From positions 1-59,465 of the forward strand of contig JBKPAK010000014.1 of the NCBI GenBank assembly GCA_046726415.1: a DNA stretch of 59,465 bases, written 5' to 3'. The notes beneath the pieces were generated by a model, which saw only the letters and a list, made by a program, of their open reading frames with translations, was not told the DNA's origin and ran no database searches. The position numbers and the translations under genes are program-made. Below, one piece after another: positions 1 to 59,465 of the stretch. Origin of the DNA: Candidatus Methylomirabilota bacterium. GTDB taxonomy: Bacteria; Methylomirabilota; Methylomirabilia; Rokubacteriales; CSP1-6. How positions within the stretch are numbered: position 1 is the stretch's first letter; the number at the start of each line of letters is the position of its first letter.

Positions 1-300
1 CTTGTTGGCCACCGCCACATGCTGGATCACGGGGAGCGTGGCGTACTCCCCGGGCAGACGCGCCGCGATGTGGCGCACGGCGTGCAGTCCGGCCAGCGGA
101 TGCAGCGGACCGCCATGGTGGCCCGGTGGCAGATCCGAGGAGCGCACCACGGCCAGCGCCGAAGCCAGGAGCATGTCCTTGACGGAGGTACCCCTGGCGA
201 GCTTGTCGTGGGTCTGCGCCACGATACGATCGGGCGATGTTTCCTCGACGAACTGCACCAGTGGTTCGATGTGATCCGGATAGGCGACGCGCCGGGTCAT
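1..300 (-). CDS. Uncharacterised protein, N-terminal 100 aa (runs off the left edge)
   Basis: Not in the ORF track. Manual translation: MTRRVAYPDHIEPLVQFVEETSPDRIVAQTHDKLARGTSVKDMLLASALAVVRSSDLPPGHHGGPLHPLAGLHAVRHIAARLPGEYATLPVIQHVAVANK. GGAGGA RBS just upstream of the ATG at 300; GC3-rich codons; no stop before the edge. Confidence 0.8.
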   Translation of the reverse strand, partial: MTRRVAYPDHIEPLVQFVEETSPDRIVAQTHDKLARGTSVKDMLLASALAVVRSSDLPPGHHGGPLHPLAGLHAVRHIAARLPGEYATLPVIQHVAVANK

Positions 301-381
301 GCGATCATCCTCCCTTGACGGGGACACAGCACCCTCCACCTTCTCCACCACCGCAGACCGCTACAGTCGTCCGAACGGCCA

Positions 382-405
382 CACTTGTCAACTCACCTGT
401 CAACT
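382..405 (-). repeat. 12-bp tandem direct repeat, each unit containing TTGACA on the minus strand
   Basis: CACTTGTCAACT (382-393) followed by CACCTGTCAACT (394-405), upstream of the gene at 1..300. Confidence 0.6.
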
Positions 406-420
406 GACCGCCCACCCGAC

Positions 421-2637
421 TCATCCCGAGCCGGGCTTGAACACGACAACGGCGAGGGGGGGTAGGGTCACGACCAGCGAGTGCGGCTGGCCCTGCCACG
501 GATGTGCCTCCGACCAGACTCCACCTTCGTTGCCCACGTTGCTCCCGCCATAGACGGCGGCGTCGGTGTTCAAAATCTCGCGATAGTAGCCGGGCGCCGG
601 GGTCCCCACCCGATAGCCGGCCCGGGGAACGGGGGTGAAATTGCAGATCACCAGCACGAAATGCGCGGGATCCTCGGCTCGCCGGACGAAGGACACCACG
701 CTCTGCTCCCAGTCGGAGCAGTCGATCCACTGAAAGCCCGCCGGCGTGCAGTCGGTCTGATGCAGCGCCGCCTCGCGGCGGTAGAGCCGGTTCAGGTCAC
801 GGACCAGCCGCTGGAGACCACGGTGATAGGGTCCGCTGTCCAGGAGATGCCAGTCGAGGCTCTGGTCGTGGTTCCATTCGCGGGTCTGGCCGAACTCGTC
901 GCCCATGAAGAGCAGCTTCTTGCCGGGATGGCCGTACATGAATCCATAGAGGGCGCGCAGGTTCGCGAAGCGCTGCCACTCATCCCCCGGCATCTTCTGG
1001 ATGAGCGCACCCTTCCCGTGCACCACCTCGTCGTGGGAGAGCGGCAGGACGAAGTTCTCGCTCCACGCGTACAAGAGCCCGAAGGTGAGCCGGCCGTGCT
1101 GGTGCTTCCGATAGATGGGATCGTGGCGCAGGTAGTCGAGCACGTCGTGCATCCATCCCATGTTCCACTTGAAGCCAAACCCCAGACCGCCGAGATACGT
1201 GGGGCGCGACACCATCGGCCAGGCCGTCGACTCCTCCGCCACGACGATGACGCCGGGATGAAGGCGATGCACGACGTCGTTCAGGCGCCGCAGGAAGCTG
1301 ACCGCGGCAAGATTCTCGCGCCCGCCGAACTCGTTGGGGAGCCACTGACCGGCCCGGCGCGCGTAGTCCAGGTAGAGCATCGACGCCACCGCATCGACCC
1401 GAAGGCCGTCGATGTGATAGTGGTTCAGCCAGAAGAGGGCGTTTCCGATGAGGAAATTCGCGACCTCGTTCCGGCCGTAGTTGAAGATCAGCGTGCCCCA
1501 CTCGGGATGTTCGCCGCGTCGGACGTCCGCGTGCTCGTAGAGATGCGTGCCGTCGAAGTAGCCGAGCCCGTGCGGATCTCGCGGAAAGTGGGCGGGGACC
1601 CAGTCCAGGATGACGCCGATCCCGCGCTGGTGGAGGCGATCGACGTATCGCATGAAATCATGCGGACTGCCGTAGCGGCGGGTGGGCGCGAAGTATCCGA
1701 TGGTCTGGTATCCCCAGGAGCCGTAAAAAGGGTGCTCGGTCACCGGCAAGAGCTCGACGTGAGTGAAACCCATCTCGCTCACGTACGACGCGAGCTTGTC
1801 CGCCAGTTCGATATAGGTGAGGAAGCGGTTGCCCTCCTCCACTACCCGCATCCACGAGCCCGGGTGCACCTCATAGATCGACATGGGCGCCTCGAGCGGG
1901 TTCTGCCGCGCCCGGGTTGTCATCCACGGAGCATCGTCCCAGTGATACCCGTCCAGGGCGTGGACCATCGAGGCCGTGCGTGGAGTTTCGACCTCGAAGG
2001 CGAAGGCGTACGGATCCGCCTTGAGGGCAAGCGCCTCGTCCGAGCGCGCCGCGATCTCGAACTTGTACCGCGCGCCGGTGGCGATTTCAGGAATGAAGAT
2101 CTCCCAGATCCCGTTGCCCGGATGGAGCCGCATGGCATGGCGCCGTCCGTCCCACGCGTTGAAATCGCCGACGACGCTCACGCGCCGCGCGTTCGGCGCC
2201 CATACCGCAAAGACCACGCCCGACACGCCGTCCAGCACGAGCGCGTGGGCCCCGAGCTTGTCGCTCGCCTCGTAATGGCTACCCTCCGCGAGCAAATGGC
2301 GGTCATAGTCGCTCAGGGTCGACGTGAAGCGGTAGGGATCCTCGGTCTCGTGGACGCTGCCCCCTTCGTCCACCACCTCCAGCCGGTACGGGAAGGCCTC
2401 GGGCTGGCCCGGGAAGATCGCCTCGAACAACCCGGCCGGGTGCAGGCGCTCCATCTGACGCGGTGCGGGCGGCGACGCTTGCGGAATCACGCGGACAACC
2501 GCGGCCCCCGGCAAAAAGCACCGGACGGCGACTGCGGGTCCTCCCTCGGTCTCGATCCCGTGCGGCCCCAGCACCGCGAACGGGTCGCCGTGAGCACCAT
2601 CGGCGATGGCCCTGATCTCAGACGCGGCGAGAGTCAT
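421..2637 (-). CDS. glgB: 1,4-alpha-glucan branching enzyme (GH13_9)
   Basis: [10 protein letters not shown]-terminus, [29 protein letters not shown], catalytic [20 protein letters not shown] and [10 protein letters not shown]; 738 aa. Confidence 0.97.
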
Positions 2638-2934
2638 GGACCGGGATAGGCGCGCGGGGTGTCCTGGGGATCCTCCGCGCGCTCTGAGCGGTTCGAGGTC
2701 ATCGCTGCGTCTCCCTGGGGCGTCATGGTCTTCAGGTCAGGCGGCACGACCGCGGCGCAATCCTCGAGGATCGGCGAACCGCGGCGCGGTCCAGAAGCAC
2801 TACCGCGTGCCCGGCGAGCACCACGGCTGGCACGGGAACATCCTCCTCACTCGCAGGGTATCAAACTGACGGCGAGATCGCGCCGGGGACGGGGCTCGGC
2901 TACACTGCGGAAGAATCGAGAATGGGGGAGAGCG

Positions 2935-3879
2935 ATGCAAAACCTCCTCGTCGGCATCCACGTCTCCGGCACCAACGTACCGAAACTAGTGGATGGGATC
3001 GTCGCGGCCGAACGGGCGGGCATCCAGTGCGCCTGGATGACCTGTGGTGGCGTCGCGCCAGATCCGCTGGGGGTCTTTGCGGCCGCCGCGCACCGGACGT
3101 CCCGAATCCTCTTCGGGACCTCCATCATCCCGACGTTCCCTCGCCACCCGCTCGCGCTCGTCCAGGGAGCCATCGTGGTCGATGCCCTGGCCCCCGGGCG
3201 GCTGCGGCTCGGTGTCGGGCCGAGCCACAAGCCGTCGGTGGAGGGCACCTGGGGAATCCCGTTCGAGCGGCCCCAGGAACACTTGCGGGAATATCTCACC
3301 GTCCTCAAGGCCGCCTTGGCCTCCGGGAAGGTGGACTTCGACGGCAGGCGGCTGAAGGCTCATGCCCAGCTGTCCGCGCCGACCCGGGTGACGGTCATGG
3401 CGTCGGCGCTGCGGGCGATCGGTTTTCGCACCTGCGGCGAGCTCGCCGACGGTGCAATCTCTTGGGTGTGCCCCCTGCCGTATCTTCGCGATGTTGCCGT
3501 CCCGGCGCTTCGGGAAGGCGCGTCGAAGGCCGGCCGGCAGACGCCGCCGCTCGTCGCGCATGTTCCGGTCGCGGTGTCCGAGGACGCCGGCGACGTTCGC
3601 CGCGGAGCGGCGGAGCAGCTCGGACGCTACCCGCGCATCCCGTACTACTCGCAGATGTTCCAGGATGCCGGCTTTCCCGAGGCCAAGGAGGGTCGGCTGT
3701 CGGATCGCATGATCGATGCGCTGGTGGTGCACGGGAGCGCTGGACACGTCAAGGAGCGGCTGCGCCAGCTTTCGGGGTTCGGTGCTGATGAGCTGCTCGC
3801 CATGCCGATCCTGGCGCCCGGCGACGAGCACGTGCTCGGCCGCACGCTCTCGGTGCTCGGAGAGCTTGCCACGGAGTGA
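2935..3879 (+). CDS. LLM-class flavin/F420-dependent oxidoreductase
   Basis: Start reassigned to MQNLLVG after a GGGGAG RBS; AAERAGIQCAW, FGTSIIPTFPRHP, GRLRLGVGPSH, ELADG motifs. Confidence 0.88.
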   Translation: MQNLLVGIHVSGTNVPKLVDGIVAAERAGIQCAWMTCGGVAPDPLGVFAAAAHRTSRILFGTSIIPTFPRHPLALVQGAIVVDALAPGRLRLGVGPSHKPSVEGTWGIPFERPQEHLREYLTVLKAALASGKVDFDGRRLKAHAQLSAPTRVTVMASALRAIGFRTCGELADGAISWVCPLPYLRDVAVPALREGASKAGRQTPPLVAHVPVAVSEDAGDVRRGAAEQLGRYPRIPYYSQMFQDAGFPEAKEGRLSDRMIDALVVHGSAGHVKERLRQLSGFGADELLAMPILAPGDEHVLGRTLSVLGELATE

Positions 3880-4205
3880 GAGCTCTTGGGCGTCAAGGGC
3901 TCCGACGGCGACTCCGGCAGACTGGACATTGATCCTCGAGGCGGGGCGCCCGCCGCCACCCTTCCGTCTTCGGCATCGCCACTCCCGGATTCGACCAGTG
4001 ATCGACGTGTCCGTCGACGCACACGCGGTGCGTGTATTGGCCGCGCCGGCGACCAAACTCGGGGAAGGCTCGCCTCTGTGATTCATCCTCGTGATGGCCA
4101 CACTTGAGCGTCATCGGTTGTTCCGCCATGCGACCCACCTCGCGCGGTCATCGGTCCCCGCGATGGTAGCCGACGCCGAGCGCCGCAGCACCCGGGGATG
4201 CCGCC

Positions 4206-5132
4206 GTGGAGGCGGCGATCGCCACGCGGGGGGCGGCCGCGCGCTGTGGTACGGCCGTTGAATCCGAGGCGGCGGTGGCCACGCTGAGCGGCGAGCCGCG
4301 AACCGTTCTCTTCTCGATCGCGTTCCCGCGGCCGCCCGCCACCTTGAAGAGCGTCCTGGTGAGCGTCATGGATGTCACCGAGCGCCGGCGGACGGAAGAG
4401 GCGCTGGCCGAGGCGCAGGCGGAGCTGGCCCACATCAGCCGAGTGACCACGATGGCGGAGATGGCGGCCTCGATCGCCCACGAGATCAATCAGCCCCTGG
4501 CCGCGGTGGTGACCAACGGCGGGGCCAGCCTCCGCTGGCTGAGCAGCGACCCGCCGAACCTCGATGAGGCTCGCGCGGCGGTGCGCCGCATCATCAGCGA
4601 CGGCAACCGGGCCAGTGCAGTGATCGCCCGGGTCCGGGCGCTTCTGAAGAAATCCGTTCAGGATCACACCTCGCTGCACGTGTATGACGTGATCGGCGAG
4701 GTTATCGCCCTCGTGCAGCCCGAGGTCGTCCGACGCCGCGTTGCGCTACGCACCATCTTCGCCGATGGGCTCCCGGCCGTGCGTGGCGATCGCGTCCAGC
4801 TCCAGCAGGTGCTGCCCAATCTGATCATGAACCGCATCGAGGCGATGACGCCGGTCACGGACCGGCCGCGAGAGCTGGAGCTCACCGCCGAACGGCACGA
4901 ATCCGGCGGCGTGCTGGTAGGGGTCCGGGACTCTGGTATCGGGTTCGACCCCCAGACGAGCGACCGGCTCTTCGAGGCGTTCTTCACGACCAAGCCCACG
5001 GGCATGGGCATGGGGCTGTCGATCAGTCGCTCGATCATCGAGGCGCACGGGGGACGGCTGTGGGCCATGCCCAACGCCGGGCCCGGGGCGACGTTTCAGT
5101 TCGCCCTCCCGGCCTGGAGCATAGCGGAGTGA
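4206..5132 (+). CDS. NodV/TodS-like sensor histidine kinase, N-terminally truncated (possible pseudogene)
   Basis: PAC-like end ([11 protein letters not shown]), H-box [31 protein letters not shown]. In-frame TAG at 4167 leaves no room for a full sensor region; N-box reads [14 protein letters not shown]. Confidence 0.75.
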
Positions 5133-5761
5133 CCGGGGCCAACGAGCCCGTGGTGTTCGTCGTCGATGACGACCGGTCGATTCGCGACGCGCTCCGGAGT
5201 CTCATCGCTTCGGTCGGTCTCCGCGTGCAGACGTTCCCGACCGCCCAGGAATTCCTGAGCGGCCAGCGTTCGGACGCGCCGGGATGCCTCGTTCTGGATG
5301 TGCGATTGCCGGGGCTCAGCGGCCTCGATCTCCAGCGTGAGCTGGCCAAGGCCGGCATCGCGATCCCCATCATCTTCATCACCGGTCATGGGGACATTCC
5401 CATGTCGGTGCAAGCCATGAAGGCGGGCGCGGTGGAATTTCTGACCAAGCCCTTCCGGGGTCAGCAGCTGCTCGACGCGATCCAGCAGGCCATCGAGCGC
5501 GACCGCGTGGAGCGCGTGCAGCGGATCGAGTCGGCCGAGCTGCGCCGGCGCTATGAATTGCTGACGCCCCGCGAGCGCGAAGTGATGGCGCACGTCGTGG
5601 CCGGTCTCCTCAACAAGCAGATTGCCGGAGAGCTCGGGACCAGCGAGATCACCGTCAAGGTCCATCGCGCCCAGGTGATGCAGAAGATGCGGGCCGAATC
5701 GCTGGCCGATCTCGTCAGGATCGCCGGGCGACTCGCCACTCCTCCCGCCGGAGGCGCCTGA
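5129..5761 (+). CDS. FixJ/NodW-family response regulator (REC + LuxR HTH)
   Basis: GTG start overlapping the kinase stop (GTGA); [41 protein letters not shown]. Confidence 0.93.
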
Positions 5762-5764
5762 GCG

Positions 5765-5805
5765 GCTCTGGCGGGCCCGCGTGGAGGACGGTCCGGGGCC
5801 AGAGC
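5765..5805. terminator. Possible hairpin between convergent genes
   Basis: GCTCTGGC (5765-5772) and GCCAGAGC (5798-5805) form an inverted repeat with further inner pairing; no U-tract. Confidence 0.3.
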
Positions 5806-5840
5806 TCCCTGGCCGCTGACGCTGTTCCTTTGGCCGACGC

Positions 5841-6203
5841 CTACAGGCTGAACGCGGGGTCCGGAGGCGGGCTCTTTGGCGTATTCCTGCTTCCCAAGGC
5901 GCGATCCGTCGACAGCGCCTTGAGGGTCGATTCGCCATCCTCGTCGGCGACGAAAAGGAGGATGTAGAGCCGATCGCCGACGACCGTCGCGTTCTGCAGT
6001 GTGACCACGGTGGGGTTGAACCCGATCGCGTGGTCGAGCACGTCCCGGATCGCCGACCGGACGGCATCGACAAGCTGCTCCTTGTCCTCGGTCACCGCGG
6101 TCGTCACGGGAATGGCCGTCGCCACCACAGCCACGTAGGCCGTCGCAACGTTGGCAGATACTGCAACCGCGAGGCCGACGAGACACGCGACCAGAGCCTT
6201 CAT
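5841..6203 (-). CDS. Hypothetical exported protein, 120 aa
   Basis: Strong AGGAGGAG RBS before MKALVACLVGLAVAVSANVATA (signal-peptide-like); downstream of and co-oriented with the efflux genes. Confidence 0.75.
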   Translation of the reverse strand: MKALVACLVGLAVAVSANVATAYVAVVATAIPVTTAVTEDKEQLVDAVRSAIRDVLDHAIGFNPTVVTLQNATVVGDRLYILLFVADEDGESTLKALSTDRALGSRNTPKSPPPDPAFSL

Positions 6204-6300
6204 GGGTTGTCTCCTCCTGGTCTTTGGAGGCGAAAAGGTGGCGGCGAGATTCGCGCGAGGGAAAACAGGCGCAGGATCCCGACACCCCACTCGCGTGGTT

Positions 6301-7728
6301 TCACGGCTTGGGCAAGGCCGAGACATCCCACCCACCACCGAGGGCCTTGATCAGCAGCACGCTGGCGTCCATCCGCCTTCTCAGGATGTCCACCTCGACT
6401 CGCTCGTTGGAGAGGGCGACGGTCTGGGCAGTGAGGACTTGAAGATAGCTGTCGGCGCCGCCCTCGTAGCGATTCGTCGACAGCTGGAGGGACTCCTGTG
6501 ACGACTCGACGGCCCGGCGCTGTTCGTCCGCCTCCTGGGCCAGGATGCGCAGGGCAGCAAGGTTGTCCTCGACCTGCTGGAAGGCCGTGAGCGTGGTCTG
6601 GCGATAGTTGGCCACGGTCGCGTCATAGGCGGCGCGGGCCGCATCGGAGGTGGCCTTTCGTCGCCCCGCGTCGAACAGCGTCTGTGTCATGGACAGCCCC
6701 ACCGCCCACATGAGGCTGGACGCCTTCAGCAAGCTTGCCGGGGACGCGCTTTCGAAGCCGACGGATGCGTTCAGCGTGACCGTCGGGTAGTAGGCCGCCT
6801 GGGCGATCCCGATCTGCTCGTTGGCCTCCGCGACCCGTCGTTCCGCGGCCGCGATGTCGGGCCGCCGCTCCAGCAGTTCCGATGGCACCCCTACCGGGAT
6901 GACGGGCGGCCGGAGGGGCCGGGGCACGGGGGGGAGGCTGAACGCTGCCGGCGGGACCCCGATGAGAATGGCGATGGCGTGCTCCAGCTGCGCCCGCTGC
7001 ACGCCGATGTCGGTGGCCTGCGCCTGGGTCGTGTCGAGCTGTGTCTGCGCGAGAGCCACGTCGCTCTTCGGGGCCGCCCCCTCTTCGAAACGGTTCTTCG
7101 TCAGTTCGAGCGACGCGGCGAAGGCCTTCAAGGTCGCATCGAGCAGGCGCTGTTGCTCGTCGGCGCTGCGCAGGTCGAAGTACGCCAGGACGAGCGCGGC
7201 CTGGAGGCTGAGTTTGGCCGTCTCCAGATCTCCGGCAGTGGCCTGGGCCTCCTGGCGGGAGGCGGCAACCGTACGGCGTATGCGCCCCCAAAAATCCACC
7301 TCGTACGACATGTTGAGCGACGCCAGGAAGTCTCCGGAGCTGCCCGTACTGACGCCCGGCGGAAAGAACGGGCGGTTGTTCGACTCTCGTATGGTGCTCG
7401 CGCCCGCTCCCGCCGAGATGGTGGGAAAGAGCGCCGCCCGGCTGAATTGGATCGCGGCGAGCGCCTGGCGGTAGCGCGCCTCGGCGATCTTCAAATCTTG
7501 GTTGGCCGCCGCCACCTGTTCTGCGAGCGCGTTCAGCTCGGGGTCGCCGTAGAGCTGCCACCACGCGCCACGGGGCAGCCGATCGGCCGGCTGCGCGACC
7601 TTCCAGCCGCCTCCCTCCTTGAACGCGGGGGTCATGGGCACCGACGGCTTCTTGTAGTCGGGGCCCACCATGCATCCGGCCAGCAGCACCGTCACCAACG
7701 CGGCGAGGGCAGTCCCCCTCCGTTTCAC
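6301..7728 (-). CDS. Efflux outer-membrane lipoprotein (NodT/OprM/TolC family)
   Basis: Lipobox LLAGC followed by MVGPDY; WWQLYGDPEL; SYEVDFWGRIRR; PSELLERRPDIAAAE; KALGGGW. Confidence 0.95.
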   Translation of the reverse strand: MKRRGTALAALVTVLLAGCMVGPDYKKPSVPMTPAFKEGGGWKVAQPADRLPRGAWWQLYGDPELNALAEQVAAANQDLKIAEARYRQALAAIQFSRAALFPTISAGAGASTIRESNNRPFFPPGVSTGSSGDFLASLNMSYEVDFWGRIRRTVAASRQEAQATAGDLETAKLSLQAALVLAYFDLRSADEQQRLLDATLKAFAASLELTKNRFEEGAAPKSDVALAQTQLDTTQAQATDIGVQRAQLEHAIAILIGVPPAAFSLPPVPRPLRPPVIPVGVPSELLERRPDIAAAERRVAEANEQIGIAQAAYYPTVTLNASVGFESASPASLLKASSLMWAVGLSMTQTLFDAGRRKATSDAARAAYDATVANYRQTTLTAFQQVEDNLAALRILAQEADEQRRAVESSQESLQLSTNRYEGGADSYLQVLTAQTVALSNERVEVDILRRRMDASVLLIKALGGGWDVSALPKP

Positions 7729-8933
7729 GGGGCACCCTTCTGGGTAGTGCCCGTCTGTATCCGCACGGGCGTGCCGCTGGTCAGCGAGTCCGACGGGTTG
7801 GTGATGACCGCGTCACCGGGGTTGAGTCCAGTGAGCACCTCGACCGCGTCCCCGTAGTCGCGTCCGATCTTGATGGGCACGAGCTCTGCCCTTCCGTTCC
7901 GCACGACCCCGACCCGGAGGCCTTCCGATCGAAACAGCAGGGTGTTGGCGGGAATCGTCACCGCCTGCGCCGCCCCCGGCACCGGGAGATGGACCCGGAC
8001 GTAGGCCCCCGGGAGCAACTCCCCCTTGGGATTGTCGACGTCCACTTCCACGAGCAAGGTGCGCGCGGCGGGATCGATGGAGTTGGACGTGCGGACCACG
8101 TGTCCCCGAAAGGAACGGCCGGGAAACTCGTCGAGCGTGAGCGACGCCACCGTGCCCGGCTGCCCGGCCCCTGCAAACACCTCGGGGACGGCCACAAACA
8201 CGCGCAAGGTGTGGATCGCCGTCATGTGAAACAGCTCCCGGGATTGTGGATTTGCGCCGGCATCGATGAGGGTCCCCACGTCGATGTTCCGCGCGGTGAC
8301 GATCCCATCGAAGGGCGCCTCGACCCTCTCGAACGACCGCAGCTGCTCGAGCCGGCGCACGTTGGCGGCGTTCGACTCCACCGTGGACTTCATGGCCTTG
8401 GCATTGCTGACGAACTGGTCCGTCTCCTGCTTGGACACGGACTTTGTCGCCCACAGGCGCTGCCAGCGCTCGGCCGTGATCTCGGCGATCCCGAGATTCG
8501 CCTTGGCCGTCTCCAAATCTGCGCGCGCTTGCCGGAGCTGCTCATCGATTTCCGGCGTTTCGATCTCGGCCAGGAGCTGGCCCTGCTTCACCCTGCTGCC
8601 GATGTCGAAGTACCACCGCTTGATGTATCCGTTCGTCCGCGCGTAGATGGGCGCGTCGGTGAAGGCCTGGGTGTTGCCGGGGATCACGATCTCCTCGGTC
8701 GACGCGGTCCGCTTGGGGTAGACCACGTTCACGATCGGATCGGCGTCGCGCGCCGTCGCCTGCTTCAGCGCGGCGTCGGCCCGCAGACGGCCCCGGATCT
8801 CCCAGGCCACGATGCCGGCCAGAACCAGCAGCAGTCCCGCTATCACGACCCAGGCCAGCGCCCCGCGACCTTGACGTGGGACGGACACCGCGGTGGGCAC
8901 ATCACGTCCCGGCTCAGCGTCTTGCGTCGCCAT
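7725..8933 (-). CDS. RND efflux periplasmic adaptor (membrane fusion protein)
   Basis: N-terminal TM helix; IYARTNGYI...DIGSRVKQGQLLA lipoyl half; APFDGIVTARNIDVG; start reassigned to MATQDAE. Confidence 0.92.
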   Translation of the reverse strand: MATQDAEPGRDVPTAVSVPRQGRGALAWVVIAGLLLVLAGIVAWEIRGRLRADAALKQATARDADPIVNVVYPKRTASTEEIVIPGNTQAFTDAPIYARTNGYIKRWYFDIGSRVKQGQLLAEIETPEIDEQLRQARADLETAKANLGIAEITAERWQRLWATKSVSKQETDQFVSNAKAMKSTVESNAANVRRLEQLRSFERVEAPFDGIVTARNIDVGTLIDAGANPQSRELFHMTAIHTLRVFVAVPEVFAGAGQPGTVASLTLDEFPGRSFRGHVVRTSNSIDPAARTLLVEVDVDNPKGELLPGAYVRVHLPVPGAAQAVTIPANTLLFRSEGLRVGVVRNGRAELVPIKIGRDYGDAVEVLTGLNPGDAVITNPSDSLTSGTPVRIQTGTTQKGAP

Positions 8934-11900
8934 CGCTGTGCTCTCGCCGGCCGTGGACCAGGCTGAACACGGCCGGGACGAAGACGAGGGTGGCCACGGT
9001 GGCACACAGGAGGCCCCCGATCACGGCGCGTCCGAGGGGGGCGTTCTGCTCCCCTCCCTCGCCGAGCCCCAGGGCCATGGGAACCATGCCGATGATCATG
9101 GCCAGGGCCGTCATGATCACGGGACGGAACCGCGTTCCCCCGGCCTCCACCGCCGCCCGCGCCGCATCTCCGTGGGCGCCCAGCTGTTCCTTGGCGAAGG
9201 CCACCACGAGGATGCTGTTGGCCGTGGCCACCCCCATGCACATGACGGCCCCCATCAGGGCGGGGACACTGATGGTCGTGCCCGTCAGGAACAGGAAAAT
9301 CACGATGCCGGCCAGCGCCGCGGGGAGGGCCGTGATGATGATGAAGGGATCCAGCCATGACTGGAAGTTCACGACGATGAGCAGATAGACGAGGATGACG
9401 GCGAAGCCGAGGCCCACGAGCAGGCCCGTGTAGGACGTGCGCATCGTCAGCAGCTGACCGCGCACGGTGACGAAGCTGCCGCGCGGCAAGCGCGCCCGAT
9501 GGGCGTCGACGATCTTCCCGATATCGCGGCCCACCCCGCCGAGGTCGCGGTCCTGTACGGCGCCGTAAATGTTCACCACCCGCCGGATGTTGTAGTGGGA
9601 CAGGACCGCCATCTCGTTGCCCCGGGTGATGGACGCCACGTGGGCCAGGATCTCCGGCCGGGTCATGGTTGACGCGCTGATGGGAATGTTCTGGAGATCC
9701 TGGAGCGACTGGATGTCGTACTGGGGAGTCTGCACGGCGAGGTTGTAGTTCACCCCGTTCTGCCAGTTCAGGAAGAACGTGGGGGTAGTCTGGAAGCTCC
9801 CGCTCAGGGAAACAAGGACGCTGGTGACGACATCGCGCTCGGTGAAGCCTCCCGAGGCCGCCTTGCTGCGATCAACCGCGATGTCGAACTTGGGGTAGTC
9901 GAAGTTCTGCTGGATCCTGAGGTCGGTCAGGCCCGGGACCCCGCGCAGCTCGTTCAGCACGCCGTCGGCCCACTGGCGATTGCCCTCGATGTCGGCCCCC
10001 TCGATCATGATGTCGATGGGTGCGGGCAGCCCGAAGTTCAGCACCTGGGTGATGATGTCGGCGGGCAGAAAGTAGAAGCTGACGCCGGGAAACTGGTTGG
10101 GCAGGGTGGTCCGGAGGGCCCGCACGTAGTCGGCCGTCGGTCCGTGCCGTTCCTTGAGCGACACGAGGATGTCGGCATCGGCGGCACCAATCACCCCCGA
10201 GGTCCCGTACATCCAGTTGATCGAGCTGTAGGGAAGCCCGATGTTGTCGAGGATGTTGTCTAGCTCCTCGGGGGGAATCACCCGCCTGATCGCCCCCTCC
10301 ACGAGGTCGGTCAACCGCGCGGTCTCTTCGATCCGCGTTCCCGTCTTGGCACGCAGGTGGAGGATGAACTGGCCGCTGTCCGTGGTGGGGAAGAAGTCCT
10401 GCCCCAGCCAGGGGGCCAGCACGCCCGCCAGCAGCAGACACAGAAGCAGGAACGCGGGGACGAACACCCGTCGCCGCGCGACGAGGACGGCGAGCAGGGA
10501 CTCGTAGCGGCCCCGCACCCGCTGAAAGACCCGCTCGAATCCCGCGTGGAATCGCGCGAAGGGGTTTCTCCGAGCATCGTCCTCGTGCCCGACCGGCCTG
10601 AGCAGATACCGCGCCAGAGTGGGCACCAGGGTGCGCGACAGGAAGTACGAGGCCAGCATGGCGAACACCACGGCTTCGGCCAGAGGCACGAAGAGATAGC
10701 GGGCCACCCCGCCAAGGAAGACCATGGGCAGGAACACGATGCAGATGCACAGGGTGGACACGAGCGCCGGCACCGCCACCTGGCGGGCGCCCTCGAGAAT
10801 CGCCTCACGGACCGGAAGGCCCCGTTCCAGATTCCGGTTGGTGTTCTCGATCTCCACCGTGGCGTCGTCGACGAGGATACCCACGGCCAGGGCCAGCCCG
10901 CCGAGGGTCATGAGGTTGATGGTTTCCCCGAGCGCGCTGAGGGCGATGACCGAGGTCAGGATGGACAGGGGAATCGATACGGCAATGATCAGCGTGCTCC
11001 GCCAGCTGCCCAGGAAGAGCAGGATCATGGCGCCGGTGAGGCAGGCGGCGATGATGGCCTCGCGGATCACCCCGCTCACGGCCGCGCGGACGAACACGGA
11101 CTGATCGGCCAGCGGCTGGATCTTGAGCTCCGGCGGCAAGGTCTGCGCCACCCGCGGGAGCATCTGGCGCACGCCGCCCACCACGTCGAGCGTGGAGGCA
11201 TCCCCGGCCTTCAGCACCGTCACGAGCACGCCGCGACGTCCGTCCTGGCGCACGACGTTGGTCTGGGGGGCAAACCCGTCGTGCACGTGGGCCACGTCCC
11301 GCAGATACACCCAGGCGTTGTTGACGACCTTGATTGGCAGGTCGTTCAGCTCGGCGACGGTGCGCGGGCTCGCGTTCAGGCCGACGTCATACTCGAACTG
11401 GCCGATCTTCGCGGTGCCGGACGGCACCACCAGGTTCTGCAGATTCAGGGTATTGACGATGTCCGCCGGGGACAGGCCCTTCGCCTGGAGCAGCGCCGGA
11501 TTCAGGTCGACCCGCACCTGGCGCTGCTTGCCCCCGTAGGGATAGGGAACGGCGGCGCCGGGGACGGTGACCAGCTGCGTCCTCAGGAAGTTCAGCCCGA
11601 TGTCGTTCAGGGCCTGCTCGGAGAGATCCGGCCCCGAGAGCGCCAGCTGGAGAATGGGCACCGTGGAGGCGCTGTAGTTGATGACCAGCGGCGGCTGGGT
11701 GCTGGCCGGCAACTGGCGCAGGATGGTCTGCGACACCGCCGTCACCTGGGCATTCGCCTTGGCCAGATCGACCCGCGGCTGGAAGAAGATCTTGACCATC
11801 GACTGGCCGTTCACGGTGGTCGACTCGATGTGCTCGATGTTGTCGACGGTGGTGGTGAGGACGCGCTCGAACACCGTGGTGATCCGGCCCTCCATCTCCT

Positions 11901-12069
11901 CGGAGTTCAACCCCGTGAACTGCCAGGCCACGGCCACCACCGGAATGTCCACGTTCGGGAAGACGTCGGTGGGCGTCCGGAGAATGACCACCGGGCTCAC
12001 GATGAAGACCAAGAGCGCCAGGACGACGAACGTATAGGGACGGGCGAGGGCGACCCTGACTATCCACAT
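8914..12069 (-). CDS. RND efflux permease (AcrB/AcrD/AcrF, NolG-like)
   Basis: 1051 aa; ALARPYTF start, GILVDDATVEIEN, RFRPVIMTALAMIIGMVP, APLGRAVIGG. Confidence 0.96.
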   Translation of the reverse strand: MWIVRVALARPYTFVVLALLVFIVSPVVILRTPTDVFPNVDIPVVAVAWQFTGLNSEEMEGRITTVFERVLTTTVDNIEHIESTTVNGQSMVKIFFQPRVDLAKANAQVTAVSQTILRQLPASTQPPLVINYSASTVPILQLALSGPDLSEQALNDIGLNFLRTQLVTVPGAAVPYPYGGKQRQVRVDLNPALLQAKGLSPADIVNTLNLQNLVVPSGTAKIGQFEYDVGLNASPRTVAELNDLPIKVVNNAWVYLRDVAHVHDGFAPQTNVVRQDGRRGVLVTVLKAGDASTLDVVGGVRQMLPRVAQTLPPELKIQPLADQSVFVRAAVSGVIREAIIAACLTGAMILLFLGSWRSTLIIAVSIPLSILTSVIALSALGETINLMTLGGLALAVGILVDDATVEIENTNRNLERGLPVREAILEGARQVAVPALVSTLCICIVFLPMVFLGGVARYLFVPLAEAVVFAMLASYFLSRTLVPTLARYLLRPVGHEDDARRNPFARFHAGFERVFQRVRGRYESLLAVLVARRRVFVPAFLLLCLLLAGVLAPWLGQDFFPTTDSGQFILHLRAKTGTRIEETARLTDLVEGAIRRVIPPEELDNILDNIGLPYSSINWMYGTSGVIGAADADILVSLKERHGPTADYVRALRTTLPNQFPGVSFYFLPADIITQVLNFGLPAPIDIMIEGADIEGNRQWADGVLNELRGVPGLTDLRIQQNFDYPKFDIAVDRSKAASGGFTERDVVTSVLVSLSGSFQTTPTFFLNWQNGVNYNLAVQTPQYDIQSLQDLQNIPISASTMTRPEILAHVASITRGNEMAVLSHYNIRRVVNIYGAVQDRDLGGVGRDIGKIVDAHRARLPRGSFVTVRGQLLTMRTSYTGLLVGLGFAVILVYLLIVVNFQSWLDPFIIITALPAALAGIVIFLFLTGTTISVPALMGAVMCMGVATANSILVVAFAKEQLGAHGDAARAAVEAGGTRFRPVIMTALAMIIGMVPMALGLGEGGEQNAPLGRAVIGGLLCATVATLVFVPAVFSLVHGRREHSDGDARR

Positions 12070-12740
12070 AGCGCCGAGGCCGCGGGGTCCGGCGTGGTCG
12101 CCAGGTATCCGGCCAGCCTCTTCCGGAGGAGCAAGCGGGAACGGTGCACGCGCGACTTCACCGCGGCCAGACCGATGTCGAGCACCTGGGCGATCTCCGC
12201 GTTGGACAGGCCTTCCACGTCACGGAGCAGGAACGCCACCCGGTAGTCGTCGGAAAGGTCGTCGATGGCCGACGCCAGGACCGATCGCAGCTCCTGCTGC
12301 AGGGCGGCGTCTTCCACCTTGGCCGACCAGTCGACGATGTGCTCGGCATGCTGCCCGTGCTCATCGAAGCTCGGCTCCAGGTCGCCCCAGCCGTGGGCGT
12401 GGCGCCGGTTCTGGCGCCCCCGCACCTTGCGGTAGGCGGCGAGGGCGGTGATCCGGTAGAGCCAGGTGCGAAAGGCCGAATCCCCGCGGAAACTGTCGAT
12501 CTTCCGGATGGCATTCCAGAACGCGTCCTGCACGGCCTCTTCCGCGTCCGGCTTGTTCCCGGTGATGCGAATGGCCAGGCGATACGCGCGATCACCGTAC
12601 GTGGCCACGAGATGCTCCGCCGCTGCCTCGTCACCGAGACGGAGGGTCTCCACGAGCTGTCGATCCGGATCGACACTCGCCGGCAGCTTCACCTCATGAT
12701 CACGATCAGCGCCCGCTTCAGCTGGCTGACCCATCTCCAT
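12060..12740 (-). CDS. ECF-type sigma-70 factor
   Basis: Region 2 DAEEAVQDAF...FRGDSAFRTWLYRI; region 4 LLRDVEGLSNAEIA...VKSRVHRSR; AGGAGG RBS before the ATG at 12740. Confidence 0.92.
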   Translation of the reverse strand: MEMGQPAEAGADRDHEVKLPASVDPDRQLVETLRLGDEAAAEHLVATYGDRAYRLAIRITGNKPDAEEAVQDAFWNAIRKIDSFRGDSAFRTWLYRITALAAYRKVRGRQNRRHAHGWGDLEPSFDEHGQHAEHIVDWSAKVEDAALQQELRSVLASAIDDLSDDYRVAFLLRDVEGLSNAEIAQVLDIGLAAVKSRVHRSRLLLRKRLAGYLATTPDPAASALCG

Positions 12741-12794
12741 GTCCTCCTGGAAGACTCGCCGCGCTCTCACTCGACAAGGCGGCCGGCCGGTCCG

Positions 12795-13151
12795 TCATCG
12801 GTTCCCCACCGCGGCTTGGACGGCGTTGAGCAGCGCTTCGCCGTCGCATGGCTTGTGCAGAAAGGCCACGGCACCGGCGCCCAACGCCTGGCGGCGGGCT
12901 TCGTCATCGCCATGGGCCGTGAGGATGATGATCGGAACGGGATGCCCGGCGCGCACCAACTGTTGTTGGAGTTCCAGGCCCCCCATGCGGGACATCCGGA
13001 GATCGAGAATCAGGCATCGGGTGGTCTGTCGGGAGTGCGACTGCAGGAACTCCTCGGCTGACGCGAAGACAGCGACCCGGAATCCGACTGACCGGAGAAG
13101 GCCTTCGACCGCCTCTCGAACCGACTCGTCATCATCGACGACGGAGACCAC
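12795..13151 (-). CDS. Stand-alone receiver (CheY-like) protein
   Basis: VVDDDESVR, CLILDLRM, IILTAHG, FLHKP; start uncertain (see frameshift finding). Confidence 0.88.
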   Translation of the reverse strand: MVSVVDDDESVREAVEGLLRSVGFRVAVFASAEEFLQSHSRQTTRCLILDLRMSRMGGLELQQQLVRAGHPVPIIILTAHGDDEARRQALGAGAVAFLHKPCDGEALLNAVQAAVGNR

Positions 13152-13205
13152 GTCACGTTCGCCCCATCACGGTTTTCACCGTACCGGGCGGCTGGCAGAC
13201 CGACT

Positions 13206-13225
13206 AGCTATACGTTGGTATAGCT
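13206..13225. promoter_or_regulatory. Perfect palindrome AGCTATAC-N4-GTATAGCT, putative response-regulator operator
   Basis: 8-bp arms with a 4-nt spacer, AT-rich in GC-rich DNA, in the divergent region upstream of the receiver/ECF/efflux operon. Confidence 0.65.
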
Positions 13226-13380
13226 CCACTCATCCCTGGCCCCGCGCCCGTGCGCCCGCCTGCTCGCCCGGAATCGAGGGGGTCCGGCGCCGCATCGGCA
13301 GAAGTAGGAAGGTCCTCGGGGAGGCGGCCCCGGACGTTCGCGGAGGAACGCGCGATGACTTCCGAAAGGTAGAGGTCGCC

Positions 13381-13545
13381 ATGAGAGATGTGAGACATTC
13401 CTCGCCATCGGCAGCTGGCCTCATCGCGCTGCTCCTCGCGTCGCTCCTCGCGATGTCCGCGTGCCAGTCGGCCCAGCCGTCCCCACCGGGCTATACTCCG
13501 CCTCCCGACCGCAGCTTCGACCGCTCCTCGTGCTGCCGCCCGTGA
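13381..13545 (+). CDS. Small putative lipoprotein, 54 aa
   Basis: AGAGGT RBS; hydrophobic core LIALLLASLLA, lipobox MSAC, Pro-rich mature part ending SSCCRP. Confidence 0.6.
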   Translation: MRDVRHSSPSAAGLIALLLASLLAMSACQSAQPSPPGYTPPPDRSFDRSSCCRP

Positions 13546-13586
13546 CGGGAACCCCTGGTGCTGGAGGCAAGCTCGGGCCCCTAGCG

Positions 13587-14663
13587 TCAGGGCGCCCCTT
13601 CTCCCTCCATCGCGGCGAGGAAGGACTCGCGCGCCGCCGAGTCACTGATGTGGACGGCCAGCCGCTCCGCCAGCTGCCCGGCGTCGGCGGCGTCCTTGGC
13701 GGCGCGCGCCACGAGCAGTCGCGCAATCGGGCCAACGTGGCGAGCGAGGCGTGCCTCGGCCGAGGAGAGCAGCTCCGGAGTGACCGGCCCCGACGCGCGT
13801 GAACGGTGCTTCGCCTTGCCCGGGGCCTGAGGGCCCGTCGCGGCGGGCGGCGCGAGGGCCGGGGACGGCCCCGCGACGTCGGAGACCTCGGCCAGGAAGC
13901 GCTCCCGCGCTGGCCCGGTAAGATTTTCCGCCGCGGCCGCCAGGAGCTCCCGGGAGTCGCGGGCGTGGAGCGCGGCGCGCTGCACGATGAGCTTGGCCAC
14001 CGGGCCCATATAACCCGCCAGCGCCCGCGCGACGCGCGACAGGAGCTCGGGTGAGAAGAGCACGCGCTGGGGGCCAGCGGACGCCTCGGCGGCGGTGGTG
14101 GCCGAGCCCGCGCCGCCGTGAACTTCGTACAGCTCGTGCTCGCGGATATGCTTGTCCCGGTGGAGTCCCGCATACTGGAACAGCCGCGCGTACTCGTGGG
14201 AGATGTGCGAGACGACCTCGTAGTACGAGCGCGTGACCAGGATCTGATTCGGCCCTGCGAACGCCATCACCCGCTGGGCGACATTGATGCCGTCGCCGAG
14301 GATGTTGCGGTTGCCGTTGAGGTCCCGGACCAGCCGCGTGGGGCCGAGGTTGATGCCAATGCGGACCTCCGCGCCGTGGGGACCGGGTTCGGCCTTGACG
14401 GCGTCCCGCAGGTTTGCCGCGGCAAAGAGCGCGTCTTCGGGGTCGCCGAAGAAGCAGAGGGCGGCTCCGTCACCGGTATCCAGCGCCAGGCGATCGGACT
14501 CCGCGACGTTGGCTAGTGCCCGATTGATCGTCTCGTTGAGGTGCTGCTTCAGGGCGACCTGCTGCGCGACGGGCCGTCGCGAGTAGTCGACCAAGTCCAC
14601 GAAGACCACCGTGCAGATGAAGGTCCGACTCTCGGGGCCGTAGGGCGGCTGCTCCGCGGCCAT
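13587..14663 (-). CDS. Class III adenylate/guanylate cyclase-domain protein with two C-terminal helical repeats
   Basis: FVDLVDYS, TGDG, RIGINLGP, GDGINVAQR; repeats LAGYMGPVAKLIVQRAA and LARHVGPIARLLVARAA. Confidence 0.88.
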   Translation of the reverse strand: MAAEQPPYGPESRTFICTVVFVDLVDYSRRPVAQQVALKQHLNETINRALANVAESDRLALDTGDGAALCFFGDPEDALFAAANLRDAVKAEPGPHGAEVRIGINLGPTRLVRDLNGNRNILGDGINVAQRVMAFAGPNQILVTRSYYEVVSHISHEYARLFQYAGLHRDKHIREHELYEVHGGAGSATTAAEASAGPQRVLFSPELLSRVARALAGYMGPVAKLIVQRAALHARDSRELLAAAAENLTGPARERFLAEVSDVAGPSPALAPPAATGPQAPGKAKHRSRASGPVTPELLSSAEARLARHVGPIARLLVARAAKDAADAGQLAERLAVHISDSAARESFLAAMEGEGAP

Positions 14664-14672
14664 GTCGCGGGC

Positions 14673-15545
14673 TCAGGCCTCGATCATCTTCATGGCTGTC
14701 TGCAGGCTGCGCCGCATCCGGTTGAAGGCCCGCCCGAGCCGAGCGATCTCGTCCTTGCCCGCCTCGGCGAACTCGGGGACCTCGAAGTTGCCAACGCTCA
14801 CTTGATCGGCGGCCTCGGACATCCGCGACACCGGCCGGACGATGATCCGGGCCAGCATGACATTCAGAACGATGAAGGCGAGCGCGAAGACGGCGGTCAG
14901 CGAGCCCATGAACGTCAGGAACGCGTGGCGGGCATTCCGGATCGGAAGGGACATCGGCACCGACACGATCTGTGCCCCCACGATCTCGTTGTGCTTCCAG
15001 CCGAATCCGTTGGCCGCTCCGTACAGTTTGAGCATGGTGGCCGGCGCCGCCTCGGGCGTGCTGTGACAGGTCAGGCAGGCCGGGTTGTTGATCTGGATCG
15101 GCCGCGCGATGTAGAGCACGCGTCCGGTGGGTGTGTCCCGCTCGCCCAACAGCTCGGCGGCGTCGGGCTTGTCCCGGAACGTCCGGATCAGGTCGCTTTC
15201 CCAGTCGCCCGCGCGGTTGCGCGGGTTCGTCGGATTGATCGTGGCCTCCTTATAGCTGTAGTCGATGTACTTCTTCCTGAGCGTGTTGAGCGTCTCGGTC
15301 GCCGCGTACGCCGGGACGCTCTGGGGCAGGAACACCCGCATCAGCTGCAGCTCCAAGTGCGGTCGCACCTGCTCGATCGTGTAGCTCCTGATCGCGAGCG
15401 CCGCCTCCATCATGAGGCCGGCGTTGCGGCTCACTTCGTCCCGGGCGTTGCGCTCGAGAAGCGTGTACGACAGATACCCGCACGCCAGCAACCCCAGGCC
15501 AAACACGGCCAGGAGCACCAGGTTGAACTTCAGTCGCAAGCCCAT
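14673..15545 (-). CDS. DUF3365/Tll0287-like haem-c sensor domain + HAMP membrane protein
   Basis: GAGGAGG RBS before MGLRLKFN; two TM helices; YKEATINPTNPRNRA; CLTCH (CxxCH); HAMP DEIARLGRAFNRM at the C-terminus. Confidence 0.9.
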   Translation of the reverse strand: MGLRLKFNLVLLAVFGLGLLACGYLSYTLLERNARDEVSRNAGLMMEAALAIRSYTIEQVRPHLELQLMRVFLPQSVPAYAATETLNTLRKKYIDYSYKEATINPTNPRNRAGDWESDLIRTFRDKPDAAELLGERDTPTGRVLYIARPIQINNPACLTCHSTPEAAPATMLKLYGAANGFGWKHNEIVGAQIVSVPMSLPIRNARHAFLTFMGSLTAVFALAFIVLNVMLARIIVRPVSRMSEAADQVSVGNFEVPEFAEAGKDEIARLGRAFNRMRRSLQTAMKMIEA

Positions 15546-15567
15546 GCTCGCTCCTCCTCGTTCGCAT

Positions 15568-16038
15568 TCACGGCGTCGGGCAGTCCGCCATCCGGCCGTA
15601 GGCACGCGTGAACCCAATCAGGCTGAACGTGGCGGAGTGGGTACCGGTGGTCGGCCAGGTCGGCCAGAACCGGAGCTGCACCCGGACCCGCAGCCCGCGC
15701 TTGAAATCGTCGACCAGTGTCTCGTACCGCGAAGTGAACACGGCCGCCTTCTGTCCGGTCAAACCGTCCGACCTCATGAAGGTGCCGTTATCGACCGCCA
15801 GACCGATGTCGCCGGCGCTGGCGTCGAGCTCGGAGGCTGAGCTGACGCGCACCGCCTTGTCGTCGACCCGGATCTGCGCCCAGGTCATCTGGTAGCCATC
15901 AGAGAGCGGTTGCCGCTCGGATTCCAGCACGCATCGCGGCGCGGTGCCCGCGCCCGCTGGCTCCGCCCGGGTGCTCCACTCGGCGGCGGCTCCGCGCGGA
16001 AGGGCCAGAGACAGCAACAGCAGCGACAGCGTCCCCAT
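15568..16038 (-). CDS. Hypothetical exported protein (IalB-like C-terminus); alternative start 16128
   Basis: Signal peptide LSLLLLSLALPRGAAA; two Cys; C-terminal FSLIGFTRAY...C pattern. Confidence 0.7.
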   Translation of the reverse strand: MGTLSLLLLSLALPRGAAAEWSTRAEPAGAGTAPRCVLESERQPLSDGYQMTWAQIRVDDKAVRVSSASELDASAGDIGLAVDNGTFMRSDGLTGQKAAVFTSRYETLVDDFKRGLRVRVQLRFWPTWPTTGTHSATFSLIGFTRAYGRMADCPTP

Positions 16039-16149
16039 CCGCAGCGGCAAAGGTCGACGGTACGCCCCTAACCTCTTCGCCCGGCGAGGGCGGCGGACTA
16101 GGGGGCCGAGCGTAAGAAATTCACGCATCTAGGTGACGAACCGAGGGTG

Positions 16150-16178
16150 ATTCTGGACCGGACAGGACGCCGCGTCAA
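16150..16178 (-). promoter_or_regulatory. Putative sigma-70 promoter for the exported protein/haem sensor/cyclase operon
   Basis: Minus strand TTGACG (16178-16173), 17-nt spacer, CAGAAT (16155-16150). Confidence 0.5.
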
Positions 16179-16315
16179 CCAAGGGGCGCGTGGCCGATCA
16201 GGTGAGGCTGCCAGGGCGGCTCACTTTTAATGGCGATACCGAACGAGGTCAGCTACGCTCGCCGGGGGCGCCGGAGGACCGGCGCTGAAGCGGTCTCTCG
16301 ATCAACGAGGGGGAC

Positions 16316-16633
16316 ATGCGCATGAGGACACTTGGCTTGGCGATGCAGCTGGCGCTGTGGCTGCTGAGCAGTGGCCACCATCCCGTCGGGGCGGCGGAGC
16401 CTTTGGGCCCGTTTTGTATGACGCTCGGCGTATTCGCTGACCGTCTGGAGGTGTCCGCCCTGCCCAATGGCGGCGGCCAGTTTCTCCTGAGCGTGCGCAA
16501 CGCCAACCTTGGGGACGCCTACGTGGGAAGCGCGGTCGTCAGTGGGACCGAATTGATCTTCACGTTCGCTCCCACCGGTCGACACCCCGCGCTCGAAGAT
16601 CACCACGAGCAAGAGGGGTGTCGACCAACGTGA
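16316..16633 (+). pseudogene. Probable truncated exported protein
   Basis: GAGGGGG RBS, signal-peptide-like start and beta-rich segment, then a tail that runs into the next gene's RBS and start. Confidence 0.4.
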
Positions 16634-17880
16634 ACGCCGAGCTCCTCGAGATCGCGGGACGAGAAGTGCAGATCTCGAATCCCGGCAAGCTCTACTTCCC
16701 TCGAGCCGGCATCACCAAGATAGACCTCGTCCGCTACTACCTCGGCGTCGGCGAAGGTGCTCTGCACGGGATCTTCAACCGCCCCATCGTGCTGAAGCGC
16801 TACGCGCACGGCGTGGAGGGAGATTTCTTTTTCCAGAAGCGGGCGCCGACGAAACGGCCGGACTGGGTGAAGACGGTGAGGCTCGCCTTTCCTTCAGGAC
16901 GGACGGCGGACGAGATCGTCGTGACCGATCTGGCCCAGCTGGCCTGGCTCGTGAATCTGGGCTGCATCGACCTCAATCCCCACCCGGTCCGGGCCGACGA
17001 CTTGGATCACCCGGACGAATTGCGCGTGGACCTGGATCCCGGGCCCGGCGTGGGCTTTGATGGCGTTCGCCAGGCGGCTGGCGTCGTGCGCGAAGTGCTC
17101 GCCGATTTTGGCCTCGTGGGATGGCCCAAGACGTCGGGCTCCCGGGGCATCCACGTCTATGTGCGGATCGAACCGCAGTGGGGCTTTCACGAGGTGCGGC
17201 GCGCCGCCCTGGCGCTGGCTCGAGATGCCGAGCGTCGTGCTCCCGGGCTCCTCACCTGTAAGTGGTGGAAGGAGGAGCGGCACGGTGTCTTCATTGACTA
17301 CAACCAGAACGCCAAAGATCGAACCGTGGCGTCCGCCTATTCGGTGCGACCCACGCCCGACGCCAGGGTGTCCGCGCCTCTCACCTGGGAGGAAGTGGCG
17401 TCCTGCGAGCTCGGCGATTTCACGCTGAGGACGCTGCCGGAGCGCTACGCGAGGCTGGGTGACCTCACGGCGGGAATGGACGAGGCGGCCGGCTCACTGG
17501 AGCCCCTTCTCGATCTTGCCGCGCGTCACGAGGCGGAAGGACTCGGTGACGCCCCCTGGCCGCCTCATTACCGCAAGCAAACTGGGGAGCCACCGCGGGT
17601 GCAGCCGTCGAAGCGAAAGGCGATGCCGCTCATCACTATCGCCAAGGCGGCCAAAAAAGAGGACGCCCTCGCGGGACTGGCGCGATGGCGAGCGCGCCAC
17701 CCCGAAGCATCATCCTACCTAGAGGACGAGGACGTGCTCGTCGATGCGATGCGCGGCCGCTACACGACCTGGACGCGCATCCGCGTGAACCTTCGCCGCG
17801 TCCCCAACGATCAACGCCCGCCCACGGAGCCCCCCGATCCCGATTACGATCCCTGGGAGAAGATCCGCCTGAGCTCGTAG
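16618..17880 (+). CDS. Stand-alone LigD-type primase-polymerase (PolDom; Prim-PolC/PolD-like) with C-terminal extension
   Basis: ISNPGKLYF...TKIDLVRYY, FFQKRAP, DELRVDLDPGPG, KTSGSRGIH, FIDYNQNAKDRTVASAYSVR, PWPPHY...GEPPRVQPS. Confidence 0.92.
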   Translation: MSTNVNAELLEIAGREVQISNPGKLYFPRAGITKIDLVRYYLGVGEGALHGIFNRPIVLKRYAHGVEGDFFFQKRAPTKRPDWVKTVRLAFPSGRTADEIVVTDLAQLAWLVNLGCIDLNPHPVRADDLDHPDELRVDLDPGPGVGFDGVRQAAGVVREVLADFGLVGWPKTSGSRGIHVYVRIEPQWGFHEVRRAALALARDAERRAPGLLTCKWWKEERHGVFIDYNQNAKDRTVASAYSVRPTPDARVSAPLTWEEVASCELGDFTLRTLPERYARLGDLTAGMDEAAGSLEPLLDLAARHEAEGLGDAPWPPHYRKQTGEPPRVQPSKRKAMPLITIAKAAKKEDALAGLARWRARHPEASSYLEDEDVLVDAMRGRYTTWTRIRVNLRRVPNDQRPPTEPPDPDYDPWEKIRLSS

Positions 17881-18035
17881 GGCGGAGTGACCTCCAGCTG
17901 AGCGTAGGTGCACTCCGTGGGGTGCTTGTCCGGACGCCGGCGGACGAAGTGCGCCGTGTGGGGCAGTCTCCGCCCCTGCATGTGATCGAAAGAGACTTCG
18001 AGCACGCGCTCGGGCCGGAGCGGCTCCCATTCCAG
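17844..18035 (-). pseudogene. C-terminal remnant of a LigC-type ATP-dependent DNA ligase
   Basis: Manual translation LEWEPLRPERVLEVSFDHMQGRRLPHTAHFVRRRPDKHPTECTYAQLEVTPPYELRRIFSQGS*, resembling the LigC OB-domain end; no adenylation domain upstream. Confidence 0.82.
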
Positions 18036-18130
18036 GGGATGGGCCGAGGCACGGTCCGAGGACGTCGTACAATGAGCGCTCCCAACGGGAGTCCGCTCGC
18101 CGATGCAAAAGGTCTCCTGAGGAGGTCGCC

Positions 18131-19222
18131 ATGGGACAGGAGAAGGCTCAGGACGCCGGTTACCGCCGTCATGTCGCGCAGGTCGGCGACGATCCCGCGC
18201 TCCGCGTTTTCAGCCAGGCCGCGCGCCGCCGTGACCTGCTGCCGGGCTGGGAGTTCGTAGGCGGCATCCCCAATGAGCCGATCCCCGCCGAGCAGGCCTA
18301 CCGCTGGAGCTGGGCCGAGGCGCTTCGCCCGATGATGGTAAAGGCCTACGACGTCGTGGATCCGGTGAAGGCCGAGCGCCGCAACCTGGTGATGATGAAC
18401 CCCGGCCTCAAGCGCCCCGCCACCACCCAGACGCTCATCGCGGCGATCCAGGGCGTGCTGCCCGGCGAGATCGCGCCCGCCCATCGTCACACCGCTGGCG
18501 CGCTCCGCTTCATGATCGAGGGCCGCGGCTCGTTCACCACTGTCAACGGCGAACCCTGCTACATGGACCCCGCCGCGTTGATCCTCACGCCGCAGTGGTG
18601 CTGGCACGACCACGCCAACGAGACCAACGCGCCGGTGATCTGGCTCGACGTCCTCGACGTGCCCTTCATCATGGACATGAACCAGTGGTTCTTCGAGATG
18701 TTCCCGGCCGAGGTCCAGCCGCGGAACCGTCCCCGGGGCGAGAACCTCAAGCGCTTCGGGGCCGGCATCGTCCGGCCCTTGGGCCCGCGTGTCCACGACG
18801 GCCCCTCCCCGCTCCTCGTCTATCCCTGGGACCGCACCGAGGCCGCGCTGCGCGAGATGGCGGAGATCGACGCGAGCGAGGGCGGCGTGACCGTCGAGTA
18901 CAACAATCCGGCCACCGGCGGCCCGGTGCTCCCGACCATCGCTTGCTACGCGCACATGCTGCGACCGGGCGGTCAGACGCGCCCGCGCCGCACAAACGCC
19001 AGCGGGGTGCTCCACGTGGTGCGCGGCCGCGGTCGCACCATCGTCGGCGATCAGAAGCTCGAGTGGGAGACGGGCGACGTGCTGGCCATTCCCCACTGGC
19101 TGTGGGTGCAGCACGAGAACGCCTCGACCGCCGAGCCCGCGTTCCTCTTCAGCTCGACGGACGCGCCGATCCTGCAAGCGTTCGGCATCCTGCGCGAGGA
19201 GGCCAACGGGTCGAAGACATGA
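18131..19222 (+). CDS. Gentisate 1,2-dioxygenase-family bicupin
   Basis: GGAGG RBS; AERRNLVMMNPGL, PGEIAPAHRHT, TPQWCWHDHAN, WLDVLDVP, YPWDRT, VEYNNPATGGP. Confidence 0.88.
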   Translation: MGQEKAQDAGYRRHVAQVGDDPALRVFSQAARRRDLLPGWEFVGGIPNEPIPAEQAYRWSWAEALRPMMVKAYDVVDPVKAERRNLVMMNPGLKRPATTQTLIAAIQGVLPGEIAPAHRHTAGALRFMIEGRGSFTTVNGEPCYMDPAALILTPQWCWHDHANETNAPVIWLDVLDVPFIMDMNQWFFEMFPAEVQPRNRPRGENLKRFGAGIVRPLGPRVHDGPSPLLVYPWDRTEAALREMAEIDASEGGVTVEYNNPATGGPVLPTIACYAHMLRPGGQTRPRRTNASGVLHVVRGRGRTIVGDQKLEWETGDVLAIPHWLWVQHENASTAEPAFLFSSTDAPILQAFGILREEANGSKT

Positions 19223-20277
19223 GGTTCGGTCTCAACTTCTTCCCGGCCTTCCGCCCCGCGGACGCCACGACGGCGGCGTACTTCGATCAGTGTCTCCGCC
19301 TTTCCGAGCGCGCGGACGCCCTCGGCTACCACTCGATCAAGACGGTCGAGCACCAGTTCTACGATTACGGCGGTCGCAGCCCCAATCCCACCGTGCTGCT
19401 GGCCGCCATCGCCGCCAGGACGAAGCGGATCCGGCCCATCACCGGTGCGGTCATCCCCGCCTTCAACCATCCCGTCAAGGTGGCGGGCGAGCTGGCCATG
19501 CTCGACAACCTCAGCCAAGGCCGGCTCGACGTCGGCTTCGGGCGCGCCTTCATCCCGAAGGAGTTCGAGGTCTTCGGCGTGAGCCTGGACGAGAGCCGGC
19601 CGCGCTTCGAGGAATGCATCGACATCATCCGCCGGCTGTGGACGGAAGACCGCGTCAGCCACGAGGGCCGGTACTTCAAGCTCCACGACGTGCACCTCAT
19701 GCCGCGCCCCGTGCAGACGCCCCATCCGCCGATCTGGATCGCCGCTATCGCCTCGCTGGACTCGTTCGTGTGGGCGGGCCAGCATGGCTATCACCTGATG
19801 ATCGTGCCGTTCGCCCAGCAGATGGACCGCACCCGGCAGTTCGTGAGCGCCTACCGGAAGGCCTGGCGGGAGGCGGGATTCCGACCGGGCGCCGAGCAGG
19901 TCCAGCTCGCGCTCTTCTGCTACCTCGCCGAGTCGCACGCGGAGGCGATACGCGGTTTCGACCGTCCCGCCCGGCGCTACGTCGAGGTGCTCAGCGAGGC
20001 GGTGAGCGGCTGGTCGACCGCGCAGTCCGCGCAATATCAGGGGTACGACAAGATGGTAACGTCGCTGGCCGCCCTGACCCCGCAGACGATCATCGAGAAC
20101 CACCTCGCCTACGTGGGGACGCCGGAGGACGCCGTCGAGCAGGTGCAGTGGCACCGGCAGTTCTTCGGGGAGATCGAGCCCTCGATGCAGATCAGCTTCG
20201 GGGGCATCAAGGATGCGGAGGCCTTCCGGACGCTCGAGCTGTTCGCGAGTCGCGTCATGCCGAAGTTCCTGATCTGA
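19219..20277 (+). CDS. LLM-class (luciferase-like) flavin-dependent monooxygenase
   Basis: ATGA overlap with the cupin; MRFGL, VEHQF, HPVKVAGELAMLDNLSQGRLDVGFGRA, PRPVQTPHPPIW. Confidence 0.9.
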   Translation: MRFGLNFFPAFRPADATTAAYFDQCLRLSERADALGYHSIKTVEHQFYDYGGRSPNPTVLLAAIAARTKRIRPITGAVIPAFNHPVKVAGELAMLDNLSQGRLDVGFGRAFIPKEFEVFGVSLDESRPRFEECIDIIRRLWTEDRVSHEGRYFKLHDVHLMPRPVQTPHPPIWIAAIASLDSFVWAGQHGYHLMIVPFAQQMDRTRQFVSAYRKAWREAGFRPGAEQVQLALFCYLAESHAEAIRGFDRPARRYVEVLSEAVSGWSTAQSAQYQGYDKMVTSLAALTPQTIIENHLAYVGTPEDAVEQVQWHRQFFGEIEPSMQISFGGIKDAEAFRTLELFASRVMPKFLI

Positions 20278-20341
20278 TCCGCTCAGAGGAGAAGAGGGAT
20301 GCGGACCTTCGGCATCGAGAAGCCTGCCACCTGAGCGGCCG

Positions 20342-21079
20342 GTGGAGCTCCTGCTCGACGCGCAAGGCATCAGCAAGAACTTCGGCGGCGTCCAGGCCCT
20401 CGATCGCGTCGATCTCTCCGTGCGCCGCGGCGAGGTGCTGGGACTCATCGGTCCCAACGGGGCGGGCAAGACCACGATGTTCAACGTGATCTGCGGTCTC
20501 CCCCCCACGGCGGGACGCATCCATTTCAAGGGCGGCGACATCACCGGGCTGCCTCCGCACCGCATCTGCCGACGCGGCATCGCGCGCACGTTCCAGCTCA
20601 CCCGTCCGTTCGTCGAGCTGTCCGTGCAGGACAACGTGGCAGCCGCAGCGCTGTTCGGCCGCAACCACGGGACGGTGACGAGCCTGGGCGAGGCACGCGC
20701 GAGCGCCGACCGCGTGCTCGGCTGGGTCAAGCTCGACCACCGCGCCAAGGCGTCCGCAAAGGATCTCCTGTTCTCGGAACGGCGACGGCTGGAGCTGGCG
20801 CGCGCCCTGGCCACCAGCCCGGAACTCCTGTGCCTCGACGAGGTCATGGCCGGGCTCACCGTGGAAGAGGCCGACGACATGGTCGAGATCCTCGGACGGC
20901 TCCGCCAGGAGCTCACCCTCAGCCTGCTCGTCATCGAGCACGTGATGAAGGTCGTCATGGCGATCTGCGACCGGATCGTCGTGCTCAACCACGGGAGCAA
21001 GCTGGCCGAGGGGACGCCACAGGAAGTTGCCGGCCATCCCCAGGTGATCGAGGCCTATCTGGGAGTCGACAGTGCTTAG
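20342..21079 (+). CDS. Liv-type ABC transporter ATPase (LivG-like)
   Basis: GPNGAGKTT, GIARTFQ, LDEVMAGL, IEHVM, AYLG. Confidence 0.93.
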   Translation: MELLLDAQGISKNFGGVQALDRVDLSVRRGEVLGLIGPNGAGKTTMFNVICGLPPTAGRIHFKGGDITGLPPHRICRRGIARTFQLTRPFVELSVQDNVAAAALFGRNHGTVTSLGEARASADRVLGWVKLDHRAKASAKDLLFSERRRLELARALATSPELLCLDEVMAGLTVEEADDMVEILGRLRQELTLSLLVIEHVMKVVMAICDRIVVLNHGSKLAEGTPQEVAGHPQVIEAYLGVDSA

Positions 21080-21776
21080 GGTGCACGAGATCGACGTTTT
21101 CTACGGCCTGGTGCCCGCGCTCCATCGCGTGTGCGTGGACGTCGACGCGCGTGAGACGGTATGCCTGCTCGGCCCCAACGGGGCGGGCAAGACCACCACG
21201 GTGAAGAGCATCACCGGGCTTCTCAGGCCGCGCGCCGGGACGATCTCGCTGAACGGCACGGACATCACCGGCGTGCCCCCCCATGGCACGGTGGGGCTCG
21301 GAATCGGCCTCGCGCCGGAAGGGCGGCTCCTCTTCCCGGACATGTCGGTGGAGGAGAACCTCGAGCTCGGCGCCTCCCCGGCCCGTGCGCGCGCCCAGCA
21401 ACGGGAGTCGAAGGAGCGTGTGTTCTCGCTCTTCCCGCGCCTGCTGGCGCGCCGGAGGCAGGCGGCGGGGACGCTCAGCGGCGGCGAGCAGCAGATGGTG
21501 GCCATCGGCCGCGCCCTGATGGCGCGACCACAGCTCCTGATCCTCGACGAGCCGTCCCTCGGCCTGTCGCCCCTCATGGTCCAGGAACTGTTCCGCGTGC
21601 TGAGAACGCTCAACGAGGGGGGCATGAGCATTCTGCTCGTCGAGCAGAACGTCGTGCAGGCCCTGAAGATCTGCCACCGCGCCTACGTGCTCGAGTCGGG
21701 CAGGATCGTCATGCAGGGCACGAGCGCCGAGCTGCGCAGCTCCGACACCATCAGGAAGTCCTATCTAGGAATGTAG
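21072..21776 (+). CDS. Liv-type ABC transporter ATPase (LivF-like)
   Basis: GPNGAGKTT, PEGR, LSGGEQQM, LDEPSLGL, VEQN. Confidence 0.94.
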   Translation: MLRVHEIDVFYGLVPALHRVCVDVDARETVCLLGPNGAGKTTTVKSITGLLRPRAGTISLNGTDITGVPPHGTVGLGIGLAPEGRLLFPDMSVEENLELGASPARARAQQRESKERVFSLFPRLLARRRQAAGTLSGGEQQMVAIGRALMARPQLLILDEPSLGLSPLMVQELFRVLRTLNEGGMSILLVEQNVVQALKICHRAYVLESGRIVMQGTSAELRSSDTIRKSYLGM

Positions 21777-21849
21777 GCGGCCGGGCGGGCCGCAGGTCGC
21801 GGGGCTGGGGCCCCGCCGTCCGAGGCGAGCTGGCGAAAGGAGAACCGAG

Positions 21850-23103
21850 ATGCGGACAAAACTCCGGAAGATCAGCGCGGCCTTGGCGCTCGCGGTGAGC
21901 GCCGCGTTCGTCGTCTCCTTGGCCCTCGCTCCCGATACGCGCGCGCAGGCCAAGGAGATCAAGATCGGCGGCACCATGGCCGTCACCGGCAACTTCGCGG
22001 TGGAGTGGGGCCCGAAGGCCAAGCAGTTTATGGAGGAGTGGGCGACGATGATGAACGAGCGGGGCGGCGTCTTCGTGAAGGAGGCGAACGCCAAGCTCCC
22101 CATCAAGCTCATCGTCTATGACGACGGCAGCAACGCCGACCGCGCGGTCGAGCTTTACGAGCGGCTGGCCACCACTGACAAGGTCGACTTCTTCACCGGT
22201 CCCGCCTCCAGCCCCATCACCATCAAGGCCTCGACGGTGGCCGAGAAGTACGGCATCCCGATGGTCACCGCGGAGGCCAACAGCCCGGCCATCTTCGCGC
22301 GCGGGTTCAAGTGGCTGGTGGGCGCCGACCGGCCGGCGCCGCAATGGGCGGAAGACTACTACACCATGCTCAAAGCGCTCATGGACACCAGCGCCCTGCC
22401 CAGGCTCAAGACGGTGGCGGTCATCCAGGAGAACACGCCGCACACGATGGACGTGGGCTGGGGTGGCATCAACCGCGCCAACATCGCGGGCCTGACGGTG
22501 GTGGCAACCGAAACCGTGCCGCCGGGAGTCACCGACTTCTCCGCGATCATCGGCAAGCTGAAGGCGGCCAATCCGGACGTGCTCTACGTGGCGACCTGGG
22601 CGGGCACCGCCGCGGCATTCGCCAAGCAGGCCTTCGAGCTCGGGTTGAAGTCGAAGGAGTTCCACATCCCGCATAGCACCATCACGGAGAAGTGGTACGG
22701 GATGGTGGGCGGGAACGTTGGGGAAGGGGTCACCGGAATCACCCACGAGGTGATCTTCAAGAAGGGGGACAAGGACGCCTATTTCGCGCTGCGGAAGAAG
22801 GTGGGCCTGGAGGGGTTCGAGGCGGGATGGACCTCGCTGCGCTTCATCGCGCTGGAGGCGCTGACCAAGGCCATCGAGCAGGCGGGCAGCCTGGATCGGG
22901 CCAAGGTCATGGCCGCCCTCCGCACCCTGAAGTACGAGACGCTGCACGGTCAGCTCGCCTTCAGCTTCGGCGCGGAGGTGGCGGGCAAGAAGGTGGATGG
23001 CGTCGGCAACAAGATCGTCTTCCCCGCGCAGTGGCAGAACGGGAAGATCGTGGTGGTCTGGCCCTCCGACCTGGCCACCGGCCGTTATCGTCCCCGGTCG
23101 TAG
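21850..23103 (+). CDS. Liv-type ABC transporter substrate-binding protein
   Basis: AAGGAG RBS, signal peptide, EIKIGG, YDDGS...YERL...DKVD, TDFSAIIGKLKAANPD, QWQNGK. Confidence 0.9.
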   Translation: MRTKLRKISAALALAVSAAFVVSLALAPDTRAQAKEIKIGGTMAVTGNFAVEWGPKAKQFMEEWATMMNERGGVFVKEANAKLPIKLIVYDDGSNADRAVELYERLATTDKVDFFTGPASSPITIKASTVAEKYGIPMVTAEANSPAIFARGFKWLVGADRPAPQWAEDYYTMLKALMDTSALPRLKTVAVIQENTPHTMDVGWGGINRANIAGLTVVATETVPPGVTDFSAIIGKLKAANPDVLYVATWAGTAAAFAKQAFELGLKSKEFHIPHSTITEKWYGMVGGNVGEGVTGITHEVIFKKGDKDAYFALRKKVGLEGFEAGWTSLRFIALEALTKAIEQAGSLDRAKVMAALRTLKYETLHGQLAFSFGAEVAGKKVDGVGNKIVFPAQWQNGKIVVVWPSDLATGRYRPRS

Positions 23104-23142
23104 CCGAGCGGCAGGGGGAAGGCGCCACTCGCGTCTCAGCAC

Positions 23143-24030
23143 ATGGCACGCGCGCTCGAGCTCGTCATCGGCGGGTTGTCGCTGGGGGGCATCTACGCCC
23201 TGCTTGCCTTCGCCATGTCCCTGACCATCAGCACGACGCGCGTGCTCAACGTGGCCCACGGCGTGTTCTTCGTGTGGGGCGGCGCCTTCTTCGTGATCCT
23301 CACCCAGCGCCTGAATCTCCATCCGGCGCTGGCCCTGGTGGTCCTCATCGCCCTCTTCTTCGTCTTCGCCCTGCTGTTCCAGTGGGGCATCGTGCGCACG
23401 CTCCTGGGACGGAGCGTGCATCTCCTACTGATCGGAAGCATCATGGCCACCTTCGGGCTGGCCCTGTCGATGGAGAGCGCCCTCGGCTACACCTGGGTCA
23501 CCTTCGTCGATCCGTATCCGGTCTTCTCGTCGTCACTGGCCATGTTCCCCGTCCACTTCGGCGCGGTCGCGCTCTCGGGGAGCCGGCTCGTCATCCTCGC
23601 CTTCGTACTGGTGACGGTCACGGGCTTCCACCTCTTTCTCCAGAAGACCTTCCTGGGCAAGGGCGCCCGCGCCATGGCCCAAAACTTTGACGGGTTTCTC
23701 GTCATTGGTCTCAACCCGTACCGGCTGTCGCTGATCCTGTTCACGCTTGCCATCGTGGCCACCGCCGTCTCCGGGGCCTTCTATGTGCTCGCCGTGCCCC
23801 TGAACCCGTACGAGGGATTGCCGCTGACGCTCAAGTCGTTCACCGTCGTGATCCTGGCCGGGGTGGGCAATCTGCCGGCCACCCTCGTGGCGGGGTCGGT
23901 GCTGGGGCTGGCCGAGGTGATCACCAGCCAGTTCCTCGGCACGGTGTGGGCGCCGGCGGTGAGCCTGACCATCCTGTTTCTGGTCCTGGTGTTCAAACCC
24001 ACGGGGCTCTTCGGAAAGGGCGTGTATTGA
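23143..24030 (+). CDS. Liv-type ABC permease (LivH-like)
   Basis: GGIYALLA, VLNVAHG, TFLGKGARAMAQN, KPTGLFG. Confidence 0.92.
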   Translation: MARALELVIGGLSLGGIYALLAFAMSLTISTTRVLNVAHGVFFVWGGAFFVILTQRLNLHPALALVVLIALFFVFALLFQWGIVRTLLGRSVHLLLIGSIMATFGLALSMESALGYTWVTFVDPYPVFSSSLAMFPVHFGAVALSGSRLVILAFVLVTVTGFHLFLQKTFLGKGARAMAQNFDGFLVIGLNPYRLSLILFTLAIVATAVSGAFYVLAVPLNPYEGLPLTLKSFTVVILAGVGNLPATLVAGSVLGLAEVITSQFLGTVWAPAVSLTILFLVLVFKPTGLFGKGVY

Positions 24031-24977
24031 TGGCTTTCGCCGTGATCGCCATCGCGGTGCTCTGCGCGCTCCCGCCCCTTCTCTCCTCGAGCTGGTTGCT
24101 CGTCGTGTTCCTCAGCTTCCTCTGGCTCATCCTCGCCGCCAACTACGACGTGCTGGACGGCTTCCTCGGCTACATCAATCTCGGCCAGGGCGCCTTCTTC
24201 GGCCTCGGCGCCTACGTGGCCACCATCCTCCTGCACGTTCCCGCCGTGCAGGAGCTCGGCCTGCTCACCTACGTCGCAGTCACCCTGTCGGCGCTCGTCG
24301 TCTCCGCGCTCTTCGCGGCGGTGATGGCGTTCCCCCTCTTCCGTCTCAAGGGCCTCTACTTCGCCATCGCCACGCTGATCCTGATCTTCCTTCTGCAGGT
24401 CCTGGCCCTGAATCTCGCCGACCTCACGGGCGGCTCCTACGGGCTCTATGTGCCGCCTCGCTTCTTCATGAGCACCGTGGTCGGCTACTACCTGGCGCTG
24501 GCAGTGGCCATCGCGGCGGTGGGCTTCAACGGGTATCTCTCGCGCAGCACCCTCGGCCTGGCCTTCCGGTGCATCAAGGGAGACGGCGACGCGGCCAGCA
24601 GCATCGGGCTCGACCTGATGAAGTACAAGATCATCGCGCTGGTGATCGGCAGCGTGCCCAGCGCGGCGGCCGGTGTGCTCTTCGCTCTGAACTCCGGCTT
24701 CATCGATCCCAACATCGCGCTGGGGGTGGAGCGCAGCCTCCTGCCGCCGCTCATGGCCCTGCTCGGCGGGACGGGCGCGGTGATGGGACCGGTCTTCGGC
24801 ACCGCCATCATCCGCATCATCGAGACCATCTTCTTCCACTATCTGCGCCTGCCCGTGCCCTCCATGCTGTTCTTCGGGGTCACGCTGCTGGCGGTGGCCT
24901 TGCTGATTCCCGAGGGGCTGATGAAGTCGCCGCGGATCAAGCGCCTCCCCGTGCTGCGGACGCTGGCGTCCGTCTGA
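24030..24977 (+). CDS. Liv-type ABC permease (LivM-like)
   Basis: TGATG overlap; GYINLGQGAFFGLGAY, RLKGLYFAIATL, LLGGTG, PEGL. Confidence 0.92.
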   Translation: MAFAVIAIAVLCALPPLLSSSWLLVVFLSFLWLILAANYDVLDGFLGYINLGQGAFFGLGAYVATILLHVPAVQELGLLTYVAVTLSALVVSALFAAVMAFPLFRLKGLYFAIATLILIFLLQVLALNLADLTGGSYGLYVPPRFFMSTVVGYYLALAVAIAAVGFNGYLSRSTLGLAFRCIKGDGDAASSIGLDLMKYKIIALVIGSVPSAAAGVLFALNSGFIDPNIALGVERSLLPPLMALLGGTGAVMGPVFGTAIIRIIETIFFHYLRLPVPSMLFFGVTLLAVALLIPEGLMKSPRIKRLPVLRTLASV

Positions 24978-25131
24978 CCGTCGCGCATGATGGCACTGAA
25001 TCGGGCTGAATCGCGAAGGGGGCTCCACTGCGAGGTGGAGGCCGTCGGCGTGGCCTTGATGCGTGCCGGCGCCCTTCCGGATCGCTCCCGCTTCAGACGA
25101 CCGGAGGCGCGAGGATCACGGGCTTGAATGT

Positions 25132-25163
25132 TAATTGACTAAACTATTAGGTGGCTGTACCTT
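25132..25163 (+). promoter_or_regulatory. Sigma-70 promoter overlapped by an imperfect palindrome (probable MarR operator)
   Basis: TTGACT (25135-25140), 17-nt spacer, TACCTT (25158-25163); TAATTGACT/AAACTATTA pseudo-palindrome at 25132-25149. Confidence 0.62.
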
Positions 25164-25173
25164 TGTCAGTGTC

Positions 25174-25638
25174 ATGCTGTCCCCGCGCTCCCGCCGGCAC
25201 CCCGTGGAGGCCCAGCGCCTCCTCGATCTCCTGAATGCCCTGGGCAGCACCACGTTCCGCCAGCTCCTCTGGCAGCGGGCCTCCGAGCTCGACCTCACTT
25301 ACGCGCAATCGCAGGTCCTCTTCCACGTCGCCGACCATCCCGGCTGCCATATGGGGGACGTGGCGAAGGCCTTCGGCGTCACCCTGCCGGCCGTCACCCA
25401 CATCGTCGACCGGCTGGAGGAGAAGCAGTTCCTCCAGCGCGCCGACGATCCAGCCGATCGCCGGGTCTACATCCTCGAGCTGACGCGGGCGGGTCGGGCG
25501 CTGGTCCAGGAGCTCCACGGCCTGCAGATGCGCGGTGTCGAGGGCGTGCTCCAGCGGATGTCCGCGGAGGACCGGCAGCGCGTGATCAAGGGGCTGGAGG
25601 CCCTGGTGGACGCGGCCACCGCGGCGGCGAACCCGTGA
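25174..25638 (+). CDS. MarR-family transcriptional regulator
   Basis: DLTYAQSQVL, VTHIVDRLEEK, DPADRRVYILELTRAG. Confidence 0.93.
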   Translation: MLSPRSRRHPVEAQRLLDLLNALGSTTFRQLLWQRASELDLTYAQSQVLFHVADHPGCHMGDVAKAFGVTLPAVTHIVDRLEEKQFLQRADDPADRRVYILELTRAGRALVQELHGLQMRGVEGVLQRMSAEDRQRVIKGLEALVDAATAAANP

Positions 25639-26915
25639 CCACAAGGCTCGTCACCGCTGCGGTGGTCGCCGCCGTGCTCGGCTTGGCCGGGTGCTCAGAG
25701 TCTCCGAGTGGGGCGCAGGCGCGTCCGGGTCCTGCGCCGGCCGTGCCCGTGAGCGCGGCGACGGCCGAGCGGCGGGTCGTGCCGGTCCAGGTCCTCACGG
25801 TGGGGACCGTGCAGGCGTACACCACCGTCGGCGTCAAATCCCAGGTTGCCGGCCAGATTCAGCAGGTGCACTTCACCGAAGGCCAGGAGGTGAAGCGCGG
25901 CGACCTGCTCTTCGGCATCGATCCGCGGCCCCTGGAGGCCGCAGTCCGGCAGGCGGAGGCCAACGTCGCCAAGGACCGGGCCCAGGTTCGTCAGGCGGAG
26001 GCCGCGTTCGCCCAGCGACAGGCCGAGGTGACGCAGGCGCTGGCGAACCTCGAGCGCGACGTCGCCCAGCTGGACAACGCGCGCGTGCAGGAGCAGCGCT
26101 ACGCCACGCTCGTCGAGAAGGAGTTCATCGCGCGCGAGCAGTACGACCAGGTTCGCACCGCACTGGCTGCCCTGCAGGCCACCGTCGGGGCCGACCGCGC
26201 GGCGGTCGACAACGCCCGAGCTTCGGCGCGGGCGGCGGAAGCCATGGTCGACAATGCGCGGGCGGCGATCCAGGCCAACGAGGCGATGGTCGACACCGCT
26301 CGGTTGCAATTGGCCTACACGACCATCCGGGCGCCGATGGACGGCCGCACGGGCAACCTCCTGGTCCAGGCCGGCAACGTGGTGAAGGCTACCGAGGACA
26401 ACCCGCTGGTGGTCATCGCGCAGATCCGGCCTATCTACGTGTCGTTCGCGGTGCCCGAGCCACATCTCACGGCGATCAAGAAATATCAGGCCGAGGGCAC
26501 GCTCAAGGTCGAGGCGGTGCTCGATGGCGGCCAGCGCACCATCGTGGGCGCGGTGACCTTCATGAACAACACCGTGGACGCGAACACGGGGACGATCCAA
26601 CTCAAGGCGACATTCCCCAACGCGGACAGCGCGCTCTGGCCGGGGCAATTCGTGGACGTCGCACTCACCCTCACCAGCGAGCAGGCGGTGCTCGTCCCGA
26701 CCCAGGCCGTCCAGGCCGGTCAGCAGGGCTCGTTCGTGTTCGTGGTGAAGCCGGACTCCACCGTCGAGTCGCGCCCCGTGAAGGTCGGGCGCCGGCTGGC
26801 CCGCGAGCTCGTGATCGAGCAGGGCGTCAAGGCCGGCGACCGGGTGGTCACCGACGGCCAGCTGCGTCTGGTGCCCGGCGCGCGGGTGGAGATCAAGCCC
26901 CAGAAGCCGTCATGA
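25635..26915 (+). CDS. RND efflux periplasmic adaptor (MdtA-like lipoprotein)
   Basis: Lipobox LAGC; VKSQVAGQI...FTEGQEVKRGD; long helical hairpin; IRAPMDGRTG; LWPGQFV. Confidence 0.93.
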   Translation: MTTRLVTAAVVAAVLGLAGCSESPSGAQARPGPAPAVPVSAATAERRVVPVQVLTVGTVQAYTTVGVKSQVAGQIQQVHFTEGQEVKRGDLLFGIDPRPLEAAVRQAEANVAKDRAQVRQAEAAFAQRQAEVTQALANLERDVAQLDNARVQEQRYATLVEKEFIAREQYDQVRTALAALQATVGADRAAVDNARASARAAEAMVDNARAAIQANEAMVDTARLQLAYTTIRAPMDGRTGNLLVQAGNVVKATEDNPLVVIAQIRPIYVSFAVPEPHLTAIKKYQAEGTLKVEAVLDGGQRTIVGAVTFMNNTVDANTGTIQLKATFPNADSALWPGQFVDVALTLTSEQAVLVPTQAVQAGQQGSFVFVVKPDSTVESRPVKVGRRLARELVIEQGVKAGDRVVTDGQLRLVPGARVEIKPQKPS

Positions 26916-29900
26916 GCCCGGCGCTGTTCATCCGCCGGCCGGTGCTCACCACGCTGCTCATGGCGGCGGTCCTCATCTTCGGGATCATGGCCTACGGCCG
27001 CCTGCCCGTGAACGACCTGCCGAACGTCGACTTCCCGACCATCCAGGTGTCGGCCTCGCTCCCGGGCGCGAGCCCGGAGACGATGGCGTCGGCCGTGGCC
27101 ACGCCACTCGAGCGGCAGTTCACGACGATTGCCGGCATCGACTCGATGACCTCCACCAGCGCGCTCGGCGCCACCCAGATCACCATTCAGTTCGCGCTGA
27201 GCCGCAACATCGACGCCGCCGCTCAGGACGTGCAGGCGGCCATCACCAAGGCGGCGCCGTTGCTGCCGCCCGGCATGCCGACGCCGCCCAGCTATCAGAA
27301 GGTGAACCCGGCCGACCAGCCCGTGCTCTACCTGGCCCTCAGCTCGCCCACGCTGCCGTTGTACACGGTCGACGAGTACGCGCAGACGAACCTGGCTCAG
27401 CGCATCTCCACGATCAGCGGAGTCGCCCAGGTCACCATCTTCGGCTCGCAGAAGTACGCCGTGCGCGTGCAGGTGGATCCGCGGGCGCTGGCCGCCCGCG
27501 GGATCGGCATCGACGAGGTCGAGCAGGCGATCGCGCGTGCCAACGTCAAGAAGCCGACGGGCTTTCTGTCCGGCCCGCATCAGGCGGTCAACATCCAGTC
27601 CAACGCCCAGCTCACCGACGCGGCCGCGTACCGGCCGATGATCGTGGCCTTTCGCAACGGATCGCCGGTCCGGCTCGAAGAGATCGGGCGGGTCATCGAC
27701 GGTGTGCAGACCGACAAGGTCGCGAGCTGGTTCAACGACAACCGCGCGGTGGTGCTGGCCGTGCAGCGGCAGCCGGGGACGAACACCATCGAGGTGGTCG
27801 ACGGCGTCCGCAATCTGCTGCCCGTGTTCCGGCAGCAGTTGCCGGCCTCGGTGAGTCTGGACGTCGTGTACGACCGCTCGGTCGCCATCCGCGAGTCCGT
27901 GCACGACGTGCAGTTCACGTTGTTGCTCACCATCGGCCTCGTGGTGCTGGTGATCTTCCTGTTCCTCCGCAACGTCTCCGCCACGCTGATTCCCAGCCTG
28001 GCCGTGCCGCTGTCGATCATCGGCACCTTCGCCGTCATGTACGTGCTCGGCTACACGATCGACATCATCTCGCTCATGGCACTCACGCTATGTGTCGGCT
28101 TCGTCGTCGACGACGCGGTCGTCATGCTCGAAAACATCGTGCGCCGGATGGAAGCGGGCGAGAGCCGGATGGAGGCGGCGCTCAACGGGTCGCGCGAGAT
28201 CGGCTTCACCATCCTGTCCATGACCGTGTCGCTGGCGGCCGTCTTCATCCCGGTCCTGTTCATGGGCGGGGTGGTCGGGCGGCTGCTGCACGAGTTCGCC
28301 GTCGTCATCGGCACGGCGGTGATCGTGTCCGGCGTGGTATCGCTGACGCTCACGCCGATGCTCTGCAGCCGGTTCCTGCGCCCGCCCCACGCGGGGCACA
28401 GCCGGCTCTACCGCGCCTCGGAATGGGTCTTCGACGGCATGCTGCACCTGTACGACGTCACCTTGCGCTGGACCTTGCGCCACGGGCGGCTGACCATGGC
28501 CGTCCTCGTGCTCACCTTCGCACTCACCGGGTATCTCTTCACCGTCATCCCCAAGGGGTTCATCCCGACCGAGGACAACGGGACGATCTTCGCGTTCACC
28601 GAGGCGGCCCAGGACGTGTCGTTCGACTCGATGATGGCGCATCAGCGCGCGGTGGCCGACATCGTCCGGCAGCAGCCGTACGTCGAGCAGTTCATGTCGT
28701 TCATCGGCGCCAGCGGCTCCAGCACCGTGGCGAACAACGGCCGGATCTTCATCCGGCTCAAGCCCCGGGCCGAGCGGCGCCCCGTCGAGCAGCTGATCGC
28801 CGATCTCCGGCCCAGGCTGGCCGCCGTCCCCGGCATGCGGGTCTACCCGCAGGTGCTTCCCACCATCCGCATCGGCGGCCAGCTCACCAAGGCCGTCTAC
28901 CAGTACACCCTGCAGGACGCCGACCTCCAGAAGCTGTACCAGTGGGCCCCGCGCCTCTACGATCGCCTCCGCGAGCTGCCGGGCCTGCAGGACGTCAACA
29001 CCGATCTGCAGATCACCAGCCCGCAGATCGTCATCGACATCGATCGCGACAAGGCCTCCTCCCTCGGGGTGACCGCGGATCAGATCGAGAGCGCGCTGGG
29101 CGCCGCCTACGGATCCCGGCAGGTCTCCACGATCTACACGCCGACCAACCAGTACTGGGTCATTCTGGAGGTCGACCCCCGGTACCAGCAAGACGCGACC
29201 GCGCTCGCGCGGCTGAACGTTCGCTCGAGCAGCGGCCGGCTGGTGCCGCTCGACGCCATCACGACACTGACGCCCGGGCTGGGGCCGCTGGTGGTGACGC
29301 ACCTCGGCCAGCTGCCCTCGGTGACGATCTCCTTCAACACGAAGCCGGGCGTGTCGCTGAGCGACGCGGTGGCGCAGGTCGACGCCGTGCAGCGCGAGTT
29401 ACGGGTCCCGGCGACGCTGAGCGCGACCTTCCAGGGTACAGCCCAGGCGTTCCAGGACTCGCTGCGCGGCCAGGGTCTTCTCCTCCTCATCACCGTGCTC
29501 GTGATCTACCTCATCCTCGGGATCCTGTATGAGAGCTTCATCCACCCACTCACCATCCTATCCGGGCTGCCGTCGGCCGGAGTGGGCGCACTCGCGACGC
29601 TCTTGCTGTTTCGGATGGAGCTGAACGTCTACGGCTTCGTCGGCCTGATCATGCTCGTCGGCATCGTGAAGAAGAACGCGATCATGATGATCGACGTCGC
29701 ACTGGAGCGAGAACGGGCGGGGGTCCCGCCGAGCGAGGCGATCTACCAGGGCTGCCTGCTGCGCTTCCGGCCGATCATGATGACGACGATGGCCGCCCTG
29801 CTGGGGACCCTGCCGATCGCGCTCGGCATAGGCGCCGGCGCCGACGCCCGCCGACCCCTGGGTCTCGCCGTGGTTGGCGGTTTGCTCGTGTCCCAGCTCC

Positions 29901-30064
29901 TGACCCTCTACATCACGCCCGTCCTGTACCTCTACATGGAGTCAGCGCACAGGTACCTGTCCGCTCGGCCGATCTCGGGGATTTTCTTCTGGCGCCGGGT
30001 CCGCCGGTCAAGTCCCGGCACCCCCGCCTCGCTCCCTCGACCCTCGCGGCCGGCTTCCGCTTGA
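26912..30064 (+). CDS. RND efflux permease (MdtB/MdtC-like)
   Basis: Start reassigned to MSPALFIRRPV (ATGA overlap); PGASPETMAS, KVNPADQP, GFVVDDAVVMLENI, GIVKKNAIMM, RFRPIMMTT. Confidence 0.96.
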   Translation: MSPALFIRRPVLTTLLMAAVLIFGIMAYGRLPVNDLPNVDFPTIQVSASLPGASPETMASAVATPLERQFTTIAGIDSMTSTSALGATQITIQFALSRNIDAAAQDVQAAITKAAPLLPPGMPTPPSYQKVNPADQPVLYLALSSPTLPLYTVDEYAQTNLAQRISTISGVAQVTIFGSQKYAVRVQVDPRALAARGIGIDEVEQAIARANVKKPTGFLSGPHQAVNIQSNAQLTDAAAYRPMIVAFRNGSPVRLEEIGRVIDGVQTDKVASWFNDNRAVVLAVQRQPGTNTIEVVDGVRNLLPVFRQQLPASVSLDVVYDRSVAIRESVHDVQFTLLLTIGLVVLVIFLFLRNVSATLIPSLAVPLSIIGTFAVMYVLGYTIDIISLMALTLCVGFVVDDAVVMLENIVRRMEAGESRMEAALNGSREIGFTILSMTVSLAAVFIPVLFMGGVVGRLLHEFAVVIGTAVIVSGVVSLTLTPMLCSRFLRPPHAGHSRLYRASEWVFDGMLHLYDVTLRWTLRHGRLTMAVLVLTFALTGYLFTVIPKGFIPTEDNGTIFAFTEAAQDVSFDSMMAHQRAVADIVRQQPYVEQFMSFIGASGSSTVANNGRIFIRLKPRAERRPVEQLIADLRPRLAAVPGMRVYPQVLPTIRIGGQLTKAVYQYTLQDADLQKLYQWAPRLYDRLRELPGLQDVNTDLQITSPQIVIDIDRDKASSLGVTADQIESALGAAYGSRQVSTIYTPTNQYWVILEVDPRYQQDATALARLNVRSSSGRLVPLDAITTLTPGLGPLVVTHLGQLPSVTISFNTKPGVSLSDAVAQVDAVQRELRVPATLSATFQGTAQAFQDSLRGQGLLLLITVLVIYLILGILYESFIHPLTILSGLPSAGVGALATLLLFRMELNVYGFVGLIMLVGIVKKNAIMMIDVALERERAGVPPSEAIYQGCLLRFRPIMMTTMAALLGTLPIALGIGAGADARRPLGLAVVGGLLVSQLLTLYITPVLYLYMESAHRYLSARPISGIFFWRRVRRSSPGTPASLPRPSRPASA

Positions 30065-30170
30065 CGCCCAAGCGCCTGGCGCGCTCGGGGCGCCGTACTC
30101 CCCTCCTGCGGCTTGCGCATCCCTGCGAAAAGGAGACGGCGGCATGCCCTCCGGGTCATGGACACATGGC

Positions 30171-30661
30171 TCACGCCCACCGGACCGTGATGGGGAGTGA
30201 CTTCGCCCCGAAGACATTGTCGTAGTACTCGATACCCGCCTCGGGCGTGATCTGGATGTCGGCGAACCGGCTCAGCAGCAGGTCCACGGCAATCCTGCCT
30301 TCGAGCCTGGCCAGCGGTGCGCCCAGACAGAAGTGCACGCCGTGGCCGAAGGCCATCTGCTCGTTGGGGCTCCGCCGGATGTTGAAGCGTTCCGGGTCAG
30401 TGAACTGTCGCTCGTCATGATTCGCCGAGAGTAGCCAGAGCATCACGAGTTGATTGGCCGGTATGACCTGGCCGGAGAGCTCCACAGCCCGCTTGGTCAA
30501 CCGGACCATCTGGGGGAAAGGCGATCGGAGCCGCAACACTTCTTCGAGCGCCATCGGTCTCTCCACACGGGTCGACGATCGCGCATCTCGCGCAACCAGG
30601 CGAACAGGGCGCGTCCCCGCTCCTGTGCGAAGGAAGGGATGGTGGGTACGTGTTCGGTCAT
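30171..30661 (-). pseudogene. Cytochrome P450 with a large internal deletion and frameshift
   Basis: N-terminus MTEHV...LFAWLREMRDRRPVWRDRW in one frame joins directly to the K-helix PMALEEVLR and haem motif FGHGVHFCLGAPLARLE in another frame. Confidence 0.9.
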
Positions 30662-30682
30662 CGCTCGTAGGGGGCACACCGG

Positions 30683-31072
30683 TCAGGGACCCGCGTCGCC
30701 GCGCCGGAGCGCGCTGCGGATGGCGTCGAGCAGGACGTCGCCGTGGACCGGTTTGCGGAGGAAGGCGCGCGCGCCGGCCTGCAGGGCGCGCTGGCGAGCG
30801 TGCTCGTCACCGTGAGCAGTCAAAATGACCACCGGGATCCCAGAGCCCGTGTCCGCCAGATGTCTGAGCAGGTCGAGGCCACTCATCCCGTCTAGCCGCA
30901 AATCGAGCACCAGGCAGCCGATGGCCTGACCAGAGGCCGACGCCAGGAACTCTTCCGCGGACGCGAACGCCGCCACGCGAAAGCCCACTGAGCCCAGGAG
31001 ATTCCTGAGCGATCGACGCAGCGATTGGTCGTCGTCCACGATTGCCACTAACCTGGTGTCGTGCTCGTCCAT
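30683..31072 (-). CDS. Stand-alone receiver (CheY-like) protein; alternative start 31108
   Basis: IVDDDQSLR, CLVLDLRL, ILTAHG, FLRKP; clear paralogue of 12795..13151. Confidence 0.9.
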   Translation of the reverse strand: MDEHDTRLVAIVDDDQSLRRSLRNLLGSVGFRVAAFASAEEFLASASGQAIGCLVLDLRLDGMSGLDLLRHLADTGSGIPVVILTAHGDEHARQRALQAGARAFLRKPVHGDVLLDAIRSALRRGDAGP

Positions 31073-31142
31073 GCGCGCCGCCAATCTGTCGGGGAGTTGG
31101 GACTCCATGACTGCAGGGTAAGGAGGCGGGCGGGAAGCGTCT

Positions 31143-31160
31143 ACCCTACTTTGGTGGGGT
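31143..31160. promoter_or_regulatory. Imperfect palindrome ACCCTAC-N4-GTGGGGT overlapping the regulator stop codon
   Basis: Same arm/spacer geometry as the 13206 box and likewise upstream of a receiver gene. Confidence 0.45.
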
Positions 31161-31790
31161 TTGGCTGGGCCCGGAGGGGGTAACGCCGAGCCGCGAGGCG
31201 GTCCGGACCAGATCGGCCAGCGACGCGGCCTGCATCTTCAGCAACACCTGCGCGCGCTGTTCCTTGACGGTGTTCTCGCTGGTCCCCAATCCGGCGGCGA
31301 TCTGCTTGTTGAGGAGCCCGGCGACGATCCCGGCCATCACGTCCCGCTCGCGTGGGGTCAAGGTGTCGTAGCGGCGACGAAGCTCGGCAAGTTCTCGGCG
31401 GTCCCGGCGCGCCATTCGATCGCGCTCGATCGCGTTGCGAATCGCGTCGAGCAGATCCTGCTCGCGAAACGGCTTCGTCAGAAATTCGACCGCTCCTGCC
31501 TTCATGGCCCGCACCGACATCGGTATGTCCCCGTGCCCGGTCAGGAAAATGATCGGCAACGGCGCATCCCTATTGGCGAGTTCTCGCTGAAGGTCCAGAC
31601 CGCTGAGCCCCGGCAGGCGCACGTCGAGCACTATGCAGCTCGGAGCGTCAGGCTGGGAGGCGGCCAGGAACGCTTGCGCGGTCGGGAAGACCTCGACGGT
31701 CAGCCCGACGGACGCGATGAGCCGGCGGAGAGCGTCGCGGACCGAGTGGTCATCGTCGACCACGAAGACGATGGGCCCCGGCGAGCTCAT
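31146..31790 (-). CDS. FixJ/NodW-family response regulator
   Basis: [35 protein letters not shown]; paralogue of 5129..5761. Confidence 0.93.
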   Translation of the reverse strand: MSSPGPIVFVVDDDHSVRDALRRLIASVGLTVEVFPTAQAFLAASQPDAPSCIVLDVRLPGLSGLDLQRELANRDAPLPIIFLTGHGDIPMSVRAMKAGAVEFLTKPFREQDLLDAIRNAIERDRMARRDRRELAELRRRYDTLTPRERDVMAGIVAGLLNKQIAAGLGTSENTVKEQRAQVLLKMQAASLADLVRTASRLGVTPSGPSQTPPK

Positions 31791-32167
31791 CGCTCACCCG
31801 GGAGGGCAACACGGAACGTGGCGCCGTGGTCGGCGTTCGCCGGCGCCCAGAGCGGCCCTCCATGCCGGTCGACCATCGAGCAGCCGATCGACAGACCCCT
31901 ACCGAGGCCGCCCGTCTTGGTCCTATAGAACGCACCGGAAAGGCGGTCCGCAGTTTCGCGGAAGCCGCCTCCGGCGTCCTCGGCGGTGAGGACCGCCCAG
32001 GAGTCGCCGTCGGTCGAGCGGATGACGATGCAGGGCCGCTCGGGCGGAACTTCGTGGACGGCCTTCATCGCATTCAGCAGTAAGTTCGGGAGAACCGGCT
32101 CGAGCTGAATCTGGTCAGCCATGACGGGCGGCAGTCCCTGAGGGCCAGGTGGGGCGCGGCGGAACAC
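31787..32167 (-). pseudogene. Degenerate HATPase_c remnant of a histidine kinase
   Basis: QLEPVLPNLLLNAMKA, EDAGGG, FYRTKTGGLGRGLSI, HGGPLW, GATFRVALP; no H-box or sensor region; several consensus residues eroded. Confidence 0.85.
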
Positions 32168-32344
32168 CAGAGCCTACACCTCCCGACAACCGGATGGTGA
32201 AGCAACCGAAAGGGGTTGTCAACCAGCGCGATGAGAGGTCACCGCGGCCGGGTCACCGAGCGGTCAGTTCTTGCTGAAATCGATCGCCCCCCCCCGGGCT
32301 GCTGCGCATGCATTCCGCATCTTCAAGACGAGCGAGGTCGCACC

Positions 32345-32512
32345 ATGGACATACCGTTCCTGAAGGCCTTCACCGAGTGCATCACCAGCCCAATTCCGAT
32401 CGGGCCCGTGGTCGTCACCGTGGGCGAGTTGTCGATCATCGCCTTCGTGGGCAGCGCTATCGTGATGACCGTCGCCATCGCCCTGGTCCTGCGCCTGACG
32501 CGCCGATCTTGA
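32345..32512 (+). CDS. Small membrane protein, 55 aa
   Basis: GAGGT RBS; one TM helix followed by RLTRRS; GC3-rich codons. Confidence 0.6.
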   Translation: MDIPFLKAFTECITSPIPIGPVVVTVGELSIIAFVGSAIVMTVAIALVLRLTRRS

Positions 32513-32782
32513 AGTGGCAGACTGGCGGCGACACTGTCCGGCGAGCCAGGACGCCCTCGTTACGCCGCGGCCCCGTGCCGGCCGTGCCAGGGCCATTTGA
32601 CTGCAGCACGGCTGAAGGTTCCAGGATGACGGGCCAGCGCGGCCCCGATCCAGACCATGTCGCCGAGGGCGCGCGCTAACAAATCGGTAGCCTGGCCTGG
32701 CACTGGCCTCGGGCGGCGACGGCGCGCACCGCCGGCGCGCGAATGTGCTCAAGACGCCTGGGGTGACAACGCGGTCGGATGG

Positions 32783-33787
32783 TTAGAAATCGCGGATCTG
32801 GGGCATCACGTCGCGGCCGATGCGTTCGAACGACCGCAGCATGAGCTGGTGATCGCCAACGATGTGGCGCACCATCACGTAGTCGAAGCCCATGTCTCGG
32901 TATCGGCTCAGATCTCGGACGATGGTGTCCGCACTTCCCACGAGAAGCTGATCGAGGCCGGTGCCGCGATACCCCTCGGCGAGGATGGAGCCGACGACCG
33001 CGCGCGCCTCCTCGTCGGACTCGCCGACATAGATGTCACGACGCAACACCGGCCGCGGTGGGCGTCCGGAGCGAGCTGCCGCCCTCCGGTACAGCTCGAG
33101 CTGCTGCCTGAGTTCCTCGTCCGCCGCGTTCTGCCCCGTCAGCCAAGCATCACCGAGCCGTCCCGCGCGCTCGGCGGATGCTGGCACCGTCCCCCCGAGC
33201 CAGATCTCCACGGGGACCCGGGGCAGAGGGCTGATGGTAGCGCCCTCTAGCGCGTAGTAGCGGCCGGCGTGGGTGACGCGCTCGCCGGAGAGGAGTGCCT
33301 TCACCACCGTCACCACTTCCTCGAGCCGGCCGACCCGGCTGCGTTCCTCCATGCCGAACGCTTGAAACTGCTGGGGGCGGCCGCCCAGGACGAATGTCAC
33401 GATGAGCGGCCCCTCGGCGAACGCGGCGAGCGTGCCGATCTGCTCGGCCAGCAGGAGCGGATGGTAGAAGGGGGCGAGCAGGACCACACCGATAGGCATG
33501 TTGCCAGTCACGCTCATCAGGCGAGCGACGGTGGGCATCGGGGAGAACGTTGCCGAATAGGCGGGGTGTGCGGCATGACTGTCTCCGGTTAGGAGCGCGT
33601 CCAGCCCGGCCGCGCGCGCCGCAGCCGCGACCTCCAGCAGGTTGCGCGCCTGTTCGTCCGGCGAGTACGCGCCCATGGGCCGCTCGATGAACGCCCCCTT
33701 CGGCATCGTCGCGAGGATGGTTCGGAACCGTTCATGGGTGGCCGGCGAGGTCGGAAAGAGGAACCGAACGGATGTGCCGAGCTTCAT
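32783..33787 (-). CDS. LLM-class flavin-dependent oxidoreductase
   Basis: MKLG start, AARAAGLDALLTGDSH, HPLLLAEQIGTL, WLGG...AERAGRLGDAW. Confidence 0.88.
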   Translation of the reverse strand: MKLGTSVRFLFPTSPATHERFRTILATMPKGAFIERPMGAYSPDEQARNLLEVAAAARAAGLDALLTGDSHAAHPAYSATFSPMPTVARLMSVTGNMPIGVVLLAPFYHPLLLAEQIGTLAAFAEGPLIVTFVLGGRPQQFQAFGMEERSRVGRLEEVVTVVKALLSGERVTHAGRYYALEGATISPLPRVPVEIWLGGTVPASAERAGRLGDAWLTGQNAADEELRQQLELYRRAAARSGRPPRPVLRRDIYVGESDEEARAVVGSILAEGYRGTGLDQLLVGSADTIVRDLSRYRDMGFDYVMVRHIVGDHQLMLRSFERIGRDVMPQIRDF

Positions 33788-33934
33788 CGGGTCGAGCGAG
33801 GCGCTGGACTCATGGATGCGGCCCGGCGCGAGGCGCTCCACCGCCAAGCGGAGGCGCGCCTCGATTCCGCGTCAGCTGAGGAGGTCCGACATCGCTCCCG
33901 TCCGCACACCTCGCGCCGTCTCGATTCTGCGGGC

Positions 33935-34870
33935 CTACCGGAGAACCGGCGCGTACTTGCCGGTGAGCTGGGGCGTGGTGCCCTCCTGGTTCTTCTCCTG
34001 CCGCTCCAGACGCGTCTCGCGCGCCCAGGCGCGCTTGAGGTCATCGCGGATGTTGAAGCGCAGACGGCCCAGTCCTTCCGACTCCAGCTCGACCACGTCC
34101 CCGTTCTGGAAAGCGCTCAGTCCGCGGTGGTTGGTTCCGGTGGCGAGGATGTCACCAGGCTCGAGGGTGTGGATGGCGGTGACCCACTCGAGGCAGCGGG
34201 GGATCTTGTGCGCCATATCGCTGGTGTTGAAGTTCTGCTTGAGCACACTGTTCACCCAGAGTCTCACCTGAAGCCCGTGCGGATCGGCGATCTCGTCGGC
34301 CGTCACCAGGTAGGGCCCGATGGGGGCGAAGGTGTCGCGCGACTTCATCTGATAGAACGTGTTGCCGGCCGGCGGCAGACCGCGGGCCGAGCCGTCGATA
34401 AAGTTCACATACCCGAAGACGTAGCTCATGGCATCCGCGGCGCTCACGTGGGACGCGCGTTTGCCGATGACCACCGCGACTTCCGCCTCGCCTTCGAAAA
34501 TCGTGGCCGGAACGTCAGGGAGCACCATGGTGTCGTTCTGGCCGATGATGGCACTCGGGGACTTGTGGAACGCGTTGATGGGCGCCGGCTCGCTCCGCGT
34601 CCCGTCCTCCATGTAGTTCACGGCCATGCAGTCGATGTTGGCCGGCTTGGGAAGGGGGGGACGGATCCTCACCTGGCTGACGGGAACGCCCTGCCCCCGA
34701 CTGACTGCCTCGTCGAGGGGCCGTCGATAGTCGGCGAACCGCTCGATGAGCCCCTTGATGACGTCGTGAGGTCCGAGGCGTGGGATATCCGTCACGACGC
34801 TCGACACGTCGACCACGAGGTCGCCCTTCAGCACACCTAGCTTGAAGTCGTCGAAGAAGAGGAGTTTCAC
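33935..34870 (-). CDS. Fumarylacetoacetate hydrolase family protein
   Basis: AGGAGG RBS; AVNY, FHKSPSA, EGEAEVAVVIGK, DGSAR, KSRDTFAPIGP, LEPGDILATGT. Confidence 0.92.
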   Translation of the reverse strand: MKLLFFDDFKLGVLKGDLVVDVSSVVTDIPRLGPHDVIKGLIERFADYRRPLDEAVSRGQGVPVSQVRIRPPLPKPANIDCMAVNYMEDGTRSEPAPINAFHKSPSAIIGQNDTMVLPDVPATIFEGEAEVAVVIGKRASHVSAADAMSYVFGYVNFIDGSARGLPPAGNTFYQMKSRDTFAPIGPYLVTADEIADPHGLQVRLWVNSVLKQNFNTSDMAHKIPRCLEWVTAIHTLEPGDILATGTNHRGLSAFQNGDVVELESEGLGRLRFNIRDDLKRAWARETRLERQEKNQEGTTPQLTGKYAPVLR

Positions 34871-35043
34871 GGTACCCTCCTGTCGGTGATTCTGAGTTGC
34901 GGCGATGCCGACGCCGCCGCCGAGTATAACCTCGCCGGGGCCGCCATTGTAGGGTGTCGCCGTGCACGAGCCACCACGGCGCGGTAGGGCTGGCCGGGTA
35001 GGGTGGCCGCAGTGACCAAGCTGGACCCGGCAACCCCATCCAG

Positions 35044-35138
35044 CTCTCCTACGAGCGCGTCTTCTGGATCCTCGCGGGGGCGCTCGTGCTGGTCAGCGTG
35101 GCCGTCCTGATGGCGGACACCGACGCCAGCAGCTCATG
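35044..35138 (+). pseudogene. Fragment of a membrane protein (MFS-like last helix)
   Basis: Translates as LSYERVFWILAGALVLVSVAVLMADTDAS with coding-like codon usage but no in-frame start. Confidence 0.35.
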
Positions 35139-35197
35139 GGCCTCTATCGACACGCCTCCCGCGCTCGGCGCGCGCGGGCACTCCTTGCGCCGATGCT

Positions 35198-36040
35198 TCA
35201 GCGCCCGACCACGCGGTTCTTCTGCGCGCCGAGGCCCGTGATGCCCATCTCGAGGACGTCGCCGGGCTGGAGGTAGCGCGGCGGTTTCATGCCGTGGGCG
35301 ACCCCGGCCGGGGTCCCCGTCGAGATGACGTCGCCGGCCCGCAGCGACATGAAGCGGCTGACATAGGCCACGAGCTGGCGCACCGTGAAGATCATGTTGG
35401 CGGTGTTGCCGCGCTGACGCGACTCGCCGTTGACGACCGTCCAGACCTCGAGCGCCTGCGGATCGCGGATCTCATCAGCGGTGACGAGCCACGGGCCGAT
35501 AGGGGCGAAGGTGTCCGCGCTCTTACCCTTGGTGGTCGTCCCACCGTGCTCCATCTGGAACGCCCGCTCGGAGACGTCATCCACGATGCAATACGCGGCG
35601 ACATGCTTCATCGCGTCCGCCTCGCTGACGTCGCGCGCATCGCGGCCGATCACCGCTCCCAGCTCGACCTCGTAGTCGAGCTTCACGGCGTCGCGCGGCC
35701 GGACCACCGCGTCGTTGGGGCCGTTGATCGCGCTGTTCGCCTTGATGAAGAGGAGAGGCTCCGTCGGCAGGGGCAGTCCAACCTCCTGGGCATGATCCGT
35801 GTAGTTGAGGCCGATGCAGACGAGCTTGCCGATGCCGACCAGGGGGCAGCCGAGCCGAGGCCGCCCGCGCACGACGGGAAGCCGCGCTACCGTGGCGCCC
35901 CGCAAGCGCTTCAGGCCGGCCGGCGAGAGGGCATCCGGCGTGATGTCCTTCACCACGCGCGACAGGTCACGCAGCATTCCATCGGCATCGATCAGCCCGG
36001 GTTTCTCCGCTCCGGCACGTCCGTATCGCACGAGCTTCAT
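35198..36040 (-). CDS. Fumarylacetoacetate hydrolase family protein (YcgM/ureidoglycolate lyase-like)
   Basis: MKLVRYG...EKPG, CIGLNYTDH, DYEVELG, DVSERAFQ, KGKSADTFAPIGPW, GDVISTGTPAGV. Confidence 0.93.
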   Translation of the reverse strand: MKLVRYGRAGAEKPGLIDADGMLRDLSRVVKDITPDALSPAGLKRLRGATVARLPVVRGRPRLGCPLVGIGKLVCIGLNYTDHAQEVGLPLPTEPLLFIKANSAINGPNDAVVRPRDAVKLDYEVELGAVIGRDARDVSEADAMKHVAAYCIVDDVSERAFQMEHGGTTTKGKSADTFAPIGPWLVTADEIRDPQALEVWTVVNGESRQRGNTANMIFTVRQLVAYVSRFMSLRAGDVISTGTPAGVAHGMKPPRYLQPGDVLEMGITGLGAQKNRVVGR

Positions 36041-36229
36041 CGCATCCGCTCTCCTGTCGCTCACGAGCGGTACCGGCACGCTCGCTCCAGCGACGTCAAC
36101 ACCTGGATCTCCGGAATGGCCAGACAGCTCCGCCGAGGGTACTACCTATTACAAAGTCGGTTCGAGCCGTCAAGGGACGGGCGGCTCGTCCGCTCATGCT
36201 CTCTCACGTGGGCGGGGATGGCGGGGCGT

Positions 36230-36949
36230 CTACGCCACGCGACGGGACGTCACCTCGTCGGGGTGGACTTCGGAGTGCCCATCGGCCGCGAGCATGTAGC
36301 CAACGCCGCGGACGGTGTGCATCAGCGCGACCTCCCCGCGGTCGTCGATCTTTCGGCGCAGGTAGCCGACATAGACGTCGACGACGTTGCTCTCGGTTTC
36401 GAACCCGAGTCCCCACACGTGATCCAGAATCATCGGTCGAGTGAGCACATGGCCGGCGTTCCGGAGGAAGTATTCGAGCAGGGCGAACTCGCGCGTGGTG
36501 AGCCGGATCTGTCGGTCTCCCCGCCAGGCGCGATGCGTGGCCGGATCGAAGACGAGATCGGCGGCGCGCAAGAGCGGTGGACGTCGCGAGACTCTCCTGC
36601 GCAGGAGCGCCCGCACCCGGGCCAGCAACTCCTGAAGGGCAAACGGCGTGGTCAGACAATCATCGGCGCCCAGGTCGAGACCTCGGACGCGCTGGGCGAC
36701 GTCGTCGCCCGTCAAGAGCAACAGCGGCACCCGGACGTCACGGGCCCGCAATGCCCGTACCGTGGCCAGCCCATCGCGCACCGGCGGCGCCACGTCGAGA
36801 ACCGCCACATCGTAGGGCAGTTCCTCGAGGAGGAGGTCGAGGGCGGGGGCGGCGTCGGTCGCGATCTCGACCGCGTGTCCAGCCTCCCGGAACCCGTGTT
36901 CGAGGACCCTCGCTTGCTGCGGGGTGGGTTCGATGACCAGTACCCGCAT
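36230..36949 (-). CDS. OmpR/PhoB-family response regulator with atypical receiver (orphan)
   Basis: Winged helix intact (LTTREFALLE, SNVVDVYVGYLRRKID, TVRGVGY); receiver reads VIEPT and GADDCLTTPF. Confidence 0.88.
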   Translation of the reverse strand: MRVLVIEPTPQQARVLEHGFREAGHAVEIATDAAPALDLLLEELPYDVAVLDVAPPVRDGLATVRALRARDVRVPLLLLTGDDVAQRVRGLDLGADDCLTTPFALQELLARVRALLRRRVSRRPPLLRAADLVFDPATHRAWRGDRQIRLTTREFALLEYFLRNAGHVLTRPMILDHVWGLGFETESNVVDVYVGYLRRKIDDRGEVALMHTVRGVGYMLAADGHSEVHPDEVTSRRVA

Positions 36950-37046
36950 ATCAGCACGCTCGCCGCGCGACATATCGATGATGGTGCGTGCCCATGAGAT
37001 CGTCCCCTTCCGGCTCTCCAGCCCTTACAACGGTACCGGGCAGGAG

Positions 37047-37100
37047 ATCAAGGTCTCGTTAGGATCTCGGCTTCGCGTGTTAAGAACGCATAAGGATCGA
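37047..37100. promoter_or_regulatory. Four TTAAG-like half-sites in helical phase (putative OmpR-family binding site)
   Basis: TCAAG 37048, TTAGG 37059, TTAAG 37080, ATAAG 37090; spacings 11, 21 and 10 bp, between divergent genes. Confidence 0.55.
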
Positions 37101-37277
37101 TCTGTTCCCGGCTTCGCCGGGGCCATCGTCTCGTGACCTTGCCACGGCTCCCCCGTCCCGGACGGAAAAGCTCACGTTGAGGTAGACCAGCCCCATGAGA
37201 GGCGCATGAGAACCCAGTTGTGGGCTCTCATGATTTCCTCACCCGGGCGTCGAAGCTTCGGAGTCAGGAGGTGCAAC

Positions 37278-37700
37278 ATGAAGACTCAATTCACGTTCAC
37301 TACTCTGGCTCTCATCGGCACCGTCGTCAGTCCCGCCTTGGGCGGCCCCGGAGCGCCGGGGAGCCCGCCGCCAGCGACGGGGATCCTGACGCCGTACAAC
37401 GCCGACCGCACGGCCGCCCCCCCGCCGAATGACGCTGAGCGCACAACCGCCCCCGACGAGTACCCGTCGGCGAGCGTCTCGCCAGTGGCGCGGTGCTCTC
37501 CCGCTGTCCGCGCGCCGCGGAACGACACGAGTGCGCCCGAGTCTGGCGTCGCCACCGCCGGGGCGCAACGGGTCAGCTCGACCGCCGCGCCGGTGATGGA
37601 GAACGGAGCCCCAACGCCCGCCGCGAGAACGTCGGTCGACGATCGGACCTGGTGCGAGGGAGGCTATCGGCCCGATCTGGGAACGAACTTCGGCGAGTAG
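37278..37700 (+). CDS. Hypothetical exported Pro/Ala/Thr-rich protein, 140 aa
   Basis: AGGAGG RBS; signal peptide MKTQFTFTTLALIGTVVSPALG; low-complexity body; C-terminal WCEGGYRPDLGTNFGE. Confidence 0.72.
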   Translation: MKTQFTFTTLALIGTVVSPALGGPGAPGSPPPATGILTPYNADRTAAPPPNDAERTTAPDEYPSASVSPVARCSPAVRAPRNDTSAPESGVATAGAQRVSSTAAPVMENGAPTPAARTSVDDRTWCEGGYRPDLGTNFGE

Positions 37701-37857
37701 TTGTCGCCGGGACCCCATCGAACTTGGAGGGGGCCTGGCTCCCCTCCAAATTCCCGCGACGTGTGACAGGCGTTGCGGAGGCCAAAGCCCGCGTCAAACG
37801 ACGCGTGAGATGGAGACCCAGCCGGGCCCCACGCCCCCCGGACGCCCTCGACGCCGA

Positions 37858-37866
37858 TGCTATAAT
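37858..37866 (+). promoter_or_regulatory. Perfect extended -10 element TGnTATAAT
   Basis: TGCTATAAT, separated by 7 nt from the in-frame GTG at 37874. Confidence 0.7.
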
Positions 37867-37873
37867 CCGCCGC

Positions 37874-39310
37874 GTGCAATGGGTAGTGGACGGGGCGGCT
37901 TTCGACGAGGTATTCGAACGCCCCACCGAGCCCCGCCAGCACTATGGTCCACTCGTCTCGATTCTGGAATCGTTCACGCAGGGCGAGTTGGACCGCCGCG
38001 AGCGCCTGCAGAAGCTCTCGCTGATCGACCAGGGCATCACCTTCACCGTGTACGGCGCCGAGGAAGGCATCGAGCGCATCTTTCCCTTCGACTTCGTGCC
38101 GCGAATGATCCCCGACGCGGAGTGGGAGCGCATCGAGAGCGGGCTGATCCAGCGGATCACCGCCCTCAACCTGTTCATTCGCGACGTGTACGAAGAGCAG
38201 CGCTGTCTCAAGGACAACCTGCTCCCGGCCGAGGTGATCTACTCGCGCGTGGAGTTCAAGCGCGAGCTGCTCGGCGTGGTACCCCCCAAGGGCATCTACA
38301 CGCACATCGTGGGCACTGACATCATTCGCGACGATCGGGGGGAGTATCTGATCCTGGAGGACAACTGTCGGTGCCCGAGCGGCGTCTCGTACGTGCTGGA
38401 AAACCGGAACCTGCTCCACCGCGTCTTTCCCGAGTTCTTCACCTCGTACCCCGTGCGACCCATCCGCGACTATCCCCACCTCCTGCGGGAGACCCTCCGT
38501 CACGCCGCGCCACGGGGAAGCGAGAACCCGGTGGCGGTGCTCCTCACGCCGGGGATTTACAACTCGGCCTTCTTCGAGCACTCGTTCCTGGCCCGGGAGA
38601 TGGGGGTGGACTTGGTCGAGGGGCGCGATCTCATTGTGGAGGACAATGCCGTCTACATGCGGCGCACCCACGGCAAGCGCAAGGTCGACGTCATCTATCG
38701 CCGGGTCGACGACGACTTCCTGGACCCCCTCACCTTCCGCCGCGACTCGTTCCTCGGCGTGCCCGGCCTGGTGAACGCCTATCGCGCTGGCAACGTGGCC
38801 ATCGCCAACGCGCCGGGGGCCGGGGTGGCCGACGACAAGTCCGTCTATCCCTTTGTCCCGCAGATCATCAAGTACTACCTGGGCGAGGACGCCATCCTGC
38901 CCCAGGTGCCGACCTACCTCGGCATCCGCAAGGACGACCTCGCCTACATCGTGGAGCACATCGGCGAGCTGGTGGTGAAGACCACCGGCGATTCCGGCGG
39001 CTACGGCATGCTCATGGGGCCCTTTGCCAGCAAGAAGGAGCGCGAGGAGTACGTGGCGAAGGTGAAGCGGACCCCCGGCAACTACATCGCGCAGCCGCTC
39101 ATCCAGCTCTCCACGCACCCGACCTACGTCGACGGCGACTTCAAGCCCCGGCGCATCGACCTCCGGCCGTTCGTCCTCTACGGCGACCGGGTGCGCGTGC
39201 TGCCCGGCGGGCTCACGCGGGTGGCCCTCCGCGAGGGCTCCTACGTGGTCAACTCTTCGCAAGGAGGCGGGAGCAAGGACACCTGGGTGCTGGCCCCCCG
39301 GAAGCGCTAG
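37874..39310 (+). CDS. Circularly permuted type 2 ATP-grasp protein (start 37874 or 37886)
   Basis: QGITFTVYG...ERIFPFDFVPR, LEDNCRCPSGVSYVLENR, NSAFFEHSFLA, VIYRRVDDDFLDP, GVADDK, GGYGM, PGGLTRVAL, VNSSQGGGSKDTWV. Confidence 0.95.
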   Translation: MQWVVDGAAFDEVFERPTEPRQHYGPLVSILESFTQGELDRRERLQKLSLIDQGITFTVYGAEEGIERIFPFDFVPRMIPDAEWERIESGLIQRITALNLFIRDVYEEQRCLKDNLLPAEVIYSRVEFKRELLGVVPPKGIYTHIVGTDIIRDDRGEYLILEDNCRCPSGVSYVLENRNLLHRVFPEFFTSYPVRPIRDYPHLLRETLRHAAPRGSENPVAVLLTPGIYNSAFFEHSFLAREMGVDLVEGRDLIVEDNAVYMRRTHGKRKVDVIYRRVDDDFLDPLTFRRDSFLGVPGLVNAYRAGNVAIANAPGAGVADDKSVYPFVPQIIKYYLGEDAILPQVPTYLGIRKDDLAYIVEHIGELVVKTTGDSGGYGMLMGPFASKKEREEYVAKVKRTPGNYIAQPLIQLSTHPTYVDGDFKPRRIDLRPFVLYGDRVRVLPGGLTRVALREGSYVVNSSQGGGSKDTWVLAPRKR

Positions 39311-40267
39311 ATGCTGCTCTCGCGTGTGGCCGATGCCCTCTACTGGATGGGGCGCTACATCGAGCGCGCGGAGCACTGCACGCGACTGCTCCTCATCACC
39401 GAGGACGTGGCCACCGAGGTCCAGGGGCTCGACGAGCAGCTCGCCCAGGCGGAGTGGAACGATCTGCTGGCCATCTTCCCCGGCTCGCGGATCGTGGAGC
39501 GCGCCTACCCGACCTTCTCACCGTTCGCCCTGCCCTTCCTGAACTCCTTCTACCTCGACGACATGAACCCGCACTCCACCTTCTTCTCCCTGCGCAAGGC
39601 CCGGGAGAACGCGCGGGCCGTCCGCGAGGCGCTGACCGTGGAGGTGTTCCTGAACCTGAACGACACGTACCGCACCTTGGAGGCGCATGCGCGCAAGGGC
39701 CTCATCGACCTGCCGGCCTTCCGCGACGCGCTGACCGCCACCCAGCGAGGGCTGCTCGCCACGGTGGGCGCGGTGGAGCACACGCTGACTCGCGATCACT
39801 GCTGGCTCTTCCTCAAGCTCGGTGAAGCCATGGAGCGGACCCTGCGCACCACCCTGATCCTGAGCGCCAAGCTGCCGGCCCTCCTCGGCCCCGCGCCCAA
39901 GGCCGACGCGCTCTTTTACACGCGGTGGCGCAGCCTCCTGCGGGGGCTGGCCACCATGGAGAACTACCGGAAGCTCCACGGCGCGCGCATGGAGCCGGAG
40001 CTGGTCATCCCCTTCATCCTCTTCGACGCCCACGCCCCCCGGGCCCTGAACTGCGCCTGCCACAGCGTGAAGGACTACCTCGACCGCATCGCGGGCAGCG
40101 GGGAGCTGACCGCGCCGGCGCGAGTGATGGGGAAGCTGTGCGCGCGGCTGGCCTACGATGACACCGAGGGTATGCGGAAAGGTGAGGTGCTGGGGTTCCT
40201 CCTCGGCCTCCTCGCCGAGCTGGACAAAGCCCACGAGACACTGAGCGCGCAGTACTTCGTGACTTAG
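39311..40267 (+). CDS. Alpha-E domain protein (DUF403)
   Basis: MLLSRVADALYWMGRYIERAE, ARENARAVRE, LGEAMER. Confidence 0.93.
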   Translation: MLLSRVADALYWMGRYIERAEHCTRLLLITEDVATEVQGLDEQLAQAEWNDLLAIFPGSRIVERAYPTFSPFALPFLNSFYLDDMNPHSTFFSLRKARENARAVREALTVEVFLNLNDTYRTLEAHARKGLIDLPAFRDALTATQRGLLATVGAVEHTLTRDHCWLFLKLGEAMERTLRTTLILSAKLPALLGPAPKADALFYTRWRSLLRGLATMENYRKLHGARMEPELVIPFILFDAHAPRALNCACHSVKDYLDRIAGSGELTAPARVMGKLCARLAYDDTEGMRKGEVLGFLLGLLAELDKAHETLSAQYFVT

Positions 40268-40274
40268 GCGCCCC

Positions 40275-41231
40275 GTGAACCTGAGCCTCGAGCACCAGCT
40301 GGTCTTCGAGTACGACGGCTACATCAGCGAGTCGTTTCTCGAGCTGCGCGTGCAGCCCAAGATGGTCAACCATCAGACGGTGAACGCGTTCAGCCTGGCC
40401 GTGGGCCCCGTCACCCGCGTCTATCGCTACACCGATTGGCACGAGAACCTCGTCCACCACTTCAACATCACGCGCTACCATGACCGCATCGAGGTGGTCA
40501 GCCGCTCCATCGTCACCACGCACCCCGCCATGCCGCCCTTGTACGAAGTCACCGATCCCGTGGAGTACAGCGACCTCGCGCACCAGCTCCGCGACTTCCT
40601 GGAGCTGGAGGGGCCCATCCAGGCCAGTCCGGCCCTCCGGAAGTTTCAGCGCGGTCTGACCCGGCCGCGCGGCGCCCGCCTTGGCGCGCTGGTCCAGGCG
40701 ACGGGGGCCCAGATCCATCAAAGCTTCACCTACCAGAAGGACGTCACTCGCTTCGACTCCACCACAGAGGATTTCCTGAAACTGGGCGCGGGTGTCTGCC
40801 AGGACTTCACACACCTGATGCTGGGCACCCTCCGCCTCATGGGTATTCCCTGCCGCTACGTGAGCGGCTACCTCCACGTCGGCACCAAGCGCACCGAGCC
40901 CTCGCAGAGCCACGCCTGGATCGAGTTCTGGTCACCGACCAGCGGGTGGGTGCCCTTCGACCCCACGCACGATCGCGAGATCGACGAGCGCTACGTCGTG
41001 GTAGGGCATGGGCGCAGCTACGACGATGTGCCGCCCAACAAGGGGATCTACCGCGGCAACGCCCGCGAGGCGCTCCGCGCGGAGGTGCGGACGAGCCTGA
41101 CCATGAAGCGGGCTTCGGTCGCCCCACAGGAGTCGCTGGAGGCCATCGACATCCCCGTCTTCAAGGAGATTCCCACGCGGCGCACCGACTACGACTCGCT
41201 GGTCGAGCAGGCGGCCCAGCAGCAGCAGTAG
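40275..41231 (+). CDS. Transglutaminase-like protein
   Basis: Catalytic triad motifs GVCQDFTH, RYVSGYL, SHAWIE, FDPT, GRSYDDVPP; ends QAAQQQQ. Confidence 0.94.
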   Translation: MNLSLEHQLVFEYDGYISESFLELRVQPKMVNHQTVNAFSLAVGPVTRVYRYTDWHENLVHHFNITRYHDRIEVVSRSIVTTHPAMPPLYEVTDPVEYSDLAHQLRDFLELEGPIQASPALRKFQRGLTRPRGARLGALVQATGAQIHQSFTYQKDVTRFDSTTEDFLKLGAGVCQDFTHLMLGTLRLMGIPCRYVSGYLHVGTKRTEPSQSHAWIEFWSPTSGWVPFDPTHDREIDERYVVVGHGRSYDDVPPNKGIYRGNAREALRAEVRTSLTMKRASVAPQESLEAIDIPVFKEIPTRRTDYDSLVEQAAQQQQ

Positions 41232-41238
41232 CGCTGGC

Positions 41239-42405
41239 CTAGCGGACGTCCCCCAACAGCTCGCGAGCCATGATCACGCGCTGGATCTGGTTGGTCCCCT
41301 CGTAGATCTGCATGATCTTGGCGTCGCGCATGAAGCGCTCTACCGGGAACTCGCGCGTGTAGCCGACGCCGCCGAAGATCTGCACGGCGTCGGTGGCGAC
41401 CTTCATGGCCGCATCTGCGGCGAAGCACTTGGCCATCGACGCCTCGAGGACAGCCGACATCTGCCCGCGATCGACCAGCTGGGCTACGTGGTGGACCATC
41501 AGGCGCGAGGCGTGGACATGCATGGCCATGTCCGCCAGCATGAACTGGATGGCCTGAAACGCCGCGATGGGTTGCCCGAACTGCTTGCGCTCCTGCGCGT
41601 AGCCGAGGGCGGCGTCGAGGGCTGCCTGGCCTACCCCCACCGCGGTGGCCCCCGTCATGGGGCGCGTGTAGTCGAGGGTGCGCATGGCGATCTTGAAGCC
41701 CTCGCCCTCGGCGCCCAGCCGGTTCTCCACGGGCACCTCGCAGTCCTCCAGGTGGAGGGCCACCGTGGGCGAGGCGCGGATACCCATCTTCCTTTCCTTC
41801 TTGCCCACGCTGAAGCCCTTGAACCCGGGCTCCACGAGAAAGGCCGTGACGCCCCGCGCGCCCTTGGCTTTGTCGACGGTGGCGAAGAGCGTGATGACGC
41901 CGGCGTTCGATCCGTTCGAGCACCAGAGCTTGCTGCCGTTCAGGAGGTAACGATCGCCCCGCCGCGTCGCCGTCGTCTGGAGGCTGGCGGCATCGGACCC
42001 CGCACCAGGCTCCGAGAGCGAGTATGCGGCGAGGATCGCGCCGGTCGCGAGCCGAGGGAGATAGCGCTGCTTCTGGTCATCGTTTCCCGCCAAGAGGATC
42101 GGATAGCCGCCCAGGGGGGTGGCGCCCCAGTTGGTGGCAGTGGCCGCGCACGCCCACGCGATCTCCTCGGCCACGAGGGAAACGGCGAGGGCGCCCATAC
42201 CGGTGCCGCCATATTCGTCGGGGATCCAGACGCCGAAGAGCCCCTGTTCGGCGAGAAGCTTCATGATGTCGGCGGGATAGTTCTCGGCCTCGTCGTACTC
42301 CCCGGCTACGGGCGCGATCCTTTCCCGCGCCACCTTGCGGGTGAGGTCGCGGATCATGCGCTGCTCGTCGTTGAGGTAGAAGAGATCTTTCATCGCCATG
42401 GCCAT
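41239..42405 (-). CDS. Acyl-CoA dehydrogenase (canonical, short-chain-like)
   Basis: [36 protein letters not shown], catalytic [10 protein letters not shown]. Confidence 0.95.
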
Positions 42406-42421
42406 CTCCTTCGGCGGTCCT

Positions 42422-43327
42422 TCAGGCCAGCGCGCGGCGCACCTCGGCCAGCCGCGCCAAGGAGCCGAGAACCTTGGGCTGATCGTCAGTCAGGTGGCGG
42501 ACGATGATGTCGGTGTAACCCATGGCCGCGAGCGGCCGGAGCTGGGCCGCAACCTCGTCGATCGAACCGATCACCAGCGACTCGCGCGGGAAGCTGCGGT
42601 AGCCACGGGCGAGGACGGCCTCCGCCGTCGCCCGCGCCTCGGACGCATTCTCGCCCACGTACAGGTCGCGGCGGATCGCGATGGCCGTGGGCCGCCGCCC
42701 ATGGGCGGCACAGCGCTCGCGGTAGTAGTCGATCTGAGCCCGGGCGTCGGCGAGCGGTAGGGACGGCGAGGCGAGGAAGCCGTCGGCGAGGCGCGCCGCG
42801 CGATCGATTGCGGGAAGCGCCGAGGCGCCGATCCAGTACTCTACGGTCTCGGCGGGCCGCAGGGCCACCATGGCATTTTCGAAGGCGAAACGCCGTCCGC
42901 CGCTTACCGTCTCCCCGCGCAGCAGGCGTCGGACGATGTCGAAGGCCTCCTCGAAGGCCGAGGGGCGCTGCTTGATCTCGGCGCCCATCGCCGCGAACTG
43001 GGGCTGGCCATCGCCGAGTCCGCACTGGAAGATGAACCGACCGCGCGCGATGGCCGCCAAGGTACCCACCTGCTCGGCCACCAGCACTGGGTTCCACATC
43101 GGCAGCAGGAAGAGGCAGCCCGCCGGCTTGTCGCCCCACTCGGCGAGCAGGCGCCCCAGCATCGGAACGTTCTGATAGTAGGGCGTCGGAGTCGAGTGGT
43201 GATCTCCGATGAACAGCGAGTCGAGACCGGCGCGGTGTGCCGCGGCTGCCCGCTCGACCATCCACCGAGCGCCCTCCCGCGGATCCTGCACCACGTGGCT
43301 ACTGGTCAGCGAAATCCCGAGGCGCAT
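42422..43327 (-). CDS. LLM-class flavin-dependent oxidoreductase
   Basis: [47 protein letters not shown]. Confidence 0.88.
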
Positions 43328-43635
43328 GCGAGACCTCCCCGCGCCCTCCACCAGCGGCGCCGGACTGCTTCGACGGCGTGTGCCGCGACCTTACCGGCTG
43401 AACGCCCGACGTTCAAGCGTGAAGCCCGGCAACGTCTACGAACGGACGCGTTGACCCCGACCAGGCCTGACCAGCACCCTCGACGGCAAGACGCCCGCCT
43501 GATCGGCAGATGGTGGCGTAGGGAGGTCGGCATGGTTGAACGTCCAGATGATGCGGCTCCATGGGCGAGGGCGCCGTGAGGGCCCGACGGTGGACGCGGC
43601 GTGAGTCGGACCGGCTCACGCGATCTCGTCGCCGA

Positions 43636-45690
43636 TCATGGCGCGGAGCCGGCGATCACGAGCACGTCAACGGCCACCGCGTGATGGCCCGCAGCGATCA
43701 CGGGATTGAGATCGATCTCCAGGACTCGAGGCTCGGCCAGCAAGAAATCGCCCACACTGCACAGCATCTCGGCGAGCGGCTCCTCGTCGCACCGCGGGAG
43801 GCCGCGCGGGCCAGCGAGCAGGCGTCCCCGCGCGCCTTCGCGGAGAAGCGTGCGGGCCGCGTCCGCGTCGAGCGGCGCCAGTGCGAGGCCCACGTCGCGC
43901 ATCACCTCGGTGAAGATTCCCCCGATCCCTACGACCACCACCGGCCCGAACGTCGGGTCGCGGCGGCCGCCGATGAGGAGCTCGACGCCTGGACCCACCT
44001 GCTCCTGCACGATGAAGTGCTCAGCACCGGCCCGCATGCGCAGCGTGCCACAGGCCTCGCGCACACCAGGGGCGTCGCGGACCTGCGTGAGCACGCCGCC
44101 GACCTCGGTCTTGTGGAGAAGCCCCGGGCGACCAGCCTTTACGACAACGGGATAGCCAAATCCCTCGGCTGCCCGCACGACCTCTTCGACCGAGGGGGTG
44201 ATGGCCTCCCGGCAGAATCGCACGCCGTGGGCCTGGAGGGCGCGGCGCGCGAGCGCGGTGGGCACCGGGCCATCTGTCGAAGCGAGGGCCGCGGCCACGT
44301 CGGCAGGCAGCGCGCGGGCCGAGCGGGGAAGCATCGGCGGCCGAGGGCGCGCCATCCACAGAGACCGCCACGCGCGCACGGCGCGCTCGGGACTCGGCAG
44401 CGTGGGGACGTCAGCGGCCACGAAGCGCGCGGTGAGCCGCGGCGCGTCGGCCGTGAAGGCCACCAGTGGCTTGCCGGTCTCCCGCGCGGCGGCGATCAGT
44501 CCATCCGCAAACTCCGGGAAGTCGAGTCCGACATTGACGGCGATCCCCCCGGCCACCGTCGGCTGGCGAAGGACGAGGCTCACGGCCGGCGCCACGTGGG
44601 ACGGCTCCACCTGAGGCGTGAGGTCGACGGGATTCCCCACGGCCGCGAAGGGCGGCAGCAGCTCGCGCAGGGCGGCGCGGACCGAGTCGTCGAGTGGCGG
44701 CACGCGCAGGCCGGCGCGCTCGGCGGCGTCGGCGGACACCACCGAGGGGCCCCCGGAGACCGTGATGATGGCCACGCTCGGCATGGCCGGACGCGCATCG
44801 CGCGCCGTCACCAGCACCTCGATGGCGTCGAAGAAATCCTCGGTCTCCTCAGCCAGAACCACTCCGGCCCGATCGAAGGCGGCCCGGTAGACTTCGTAAC
44901 TGCCCGCGAGGGAGCCGGTGTGAGAGCCCGCGGCGCGACGTCCGGCCTCCGAACGGCCGCCCTTGAGCACGACGACGGGCTTGCGTGCGGAGGCCTGCGC
45001 CGCCACCTCGACGAAGCGCCGTCCGTCTCTCAGCGCCTCGACAAAGCACGCGATGAGACTTGTCTCGCCGTCATCGGCGAGGTATTCGATCACGTCGGCG
45101 ACGTCGACGTCGACCTGGTTGCCGATGGAGAGCAGGCGTGAGATCCCGAGCCCGCGCCCCCCGAGGTGGCGAAAGATGAGCCCGCCATACGCGCCGCTCT
45201 GTGAGACCACCCCGATGCCGCCCGTAACCTGAGGGAGATCCCAGAAATACGTGCCGTTCAGTCGGGCCGGCGCGGAGTACACGCCCATGCAGTTCGGGCC
45301 CACCAGCCGCAGGCCGGCCCGGCGCGCCTCGGCGAGGAGGTCGGCCTGCGTCTCCCGGCCCTCCGCATCGACTTCGCCGAAACCCGACGAGAGCACGACG
45401 GCGACGCGGACGCCCCGCGCGGCCAGGCGCGCGACCGCCTCCGGCACGGCCGGCGCGGGAAGGCTGATCAGGGCGAGATCGATCCCGGCCGGAAGTGCAT
45501 CGATCCTCGCCACGGTCGGGTAGTCGAGGATCGGCTCTCCCGCGGGATTGACGACGTGGATCGCTCCGCCGAAGCCGCGCGCCTTGACGTTCTGCAGCAG
45601 CTTGAAACCGAGCTTGGCCGGATTGCGCGACGCGCCCAGCACGGCGACCGAGCGCGGCGCGAAGAGCGCGTCGAGCGGGCGCCCGCTCAC
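43636..45690 (-). CDS. ADP-forming acyl-CoA synthetase (acetate--CoA ligase family, fused)
   Basis: GTGA overlap with the upstream gene; LFAPRSVAVLGAS, VGPNCMG, SQSG, phospho-His SHTGSLAG, NPVDLT, ATP-grasp HKTEVGGV, EIDLNP. Confidence 0.92.
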   Translation of the reverse strand: MSGRPLDALFAPRSVAVLGASRNPAKLGFKLLQNVKARGFGGAIHVVNPAGEPILDYPTVARIDALPAGIDLALISLPAPAVPEAVARLAARGVRVAVVLSSGFGEVDAEGRETQADLLAEARRAGLRLVGPNCMGVYSAPARLNGTYFWDLPQVTGGIGVVSQSGAYGGLIFRHLGGRGLGISRLLSIGNQVDVDVADVIEYLADDGETSLIACFVEALRDGRRFVEVAAQASARKPVVVLKGGRSEAGRRAAGSHTGSLAGSYEVYRAAFDRAGVVLAEETEDFFDAIEVLVTARDARPAMPSVAIITVSGGPSVVSADAAERAGLRVPPLDDSVRAALRELLPPFAAVGNPVDLTPQVEPSHVAPAVSLVLRQPTVAGGIAVNVGLDFPEFADGLIAAARETGKPLVAFTADAPRLTARFVAADVPTLPSPERAVRAWRSLWMARPRPPMLPRSARALPADVAAALASTDGPVPTALARRALQAHGVRFCREAITPSVEEVVRAAEGFGYPVVVKAGRPGLLHKTEVGGVLTQVRDAPGVREACGTLRMRAGAEHFIVQEQVGPGVELLIGGRRDPTFGPVVVVGIGGIFTEVMRDVGLALAPLDADAARTLLREGARGRLLAGPRGLPRCDEEPLAEMLCSVGDFLLAEPRVLEIDLNPVIAAGHHAVAVDVLVIAGSAP

Positions 45691-46958
45691 CGCGTCTGCC
45701 GCCGATCGACTACGCGCACCGCCTTGCCCGGCGGCCGTTCCAATTCGCCGAGGCGACACAGGCGGACCTCGGGGCTGAGGGCCAGCCGGTCGTGCAGTTC
45801 CCGCCGGATGAGGGAGGCCAGGCCGGGGTCGCCGTCGTCCTCCGCTTCCGCCAGGATGACCATCCGCTCGCCTCCGGCCCCCGACTCCAGCACGATCTGG
45901 TACTCGGGGCCAAGGCCGGGCAGGCAGAGCAGTGCCGCCTCCACCTGGCGTGGATAGAAGTTCACGCCCTTGTAGATCACCATGTCGTCGGTGCGACCGC
46001 GCAGGCGATCCAGGCGAAGCGCGGTCCGCCCGCACGCGCAGCGATCCCGGGAAACGATGCGGGTGAGGTCGTGGGTGCGATACCGAATGAGCGGTAGACC
46101 TTCGCGGGTGAGCGTCGAGACGACCAGCTCACCCTCGGTGCCATCCCGGAGGGGGCGGCCCAAAGCCGGATCGACGATTTCCACGAAGTAGTGATCCTCC
46201 CACACATGGATGCCCGCGCGCGCCTCGCAGTCGATGCCAAGCCCCGGCCCACCCGTCTCCGTCATGCCGATGATGTCGAAGGTGCGGATGCCGAGCTCGC
46301 GCTCGATCCGCGCGCGCAGCTCGTCCGACCACATCTCCGAGCCGAAGATCCCCACGCGCAGGGCGAGGGAGCCCAGGTCGATGCATTCCTCGCGAGCCAC
46401 CTCGATGAGGCGCAGCGGATACGTCGCGATGGCCGCCACCACCGTCGTCCGCAGATCGCGCATGAGCCGCAGCTGCAGGCTGGTGCGCCCGGCGCCGGTC
46501 GGGATCACCATCGCCCCCAGTTTCTCCGCGCCGTAGTGAAAGCCGAAGCCGCCTGTGAAGAGCCCAAACGACGGCGTGATCTGGACCACGTCCGCGCGCG
46601 TCACCCCGGCTGTCGCGTAGCAGCGCGCCATGACCTCGCCCCACTGCTCGACGTCATTGGCCGTGTAGGGGTTGAGGATCGGGTTACCCGTGGTGCCGCT
46701 CGACATGTGAACGCGCCGATAGGCGTCGGGGCCCCCACAGGCCAGGTCGAACGGATAGGCGTCGCGCAGTTCTTCCTTGGTCAGAAAGGGTAGTTGAGAC
46801 CAGTCGCCAACGCACGCCAGGTCGTGCGGGTGGACGTGGCCGAGGCGACGCGCGTGCGCTGGCTGGCGAAGAGCGCGCATCAGGGTGGCCCGCATGCCCT
46901 CGAGCTGCAGCCCCTCCAGCGCCTCGCGATCGAGCGCCTCGCGTTCGGGTCGCCACAT
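45687..46958 (-). CDS. Phenylacetate--CoA ligase family protein (PaaK-like)
   Basis: LPFLTKEELRDAYPF, SSGTTGNP, GLFTGGFGFHYGAE, GMTETGGPG, PLIRYRTHD, GRTDDM, GKAVRVVD. Confidence 0.92.
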   Translation of the reverse strand: MWRPEREALDREALEGLQLEGMRATLMRALRQPAHARRLGHVHPHDLACVGDWSQLPFLTKEELRDAYPFDLACGGPDAYRRVHMSSGTTGNPILNPYTANDVEQWGEVMARCYATAGVTRADVVQITPSFGLFTGGFGFHYGAEKLGAMVIPTGAGRTSLQLRLMRDLRTTVVAAIATYPLRLIEVAREECIDLGSLALRVGIFGSEMWSDELRARIERELGIRTFDIIGMTETGGPGLGIDCEARAGIHVWEDHYFVEIVDPALGRPLRDGTEGELVVSTLTREGLPLIRYRTHDLTRIVSRDRCACGRTALRLDRLRGRTDDMVIYKGVNFYPRQVEAALLCLPGLGPEYQIVLESGAGGERMVILAEAEDDGDPGLASLIRRELHDRLALSPEVRLCRLGELERPPGKAVRVVDRRQTR

Positions 46959-47159
46959 CACGGGGGCAGGGTTCGCGGAGCTCTCAGGGCCCGGGCCACG
47001 GCGTCCACGCGGGCGTCGGCGACGCCGGCGACCTGCCGGCAGGCCGCCAGACAGCACCGCAGCGCGGACACCGGAAGGAGGCGTCTCACCGCGAGCCAGT
47101 GTAGATCAGTTGCCGCGACGGCGGAGGAAGGCGAGAACGTGCGAGAATCGCCGGGAGCC

Positions 47160-48311
47160 ATGGCAGACGGGATCACGCTCTTCGTCGTCCGGGGCATTCC
47201 GGTGCGCGCGCACCCGAGCTGGCTCTTGATTCTGGCCTTGCTCACGTGGAATCTCGCCGTCGGCTACTTCCCGCATGTCCTGCCCGAACTGCCGGTGGGC
47301 GCCCTGTGGATCAGGGCCCTGGTGGCCGCGCTTCTGCTCTTCGCCTCCGTGTTCCTGCACGAGTTGGCCCACTCCATTGCCGCCCTCCACTACGGGATCC
47401 CCGTGTCGAGCATCACCTTGCACATCTTCGGGGGCGTATCCCAACTCGAACGGGAGCCGAGCCGGCCGGGGTCCGAATTTGCCATCGCGGTGGTGGGGCC
47501 GCTCACGAGCTTCGCCATCGCCGGCGTGCTGGTCGTCGCGGGTCTCGTGCTCGATCCCGGGGCTGGCGCGCGGGCCACCATGCAGTACCTGATCTTCGTG
47601 AACGTGCTCCTGGGCGTCTTCAACCTCATCCCCGGCTTTCCGCTCGACGGCGGCCGCGTCCTCCGAGCCGTGCTGTGGCGTCTCAAGGGCAACCTGGCCT
47701 GGGCGACCCGCGTGGCCGCGCGCACCGGCTCCGTTTTCGCCTTCATTTTGATAGGACTGGGTATCCTGCGCGCGTTCACCGGTGAACTCATCGGCGGACT
47801 CTGGTTCGTGCTGATTGGTCTCTTTCTCCGCCAGTCCGCCGAAAGCAGCTACCAGCAGATGGTGCTGCGGGGCGGGCTGAGTCCGTATGTGGTGCGCGAC
47901 GCCATGACGCGTGACGTGAAGGTCGTGCCGGCCGACACCCCGGTGGGTGCCGTCGTGGACAACTTCTTCTGGAAGCATCACGTGTCGAGCTTCCCCGTCG
48001 TCGACGGCCAGCGCGTGGTGGGCATTCTCGGTCTCGACCAGGTCAAGGCGCTCGCGCCCGAGGCGCGGAGCACCACGCGGGCCCGGGATCTCATGCTCCC
48101 CCTCTCCGACGCGCTCCGGGTCACGCCGGCCGACTCGCTCTGGCACGCGCTCGAGAAGCTCACGCGGAACGGGCTGGGTCGGGTGGCGGTGATCGACGGC
48201 GACACCCTGGTCGGCTACCTCAGCGTCAAGGACGTGGTGCACGTCCTCTCGGTCGCCCGGGATCAGCGGGCGACGACGCGTCGCCAGAGCGGCGAGCGCC
48301 AGCCGTCGTGA
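47160..48311 (+). CDS. Site-2 protease (M50) with tandem CBS domains
   Basis: HELAH zinc motif, FNLIPGFPLDGGR, C-terminal CBS pair; start reassigned to MADGITL after GGGAG. Confidence 0.93.
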   Translation: MADGITLFVVRGIPVRAHPSWLLILALLTWNLAVGYFPHVLPELPVGALWIRALVAALLLFASVFLHELAHSIAALHYGIPVSSITLHIFGGVSQLEREPSRPGSEFAIAVVGPLTSFAIAGVLVVAGLVLDPGAGARATMQYLIFVNVLLGVFNLIPGFPLDGGRVLRAVLWRLKGNLAWATRVAARTGSVFAFILIGLGILRAFTGELIGGLWFVLIGLFLRQSAESSYQQMVLRGGLSPYVVRDAMTRDVKVVPADTPVGAVVDNFFWKHHVSSFPVVDGQRVVGILGLDQVKALAPEARSTTRARDLMLPLSDALRVTPADSLWHALEKLTRNGLGRVAVIDGDTLVGYLSVKDVVHVLSVARDQRATTRRQSGERQPS

Positions 48312-49375
48312 AGCACCTCCCGGATTTCGCGCCGAACCAGGTCGCCTAGGCCGAGTCGATCCAGACCGCGGCCGCCGGCCCGGAGATCGCGCCCCAGCAG
48401 CGCGCCGAAGACCGAGAGCAATCCGCTCACCGCCGGAGTGTCGACGCCGGCCAGTCGCCCCGTCGATTCGAACAGCGAGAGACCGAGGGCGACGTCCTCG
48501 GTCACATAGCGGTGCTCGAAGGTGACGATCTCGCTCCACAGGCCGCTGGCCACGACCTTGGCCTTGGCCCCTGCACCGTATAGCCCCTCGGCGGCTCGCG
48601 CGTCGTCGTAGATCGTGTCCTGCTCGTAGTGGGGCGCGGGATACCCCAGGCCCGCGCGGATGGCCACCCGCTCCCCGTCCACCGCGGCGATCAGCCGCCG
48701 CACGCTGGGCGTCGTTCCCGAGGCGTGGATGTCGAAGCGACCGCCGTCGATGGCTCCCGCGTTGAGGAGCACCAGCGGCGCGTGGATCACAGTCCCCGCG
48801 TTGGTCAGGGCCACGTCGAGGGCGTCGCGACAGGGACGCATCGTGGTGAAGAGCCCGCGCAGACGCTCCTGCACCTCCGCGGCGTGGGCGGCCGGGAACA
48901 CGCCGGTCGGCAGATTGGCAGCCCGGACCGGCGCCGTGACCTCCGCCGGCCCCGTCCGGCGCGCGAGGTACGGCAGGGTACCCGTCTCGGCAAAGGCGAA
49001 GGGCAGGCGCCCTCCCACGCGCGCAATCTCCCTGGCCATGACGTACGACCCGAAGGTTCCCGGCGTGATCAGCACGATCTGACGCGGATCGAGCACCTCG
49101 GCCAGGCGCGGGGCGAGGTCTTCGTGGGTGGTGGCCGGGAGGGGAATGATCACCACCTCGGCGCCATCGAGCGCCTCCGGCAGTGCCGCGGTGGCGCGGT
49201 CGAGCTTGGCGCGGCCCTGCCGTCCTTCCGCGATCAGCATGATCCCGCCCGCGGCGCGGATGGGCGCCAGATCCTCTTCGCGGCGGCGCCAGAGGCGGAC
49301 GTCGTGTCCGTCCAGGGCCAGGTCGGCTGCCGTGGCATGCGCGCCATGACTGCCGCCGAGCACCGCCACTCTCAT
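48263..49375 (-). CDS. NAD/NADP octopine/nopaline (opine) dehydrogenase family protein
   Basis: ATGA overlap; MRVAVLGGSHGAHA Rossmann start, PGTFG, ETGTLPY, LTNAGTVIH, HRYVTEDVALGL. Confidence 0.9.
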   Translation of the reverse strand: MRVAVLGGSHGAHATAADLALDGHDVRLWRRREEDLAPIRAAGGIMLIAEGRQGRAKLDRATAALPEALDGAEVVIIPLPATTHEDLAPRLAEVLDPRQIVLITPGTFGSYVMAREIARVGGRLPFAFAETGTLPYLARRTGPAEVTAPVRAANLPTGVFPAAHAAEVQERLRGLFTTMRPCRDALDVALTNAGTVIHAPLVLLNAGAIDGGRFDIHASGTTPSVRRLIAAVDGERVAIRAGLGYPAPHYEQDTIYDDARAAEGLYGAGAKAKVVASGLWSEIVTFEHRYVTEDVALGLSLFESTGRLAGVDTPAVSGLLSVFGALLGRDLRAGGRGLDRLGLGDLVRREIREVLHDGWRSPLWRRVVAR

Positions 49376-50598
49376 GCCACGACTCCCGCCGCGCGCAAGG
49401 CGGCCAAACGGTCCGGGGAATATCCGAGCAGATTGGCGAGTACCTCGTCCGTATGCTCGCCAAGCCGTGGCGCCGGCGCCGGCGTCAGACCCATCGCGCC
49501 ATCGAGCTTGATCGGTGTGCCCAGGGTCGGCACTCGCCCCAGGCTGGGATGAACGAGATCGATCACCATCTGGCGATGCCTCACTTGTGGATCGCTGAGC
49601 ACCCGATCCACGCTCAGGATCGGCGCGCTCGGCACGCCCTCGGCGTGCAGCCGCTTGAGCCATTCCTCGGTCGTCCGCACGGCAAAGACCTCCTCCACCA
49701 GGGCCATAAGCGCTGCGCGGTGGGCCACGCGGTCACGGTTCCTGGCGAATCGCGGATCCCCCTCCCACTCCGGGTGCTCGACCGCGCGGCAGAAGGCGCC
49801 CCAGAACTTCTCGGCGAAGACCGCCACGATGAGATGTCCGTCTCGCGTCTGGAGCGCCCCATAGGGAACGACCGAGGCGTGGGCCGAGCCAAGTGGCCCG
49901 GGCACGCGCCCATCGGTCCAGAAGTACTGCGCGATGTAGGTCAGCAGCGACACTTGACAGTCGAGTAGTGACAGGTCCAGGCAGGCGCCCTCGCCCGTTC
50001 GCGAACGGCGGAAGAGCGCGCCGGCCACGGCGAAGGCGCCGAACATCCCCCCGGCGAGATCCCCCATCGGCAGACCCATCCGCACGGGCCGCCCGTCGCG
50101 TTCTCCGGTGAGGCTCATCGCGCCACCCATCGCCTGCAGGGCCAGGTCGAAGGCGGGCCAGTCCCGATAGGGCCCATCGCCGCCGTAGGCGGAGATCGAG
50201 CAGACAATCAGCCGTGGATTTGCCCCGCGCAACGCTGGCGGCGGACACCCGAGGCGCTCCAGGATGCCGGGACGGAAGTTCTCCCACACCACATCGGCCG
50301 TGCGCACCAGCTCCAGGAACACCGCCCGGCCGTCGGGCTTCTTGAGATCGAGGGCCACGGATTTTTTGTTGCGATTGATGGCCAGGAAGTATGCGCTTCC
50401 TCCGTCACTCAGGAACGGCGGGCCCATGATCCGCATCGGGTCACCGCCATCGGGCTCCTCGATCTTGATCACCTCGGCCCCCGTGTCGGCGAGGAGCATC
50501 GAGCCGTACGGCCCGGCGAGCATCCGCGACAGGTCCAGCACCCGTACCCCGTCGAAGAGCTTCACGACGCCTGGCGAGGCCGCGCCCCCCGATGACAT
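49372..50598 (-). CDS. Class III CoA transferase (CaiB/BaiF family)
   Basis: DLSRMLAGPY, GAEVIKIE, NRNKKS, ENFRPG, PMGDLAGG (catalytic Asp), APRLGEHT. Confidence 0.94.
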   Translation of the reverse strand: MSSGGAASPGVVKLFDGVRVLDLSRMLAGPYGSMLLADTGAEVIKIEEPDGGDPMRIMGPPFLSDGGSAYFLAINRNKKSVALDLKKPDGRAVFLELVRTADVVWENFRPGILERLGCPPPALRGANPRLIVCSISAYGGDGPYRDWPAFDLALQAMGGAMSLTGERDGRPVRMGLPMGDLAGGMFGAFAVAGALFRRSRTGEGACLDLSLLDCQVSLLTYIAQYFWTDGRVPGPLGSAHASVVPYGALQTRDGHLIVAVFAEKFWGAFCRAVEHPEWEGDPRFARNRDRVAHRAALMALVEEVFAVRTTEEWLKRLHAEGVPSAPILSVDRVLSDPQVRHRQMVIDLVHPSLGRVPTLGTPIKLDGAMGLTPAPAPRLGEHTDEVLANLLGYSPDRLAALRAAGVVA

Positions 50599-52928
50599 CA
50601 GCGCGATGCCCTCAAGGCCGCGTGCACCTTTTCCGGCGTGATGGGCAGTTCGGTGAAGCGGATTCCGATGGCATCGTGGATGGCGTTGGCCACTGCCGCC
50701 GAGACCGGAATGACCCCCGACTCGCCGAGGCCCTTGGCCCCGAACGGGCCTTCCCGGTCATCGGTCTCGATGAAGCGCACGGCGATCTCGGGCATGTCGC
50801 GGGCTCTCAAGAGCGCGTAGTCCATGAAGGTCGAGCTGAGGATCTGTCCGTTCTCGACCACGAGCTTCTCGCTGAGCGCGTAGCCCAGGCCCATGTGGAT
50901 TCCGCCGTGGATCTGTCCCTCGGCGGCCATGGGGTTGAGGGCGCGGCCCACGTCGTGCGCGGAGGCGATCCGGCGGACCGCGGCCCGACCCGTGGCCTCT
51001 TCCACATCGATCAGCACCGCCTGGGCGGCGAAGCCGTACGTGGCCGACACGTTGCCGCGCAGATCCTTGTCCAGCATGGTCGTCGGCGGATCGTAGAACG
51101 CTTCGGCGACCAGGACGCGACCTCCTTCCCGGTAGTGGCCGGCGCGAGCCACGCGCTCGTAGGGCTCCCGACGGCGCGGGTCGGACGCGATGAATACCCA
51201 TCCGTCGCGAACCTCGAGCCGATCTGGCGACTCGTCGAAGACGGACGCCGCCATGGCCAGGAGCTGGCGCTTCAAGTCCTCCGCGGCCAGGCGAGCGGCA
51301 TTGCCGGCAATGAACGTCGTGCGGCTGGCGTGGGTGCCCACGTCCCACGGCTTCAACGACGTGTCGGAGTTTACGACGTTCACCCGTTCGAGCGGGACGC
51401 CGAGCGTCTCCGCCACGATCATGGCCAGCACCGTCTCCGATCCCTGCCCGATCTCGGTGGCCCCCGTCAGGAGCGTCACCGCGCCGAAGTCGTCCAGCTT
51501 GAGGATGGCCCCGCAGCCGTCCGAGCGATAGATCCGCGCGCCGCCACCGACGTGGAACATCCCGGCGAAGCCAATCCCACGCCTCCATCCGAGGCGCGGC
51601 GGCGGCAGATCCTTGCCGATCTCTTCCGCGGCGGCGTCCAGGCATTCGGCGAGAGCGCACGAGGTGATGGCGAAGCCTTGCGGATTCACGTCGCCGGGTC
51701 GATTGGCGTTGCGGCGCCGGAACTCGAGACGGTCGAGGTGGAGCCGGTCGGCCAGGTCGTCCATTTGCGACTCCACGGCAAAGGTCGACTCGAGGTTGCC
51801 GTAGCCTCGCATGGAGCCGGAGTACGGATTGTTGGTGTACACGATGGTGGTGTCGAAGCGCACGCTCGGACAGCGATAGAGCCCGGCCACGGTGGCGAGC
51901 ATCACGTAGGGCGTGGTCGAGCCCCACGAGACGTAGGCGCCGTTGTCGACCACCACGTGCGCGTCGCGGGCGAGCAGGCGCCCGTCGGCGCCGGCCGCCG
52001 TGCGCAGGTGGATCACGCAGGGCTCACGGCCAGGCGCTCCCACGAATTCTTCGACGCGGTCGAACTCGATCTTCACCGGGCGGCCCACCCGGCGCGAGCA
52101 CAGGGCGGCGATGACGTCGATCGGATAGAGATCGAGTCCACGGCCGAAGTTCCCGCCCACCGGCGGCTGGATGACGCGTACTCGGTCCCCGCCGATACCC
52201 AGCGCCGCGGCCAGGTCGCGCTGGTAGAGAAAGGGCACCTGGGTCGTGCTGTACATGGTGAGGCGCCCGTGCGGATCCCAGTCGGCGATGGCCACCATCG
52301 TGCCCAGGCAGGCGGTGGCCACGAAGGGCAGCCCGTAGCGCCCTTCCACAACTGCGGCCGCGGAGGCGAAGGCGCCCTCGACGTCACCGTGAGCGAACTG
52401 GTAGCGCAGGTGCGTCTGGTTGGTGGCGAGCGCTTCGTGGACGAGCGGGGCGTCGGGATCGAGAGCGCGGGAGGGGTCGAAGTTCGCCGGCAGCTCTTCG
52501 TAGTCGACGTCGATCAGCACCAGCGCCGCCTCGGCCTGCGCCGCCTGATCAGCCACCACCGCCGCGATTTCGTCGCGAATGCAGCGGACCTTGTCGCGCT
52601 TCAAGGGAAGCTGGTCTTTGGCAAAGCCGAAGGGATGCTGCTCCACGTCCCGAGCGGTGAGGACCGCCAAGACCCCGGGGGCCTGGCACGCGCGCCGCGT
52701 ATCGATGTGAAGAATCCGGGCGTGCGGGAATCGCGAGCGCAGGATCTTGGCGTGGGCGATCCGCGGCAGCTCGAGGTCGTGGAGGAAGCGAGTGTGCCCG
52801 GTGACCTTTTCGGCCCCGTCGCGCTTGGCCGTGGATCGCCCGATGACGGAGAAGCTACCCGCGCTCACCGCGAATCCACCCGGCGTGGGCGAACGCGCCC
52901 GATGATTCTCCGCCGGCCGCCACCACAT
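50598..52928 (-). CDS. Xanthine dehydrogenase-family molybdopterin-binding large subunit (alternative start 52868)
   Basis: EKVTG, STTQVP, VGGNFG, SMRGYG, EIGQG, ASRTT, GQIHGG, GAKGLGE. Confidence 0.93.
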   Translation of the reverse strand: MWWRPAENHRARSPTPGGFAVSAGSFSVIGRSTAKRDGAEKVTGHTRFLHDLELPRIAHAKILRSRFPHARILHIDTRRACQAPGVLAVLTARDVEQHPFGFAKDQLPLKRDKVRCIRDEIAAVVADQAAQAEAALVLIDVDYEELPANFDPSRALDPDAPLVHEALATNQTHLRYQFAHGDVEGAFASAAAVVEGRYGLPFVATACLGTMVAIADWDPHGRLTMYSTTQVPFLYQRDLAAALGIGGDRVRVIQPPVGGNFGRGLDLYPIDVIAALCSRRVGRPVKIEFDRVEEFVGAPGREPCVIHLRTAAGADGRLLARDAHVVVDNGAYVSWGSTTPYVMLATVAGLYRCPSVRFDTTIVYTNNPYSGSMRGYGNLESTFAVESQMDDLADRLHLDRLEFRRRNANRPGDVNPQGFAITSCALAECLDAAAEEIGKDLPPPRLGWRRGIGFAGMFHVGGGARIYRSDGCGAILKLDDFGAVTLLTGATEIGQGSETVLAMIVAETLGVPLERVNVVNSDTSLKPWDVGTHASRTTFIAGNAARLAAEDLKRQLLAMAASVFDESPDRLEVRDGWVFIASDPRRREPYERVARAGHYREGGRVLVAEAFYDPPTTMLDKDLRGNVSATYGFAAQAVLIDVEEATGRAAVRRIASAHDVGRALNPMAAEGQIHGGIHMGLGYALSEKLVVENGQILSSTFMDYALLRARDMPEIAVRFIETDDREGPFGAKGLGESGVIPVSAAVANAIHDAIGIRFTELPITPEKVHAALRASR

Positions 52929-52956
52929 CGCCGTCCCTCCATGACCCTGGCATCGA

Positions 52957-54552
52957 TCAGACCTTCACGGGTTCCTTGTGCTCGCCGAAGACGTCCTTCA
53001 GGGCGCCGTTGATTTCACCGAGTGTGGCGTAGGCGCAGACGGCCTCGAGAATGGCTGGCATGAGATTGGCGGTGCCGCGCGCTTCGTCATGCAGCTGGGC
53101 GAGGGCGCGCGCCGCCGCGCGGCCGTCGCGTTCCCGCCGTACTCGGGCGAGCCGGGCCACCTGGGCCTCCGCGACCTTCGCGTCGAAGCCGTACAGCTCC
53201 ACGTCGCGATCGGCCTCGACGGGCTGGTCCCCGACGTGGCAGTTCACGGCGACCTTGGCAATCTCCCCCGAGGCCAGCTTGCGCTCGAACAGGTAGGCTT
53301 GGCGCGCCACTTCCGCCTGGATGGCCCCGCTCTTCACGGCTTCCACGATGCCGCCCATGCGCTCCACCGCGGCCATCTCTTCGAGAATCTTCTTCTCCAT
53401 CTCCCCGGTGAGGGCCTCCACGTAGTACGAGCCGGCCAGCGGATCGACGGTGTCCGTCGCCCCCGATTCTTCGGCGCAGATCTGCATGGTCCTGAGCGCG
53501 ATGAGCTGCGCCTTGGCCGACGGAATCGTGTAGGCCTCGTCGTAGGTCGGCAGGGCCATGGTCTGGGCCCCGGACAGCGCCGCGGCCAGCGCGATGTAGG
53601 CCCCGCGCACGATGTTGTTCTCCGGCTCCTGCACGGTAAAGGCCGATCCGCCGCCCCCGATGAGGCTGCGGAACATCCACGACTTCGGATTGGCCGCCCC
53701 GAAGCGCTCGCGCATCATGCGCGCATACAGCCGTCGACCCGCCCGAAACTTGGCGACCTCCTCGAAGATCTTGCCCCAGCAGGTGAAGTTGAAGGAGAGG
53801 CGCGGGGCGAACTCATCCACGCTCATCCCGCGGGCCAGCATGAGTTCGACGTAGGCCGCCGCGATGGCCAGCCCATAGGCCATCTCCTGCGCGGTGGTGC
53901 AGCCCGCCTCCCGGATGTGGTAGCCGCACACCGACACGGGGTTGGAGCGCGGATAGTGACGGGCCGAGAACTCGATGAGGTCGGCCACCAAGCGCAGCGA
54001 CGGGTCGACGGGATACACCCACGTGCCACGCGCCACGAACTCCTTGAGGATGTCGTTCTGTGGCGTGGTCACCACCAGGTCCGCCGCGGCCCCCTGCTTT
54101 TCCGCCACCGCGTAATACATGGCGGTGATCGGCGCGGCCATGCTGTTGATGGTGAGCGAGACGCTCACCCGATCGAGGGGAATCCCGGCGAAGGCCGCCT
54201 CCATGTCGGCGAGCGTGTCGATGGCCATGCCCACCCGGCCGACCTCGCCGTCCGCCCGCGGGTCGTCGGAATCGAGCCCGAGCTGGGTGGGCAGATCGAA
54301 GGCGACGTTGAGCGCGTCCTGGCCGTGGGCCATGAGGTACCTGAACCGCGCGTTGGTCTCCTCGGGAGTGCCGAAGCCGATGTACTGGCGCATCGTCCAC
54401 ACGCGCTCGCGATACATGTGCTTGTGGATGCCGCGGGTGTACGGATACTGGCCCGGCTGCCCGATGTCGCGGGCGAACTCGATCCCGGCCACGTCCTGCG
54501 GCTCGTACACCGCCTTGACGGGGATTCCGGCGTGCAGCGTGACATCTCTCAT
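52957..54552 (-). CDS. B12-dependent acyl-CoA mutase, substrate-binding large subunit (methylmalonyl-CoA mutase family, atypical)
   Basis: PGQYPYTRG, TMRQYIGFG, AFDLPTQLGLDSD, QNDILKEF, GYHIREAG, EEVAKFRA, DPLAGSYYVE. Confidence 0.94.
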   Translation of the reverse strand: MRDVTLHAGIPVKAVYEPQDVAGIEFARDIGQPGQYPYTRGIHKHMYRERVWTMRQYIGFGTPEETNARFRYLMAHGQDALNVAFDLPTQLGLDSDDPRADGEVGRVGMAIDTLADMEAAFAGIPLDRVSVSLTINSMAAPITAMYYAVAEKQGAAADLVVTTPQNDILKEFVARGTWVYPVDPSLRLVADLIEFSARHYPRSNPVSVCGYHIREAGCTTAQEMAYGLAIAAAYVELMLARGMSVDEFAPRLSFNFTCWGKIFEEVAKFRAGRRLYARMMRERFGAANPKSWMFRSLIGGGGSAFTVQEPENNIVRGAYIALAAALSGAQTMALPTYDEAYTIPSAKAQLIALRTMQICAEESGATDTVDPLAGSYYVEALTGEMEKKILEEMAAVERMGGIVEAVKSGAIQAEVARQAYLFERKLASGEIAKVAVNCHVGDQPVEADRDVELYGFDAKVAEAQVARLARVRRERDGRAAARALAQLHDEARGTANLMPAILEAVCAYATLGEINGALKDVFGEHKEPVKV

Positions 54553-54839
54553 GCTCTGCCCTCCACTCGGCCGAAAAATCGCGCGATCCTCGGGACCAGC
54601 TCCGGACCGCGCTCCTCGAGCGGGGCGTGACCGGCGTTGGCAAGCTCCACGATCTCCACGCGCGGGAAGACGGTTGCGCCAGCGCGGTAGGCCACCGCGA
54701 ATCGTACCCGATCGGCCCACCGAAATCGCGTACGGGCGCGACGTCCCTCCCGCCGACGTTGCGCCTCCGGCCCGCGCCGAGATCCAGCGCGCGGGTCCCG
54801 AACGGATAGCTCCTGGTGATCGATCCAGGCGGGTGTCAC
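54549..54839 (-). pseudogene. Internally deleted alpha/beta-hydrolase remnant that still forms an open 96-codon frame
   Basis: N-terminus [10 protein letters not shown] then (+1 frame) YPFGTRALDLGAGRRRNVGG; C-terminus FPRVEIVELANAGHAPLEERGPELVPRIARFF. Confidence 0.75.
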
Positions 54840-55228
54840 GGCCGGTGCTCGGCGACGGGCTCGGTGAAGGCTGCGACGATCGACGCGAGCGAGGTGCCCA
54901 TCGGAAATATGCCACTGACGCCGAGCTGCTTCAGGGCGTCGGTGTCGCGCGGAGGGATGGTTCCACCCACCACGACGCGAACATCCTCGGCTCCCTGGGC
55001 CCGCAGCCCCTCCAGCACGCGCTTGGACAGCGGGAGATGGGCGCCCGACAGGATCGAGAGTCCCACGACGTCGACGTCCTCCTGGATGGCCTCGGCCACG
55101 ATCTCCTCGGGCGTGCGCTTGAGGCCTGTGTACACGACCTCCAGCCCGGCGTCGCGCAAGGCCTGCGCGACGACCTTGGCGCCACGGTCGTGACCGTCGA
55201 GCCCGGGCTTGGCGATGAGGATTTTCAT
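54836..55228 (-). CDS. B12-binding small subunit of the acyl-CoA mutase
   Basis: [16 protein letters not shown] (DxHxxG), [17 protein letters not shown]. Confidence 0.95.
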
Positions 55229-55262
55229 TGGACAGGGCCCGGGCCCGGCGCGAGCGGCGACA

Positions 55263-55691
55263 TCACGCCACCTGGAACGCGGGGAGCCAGCGCTCCAGGC
55301 CGTTCGCGTCGTCGGCAACACGTAGCGGAGCCAGTCGCACGCGTTGGCCCATCCGCACCGACGTGGGATCGGCGCCGGTGACGACGGTGAAGATACGGTG
55401 GTCGGCGACCATGACGATGGCGAAGACGCGGGGCCCCGCGAAGCCCGCCGGGAGTCCGGCCTCCTGGACGGTAAAGGCGTACACCGTACCCTCGGAGGGT
55501 AGATCGATCCAGTCGAAGCGATCAGACCCGCAGTGGGGACAGAAGCCGCGCGGCGGCCACGCCGCCCGGCCGCAGCCCGCACACTGTGTGGTGGACAGCC
55601 GCCCGGCGGCCAGGCGCGCGTAGAAGTCGTGCAGCTTGGTCTGCTCAGGAGACTCCAGCGGGAACGGATCGATGGCGCGGTAGTAGGTCAC
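55263..55691 (-). CDS. DUF35/ChsH2-like Zn-ribbon + OB-fold protein (thiolase partner)
   Basis: QCAGCG...[29 protein letters not shown] overlap with the upstream gene. Confidence 0.92.
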
Positions 55692-56665
55692 GCGCCGGCC
55701 CGCTCGCGCTTGAGCTGACGCAGCAGCGCGCGCAACTTCGCCGTCTCGAACTCCTCGCGCCGCTCGCCGCCGTAGTCGTAGAATCCCCGCCCGGTCTTGG
55801 GGCCCAGCTCGTTGGCCGCGACCTTCTCCTCGACCAGGCGAGCGGCCCGGAACCGCTCGTCGCCGAGGGCCTTCGTCATGTAGTCGCTGGCCCGGTGCAG
55901 GATGTCCACTCCGCCCCAGTCGATGAATTCAAAGATCCCGATCGTGGCGTAACGGAACCCCATGCCGGCCCGGAAAGCGCGATCGACGTCCGCGGGCGTG
56001 GCGACCCCCTCCTCGACCAGGCGTACCGCCTCGTTCATGAGCAGGCATTGCAGGCGTGGCCCGATATAGCCAGGCGACGCAGCACAGCGGACCGGCGTCT
56101 TCCCGAGCCGCTCCAGGATACTCAGAGTCCGCTCGACGACATTCGACGCCGTGCGCGGGCTCGGTACCACTTCGACGAGCGGGATGACGTAGGCCGGATT
56201 CAACCAGTGGGCGACGAGGAAGCGCTCGGTCCCGTGCACGGCGTCCATGAGGTCGGCGGGGTTGATGGTCGAGCTGGTAGACGCCAGGATGGCGTCGTCC
56301 GCCACCAGACCGCCCAGCCGATCGAACACGTTCCGCTTCAGTTCGACCTGCTCCGGCAGAGCTTCCTGGACGAATTCACAGTCGGCGATTGCTGACAGCT
56401 CTCGATGCTCTTCGATCCGGGCGACGGTGGCGTCGGTGTCGGCCACGCCGAGCAACCCCTCCTCGACCATGAGCTCGAGATCGCGCGCCATCTCGCGGCG
56501 CGCGTCGGTAAAGGTGGCGGCCGCCTCGCGGGGGGAACGCGGCTTGACATCCACAAGAGACACCGAGCACCCAGCCAGCGCGAAGGTGAGCGCGATGCCC
56601 CGCCCCATCCGACCAGGCCCGATGACCCCGACCCGTCGTGGGAGGATGGCGAGCTCGTCGTTCAC
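55688..56665 (-). CDS. 3-hydroxyacyl-CoA dehydrogenase family protein
   Basis: GPGRMGRGIA, EALPE...LK, ASTSST, HWLNPAY, GYIGPRLQ, ELGPKTGRGFY; start reassigned to the GTG overlapping the thiolase stop. Confidence 0.92.
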   Translation of the reverse strand: MNDELAILPRRVGVIGPGRMGRGIALTFALAGCSVSLVDVKPRSPREAAATFTDARREMARDLELMVEEGLLGVADTDATVARIEEHRELSAIADCEFVQEALPEQVELKRNVFDRLGGLVADDAILASTSSTINPADLMDAVHGTERFLVAHWLNPAYVIPLVEVVPSPRTASNVVERTLSILERLGKTPVRCAASPGYIGPRLQCLLMNEAVRLVEEGVATPADVDRAFRAGMGFRYATIGIFEFIDWGGVDILHRASDYMTKALGDERFRAARLVEEKVAANELGPKTGRGFYDYGGERREEFETAKLRALLRQLKRERAGA

Positions 56666-57831
56666 GCCGCCTCCCGGCCGTAGATCATGACGACGTGCTC
56701 GCCCATGCCGCTGTTGTTGTGGGTGAGGCCGAAATCGGTGTCGGGCACCTGACGGGCGCCCGCCTCGTCGCGGAGTTGCTGGAAGACTTCCACCGCCTGG
56801 GCAACCCCCGTCGCTCCCAGTGGATGGCCGCACCCGATGAGGCCGCCGCGCGGGTTGACCACCACGTCGCCGCCATAGTCGCTGCGTCCAGCCTGCACGA
56901 AGAAGCCGGCCTCGCCCTTGTCGCAGAAGCCCAGCTCTTCGTACGCGATCAGCTCGGCGATTGCGAAACAGTCGTGCACCTCGGCGAGCTCGATGTCGGC
57001 CGGGCCCACCCCCGCCATGCGGTAGGCAGCCTCGGCCGCCCGCTTCAGCGCTGGCCAGTGGGCGTAGTCTTCGTGGAGCGAAGTGAGCTGAAAACCGTCG
57101 AGAGCCTGGCCCGTTCCGCGGATCCACACCGGCCGGTCGGTGAGGTCCCGCGCCCGCTCCTCGGAGGCCAGGATGACGGCGGCGGCGCCATCGGTGATGG
57201 GCGAGCACATGAACAGGCGCAGCGGGGTGGCGATCATCCGCGAACAGAGCACCTGATCGAGGGTGGCGCCCTTGTTGAAGTGCGCGTTCGGGTTCTTCGA
57301 GGCGTGGGTGTGGTTCTTCACGCCCACCAGGGCGAGCTGCTCCTCGGTCGTTCCGTATCGCTGCATGTGGCGTTGCGCGGCCAGAGCGAAGCAGGGCGGC
57401 GCCGTGAGCCCGAACGACCCTTCCCACTCGCGGTCCACCCCCGTGCCCATGTTGAGGACGGCCTCGTCGCTGCTGGGCTGGTTTAGCTTCTCGACACCCA
57501 GCACCATCACCAGATCGGCCAGCCCTGCCGCGATGAAGGCATAGGCGTAGCGGATGCCCACCGTCCCCGAGGCGCACATGTGCTCGGTGCGCGCGCTCAG
57601 AGCGCTGGGTCGGATCCCCAGCGCCTCGGCGGCCATCGACGCGATGTGGCTCTGGAACGCCGTGCGCTCCGGCATGACGGAGCCGACCACGAGCCCCTCG
57701 AGGTCGCGTGGCCTCACCCCTGGGGCGGAGTCGAAGCAGACCTTGCCTGCCTCCCAGATGAGGTCGCGATACGTCGCTCTGCGCACGCCGAACTTGGAGA
57801 CACCGGCCCCTATCAGCGCCACGTTTCGCAT
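56662..57831 (-). CDS. SCP2-type thiolase family protein
   Basis: EHMCASG, CSPITDGAAA, EVHDCF, GHPLGATG; AGGAG RBS. Confidence 0.93.
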   Translation of the reverse strand: MRNVALIGAGVSKFGVRRATYRDLIWEAGKVCFDSAPGVRPRDLEGLVVGSVMPERTAFQSHIASMAAEALGIRPSALSARTEHMCASGTVGIRYAYAFIAAGLADLVMVLGVEKLNQPSSDEAVLNMGTGVDREWEGSFGLTAPPCFALAAQRHMQRYGTTEEQLALVGVKNHTHASKNPNAHFNKGATLDQVLCSRMIATPLRLFMCSPITDGAAAVILASEERARDLTDRPVWIRGTGQALDGFQLTSLHEDYAHWPALKRAAEAAYRMAGVGPADIELAEVHDCFAIAELIAYEELGFCDKGEAGFFVQAGRSDYGGDVVVNPRGGLIGCGHPLGATGVAQAVEVFQQLRDEAGARQVPDTDFGLTHNNSGMGEHVVMIYGREAA

Positions 57832-57952
57832 CGCCGGCTCCTACTGGACCTCTTCCGACGCGAAGGCAATCTTTCGGATCTCCATCACTCGTCTCCGAAG
57901 AATACTGGTCCGGCCTCCGCCACGCTCGCGCGATGCGCCGGTCCTCCGAGGC

Positions 57953-59110
57953 TCATGGAATCTCCCCTCGCGTGTAGTCGAGGTCCCGCGCGATGATGAG
58001 TCGGAGGATCTCCGACGTTCCGCCGCCGGGCAGGAGAAAGCGCGCGTCCCGGAAGTAGCGCTGGACCGGATACTCCATGGCCAGCCCGTACGAGGCAAAG
58101 ATGCGCGCGGCCTCGTCGGTGACTCTGACCGCCATTTCGGAGGCAAACAGCTTCACCATCGCCGCCTCCCGGGTGATGGCGGCGCCGAGGTCGAGCCTGG
58201 CCGCTGCCTGGTACGTCATGAGCGTGGCCGCGTGCATCGAGGTCAGCATGTCGGCCAGCTTGAACCCGATGGCCTGGTGCTCGCCGATCGGCTTGCCGAA
58301 GGCCACGCGCTGCCGGGAGTAGTCCAGGGCCGCCTGGTGAGCGCCGCGGGCCACTCCCAGTGAGAGAGCCGCCGTCATCACGCGAATCTCGGACAGGATG
58401 GACCCGATCGCCTCCGCGCCGCCCGTCTCGCCCCCCAGCAGGTGCGTGCTCGGGACCTCGACGTCCTCGAGCAGGATCTCTCCCGTCTCCGAGGCGCGCA
58501 CCGCCATCTTGTCGATCTTCTTCCCGAGGGCAATGCCCCGCATGGTCGAGCGATCGAGGAGGAAGAGCGCGATGTTCTTCATGCCGCGCTCGGCCGAGGT
58601 CTTGGCGGCCACCGTGAAGACGTCGGCCACCGGCGCGTTGGTCACCCACGTCTTGCCCCCGTGGAGCACCCAGTGGTCGCCGCGACGCTCGGCGCGGGTG
58701 GTCATGCCCGCCAGATCGGAGCCGGCATTCGGCTCGGTCAGGGCGAAGGTCGCCACCACTTCACCGCGGAGCGCGGGCACCAGGTACCGCTGGCGCACTT
58801 CCTCGGAGCCGTGCTTGTAGATGAAGTACGTCCCCATGAGCGACTGCATGGCCGCGGCCGCCGCCAGCGACAGTGAGCCCCGCGCCAGCTCTTCGGCGAA
58901 GAGGCAGTAGGTCACCATGTCGGCCTCGGCCCCGCCGTAGGCCTCGGGATAGCGAAGCGCGAGGTAGCCCAGCTCGCCGAGCCGGCGAAAGAGCTTGGTG
59001 GGGAACTCCCCGCGCTCGTCGAGGGCGGCCGCCTCCGGCACGACCTCGGCGTCGACGAAGCGGGCGATGCTCTTGCGAAACTCGTCCTGCTCTCGCGTGA
59101 AGCAGATCAT
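57953..59110 (-). CDS. Acyl-CoA dehydrogenase family protein lacking the canonical catalytic Glu
   Basis: FALTEPNAGSD, GGKTWVTN, RVAFGKPI, VKLFASE, RYFRDAR; C-terminal motif reads PGGGTSEILR. Confidence 0.93.
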   Translation of the reverse strand: MICFTREQDEFRKSIARFVDAEVVPEAAALDERGEFPTKLFRRLGELGYLALRYPEAYGGAEADMVTYCLFAEELARGSLSLAAAAAMQSLMGTYFIYKHGSEEVRQRYLVPALRGEVVATFALTEPNAGSDLAGMTTRAERRGDHWVLHGGKTWVTNAPVADVFTVAAKTSAERGMKNIALFLLDRSTMRGIALGKKIDKMAVRASETGEILLEDVEVPSTHLLGGETGGAEAIGSILSEIRVMTAALSLGVARGAHQAALDYSRQRVAFGKPIGEHQAIGFKLADMLTSMHAATLMTYQAAARLDLGAAITREAAMVKLFASEMAVRVTDEAARIFASYGLAMEYPVQRYFRDARFLLPGGGTSEILRLIIARDLDYTRGEIP

Positions 59111-59235
59111 GGTAGCGGCCGCGCGGGGACCGTCTCGAACCGAGGGTGGCCTGCTCGAGGTGCGCGGGGCTTCATGGTAGCGACCGCGCGGGGACCGTCT
59201 CGAACCGAGGGTGGCCTGTTCGAGGGACGCGGGGC
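59107..59235. repeat. Two tandem 64-bp units (65-bp period), each encoding an ATGA-bounded mini-ORF on the minus strand
   Basis: 59107-59170 versus 59172-59235: 4 mismatches in 64 nt. Confidence 0.9.
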
Positions 59236-59245
59236 CGCGTCCAAT

Positions 59246-59465
59246 TCATGATTGTCGCCGCCGGAGCGCTTCGCCAGTCGCCTGGCCGAGCGCGGAGCTT
59301 CGCACCTGTCCTCTCTTCTCGGCGCGCAAGGTCAAGGTGGCCGCTTCGTCGAGCGTGGGCTCGCCGTCGTCCTCCGCGATGACGACGCCGTAGCGGCTGC
59401 GCGCGGCCTCGACGGAGACGTACTCGTCCAGCACGTCGTCGAGCACGCGACGGGGATCGCGCCCG
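59246..59465 (-). CDS. C-terminal end of a hydantoinase B/oxoprolinase family protein (partial)
   Basis: GRDPRRVLDDVLDEYVSVEAARSRYGVVI...LDEAATLTLR, the typical hydantoinase B tail; frame open to the window edge. Confidence 0.82.
   Translation of the reverse strand, partial: GRDPRRVLDDVLDEYVSVEAARSRYGVVIAEDDGEPTLDEAATLTLRAEKRGQVRSSALGQATGEALRRRQS

Follow-up and report, generated by a model that had tools for sequence, protein, structure and literature searches.

The window analysed here, 59,465 nucleotides long, is the entire contig C14 (JBKPAK010000014.1) of the Rokubacteriales genome G000. It carries a run of minus-strand genes that recalls the iaa cluster for indole-3-acetate (IAA) degradation, a B12-dependent route known first from a denitrifier. 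The first-pass annotation described an iaa-like but undescribed variant, and favored another N-heterocycle over auxin as the substrate. The first part holds, since the core enzymes group with IaaF, IaaG, IaaH and IaaK and gene order is conserved. The preference for another heterocycle is not supported, as the added opine-type dehydrogenase (ODH) would point to indole/auxin metabolism. The cluster probably encodes a rewired IAA/2-oxindole-3-acetate route, predicted from its genes to yield 2-aminobenzoyl-CoA, acetyl-CoA and CO2.

The comparison set comprised 121 genomes, with the Aromatoleum cluster (locus L100) as the iaa reference. L100 is linked at 95.5% identity to the characterised IaaF CAI07262 (PMC8360864); IaaF is the only letter anchored by accession, and letters A, C, E, I, J and K on L100 were assigned here from gene order. 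The 80 related loci were taken as 10-kb pieces, and counts of distal genes in them are minimums. FastTree was used for the acyl-CoA dehydrogenases (ACADs); supports are SH-like only, and in the hydB and CoA transferase trees some rows, of own-genome paralogues, are duplicated.

Gene order and extent of the cluster

All genes of the run were found in the order first described, with Pfam and NCBIfam matches far above chance (Table 1). Between 48263 and 57831, four junctions between neighbours overlap or abut (-4, -4, -1 and -4 nt). The cluster reaches further left than first described, to a second ACAD whose orthologues follow the ligase/transferase slot in relatives and are 89% identical in G002, a genome of the same genus. 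The luciferase-like monooxygenase has no orthologue in the compared cluster regions of relatives. In G002 the S2P gene is missing from its position and ODH abuts the PaaK-family ligase. Membership of the two ligases had been doubted, but both are conserved cluster members. PaaK orthologues occur in 15 regions of relatives, and the position after PaaK is taken by an IaaL-like transferase in eight regions and by the ADP-forming synthetase in the window and five regions, never by both.

At its right end the contig breaks off inside hydB. The hydB tail has no family match itself; it aligns to the C-terminus of the relatives' HydB1 at 52-60% over ~50 residues (E 1e-12 to 5e-15) and to IaaE at 40% over 25 residues. 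The upstream order in relatives is GntR-hydA-hydB-ACAD. No orthologues of hydA1, hydB1 or GntR were found elsewhere in the G000 assembly; the rest of hydB, hydA and the GntR gene lie past the contig end, and contigs from two soil runs reach ~730 bases beyond it. No RNA dataset was listed as containing this DNA. The repeat in the hydB-ACAD spacer has three related copies on contig C103 of the same genome.

Table 1. Features of the cluster and its surroundings in the window.
Feature	Position	Strand	Remark
Hydantoinase B, C-terminal 72 codons	59246..59465	-	Rokubacterial hydB1 clade, not IaaE
Two tandem ~65-bp repeat copies, hydB-ACAD spacer	59111..59235	.	copies 93% identical
IaaF-type decarboxylating acyl-CoA dehydrogenase (GGG motif)	57953..59110	-	48.8% to IaaF CAI07262
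Archaeal/BbsB-type thiolase, not IaaA	56662..57831	-	PRK06064 above cut-off
PRK08269-type 3-hydroxyacyl-CoA dehydrogenase-like protein (HCDH)	55688..56665	-	PRK08269 372 bits, under cut-off 427
DUF35 (Zn-ribbon/OB) thiolase partner	55263..55691	-	PF12172 + PF01796; weak BbsA match
B12-binding mutase subunit (IaaG orthologue)	54836..55228	-	52% to L100 small subunit; DxHxxG motif
Mutase large subunit (IaaH orthologue)	52957..54552	-	54.5% to L100
Mo-hydroxylase large subunit (IaaK orthologue)	50598..52868	-	47.7% to L100
Class III CoA transferase CoAT1, succinyl-CoA:dicarboxylate type, not IaaL	49372..50598	-	32% to IaaL
Opine-type dehydrogenase (ODH), auxin-locus-associated clade	48263..49375	-	43% to P. 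putida 1290 QCI12134
S2P/CBS protease, lineage-specific insertion outside pathway	47160..48311	+	opposite strand
PaaK-family aryl-acetate CoA ligase, conserved member, not IaaB	45687..46961	-	67-78% orthologues
ADP-forming acyl-CoA synthetase	43636..45690	-	slot after PaaK
Luciferase-like monooxygenase	42422..43327	-	PF00296
Second acyl-CoA dehydrogenase (YEG type), conserved 3' member	41239..42405	-	68-75% orthologues in relatives

The mutase orthologue is present in 84 of the 121 Rokubacteriales genomes and the cluster in ~70% of those sampled; loci were also found in Myxococcota and Dormibacterota. Housekeeping or decaying genes that stand together by chance (methylmalonyl-CoA mutase (MCM), branched-chain ACAD, oxoprolinase) might explain why relatives carry small passenger genes and why the core of the cluster is lost in G002. 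Such an origin is hardly credible, because gene order is kept across Rokubacteriales at 65-90% identity, 77 genomes have both the mutase and hydB1 while three genera lack both, and G000 has separate ordinary mutases. Synteny and phylogeny refute this reading, the core falling with IaaF, IaaG, IaaH and IaaK instead of with housekeeping clades. The relatives' clusters contain numerous inserted small passenger genes and may also hold MaoC/SDR, epimerase-like VOC, V4R and amidohydrolase genes and, in the sister family f4, methyltransferase-like genes.

Core enzymes in common with the iaa pathway

At residues 362-364 the window dehydrogenase reads GGG where classical ACADs have YEG, and it lacks their catalytic Glu. 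The GGG motif was described as a marker of IaaF (PMC8360864) and is also present in 11 unrelated dehydrogenases. The protein falls inside the IaaF clade (SH 99), and by blastp the best G000 matches of IaaF, IaaG, IaaH and IaaK are the window genes. JGI names five of 120 close homologues 'benzylmalonyl-CoA dehydrogenase'; no solved IaaF structure was among the 60 structure matches listed for the dehydrogenase. Among plasmids the dehydrogenase is best matched in Massilia (44.5%), at a locus that is not of the iaa type.

The large mutase subunit retains Y89, R207 and H244 of P. shermanii MCM, and a housekeeping methylmalonyl-CoA mutase was rejected on the pocket changes F287N, H328L, Q330G and N366P. 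The motifs VCGYHIRE, xNF, a Gly-rich loop and TMAL are common to the window mutase and IaaH and do not occur in G000's two other mutases. Judged from sequence, the pocket is remodelled for a bulky dicarboxyl-CoA, like that of IaaH. Several stretches set it apart from the IaaH pocket (RQYIG, TTPQ, SLIGGG).

In the Mo-hydroxylase large subunit the Moco motifs and catalytic Glu are retained, and the next G000 paralogues of L100 IaaK reach only 35-37%. Almost every locus that reaches far enough has retained an IaaK orthologue. The window contains no FAD/FeS subunit gene (IaaI/J), as had been noted at first, and an FAD-subunit orthologue was found in none of 96 same-family genomes (best matches of 43-48% are paralogues) versus 17 of 21 in f4. 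On this genome comparison, the absence of Mo small subunits is a trait of the host's family. With respect to iaa of Aromatoleum aromaticum EbN1 and A. evansii, the core thus consists of orthologous IaaF (49%, GGG), IaaG/H (52/55%, shared pocket) and IaaK (48%); identities of 48-55% would leave room for a changed aryl group.

Replaced enzymes and the added dehydrogenase pair

Ring opening, CoA handling and thiolysis rely on the same protein families as in iaa, and a GntR-family regulator lies upstream in relatives. Orthology does not extend to every Iaa protein, which would have made this a known pathway in a new host. The window-type hydantoinase (36/29%), the CoA transferase (32%) and the GntR protein are non-orthologous, the ligase is of PaaK instead of long-chain type, and the thiolase is DUF35-paired whereas that of iaa is classical. 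ODH-HCDH, the ADP-forming synthetase and the second ACAD are additions of the Rokubacterial cluster. The thiolase retains the catalytic Cys and both His and is 27% identical over 142 residues to the iaa thiolase; blastp of the PaaK-family ligase against IaaB gave nothing at E 1e-3. An enoyl-CoA hydratase was not visible at first reading, which is correct for the window and not for the cluster: a MaoC-type gene directly follows the dehydrogenase in 40 of 80 related loci. IaaP of the iaa pathway, in a 2012 paper, is reportedly a hydratase/dehydrogenase fusion; the L100 comparison covered 20 kb, without IaaP.

HydB1 is 29% identical to IaaE and forms a separate clade. Ten of 121 genomes have IaaE orthologues (56-62%), which lie within the cluster in all eight whose regions were compared; none was found in the G000 assembly, whose contig ends inside hydB. 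The low identity of this universal lactam hydrolase, and the addition of an IaaCE pair in ten genomes, suggest another lactam as the substrate of HydA1B1. On plasmids, the proteins most similar to it come from Caballeronia (50%) and Palleronia (46%) and lie in non-indole contexts. The CoAT1 clade is separate from IaaL (SH 100; best G000 matches to IaaL 29-32%), and its nearest solved structure is succinate-hydroxymethylglutarate CoA transferase. IaaL orthologues (42-44%, SH 100) are found in the same cluster in some relatives.

Two hydantoinase pairs and two CoA transferases thus coexist in one cluster in relatives. This would fit a main substrate that is another indole or benzo-lactam handled by the same chemistry, with IAA used only by genomes adding IaaCE; candidates are a ring-substituted indoleacetate, a tryptophan oxidation product or conjugate, and a quinolinone-type lactam from spontaneous ring closure of intermediates. 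The mutase pocket residues unlike IaaH also agree with it, as do the amidohydrolase, the f4 methyltransferase-like genes, the second ACAD and ODH-HCDH, which have no place in the IAA scheme. We regard it as unlikely, since IaaK orthologues persist in nearly all sufficiently long loci, AbmA-type and TrpD neighbours suit unsubstituted 2-aminobenzoyl-CoA, and ODH-HCDH orthologues respond to IAA itself, even in a non-degrading strain.

The match of the window ODH to P. putida 1290 QCI12134 extends over the full length; other plasmid ODHs are 20-32% identical. HCDH is 42-48% identical to the ODH-adjacent gene in 11 of 11 plasmid records, of which six hold iacC or iadD as well (genes present in 31 + 37 of 72,556 records) and five have no iac/iad linkage. 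The pair heads the Variovorax auxin locus, and both genes are up with IAA in four of four strains; orthologues respond also in a strain unable to degrade IAA, and the pair has distant gene IDs in Bradyrhizobium and Achromobacter (PMC9613470 supplements). Variovorax removes IAA without need for the pair. The iac (P. putida 1290) and iad (V. paradoxus CL14) systems share this unexplained ODH and 3-hydroxybutyryl-CoA dehydrogenase; iad further has an SCP2-type thiolase with DUF35 domain and an indolepyruvate oxidoreductase, followed in one locus by abm-type genes. Unlike the window cluster, iac and iad lack a B12 mutase, a hydantoinase and a Mo enzyme, and their attack on indole relies on O2-dependent oxygenases. 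The fold and catalytic His-Asp-Arg set of CENDH (PDB 1BG6) are retained in the window ODH (His202, Arg292 and Asp297, and the Tyr293 equivalent). In the alignment, Asn198 and Trp258/Tyr259 are not retained, which makes the amino-acid pocket unlike that of CENDH. ODH and HCDH are best taken, with doubt, as a feeding step, the weakest of the scheme, in which an N-carboxyalkyl or side-chain-hydroxylated indole compound would be oxidised towards indolepyruvate or IAA.

ODH could instead de-aminate an opened non-indole N-heterocycle or aliphatic lactam (an opine lactam, 3-carboxymethyl-pyrrolidone), the product then being rearranged as an alkylsuccinyl-CoA. In Natrinema, hydA1B1 (46-47%) directly precedes ODH-HCDH with no mutase within 29 kb, CoAT1 resembles aliphatic dicarboxylate transferases, and IaaF weakly accepts C4-C6 alkylmalonyl-CoAs (PMC8360864). 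Such a route is very unlikely given the indole and anthranilate links in relatives and the aromatic-ligand V4R protein in many clusters. Moreover, ODH, present in 57 of 121 genomes, is missing from 21 of 21 f4 genomes, 17 of which keep both hydB1 and the mutase.

Predicted route and fate of the product

On the IAA/2-oxindole-3-acetate route, the Mo enzyme would hydroxylate C2 with water, in the host's family with FAD/FeS subunits borrowed in trans, and ATP-dependent HydA1B1 would open the lactam, whose most likely form at this step is the free acid. PaaK may activate IAA itself. CoAT1 is predicted to move CoA from succinyl-CoA onto (2-aminophenyl)succinate, so that IaaL's intramolecular transfer would no longer be needed. 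The B12 mutase would then form (2-aminobenzyl)malonyl-CoA, and decarboxylation by the GGG dehydrogenase 2-aminocinnamoyl-CoA. A MaoC-type hydratase (here in trans), a dehydrogenase and the thiolase-DUF35 pair could complete the conversion to 2-aminobenzoyl-CoA. This may enter an O2-dependent AbmA-type monooxygenase/reductase; alternatively, the ADP-forming synthetase might free anthranilate with ATP gain.

The neighbours of related clusters bear on this end product. An indolepyruvate oxidoreductase lies inside at least three of 80 related loci, TrpB2 heads the run in five of seven f4 regions (dehydrogenase-adjacent in five), and TrpD lies 3' of the cluster in five f1 regions; the TrpB2 and TrpD links may each be one ancestral event. 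AbmA-family genes, named for the abm pathway of A. evansii (2-aminobenzoyl-CoA monooxygenase/reductase; PMC4539516), stand between the two halves of the cluster in the seven f4 genomes with all three markers on one contig, and ~2 kb (two genes) past it in the Dormibacterota locus L080. They also occur in genera without the cluster. The host gene (G000:C99:9314-11569), on a separate contig from the cluster, scores above the cut-off of PRK08255, a model that spans salicylyl-CoA 5-hydroxylases as well.

G000 also has BoxB genes. In this 98% complete genome, neither a class I benzoyl-CoA reductase (PF06050) nor NarG above cut-off was found; of four AOR-family genes, the two compared with PDB rank BamB last and the other two were scanned against NCBIfam only. 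The AbmA-family and BoxB genes, with no class I benzoyl-CoA reductase found, probably indicate an O2-dependent finish. The O2-independent degradation first proposed fits the upper pathway only, since O2 is required by the routes visible in G000 for using up the predicted end product. Taken jointly, we tentatively suggest that most Rokubacteriales run a free-acid B12 route aimed at 2-oxindole-3-acetate with O2-dependent ring attack, and that ODH-PRK08269 is an undescribed indole-metabolite module common to iac, iad and iaa-type pathways.

The cluster offers a concrete, testable substrate for an uncultured soil lineage. Candidate new enzymes in it are a mutase for aryl-succinyl-CoA, a dehydrogenase that decarboxylates, a new clade of lactam hydrolases and a Mo subunit retained in the absence of its partners. 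ODH-HCDH is an IAA-induced, unexplained two-gene module amenable to knock-out in cultured model strains; if the reading is true, it points to an auxin-related compound harvested by bacteria. One genome-wide survey of IAA degraders screened by iac/iad marker genes (PMC11630574), and a screen of that kind would miss the B12 route. Should this reading hold, soil Rokubacteria would be an overlooked sink for auxin and oxidised auxin.

The iaa core and its alternative parts

The iaaF reverse-primer site given in PMC8360864 was used as search key for a reference iaa locus and yielded two metagenome contigs. The Aromatoleum-type reference locus (L100) contains regulators, a thiolase, a ligase, hydA, hydB, a dehydrogenase, two mutase subunits, three Mo subunits, a CoA transferase and a binding protein, in an order that agrees with the letters in the Fig. 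1 legend of that paper. Its dehydrogenase is 95.5% identical to the characterised IaaF CAI07262 and falls in the same 90% cluster.

The best hits of IaaF (48.7%), IaaG (52%), IaaH (54.5%) and IaaK (47.7%) in the host genome are all window genes. The window dehydrogenase carries the GGG motif, a mark of the IaaF subclass according to PMC8360864. The motif alone is not diagnostic because 11 tree rows outside the IaaF clade and one sister row also carry it. In the tree the window dehydrogenase lies inside a 21-row clade with IaaF (SH 99), where it and proteins of Myxococcota and Dormibacterota make up a separate branch. The mutase retains Tyr89, Arg207 and His244 of methylmalonyl-CoA mutase, from which a dicarboxylate substrate is expected, and has lost the pocket-closing residues. 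It has VCGYHIRE, xNF, the Gly-rich loop and TMAL in common with IaaH, none of which occurs in the two other mutases of the host. The host also encodes a MeaB-type mutase chaperone.

Other components are not orthologous. The hydantoinase pair of the cluster type (hydA1/hydB1) is 36/29% identical to IaaC/E, the class III CoA transferase of the window (CoAT1) 32% to IaaL, and the window thiolase 27% to that of L100 over 142 residues, while sequence comparison of the PaaK-family ligase with IaaB gave no hit. In trees the hydB1 clade stands apart from IaaE and the CoAT1 clade from IaaL. A second hydantoinase pair, with 49% identity to IaaC and 56-62% to IaaE, was present in 10 of 121 genomes; in the 8 of these whose regions were fetched it lies inside the cluster. 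An IaaL orthologue follows PaaK in 8 regions, whereas in the window and five other regions this slot holds an ADP-forming acyl-CoA synthetase, and no region examined has both. This mutual exclusion makes both ligases cluster members, which settles a doubt raised in the first-pass annotation, and the alternation suggests that they act on the same intermediate.

A complete three-subunit Mo enzyme was found in 17 of 21 genomes of the sister family (f4), and its FAD subunit in none of 96 genomes of the window's own family. The Mo large subunit of the window keeps its motifs, and roughly half of the about 40 xanthine-dehydrogenase-family large subunits of the host have no FAD/FeS genes nearby. Borrowing of small subunits in trans is therefore plausible. 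The host also has 17 hydantoinase B genes.

Gene content and conservation across Rokubacteriales

The window is the entire contig C14 (59,465 bases) of a genome that is 98% complete, and family scans recovered every gene that had been named at first pass. Of 500 confirmed GTDB loci, the best 80 include Rokubacterial relatives of the window dehydrogenase at 77-84% identity to it, which places the host in Rokubacteriales; near-identical DNA is present in soil metagenomes. Local insertions account for the S2P gene and the luciferase-like gene.

Features of the window and of related loci
Location	Feature	Remark
Window 6301-12069 and 25743-30064	Two RND-type efflux operons	Identified by eye
Window 37886-41231	Genes for alpha-E, transglutaminase and a circularly permuted ATP-grasp-like protein (the last by eye)	Ordinary peptide-ligase operon, convergent with the cluster
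Window 41239-42405	Second acyl-CoA dehydrogenase (ACAD)	Leftward continuation of the cluster
Window 47160-48311	S2P/CBS gene	Opposite strand to the opine-type dehydrogenase (ODH); 49-base overlap with ODH 3' end
Window 59111-59235	~65-bp tandem repeat	Between hydB and dehydrogenase start; 2 copies, 93% identical
G000:C103 about 7414-7661 (host)	Three copies related to the ~65-bp repeat	
G002:C1:200923-213259 (same genus)	GntR, Mo large subunit, ODH, PaaK, ADP-forming synthetase, second ACAD	Retained genes
L084:15977-17502 (f4)	1-2 methyltransferase-like genes (by eye)	Between mutase and CoA transferase; example of f4 regions
L091:370-4383	TrpD, second GntR, ETF beta/alpha	After the cluster in several genomes, the region of genome G040 among them
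L144:9124-18728 (Natrinema plasmid, haloarchaeon)	hydA1-hydB1, SDR, ODH, HCDH, VOC-like gene, ADP-forming synthetase	Together

The recurrent order in the 80 loci is dehydrogenase, thiolase, 3-hydroxyacyl-CoA dehydrogenase-like protein (HCDH), DUF35, mutase small and large subunits, Mo large subunit, CoA transferase and ODH, with identities of about 65-90%. Upstream of the dehydrogenase GntR occurs in 54, hydA in 60 and hydB in 69 of these loci, and a MaoC hydratase lies within the cluster in 40. In 121 genomes sampled evenly from the order, with cut-offs of at least 75% for mutase and at least 65% for hydB1, a mutase orthologue was found in 84, a hydB1 orthologue in 82 and both in 77; three genera in this sample have neither.

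A search of the host assembly for the upstream part of the cluster did not find it, and assembly graphs are broken at the ~65-bp repeat. In the same-genus genome G002 apt-hbd-GntR runs into the cluster and in the host apt-hbd stands at the end of contig C82, so the gap likely contains GntR-hydA-hydB. Within its tabulated interval G002 lacks hydantoinase, IaaF-type dehydrogenase, thiolase, HCDH, mutase and CoAT1; the genes retained may be a sub-module or else a decaying locus.

Compact versions of the cluster occur in Myxococcota (L076), with two Asp/Glu-racemase-like genes (by eye) after hydB, and in Dormibacterota (L080), with a split AbmA-family gene downstream. The f4 methyltransferase-like genes have no place in the IAA scheme and are unexplained.

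The ODH-HCDH pair and links to auxin

At first pass the ODH had been taken to indicate a substrate other than auxin. The evidence favours the opposite view: the ODH-HCDH pair also occurs beside aerobic auxin loci (iac, iad) and responds to IAA in Variovorax. In PLSDB the ODH clade (at least 42%) is found in 11 records, each with a PRK08269-type (HCDH) gene adjacent; iacC or iadD is also present on six of them and missing from five. The pair lies directly beside iacR in an Acinetobacter record, directly after the iad locus in a Paracoccus record, 8-14 kb from an iac/iad marker in three Burkholderia records and on the same plasmid as such a marker in Azospirillum. The background was 31 iacC and 37 iadD among 72,556 records (E 1e-100), large proteobacterial replicons being the fairer comparison.

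In PMC9613470 the Variovorax auxin locus begins with the pair (Supplementary Table 1), and the P. putida 1290 orthologues QCI12134/5 are numbered adjacent to the iacT1 match QCI12136. With IAA, the ODH expression value there rises from -1.61 to +1.50 in the wild type; in an iadDE deletion it rises from -1.56 to +3.34. HCDH tracks it. The window ODH is 43% identical to QCI12134 over its length (other plasmid ODHs, 20-36%), and the two branches are sisters versus two outgroup rows.

Against a core role of the pair count the finding, also in PMC9613470, that iadDE alone is necessary and sufficient, the unlinked pair in Bradyrhizobium and Achromobacter (judged by gene ID), and the lack of ODH in all 21 f4 genomes. 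Opine genes on an iac island were noted in PMC6624763 and taken as a separate trait; our literature search found no publication on the function of the pair.

Three of the 80 loci contain indolepyruvate oxidoreductase, 5 of 7 f4 regions have TrpB2 ahead of the cluster, and five regions of the family labelled f1 have TrpD behind it. Genes of the AbmA family (2-aminobenzoyl-CoA monooxygenase/reductase) stand between two cluster halves in seven f4 genomes and, in L080, a short way behind the cluster; in G056, the sole annotated one of these f4 genomes, a benzoate-family ligase and a hydratase accompany the gene. On the Natrinema plasmid no mutase was found within 29 kb.

Oxygen, electron acceptor and relation to the iaa pathway

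The host genome encodes a full-length PRK08255 protein above the cut-off and also BoxB. Neither a PF06050 reductase nor NarG above cut-off was found in it, and no BamB likeness was seen in the two AOR-family genes compared with PDB. The abm route attacks 2-aminobenzoyl-CoA with O2 (PMC4539516), and PMC8360864 records in vitro use of O2 by IaaF and growth of A. aromaticum on IAA in both the presence and the absence of O2. A hybrid, micro-oxic use thus suits the host better than a strictly anaerobic one. The ETF beta/alpha proteins encoded after the cluster are candidate electron acceptors of the IaaF-type enzyme; the anaerobic acceptor is left as an open question in PMC8360864.

We infer that the route would include free-acid entry, trans partners for the Mo large subunit, a hydratase step and a reaction of the ODH-HCDH pair. 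On a free-acid model, HydA1B1 would open free 2-oxindole-3-acetate, while the IaaCE-like pair of relatives would act on its CoA ester. No publication on an iaa-type cluster in Rokubacteria was found in a literature search that covered work other than the 2012 and 2016 iaa papers. Variant iaa operons of sulfate reducers and of archaea were reportedly surveyed in Schühle 2016; some of the component replacements may therefore already be in print. The cluster works like the iaa pathway and holds its core (orthologues of IaaF, IaaG, IaaH and IaaK), while five components fall outside it. The first-pass description as resembling, but differing from, iaa thus holds, and the five components make the cluster a variant of its own, not just iaa in another host.
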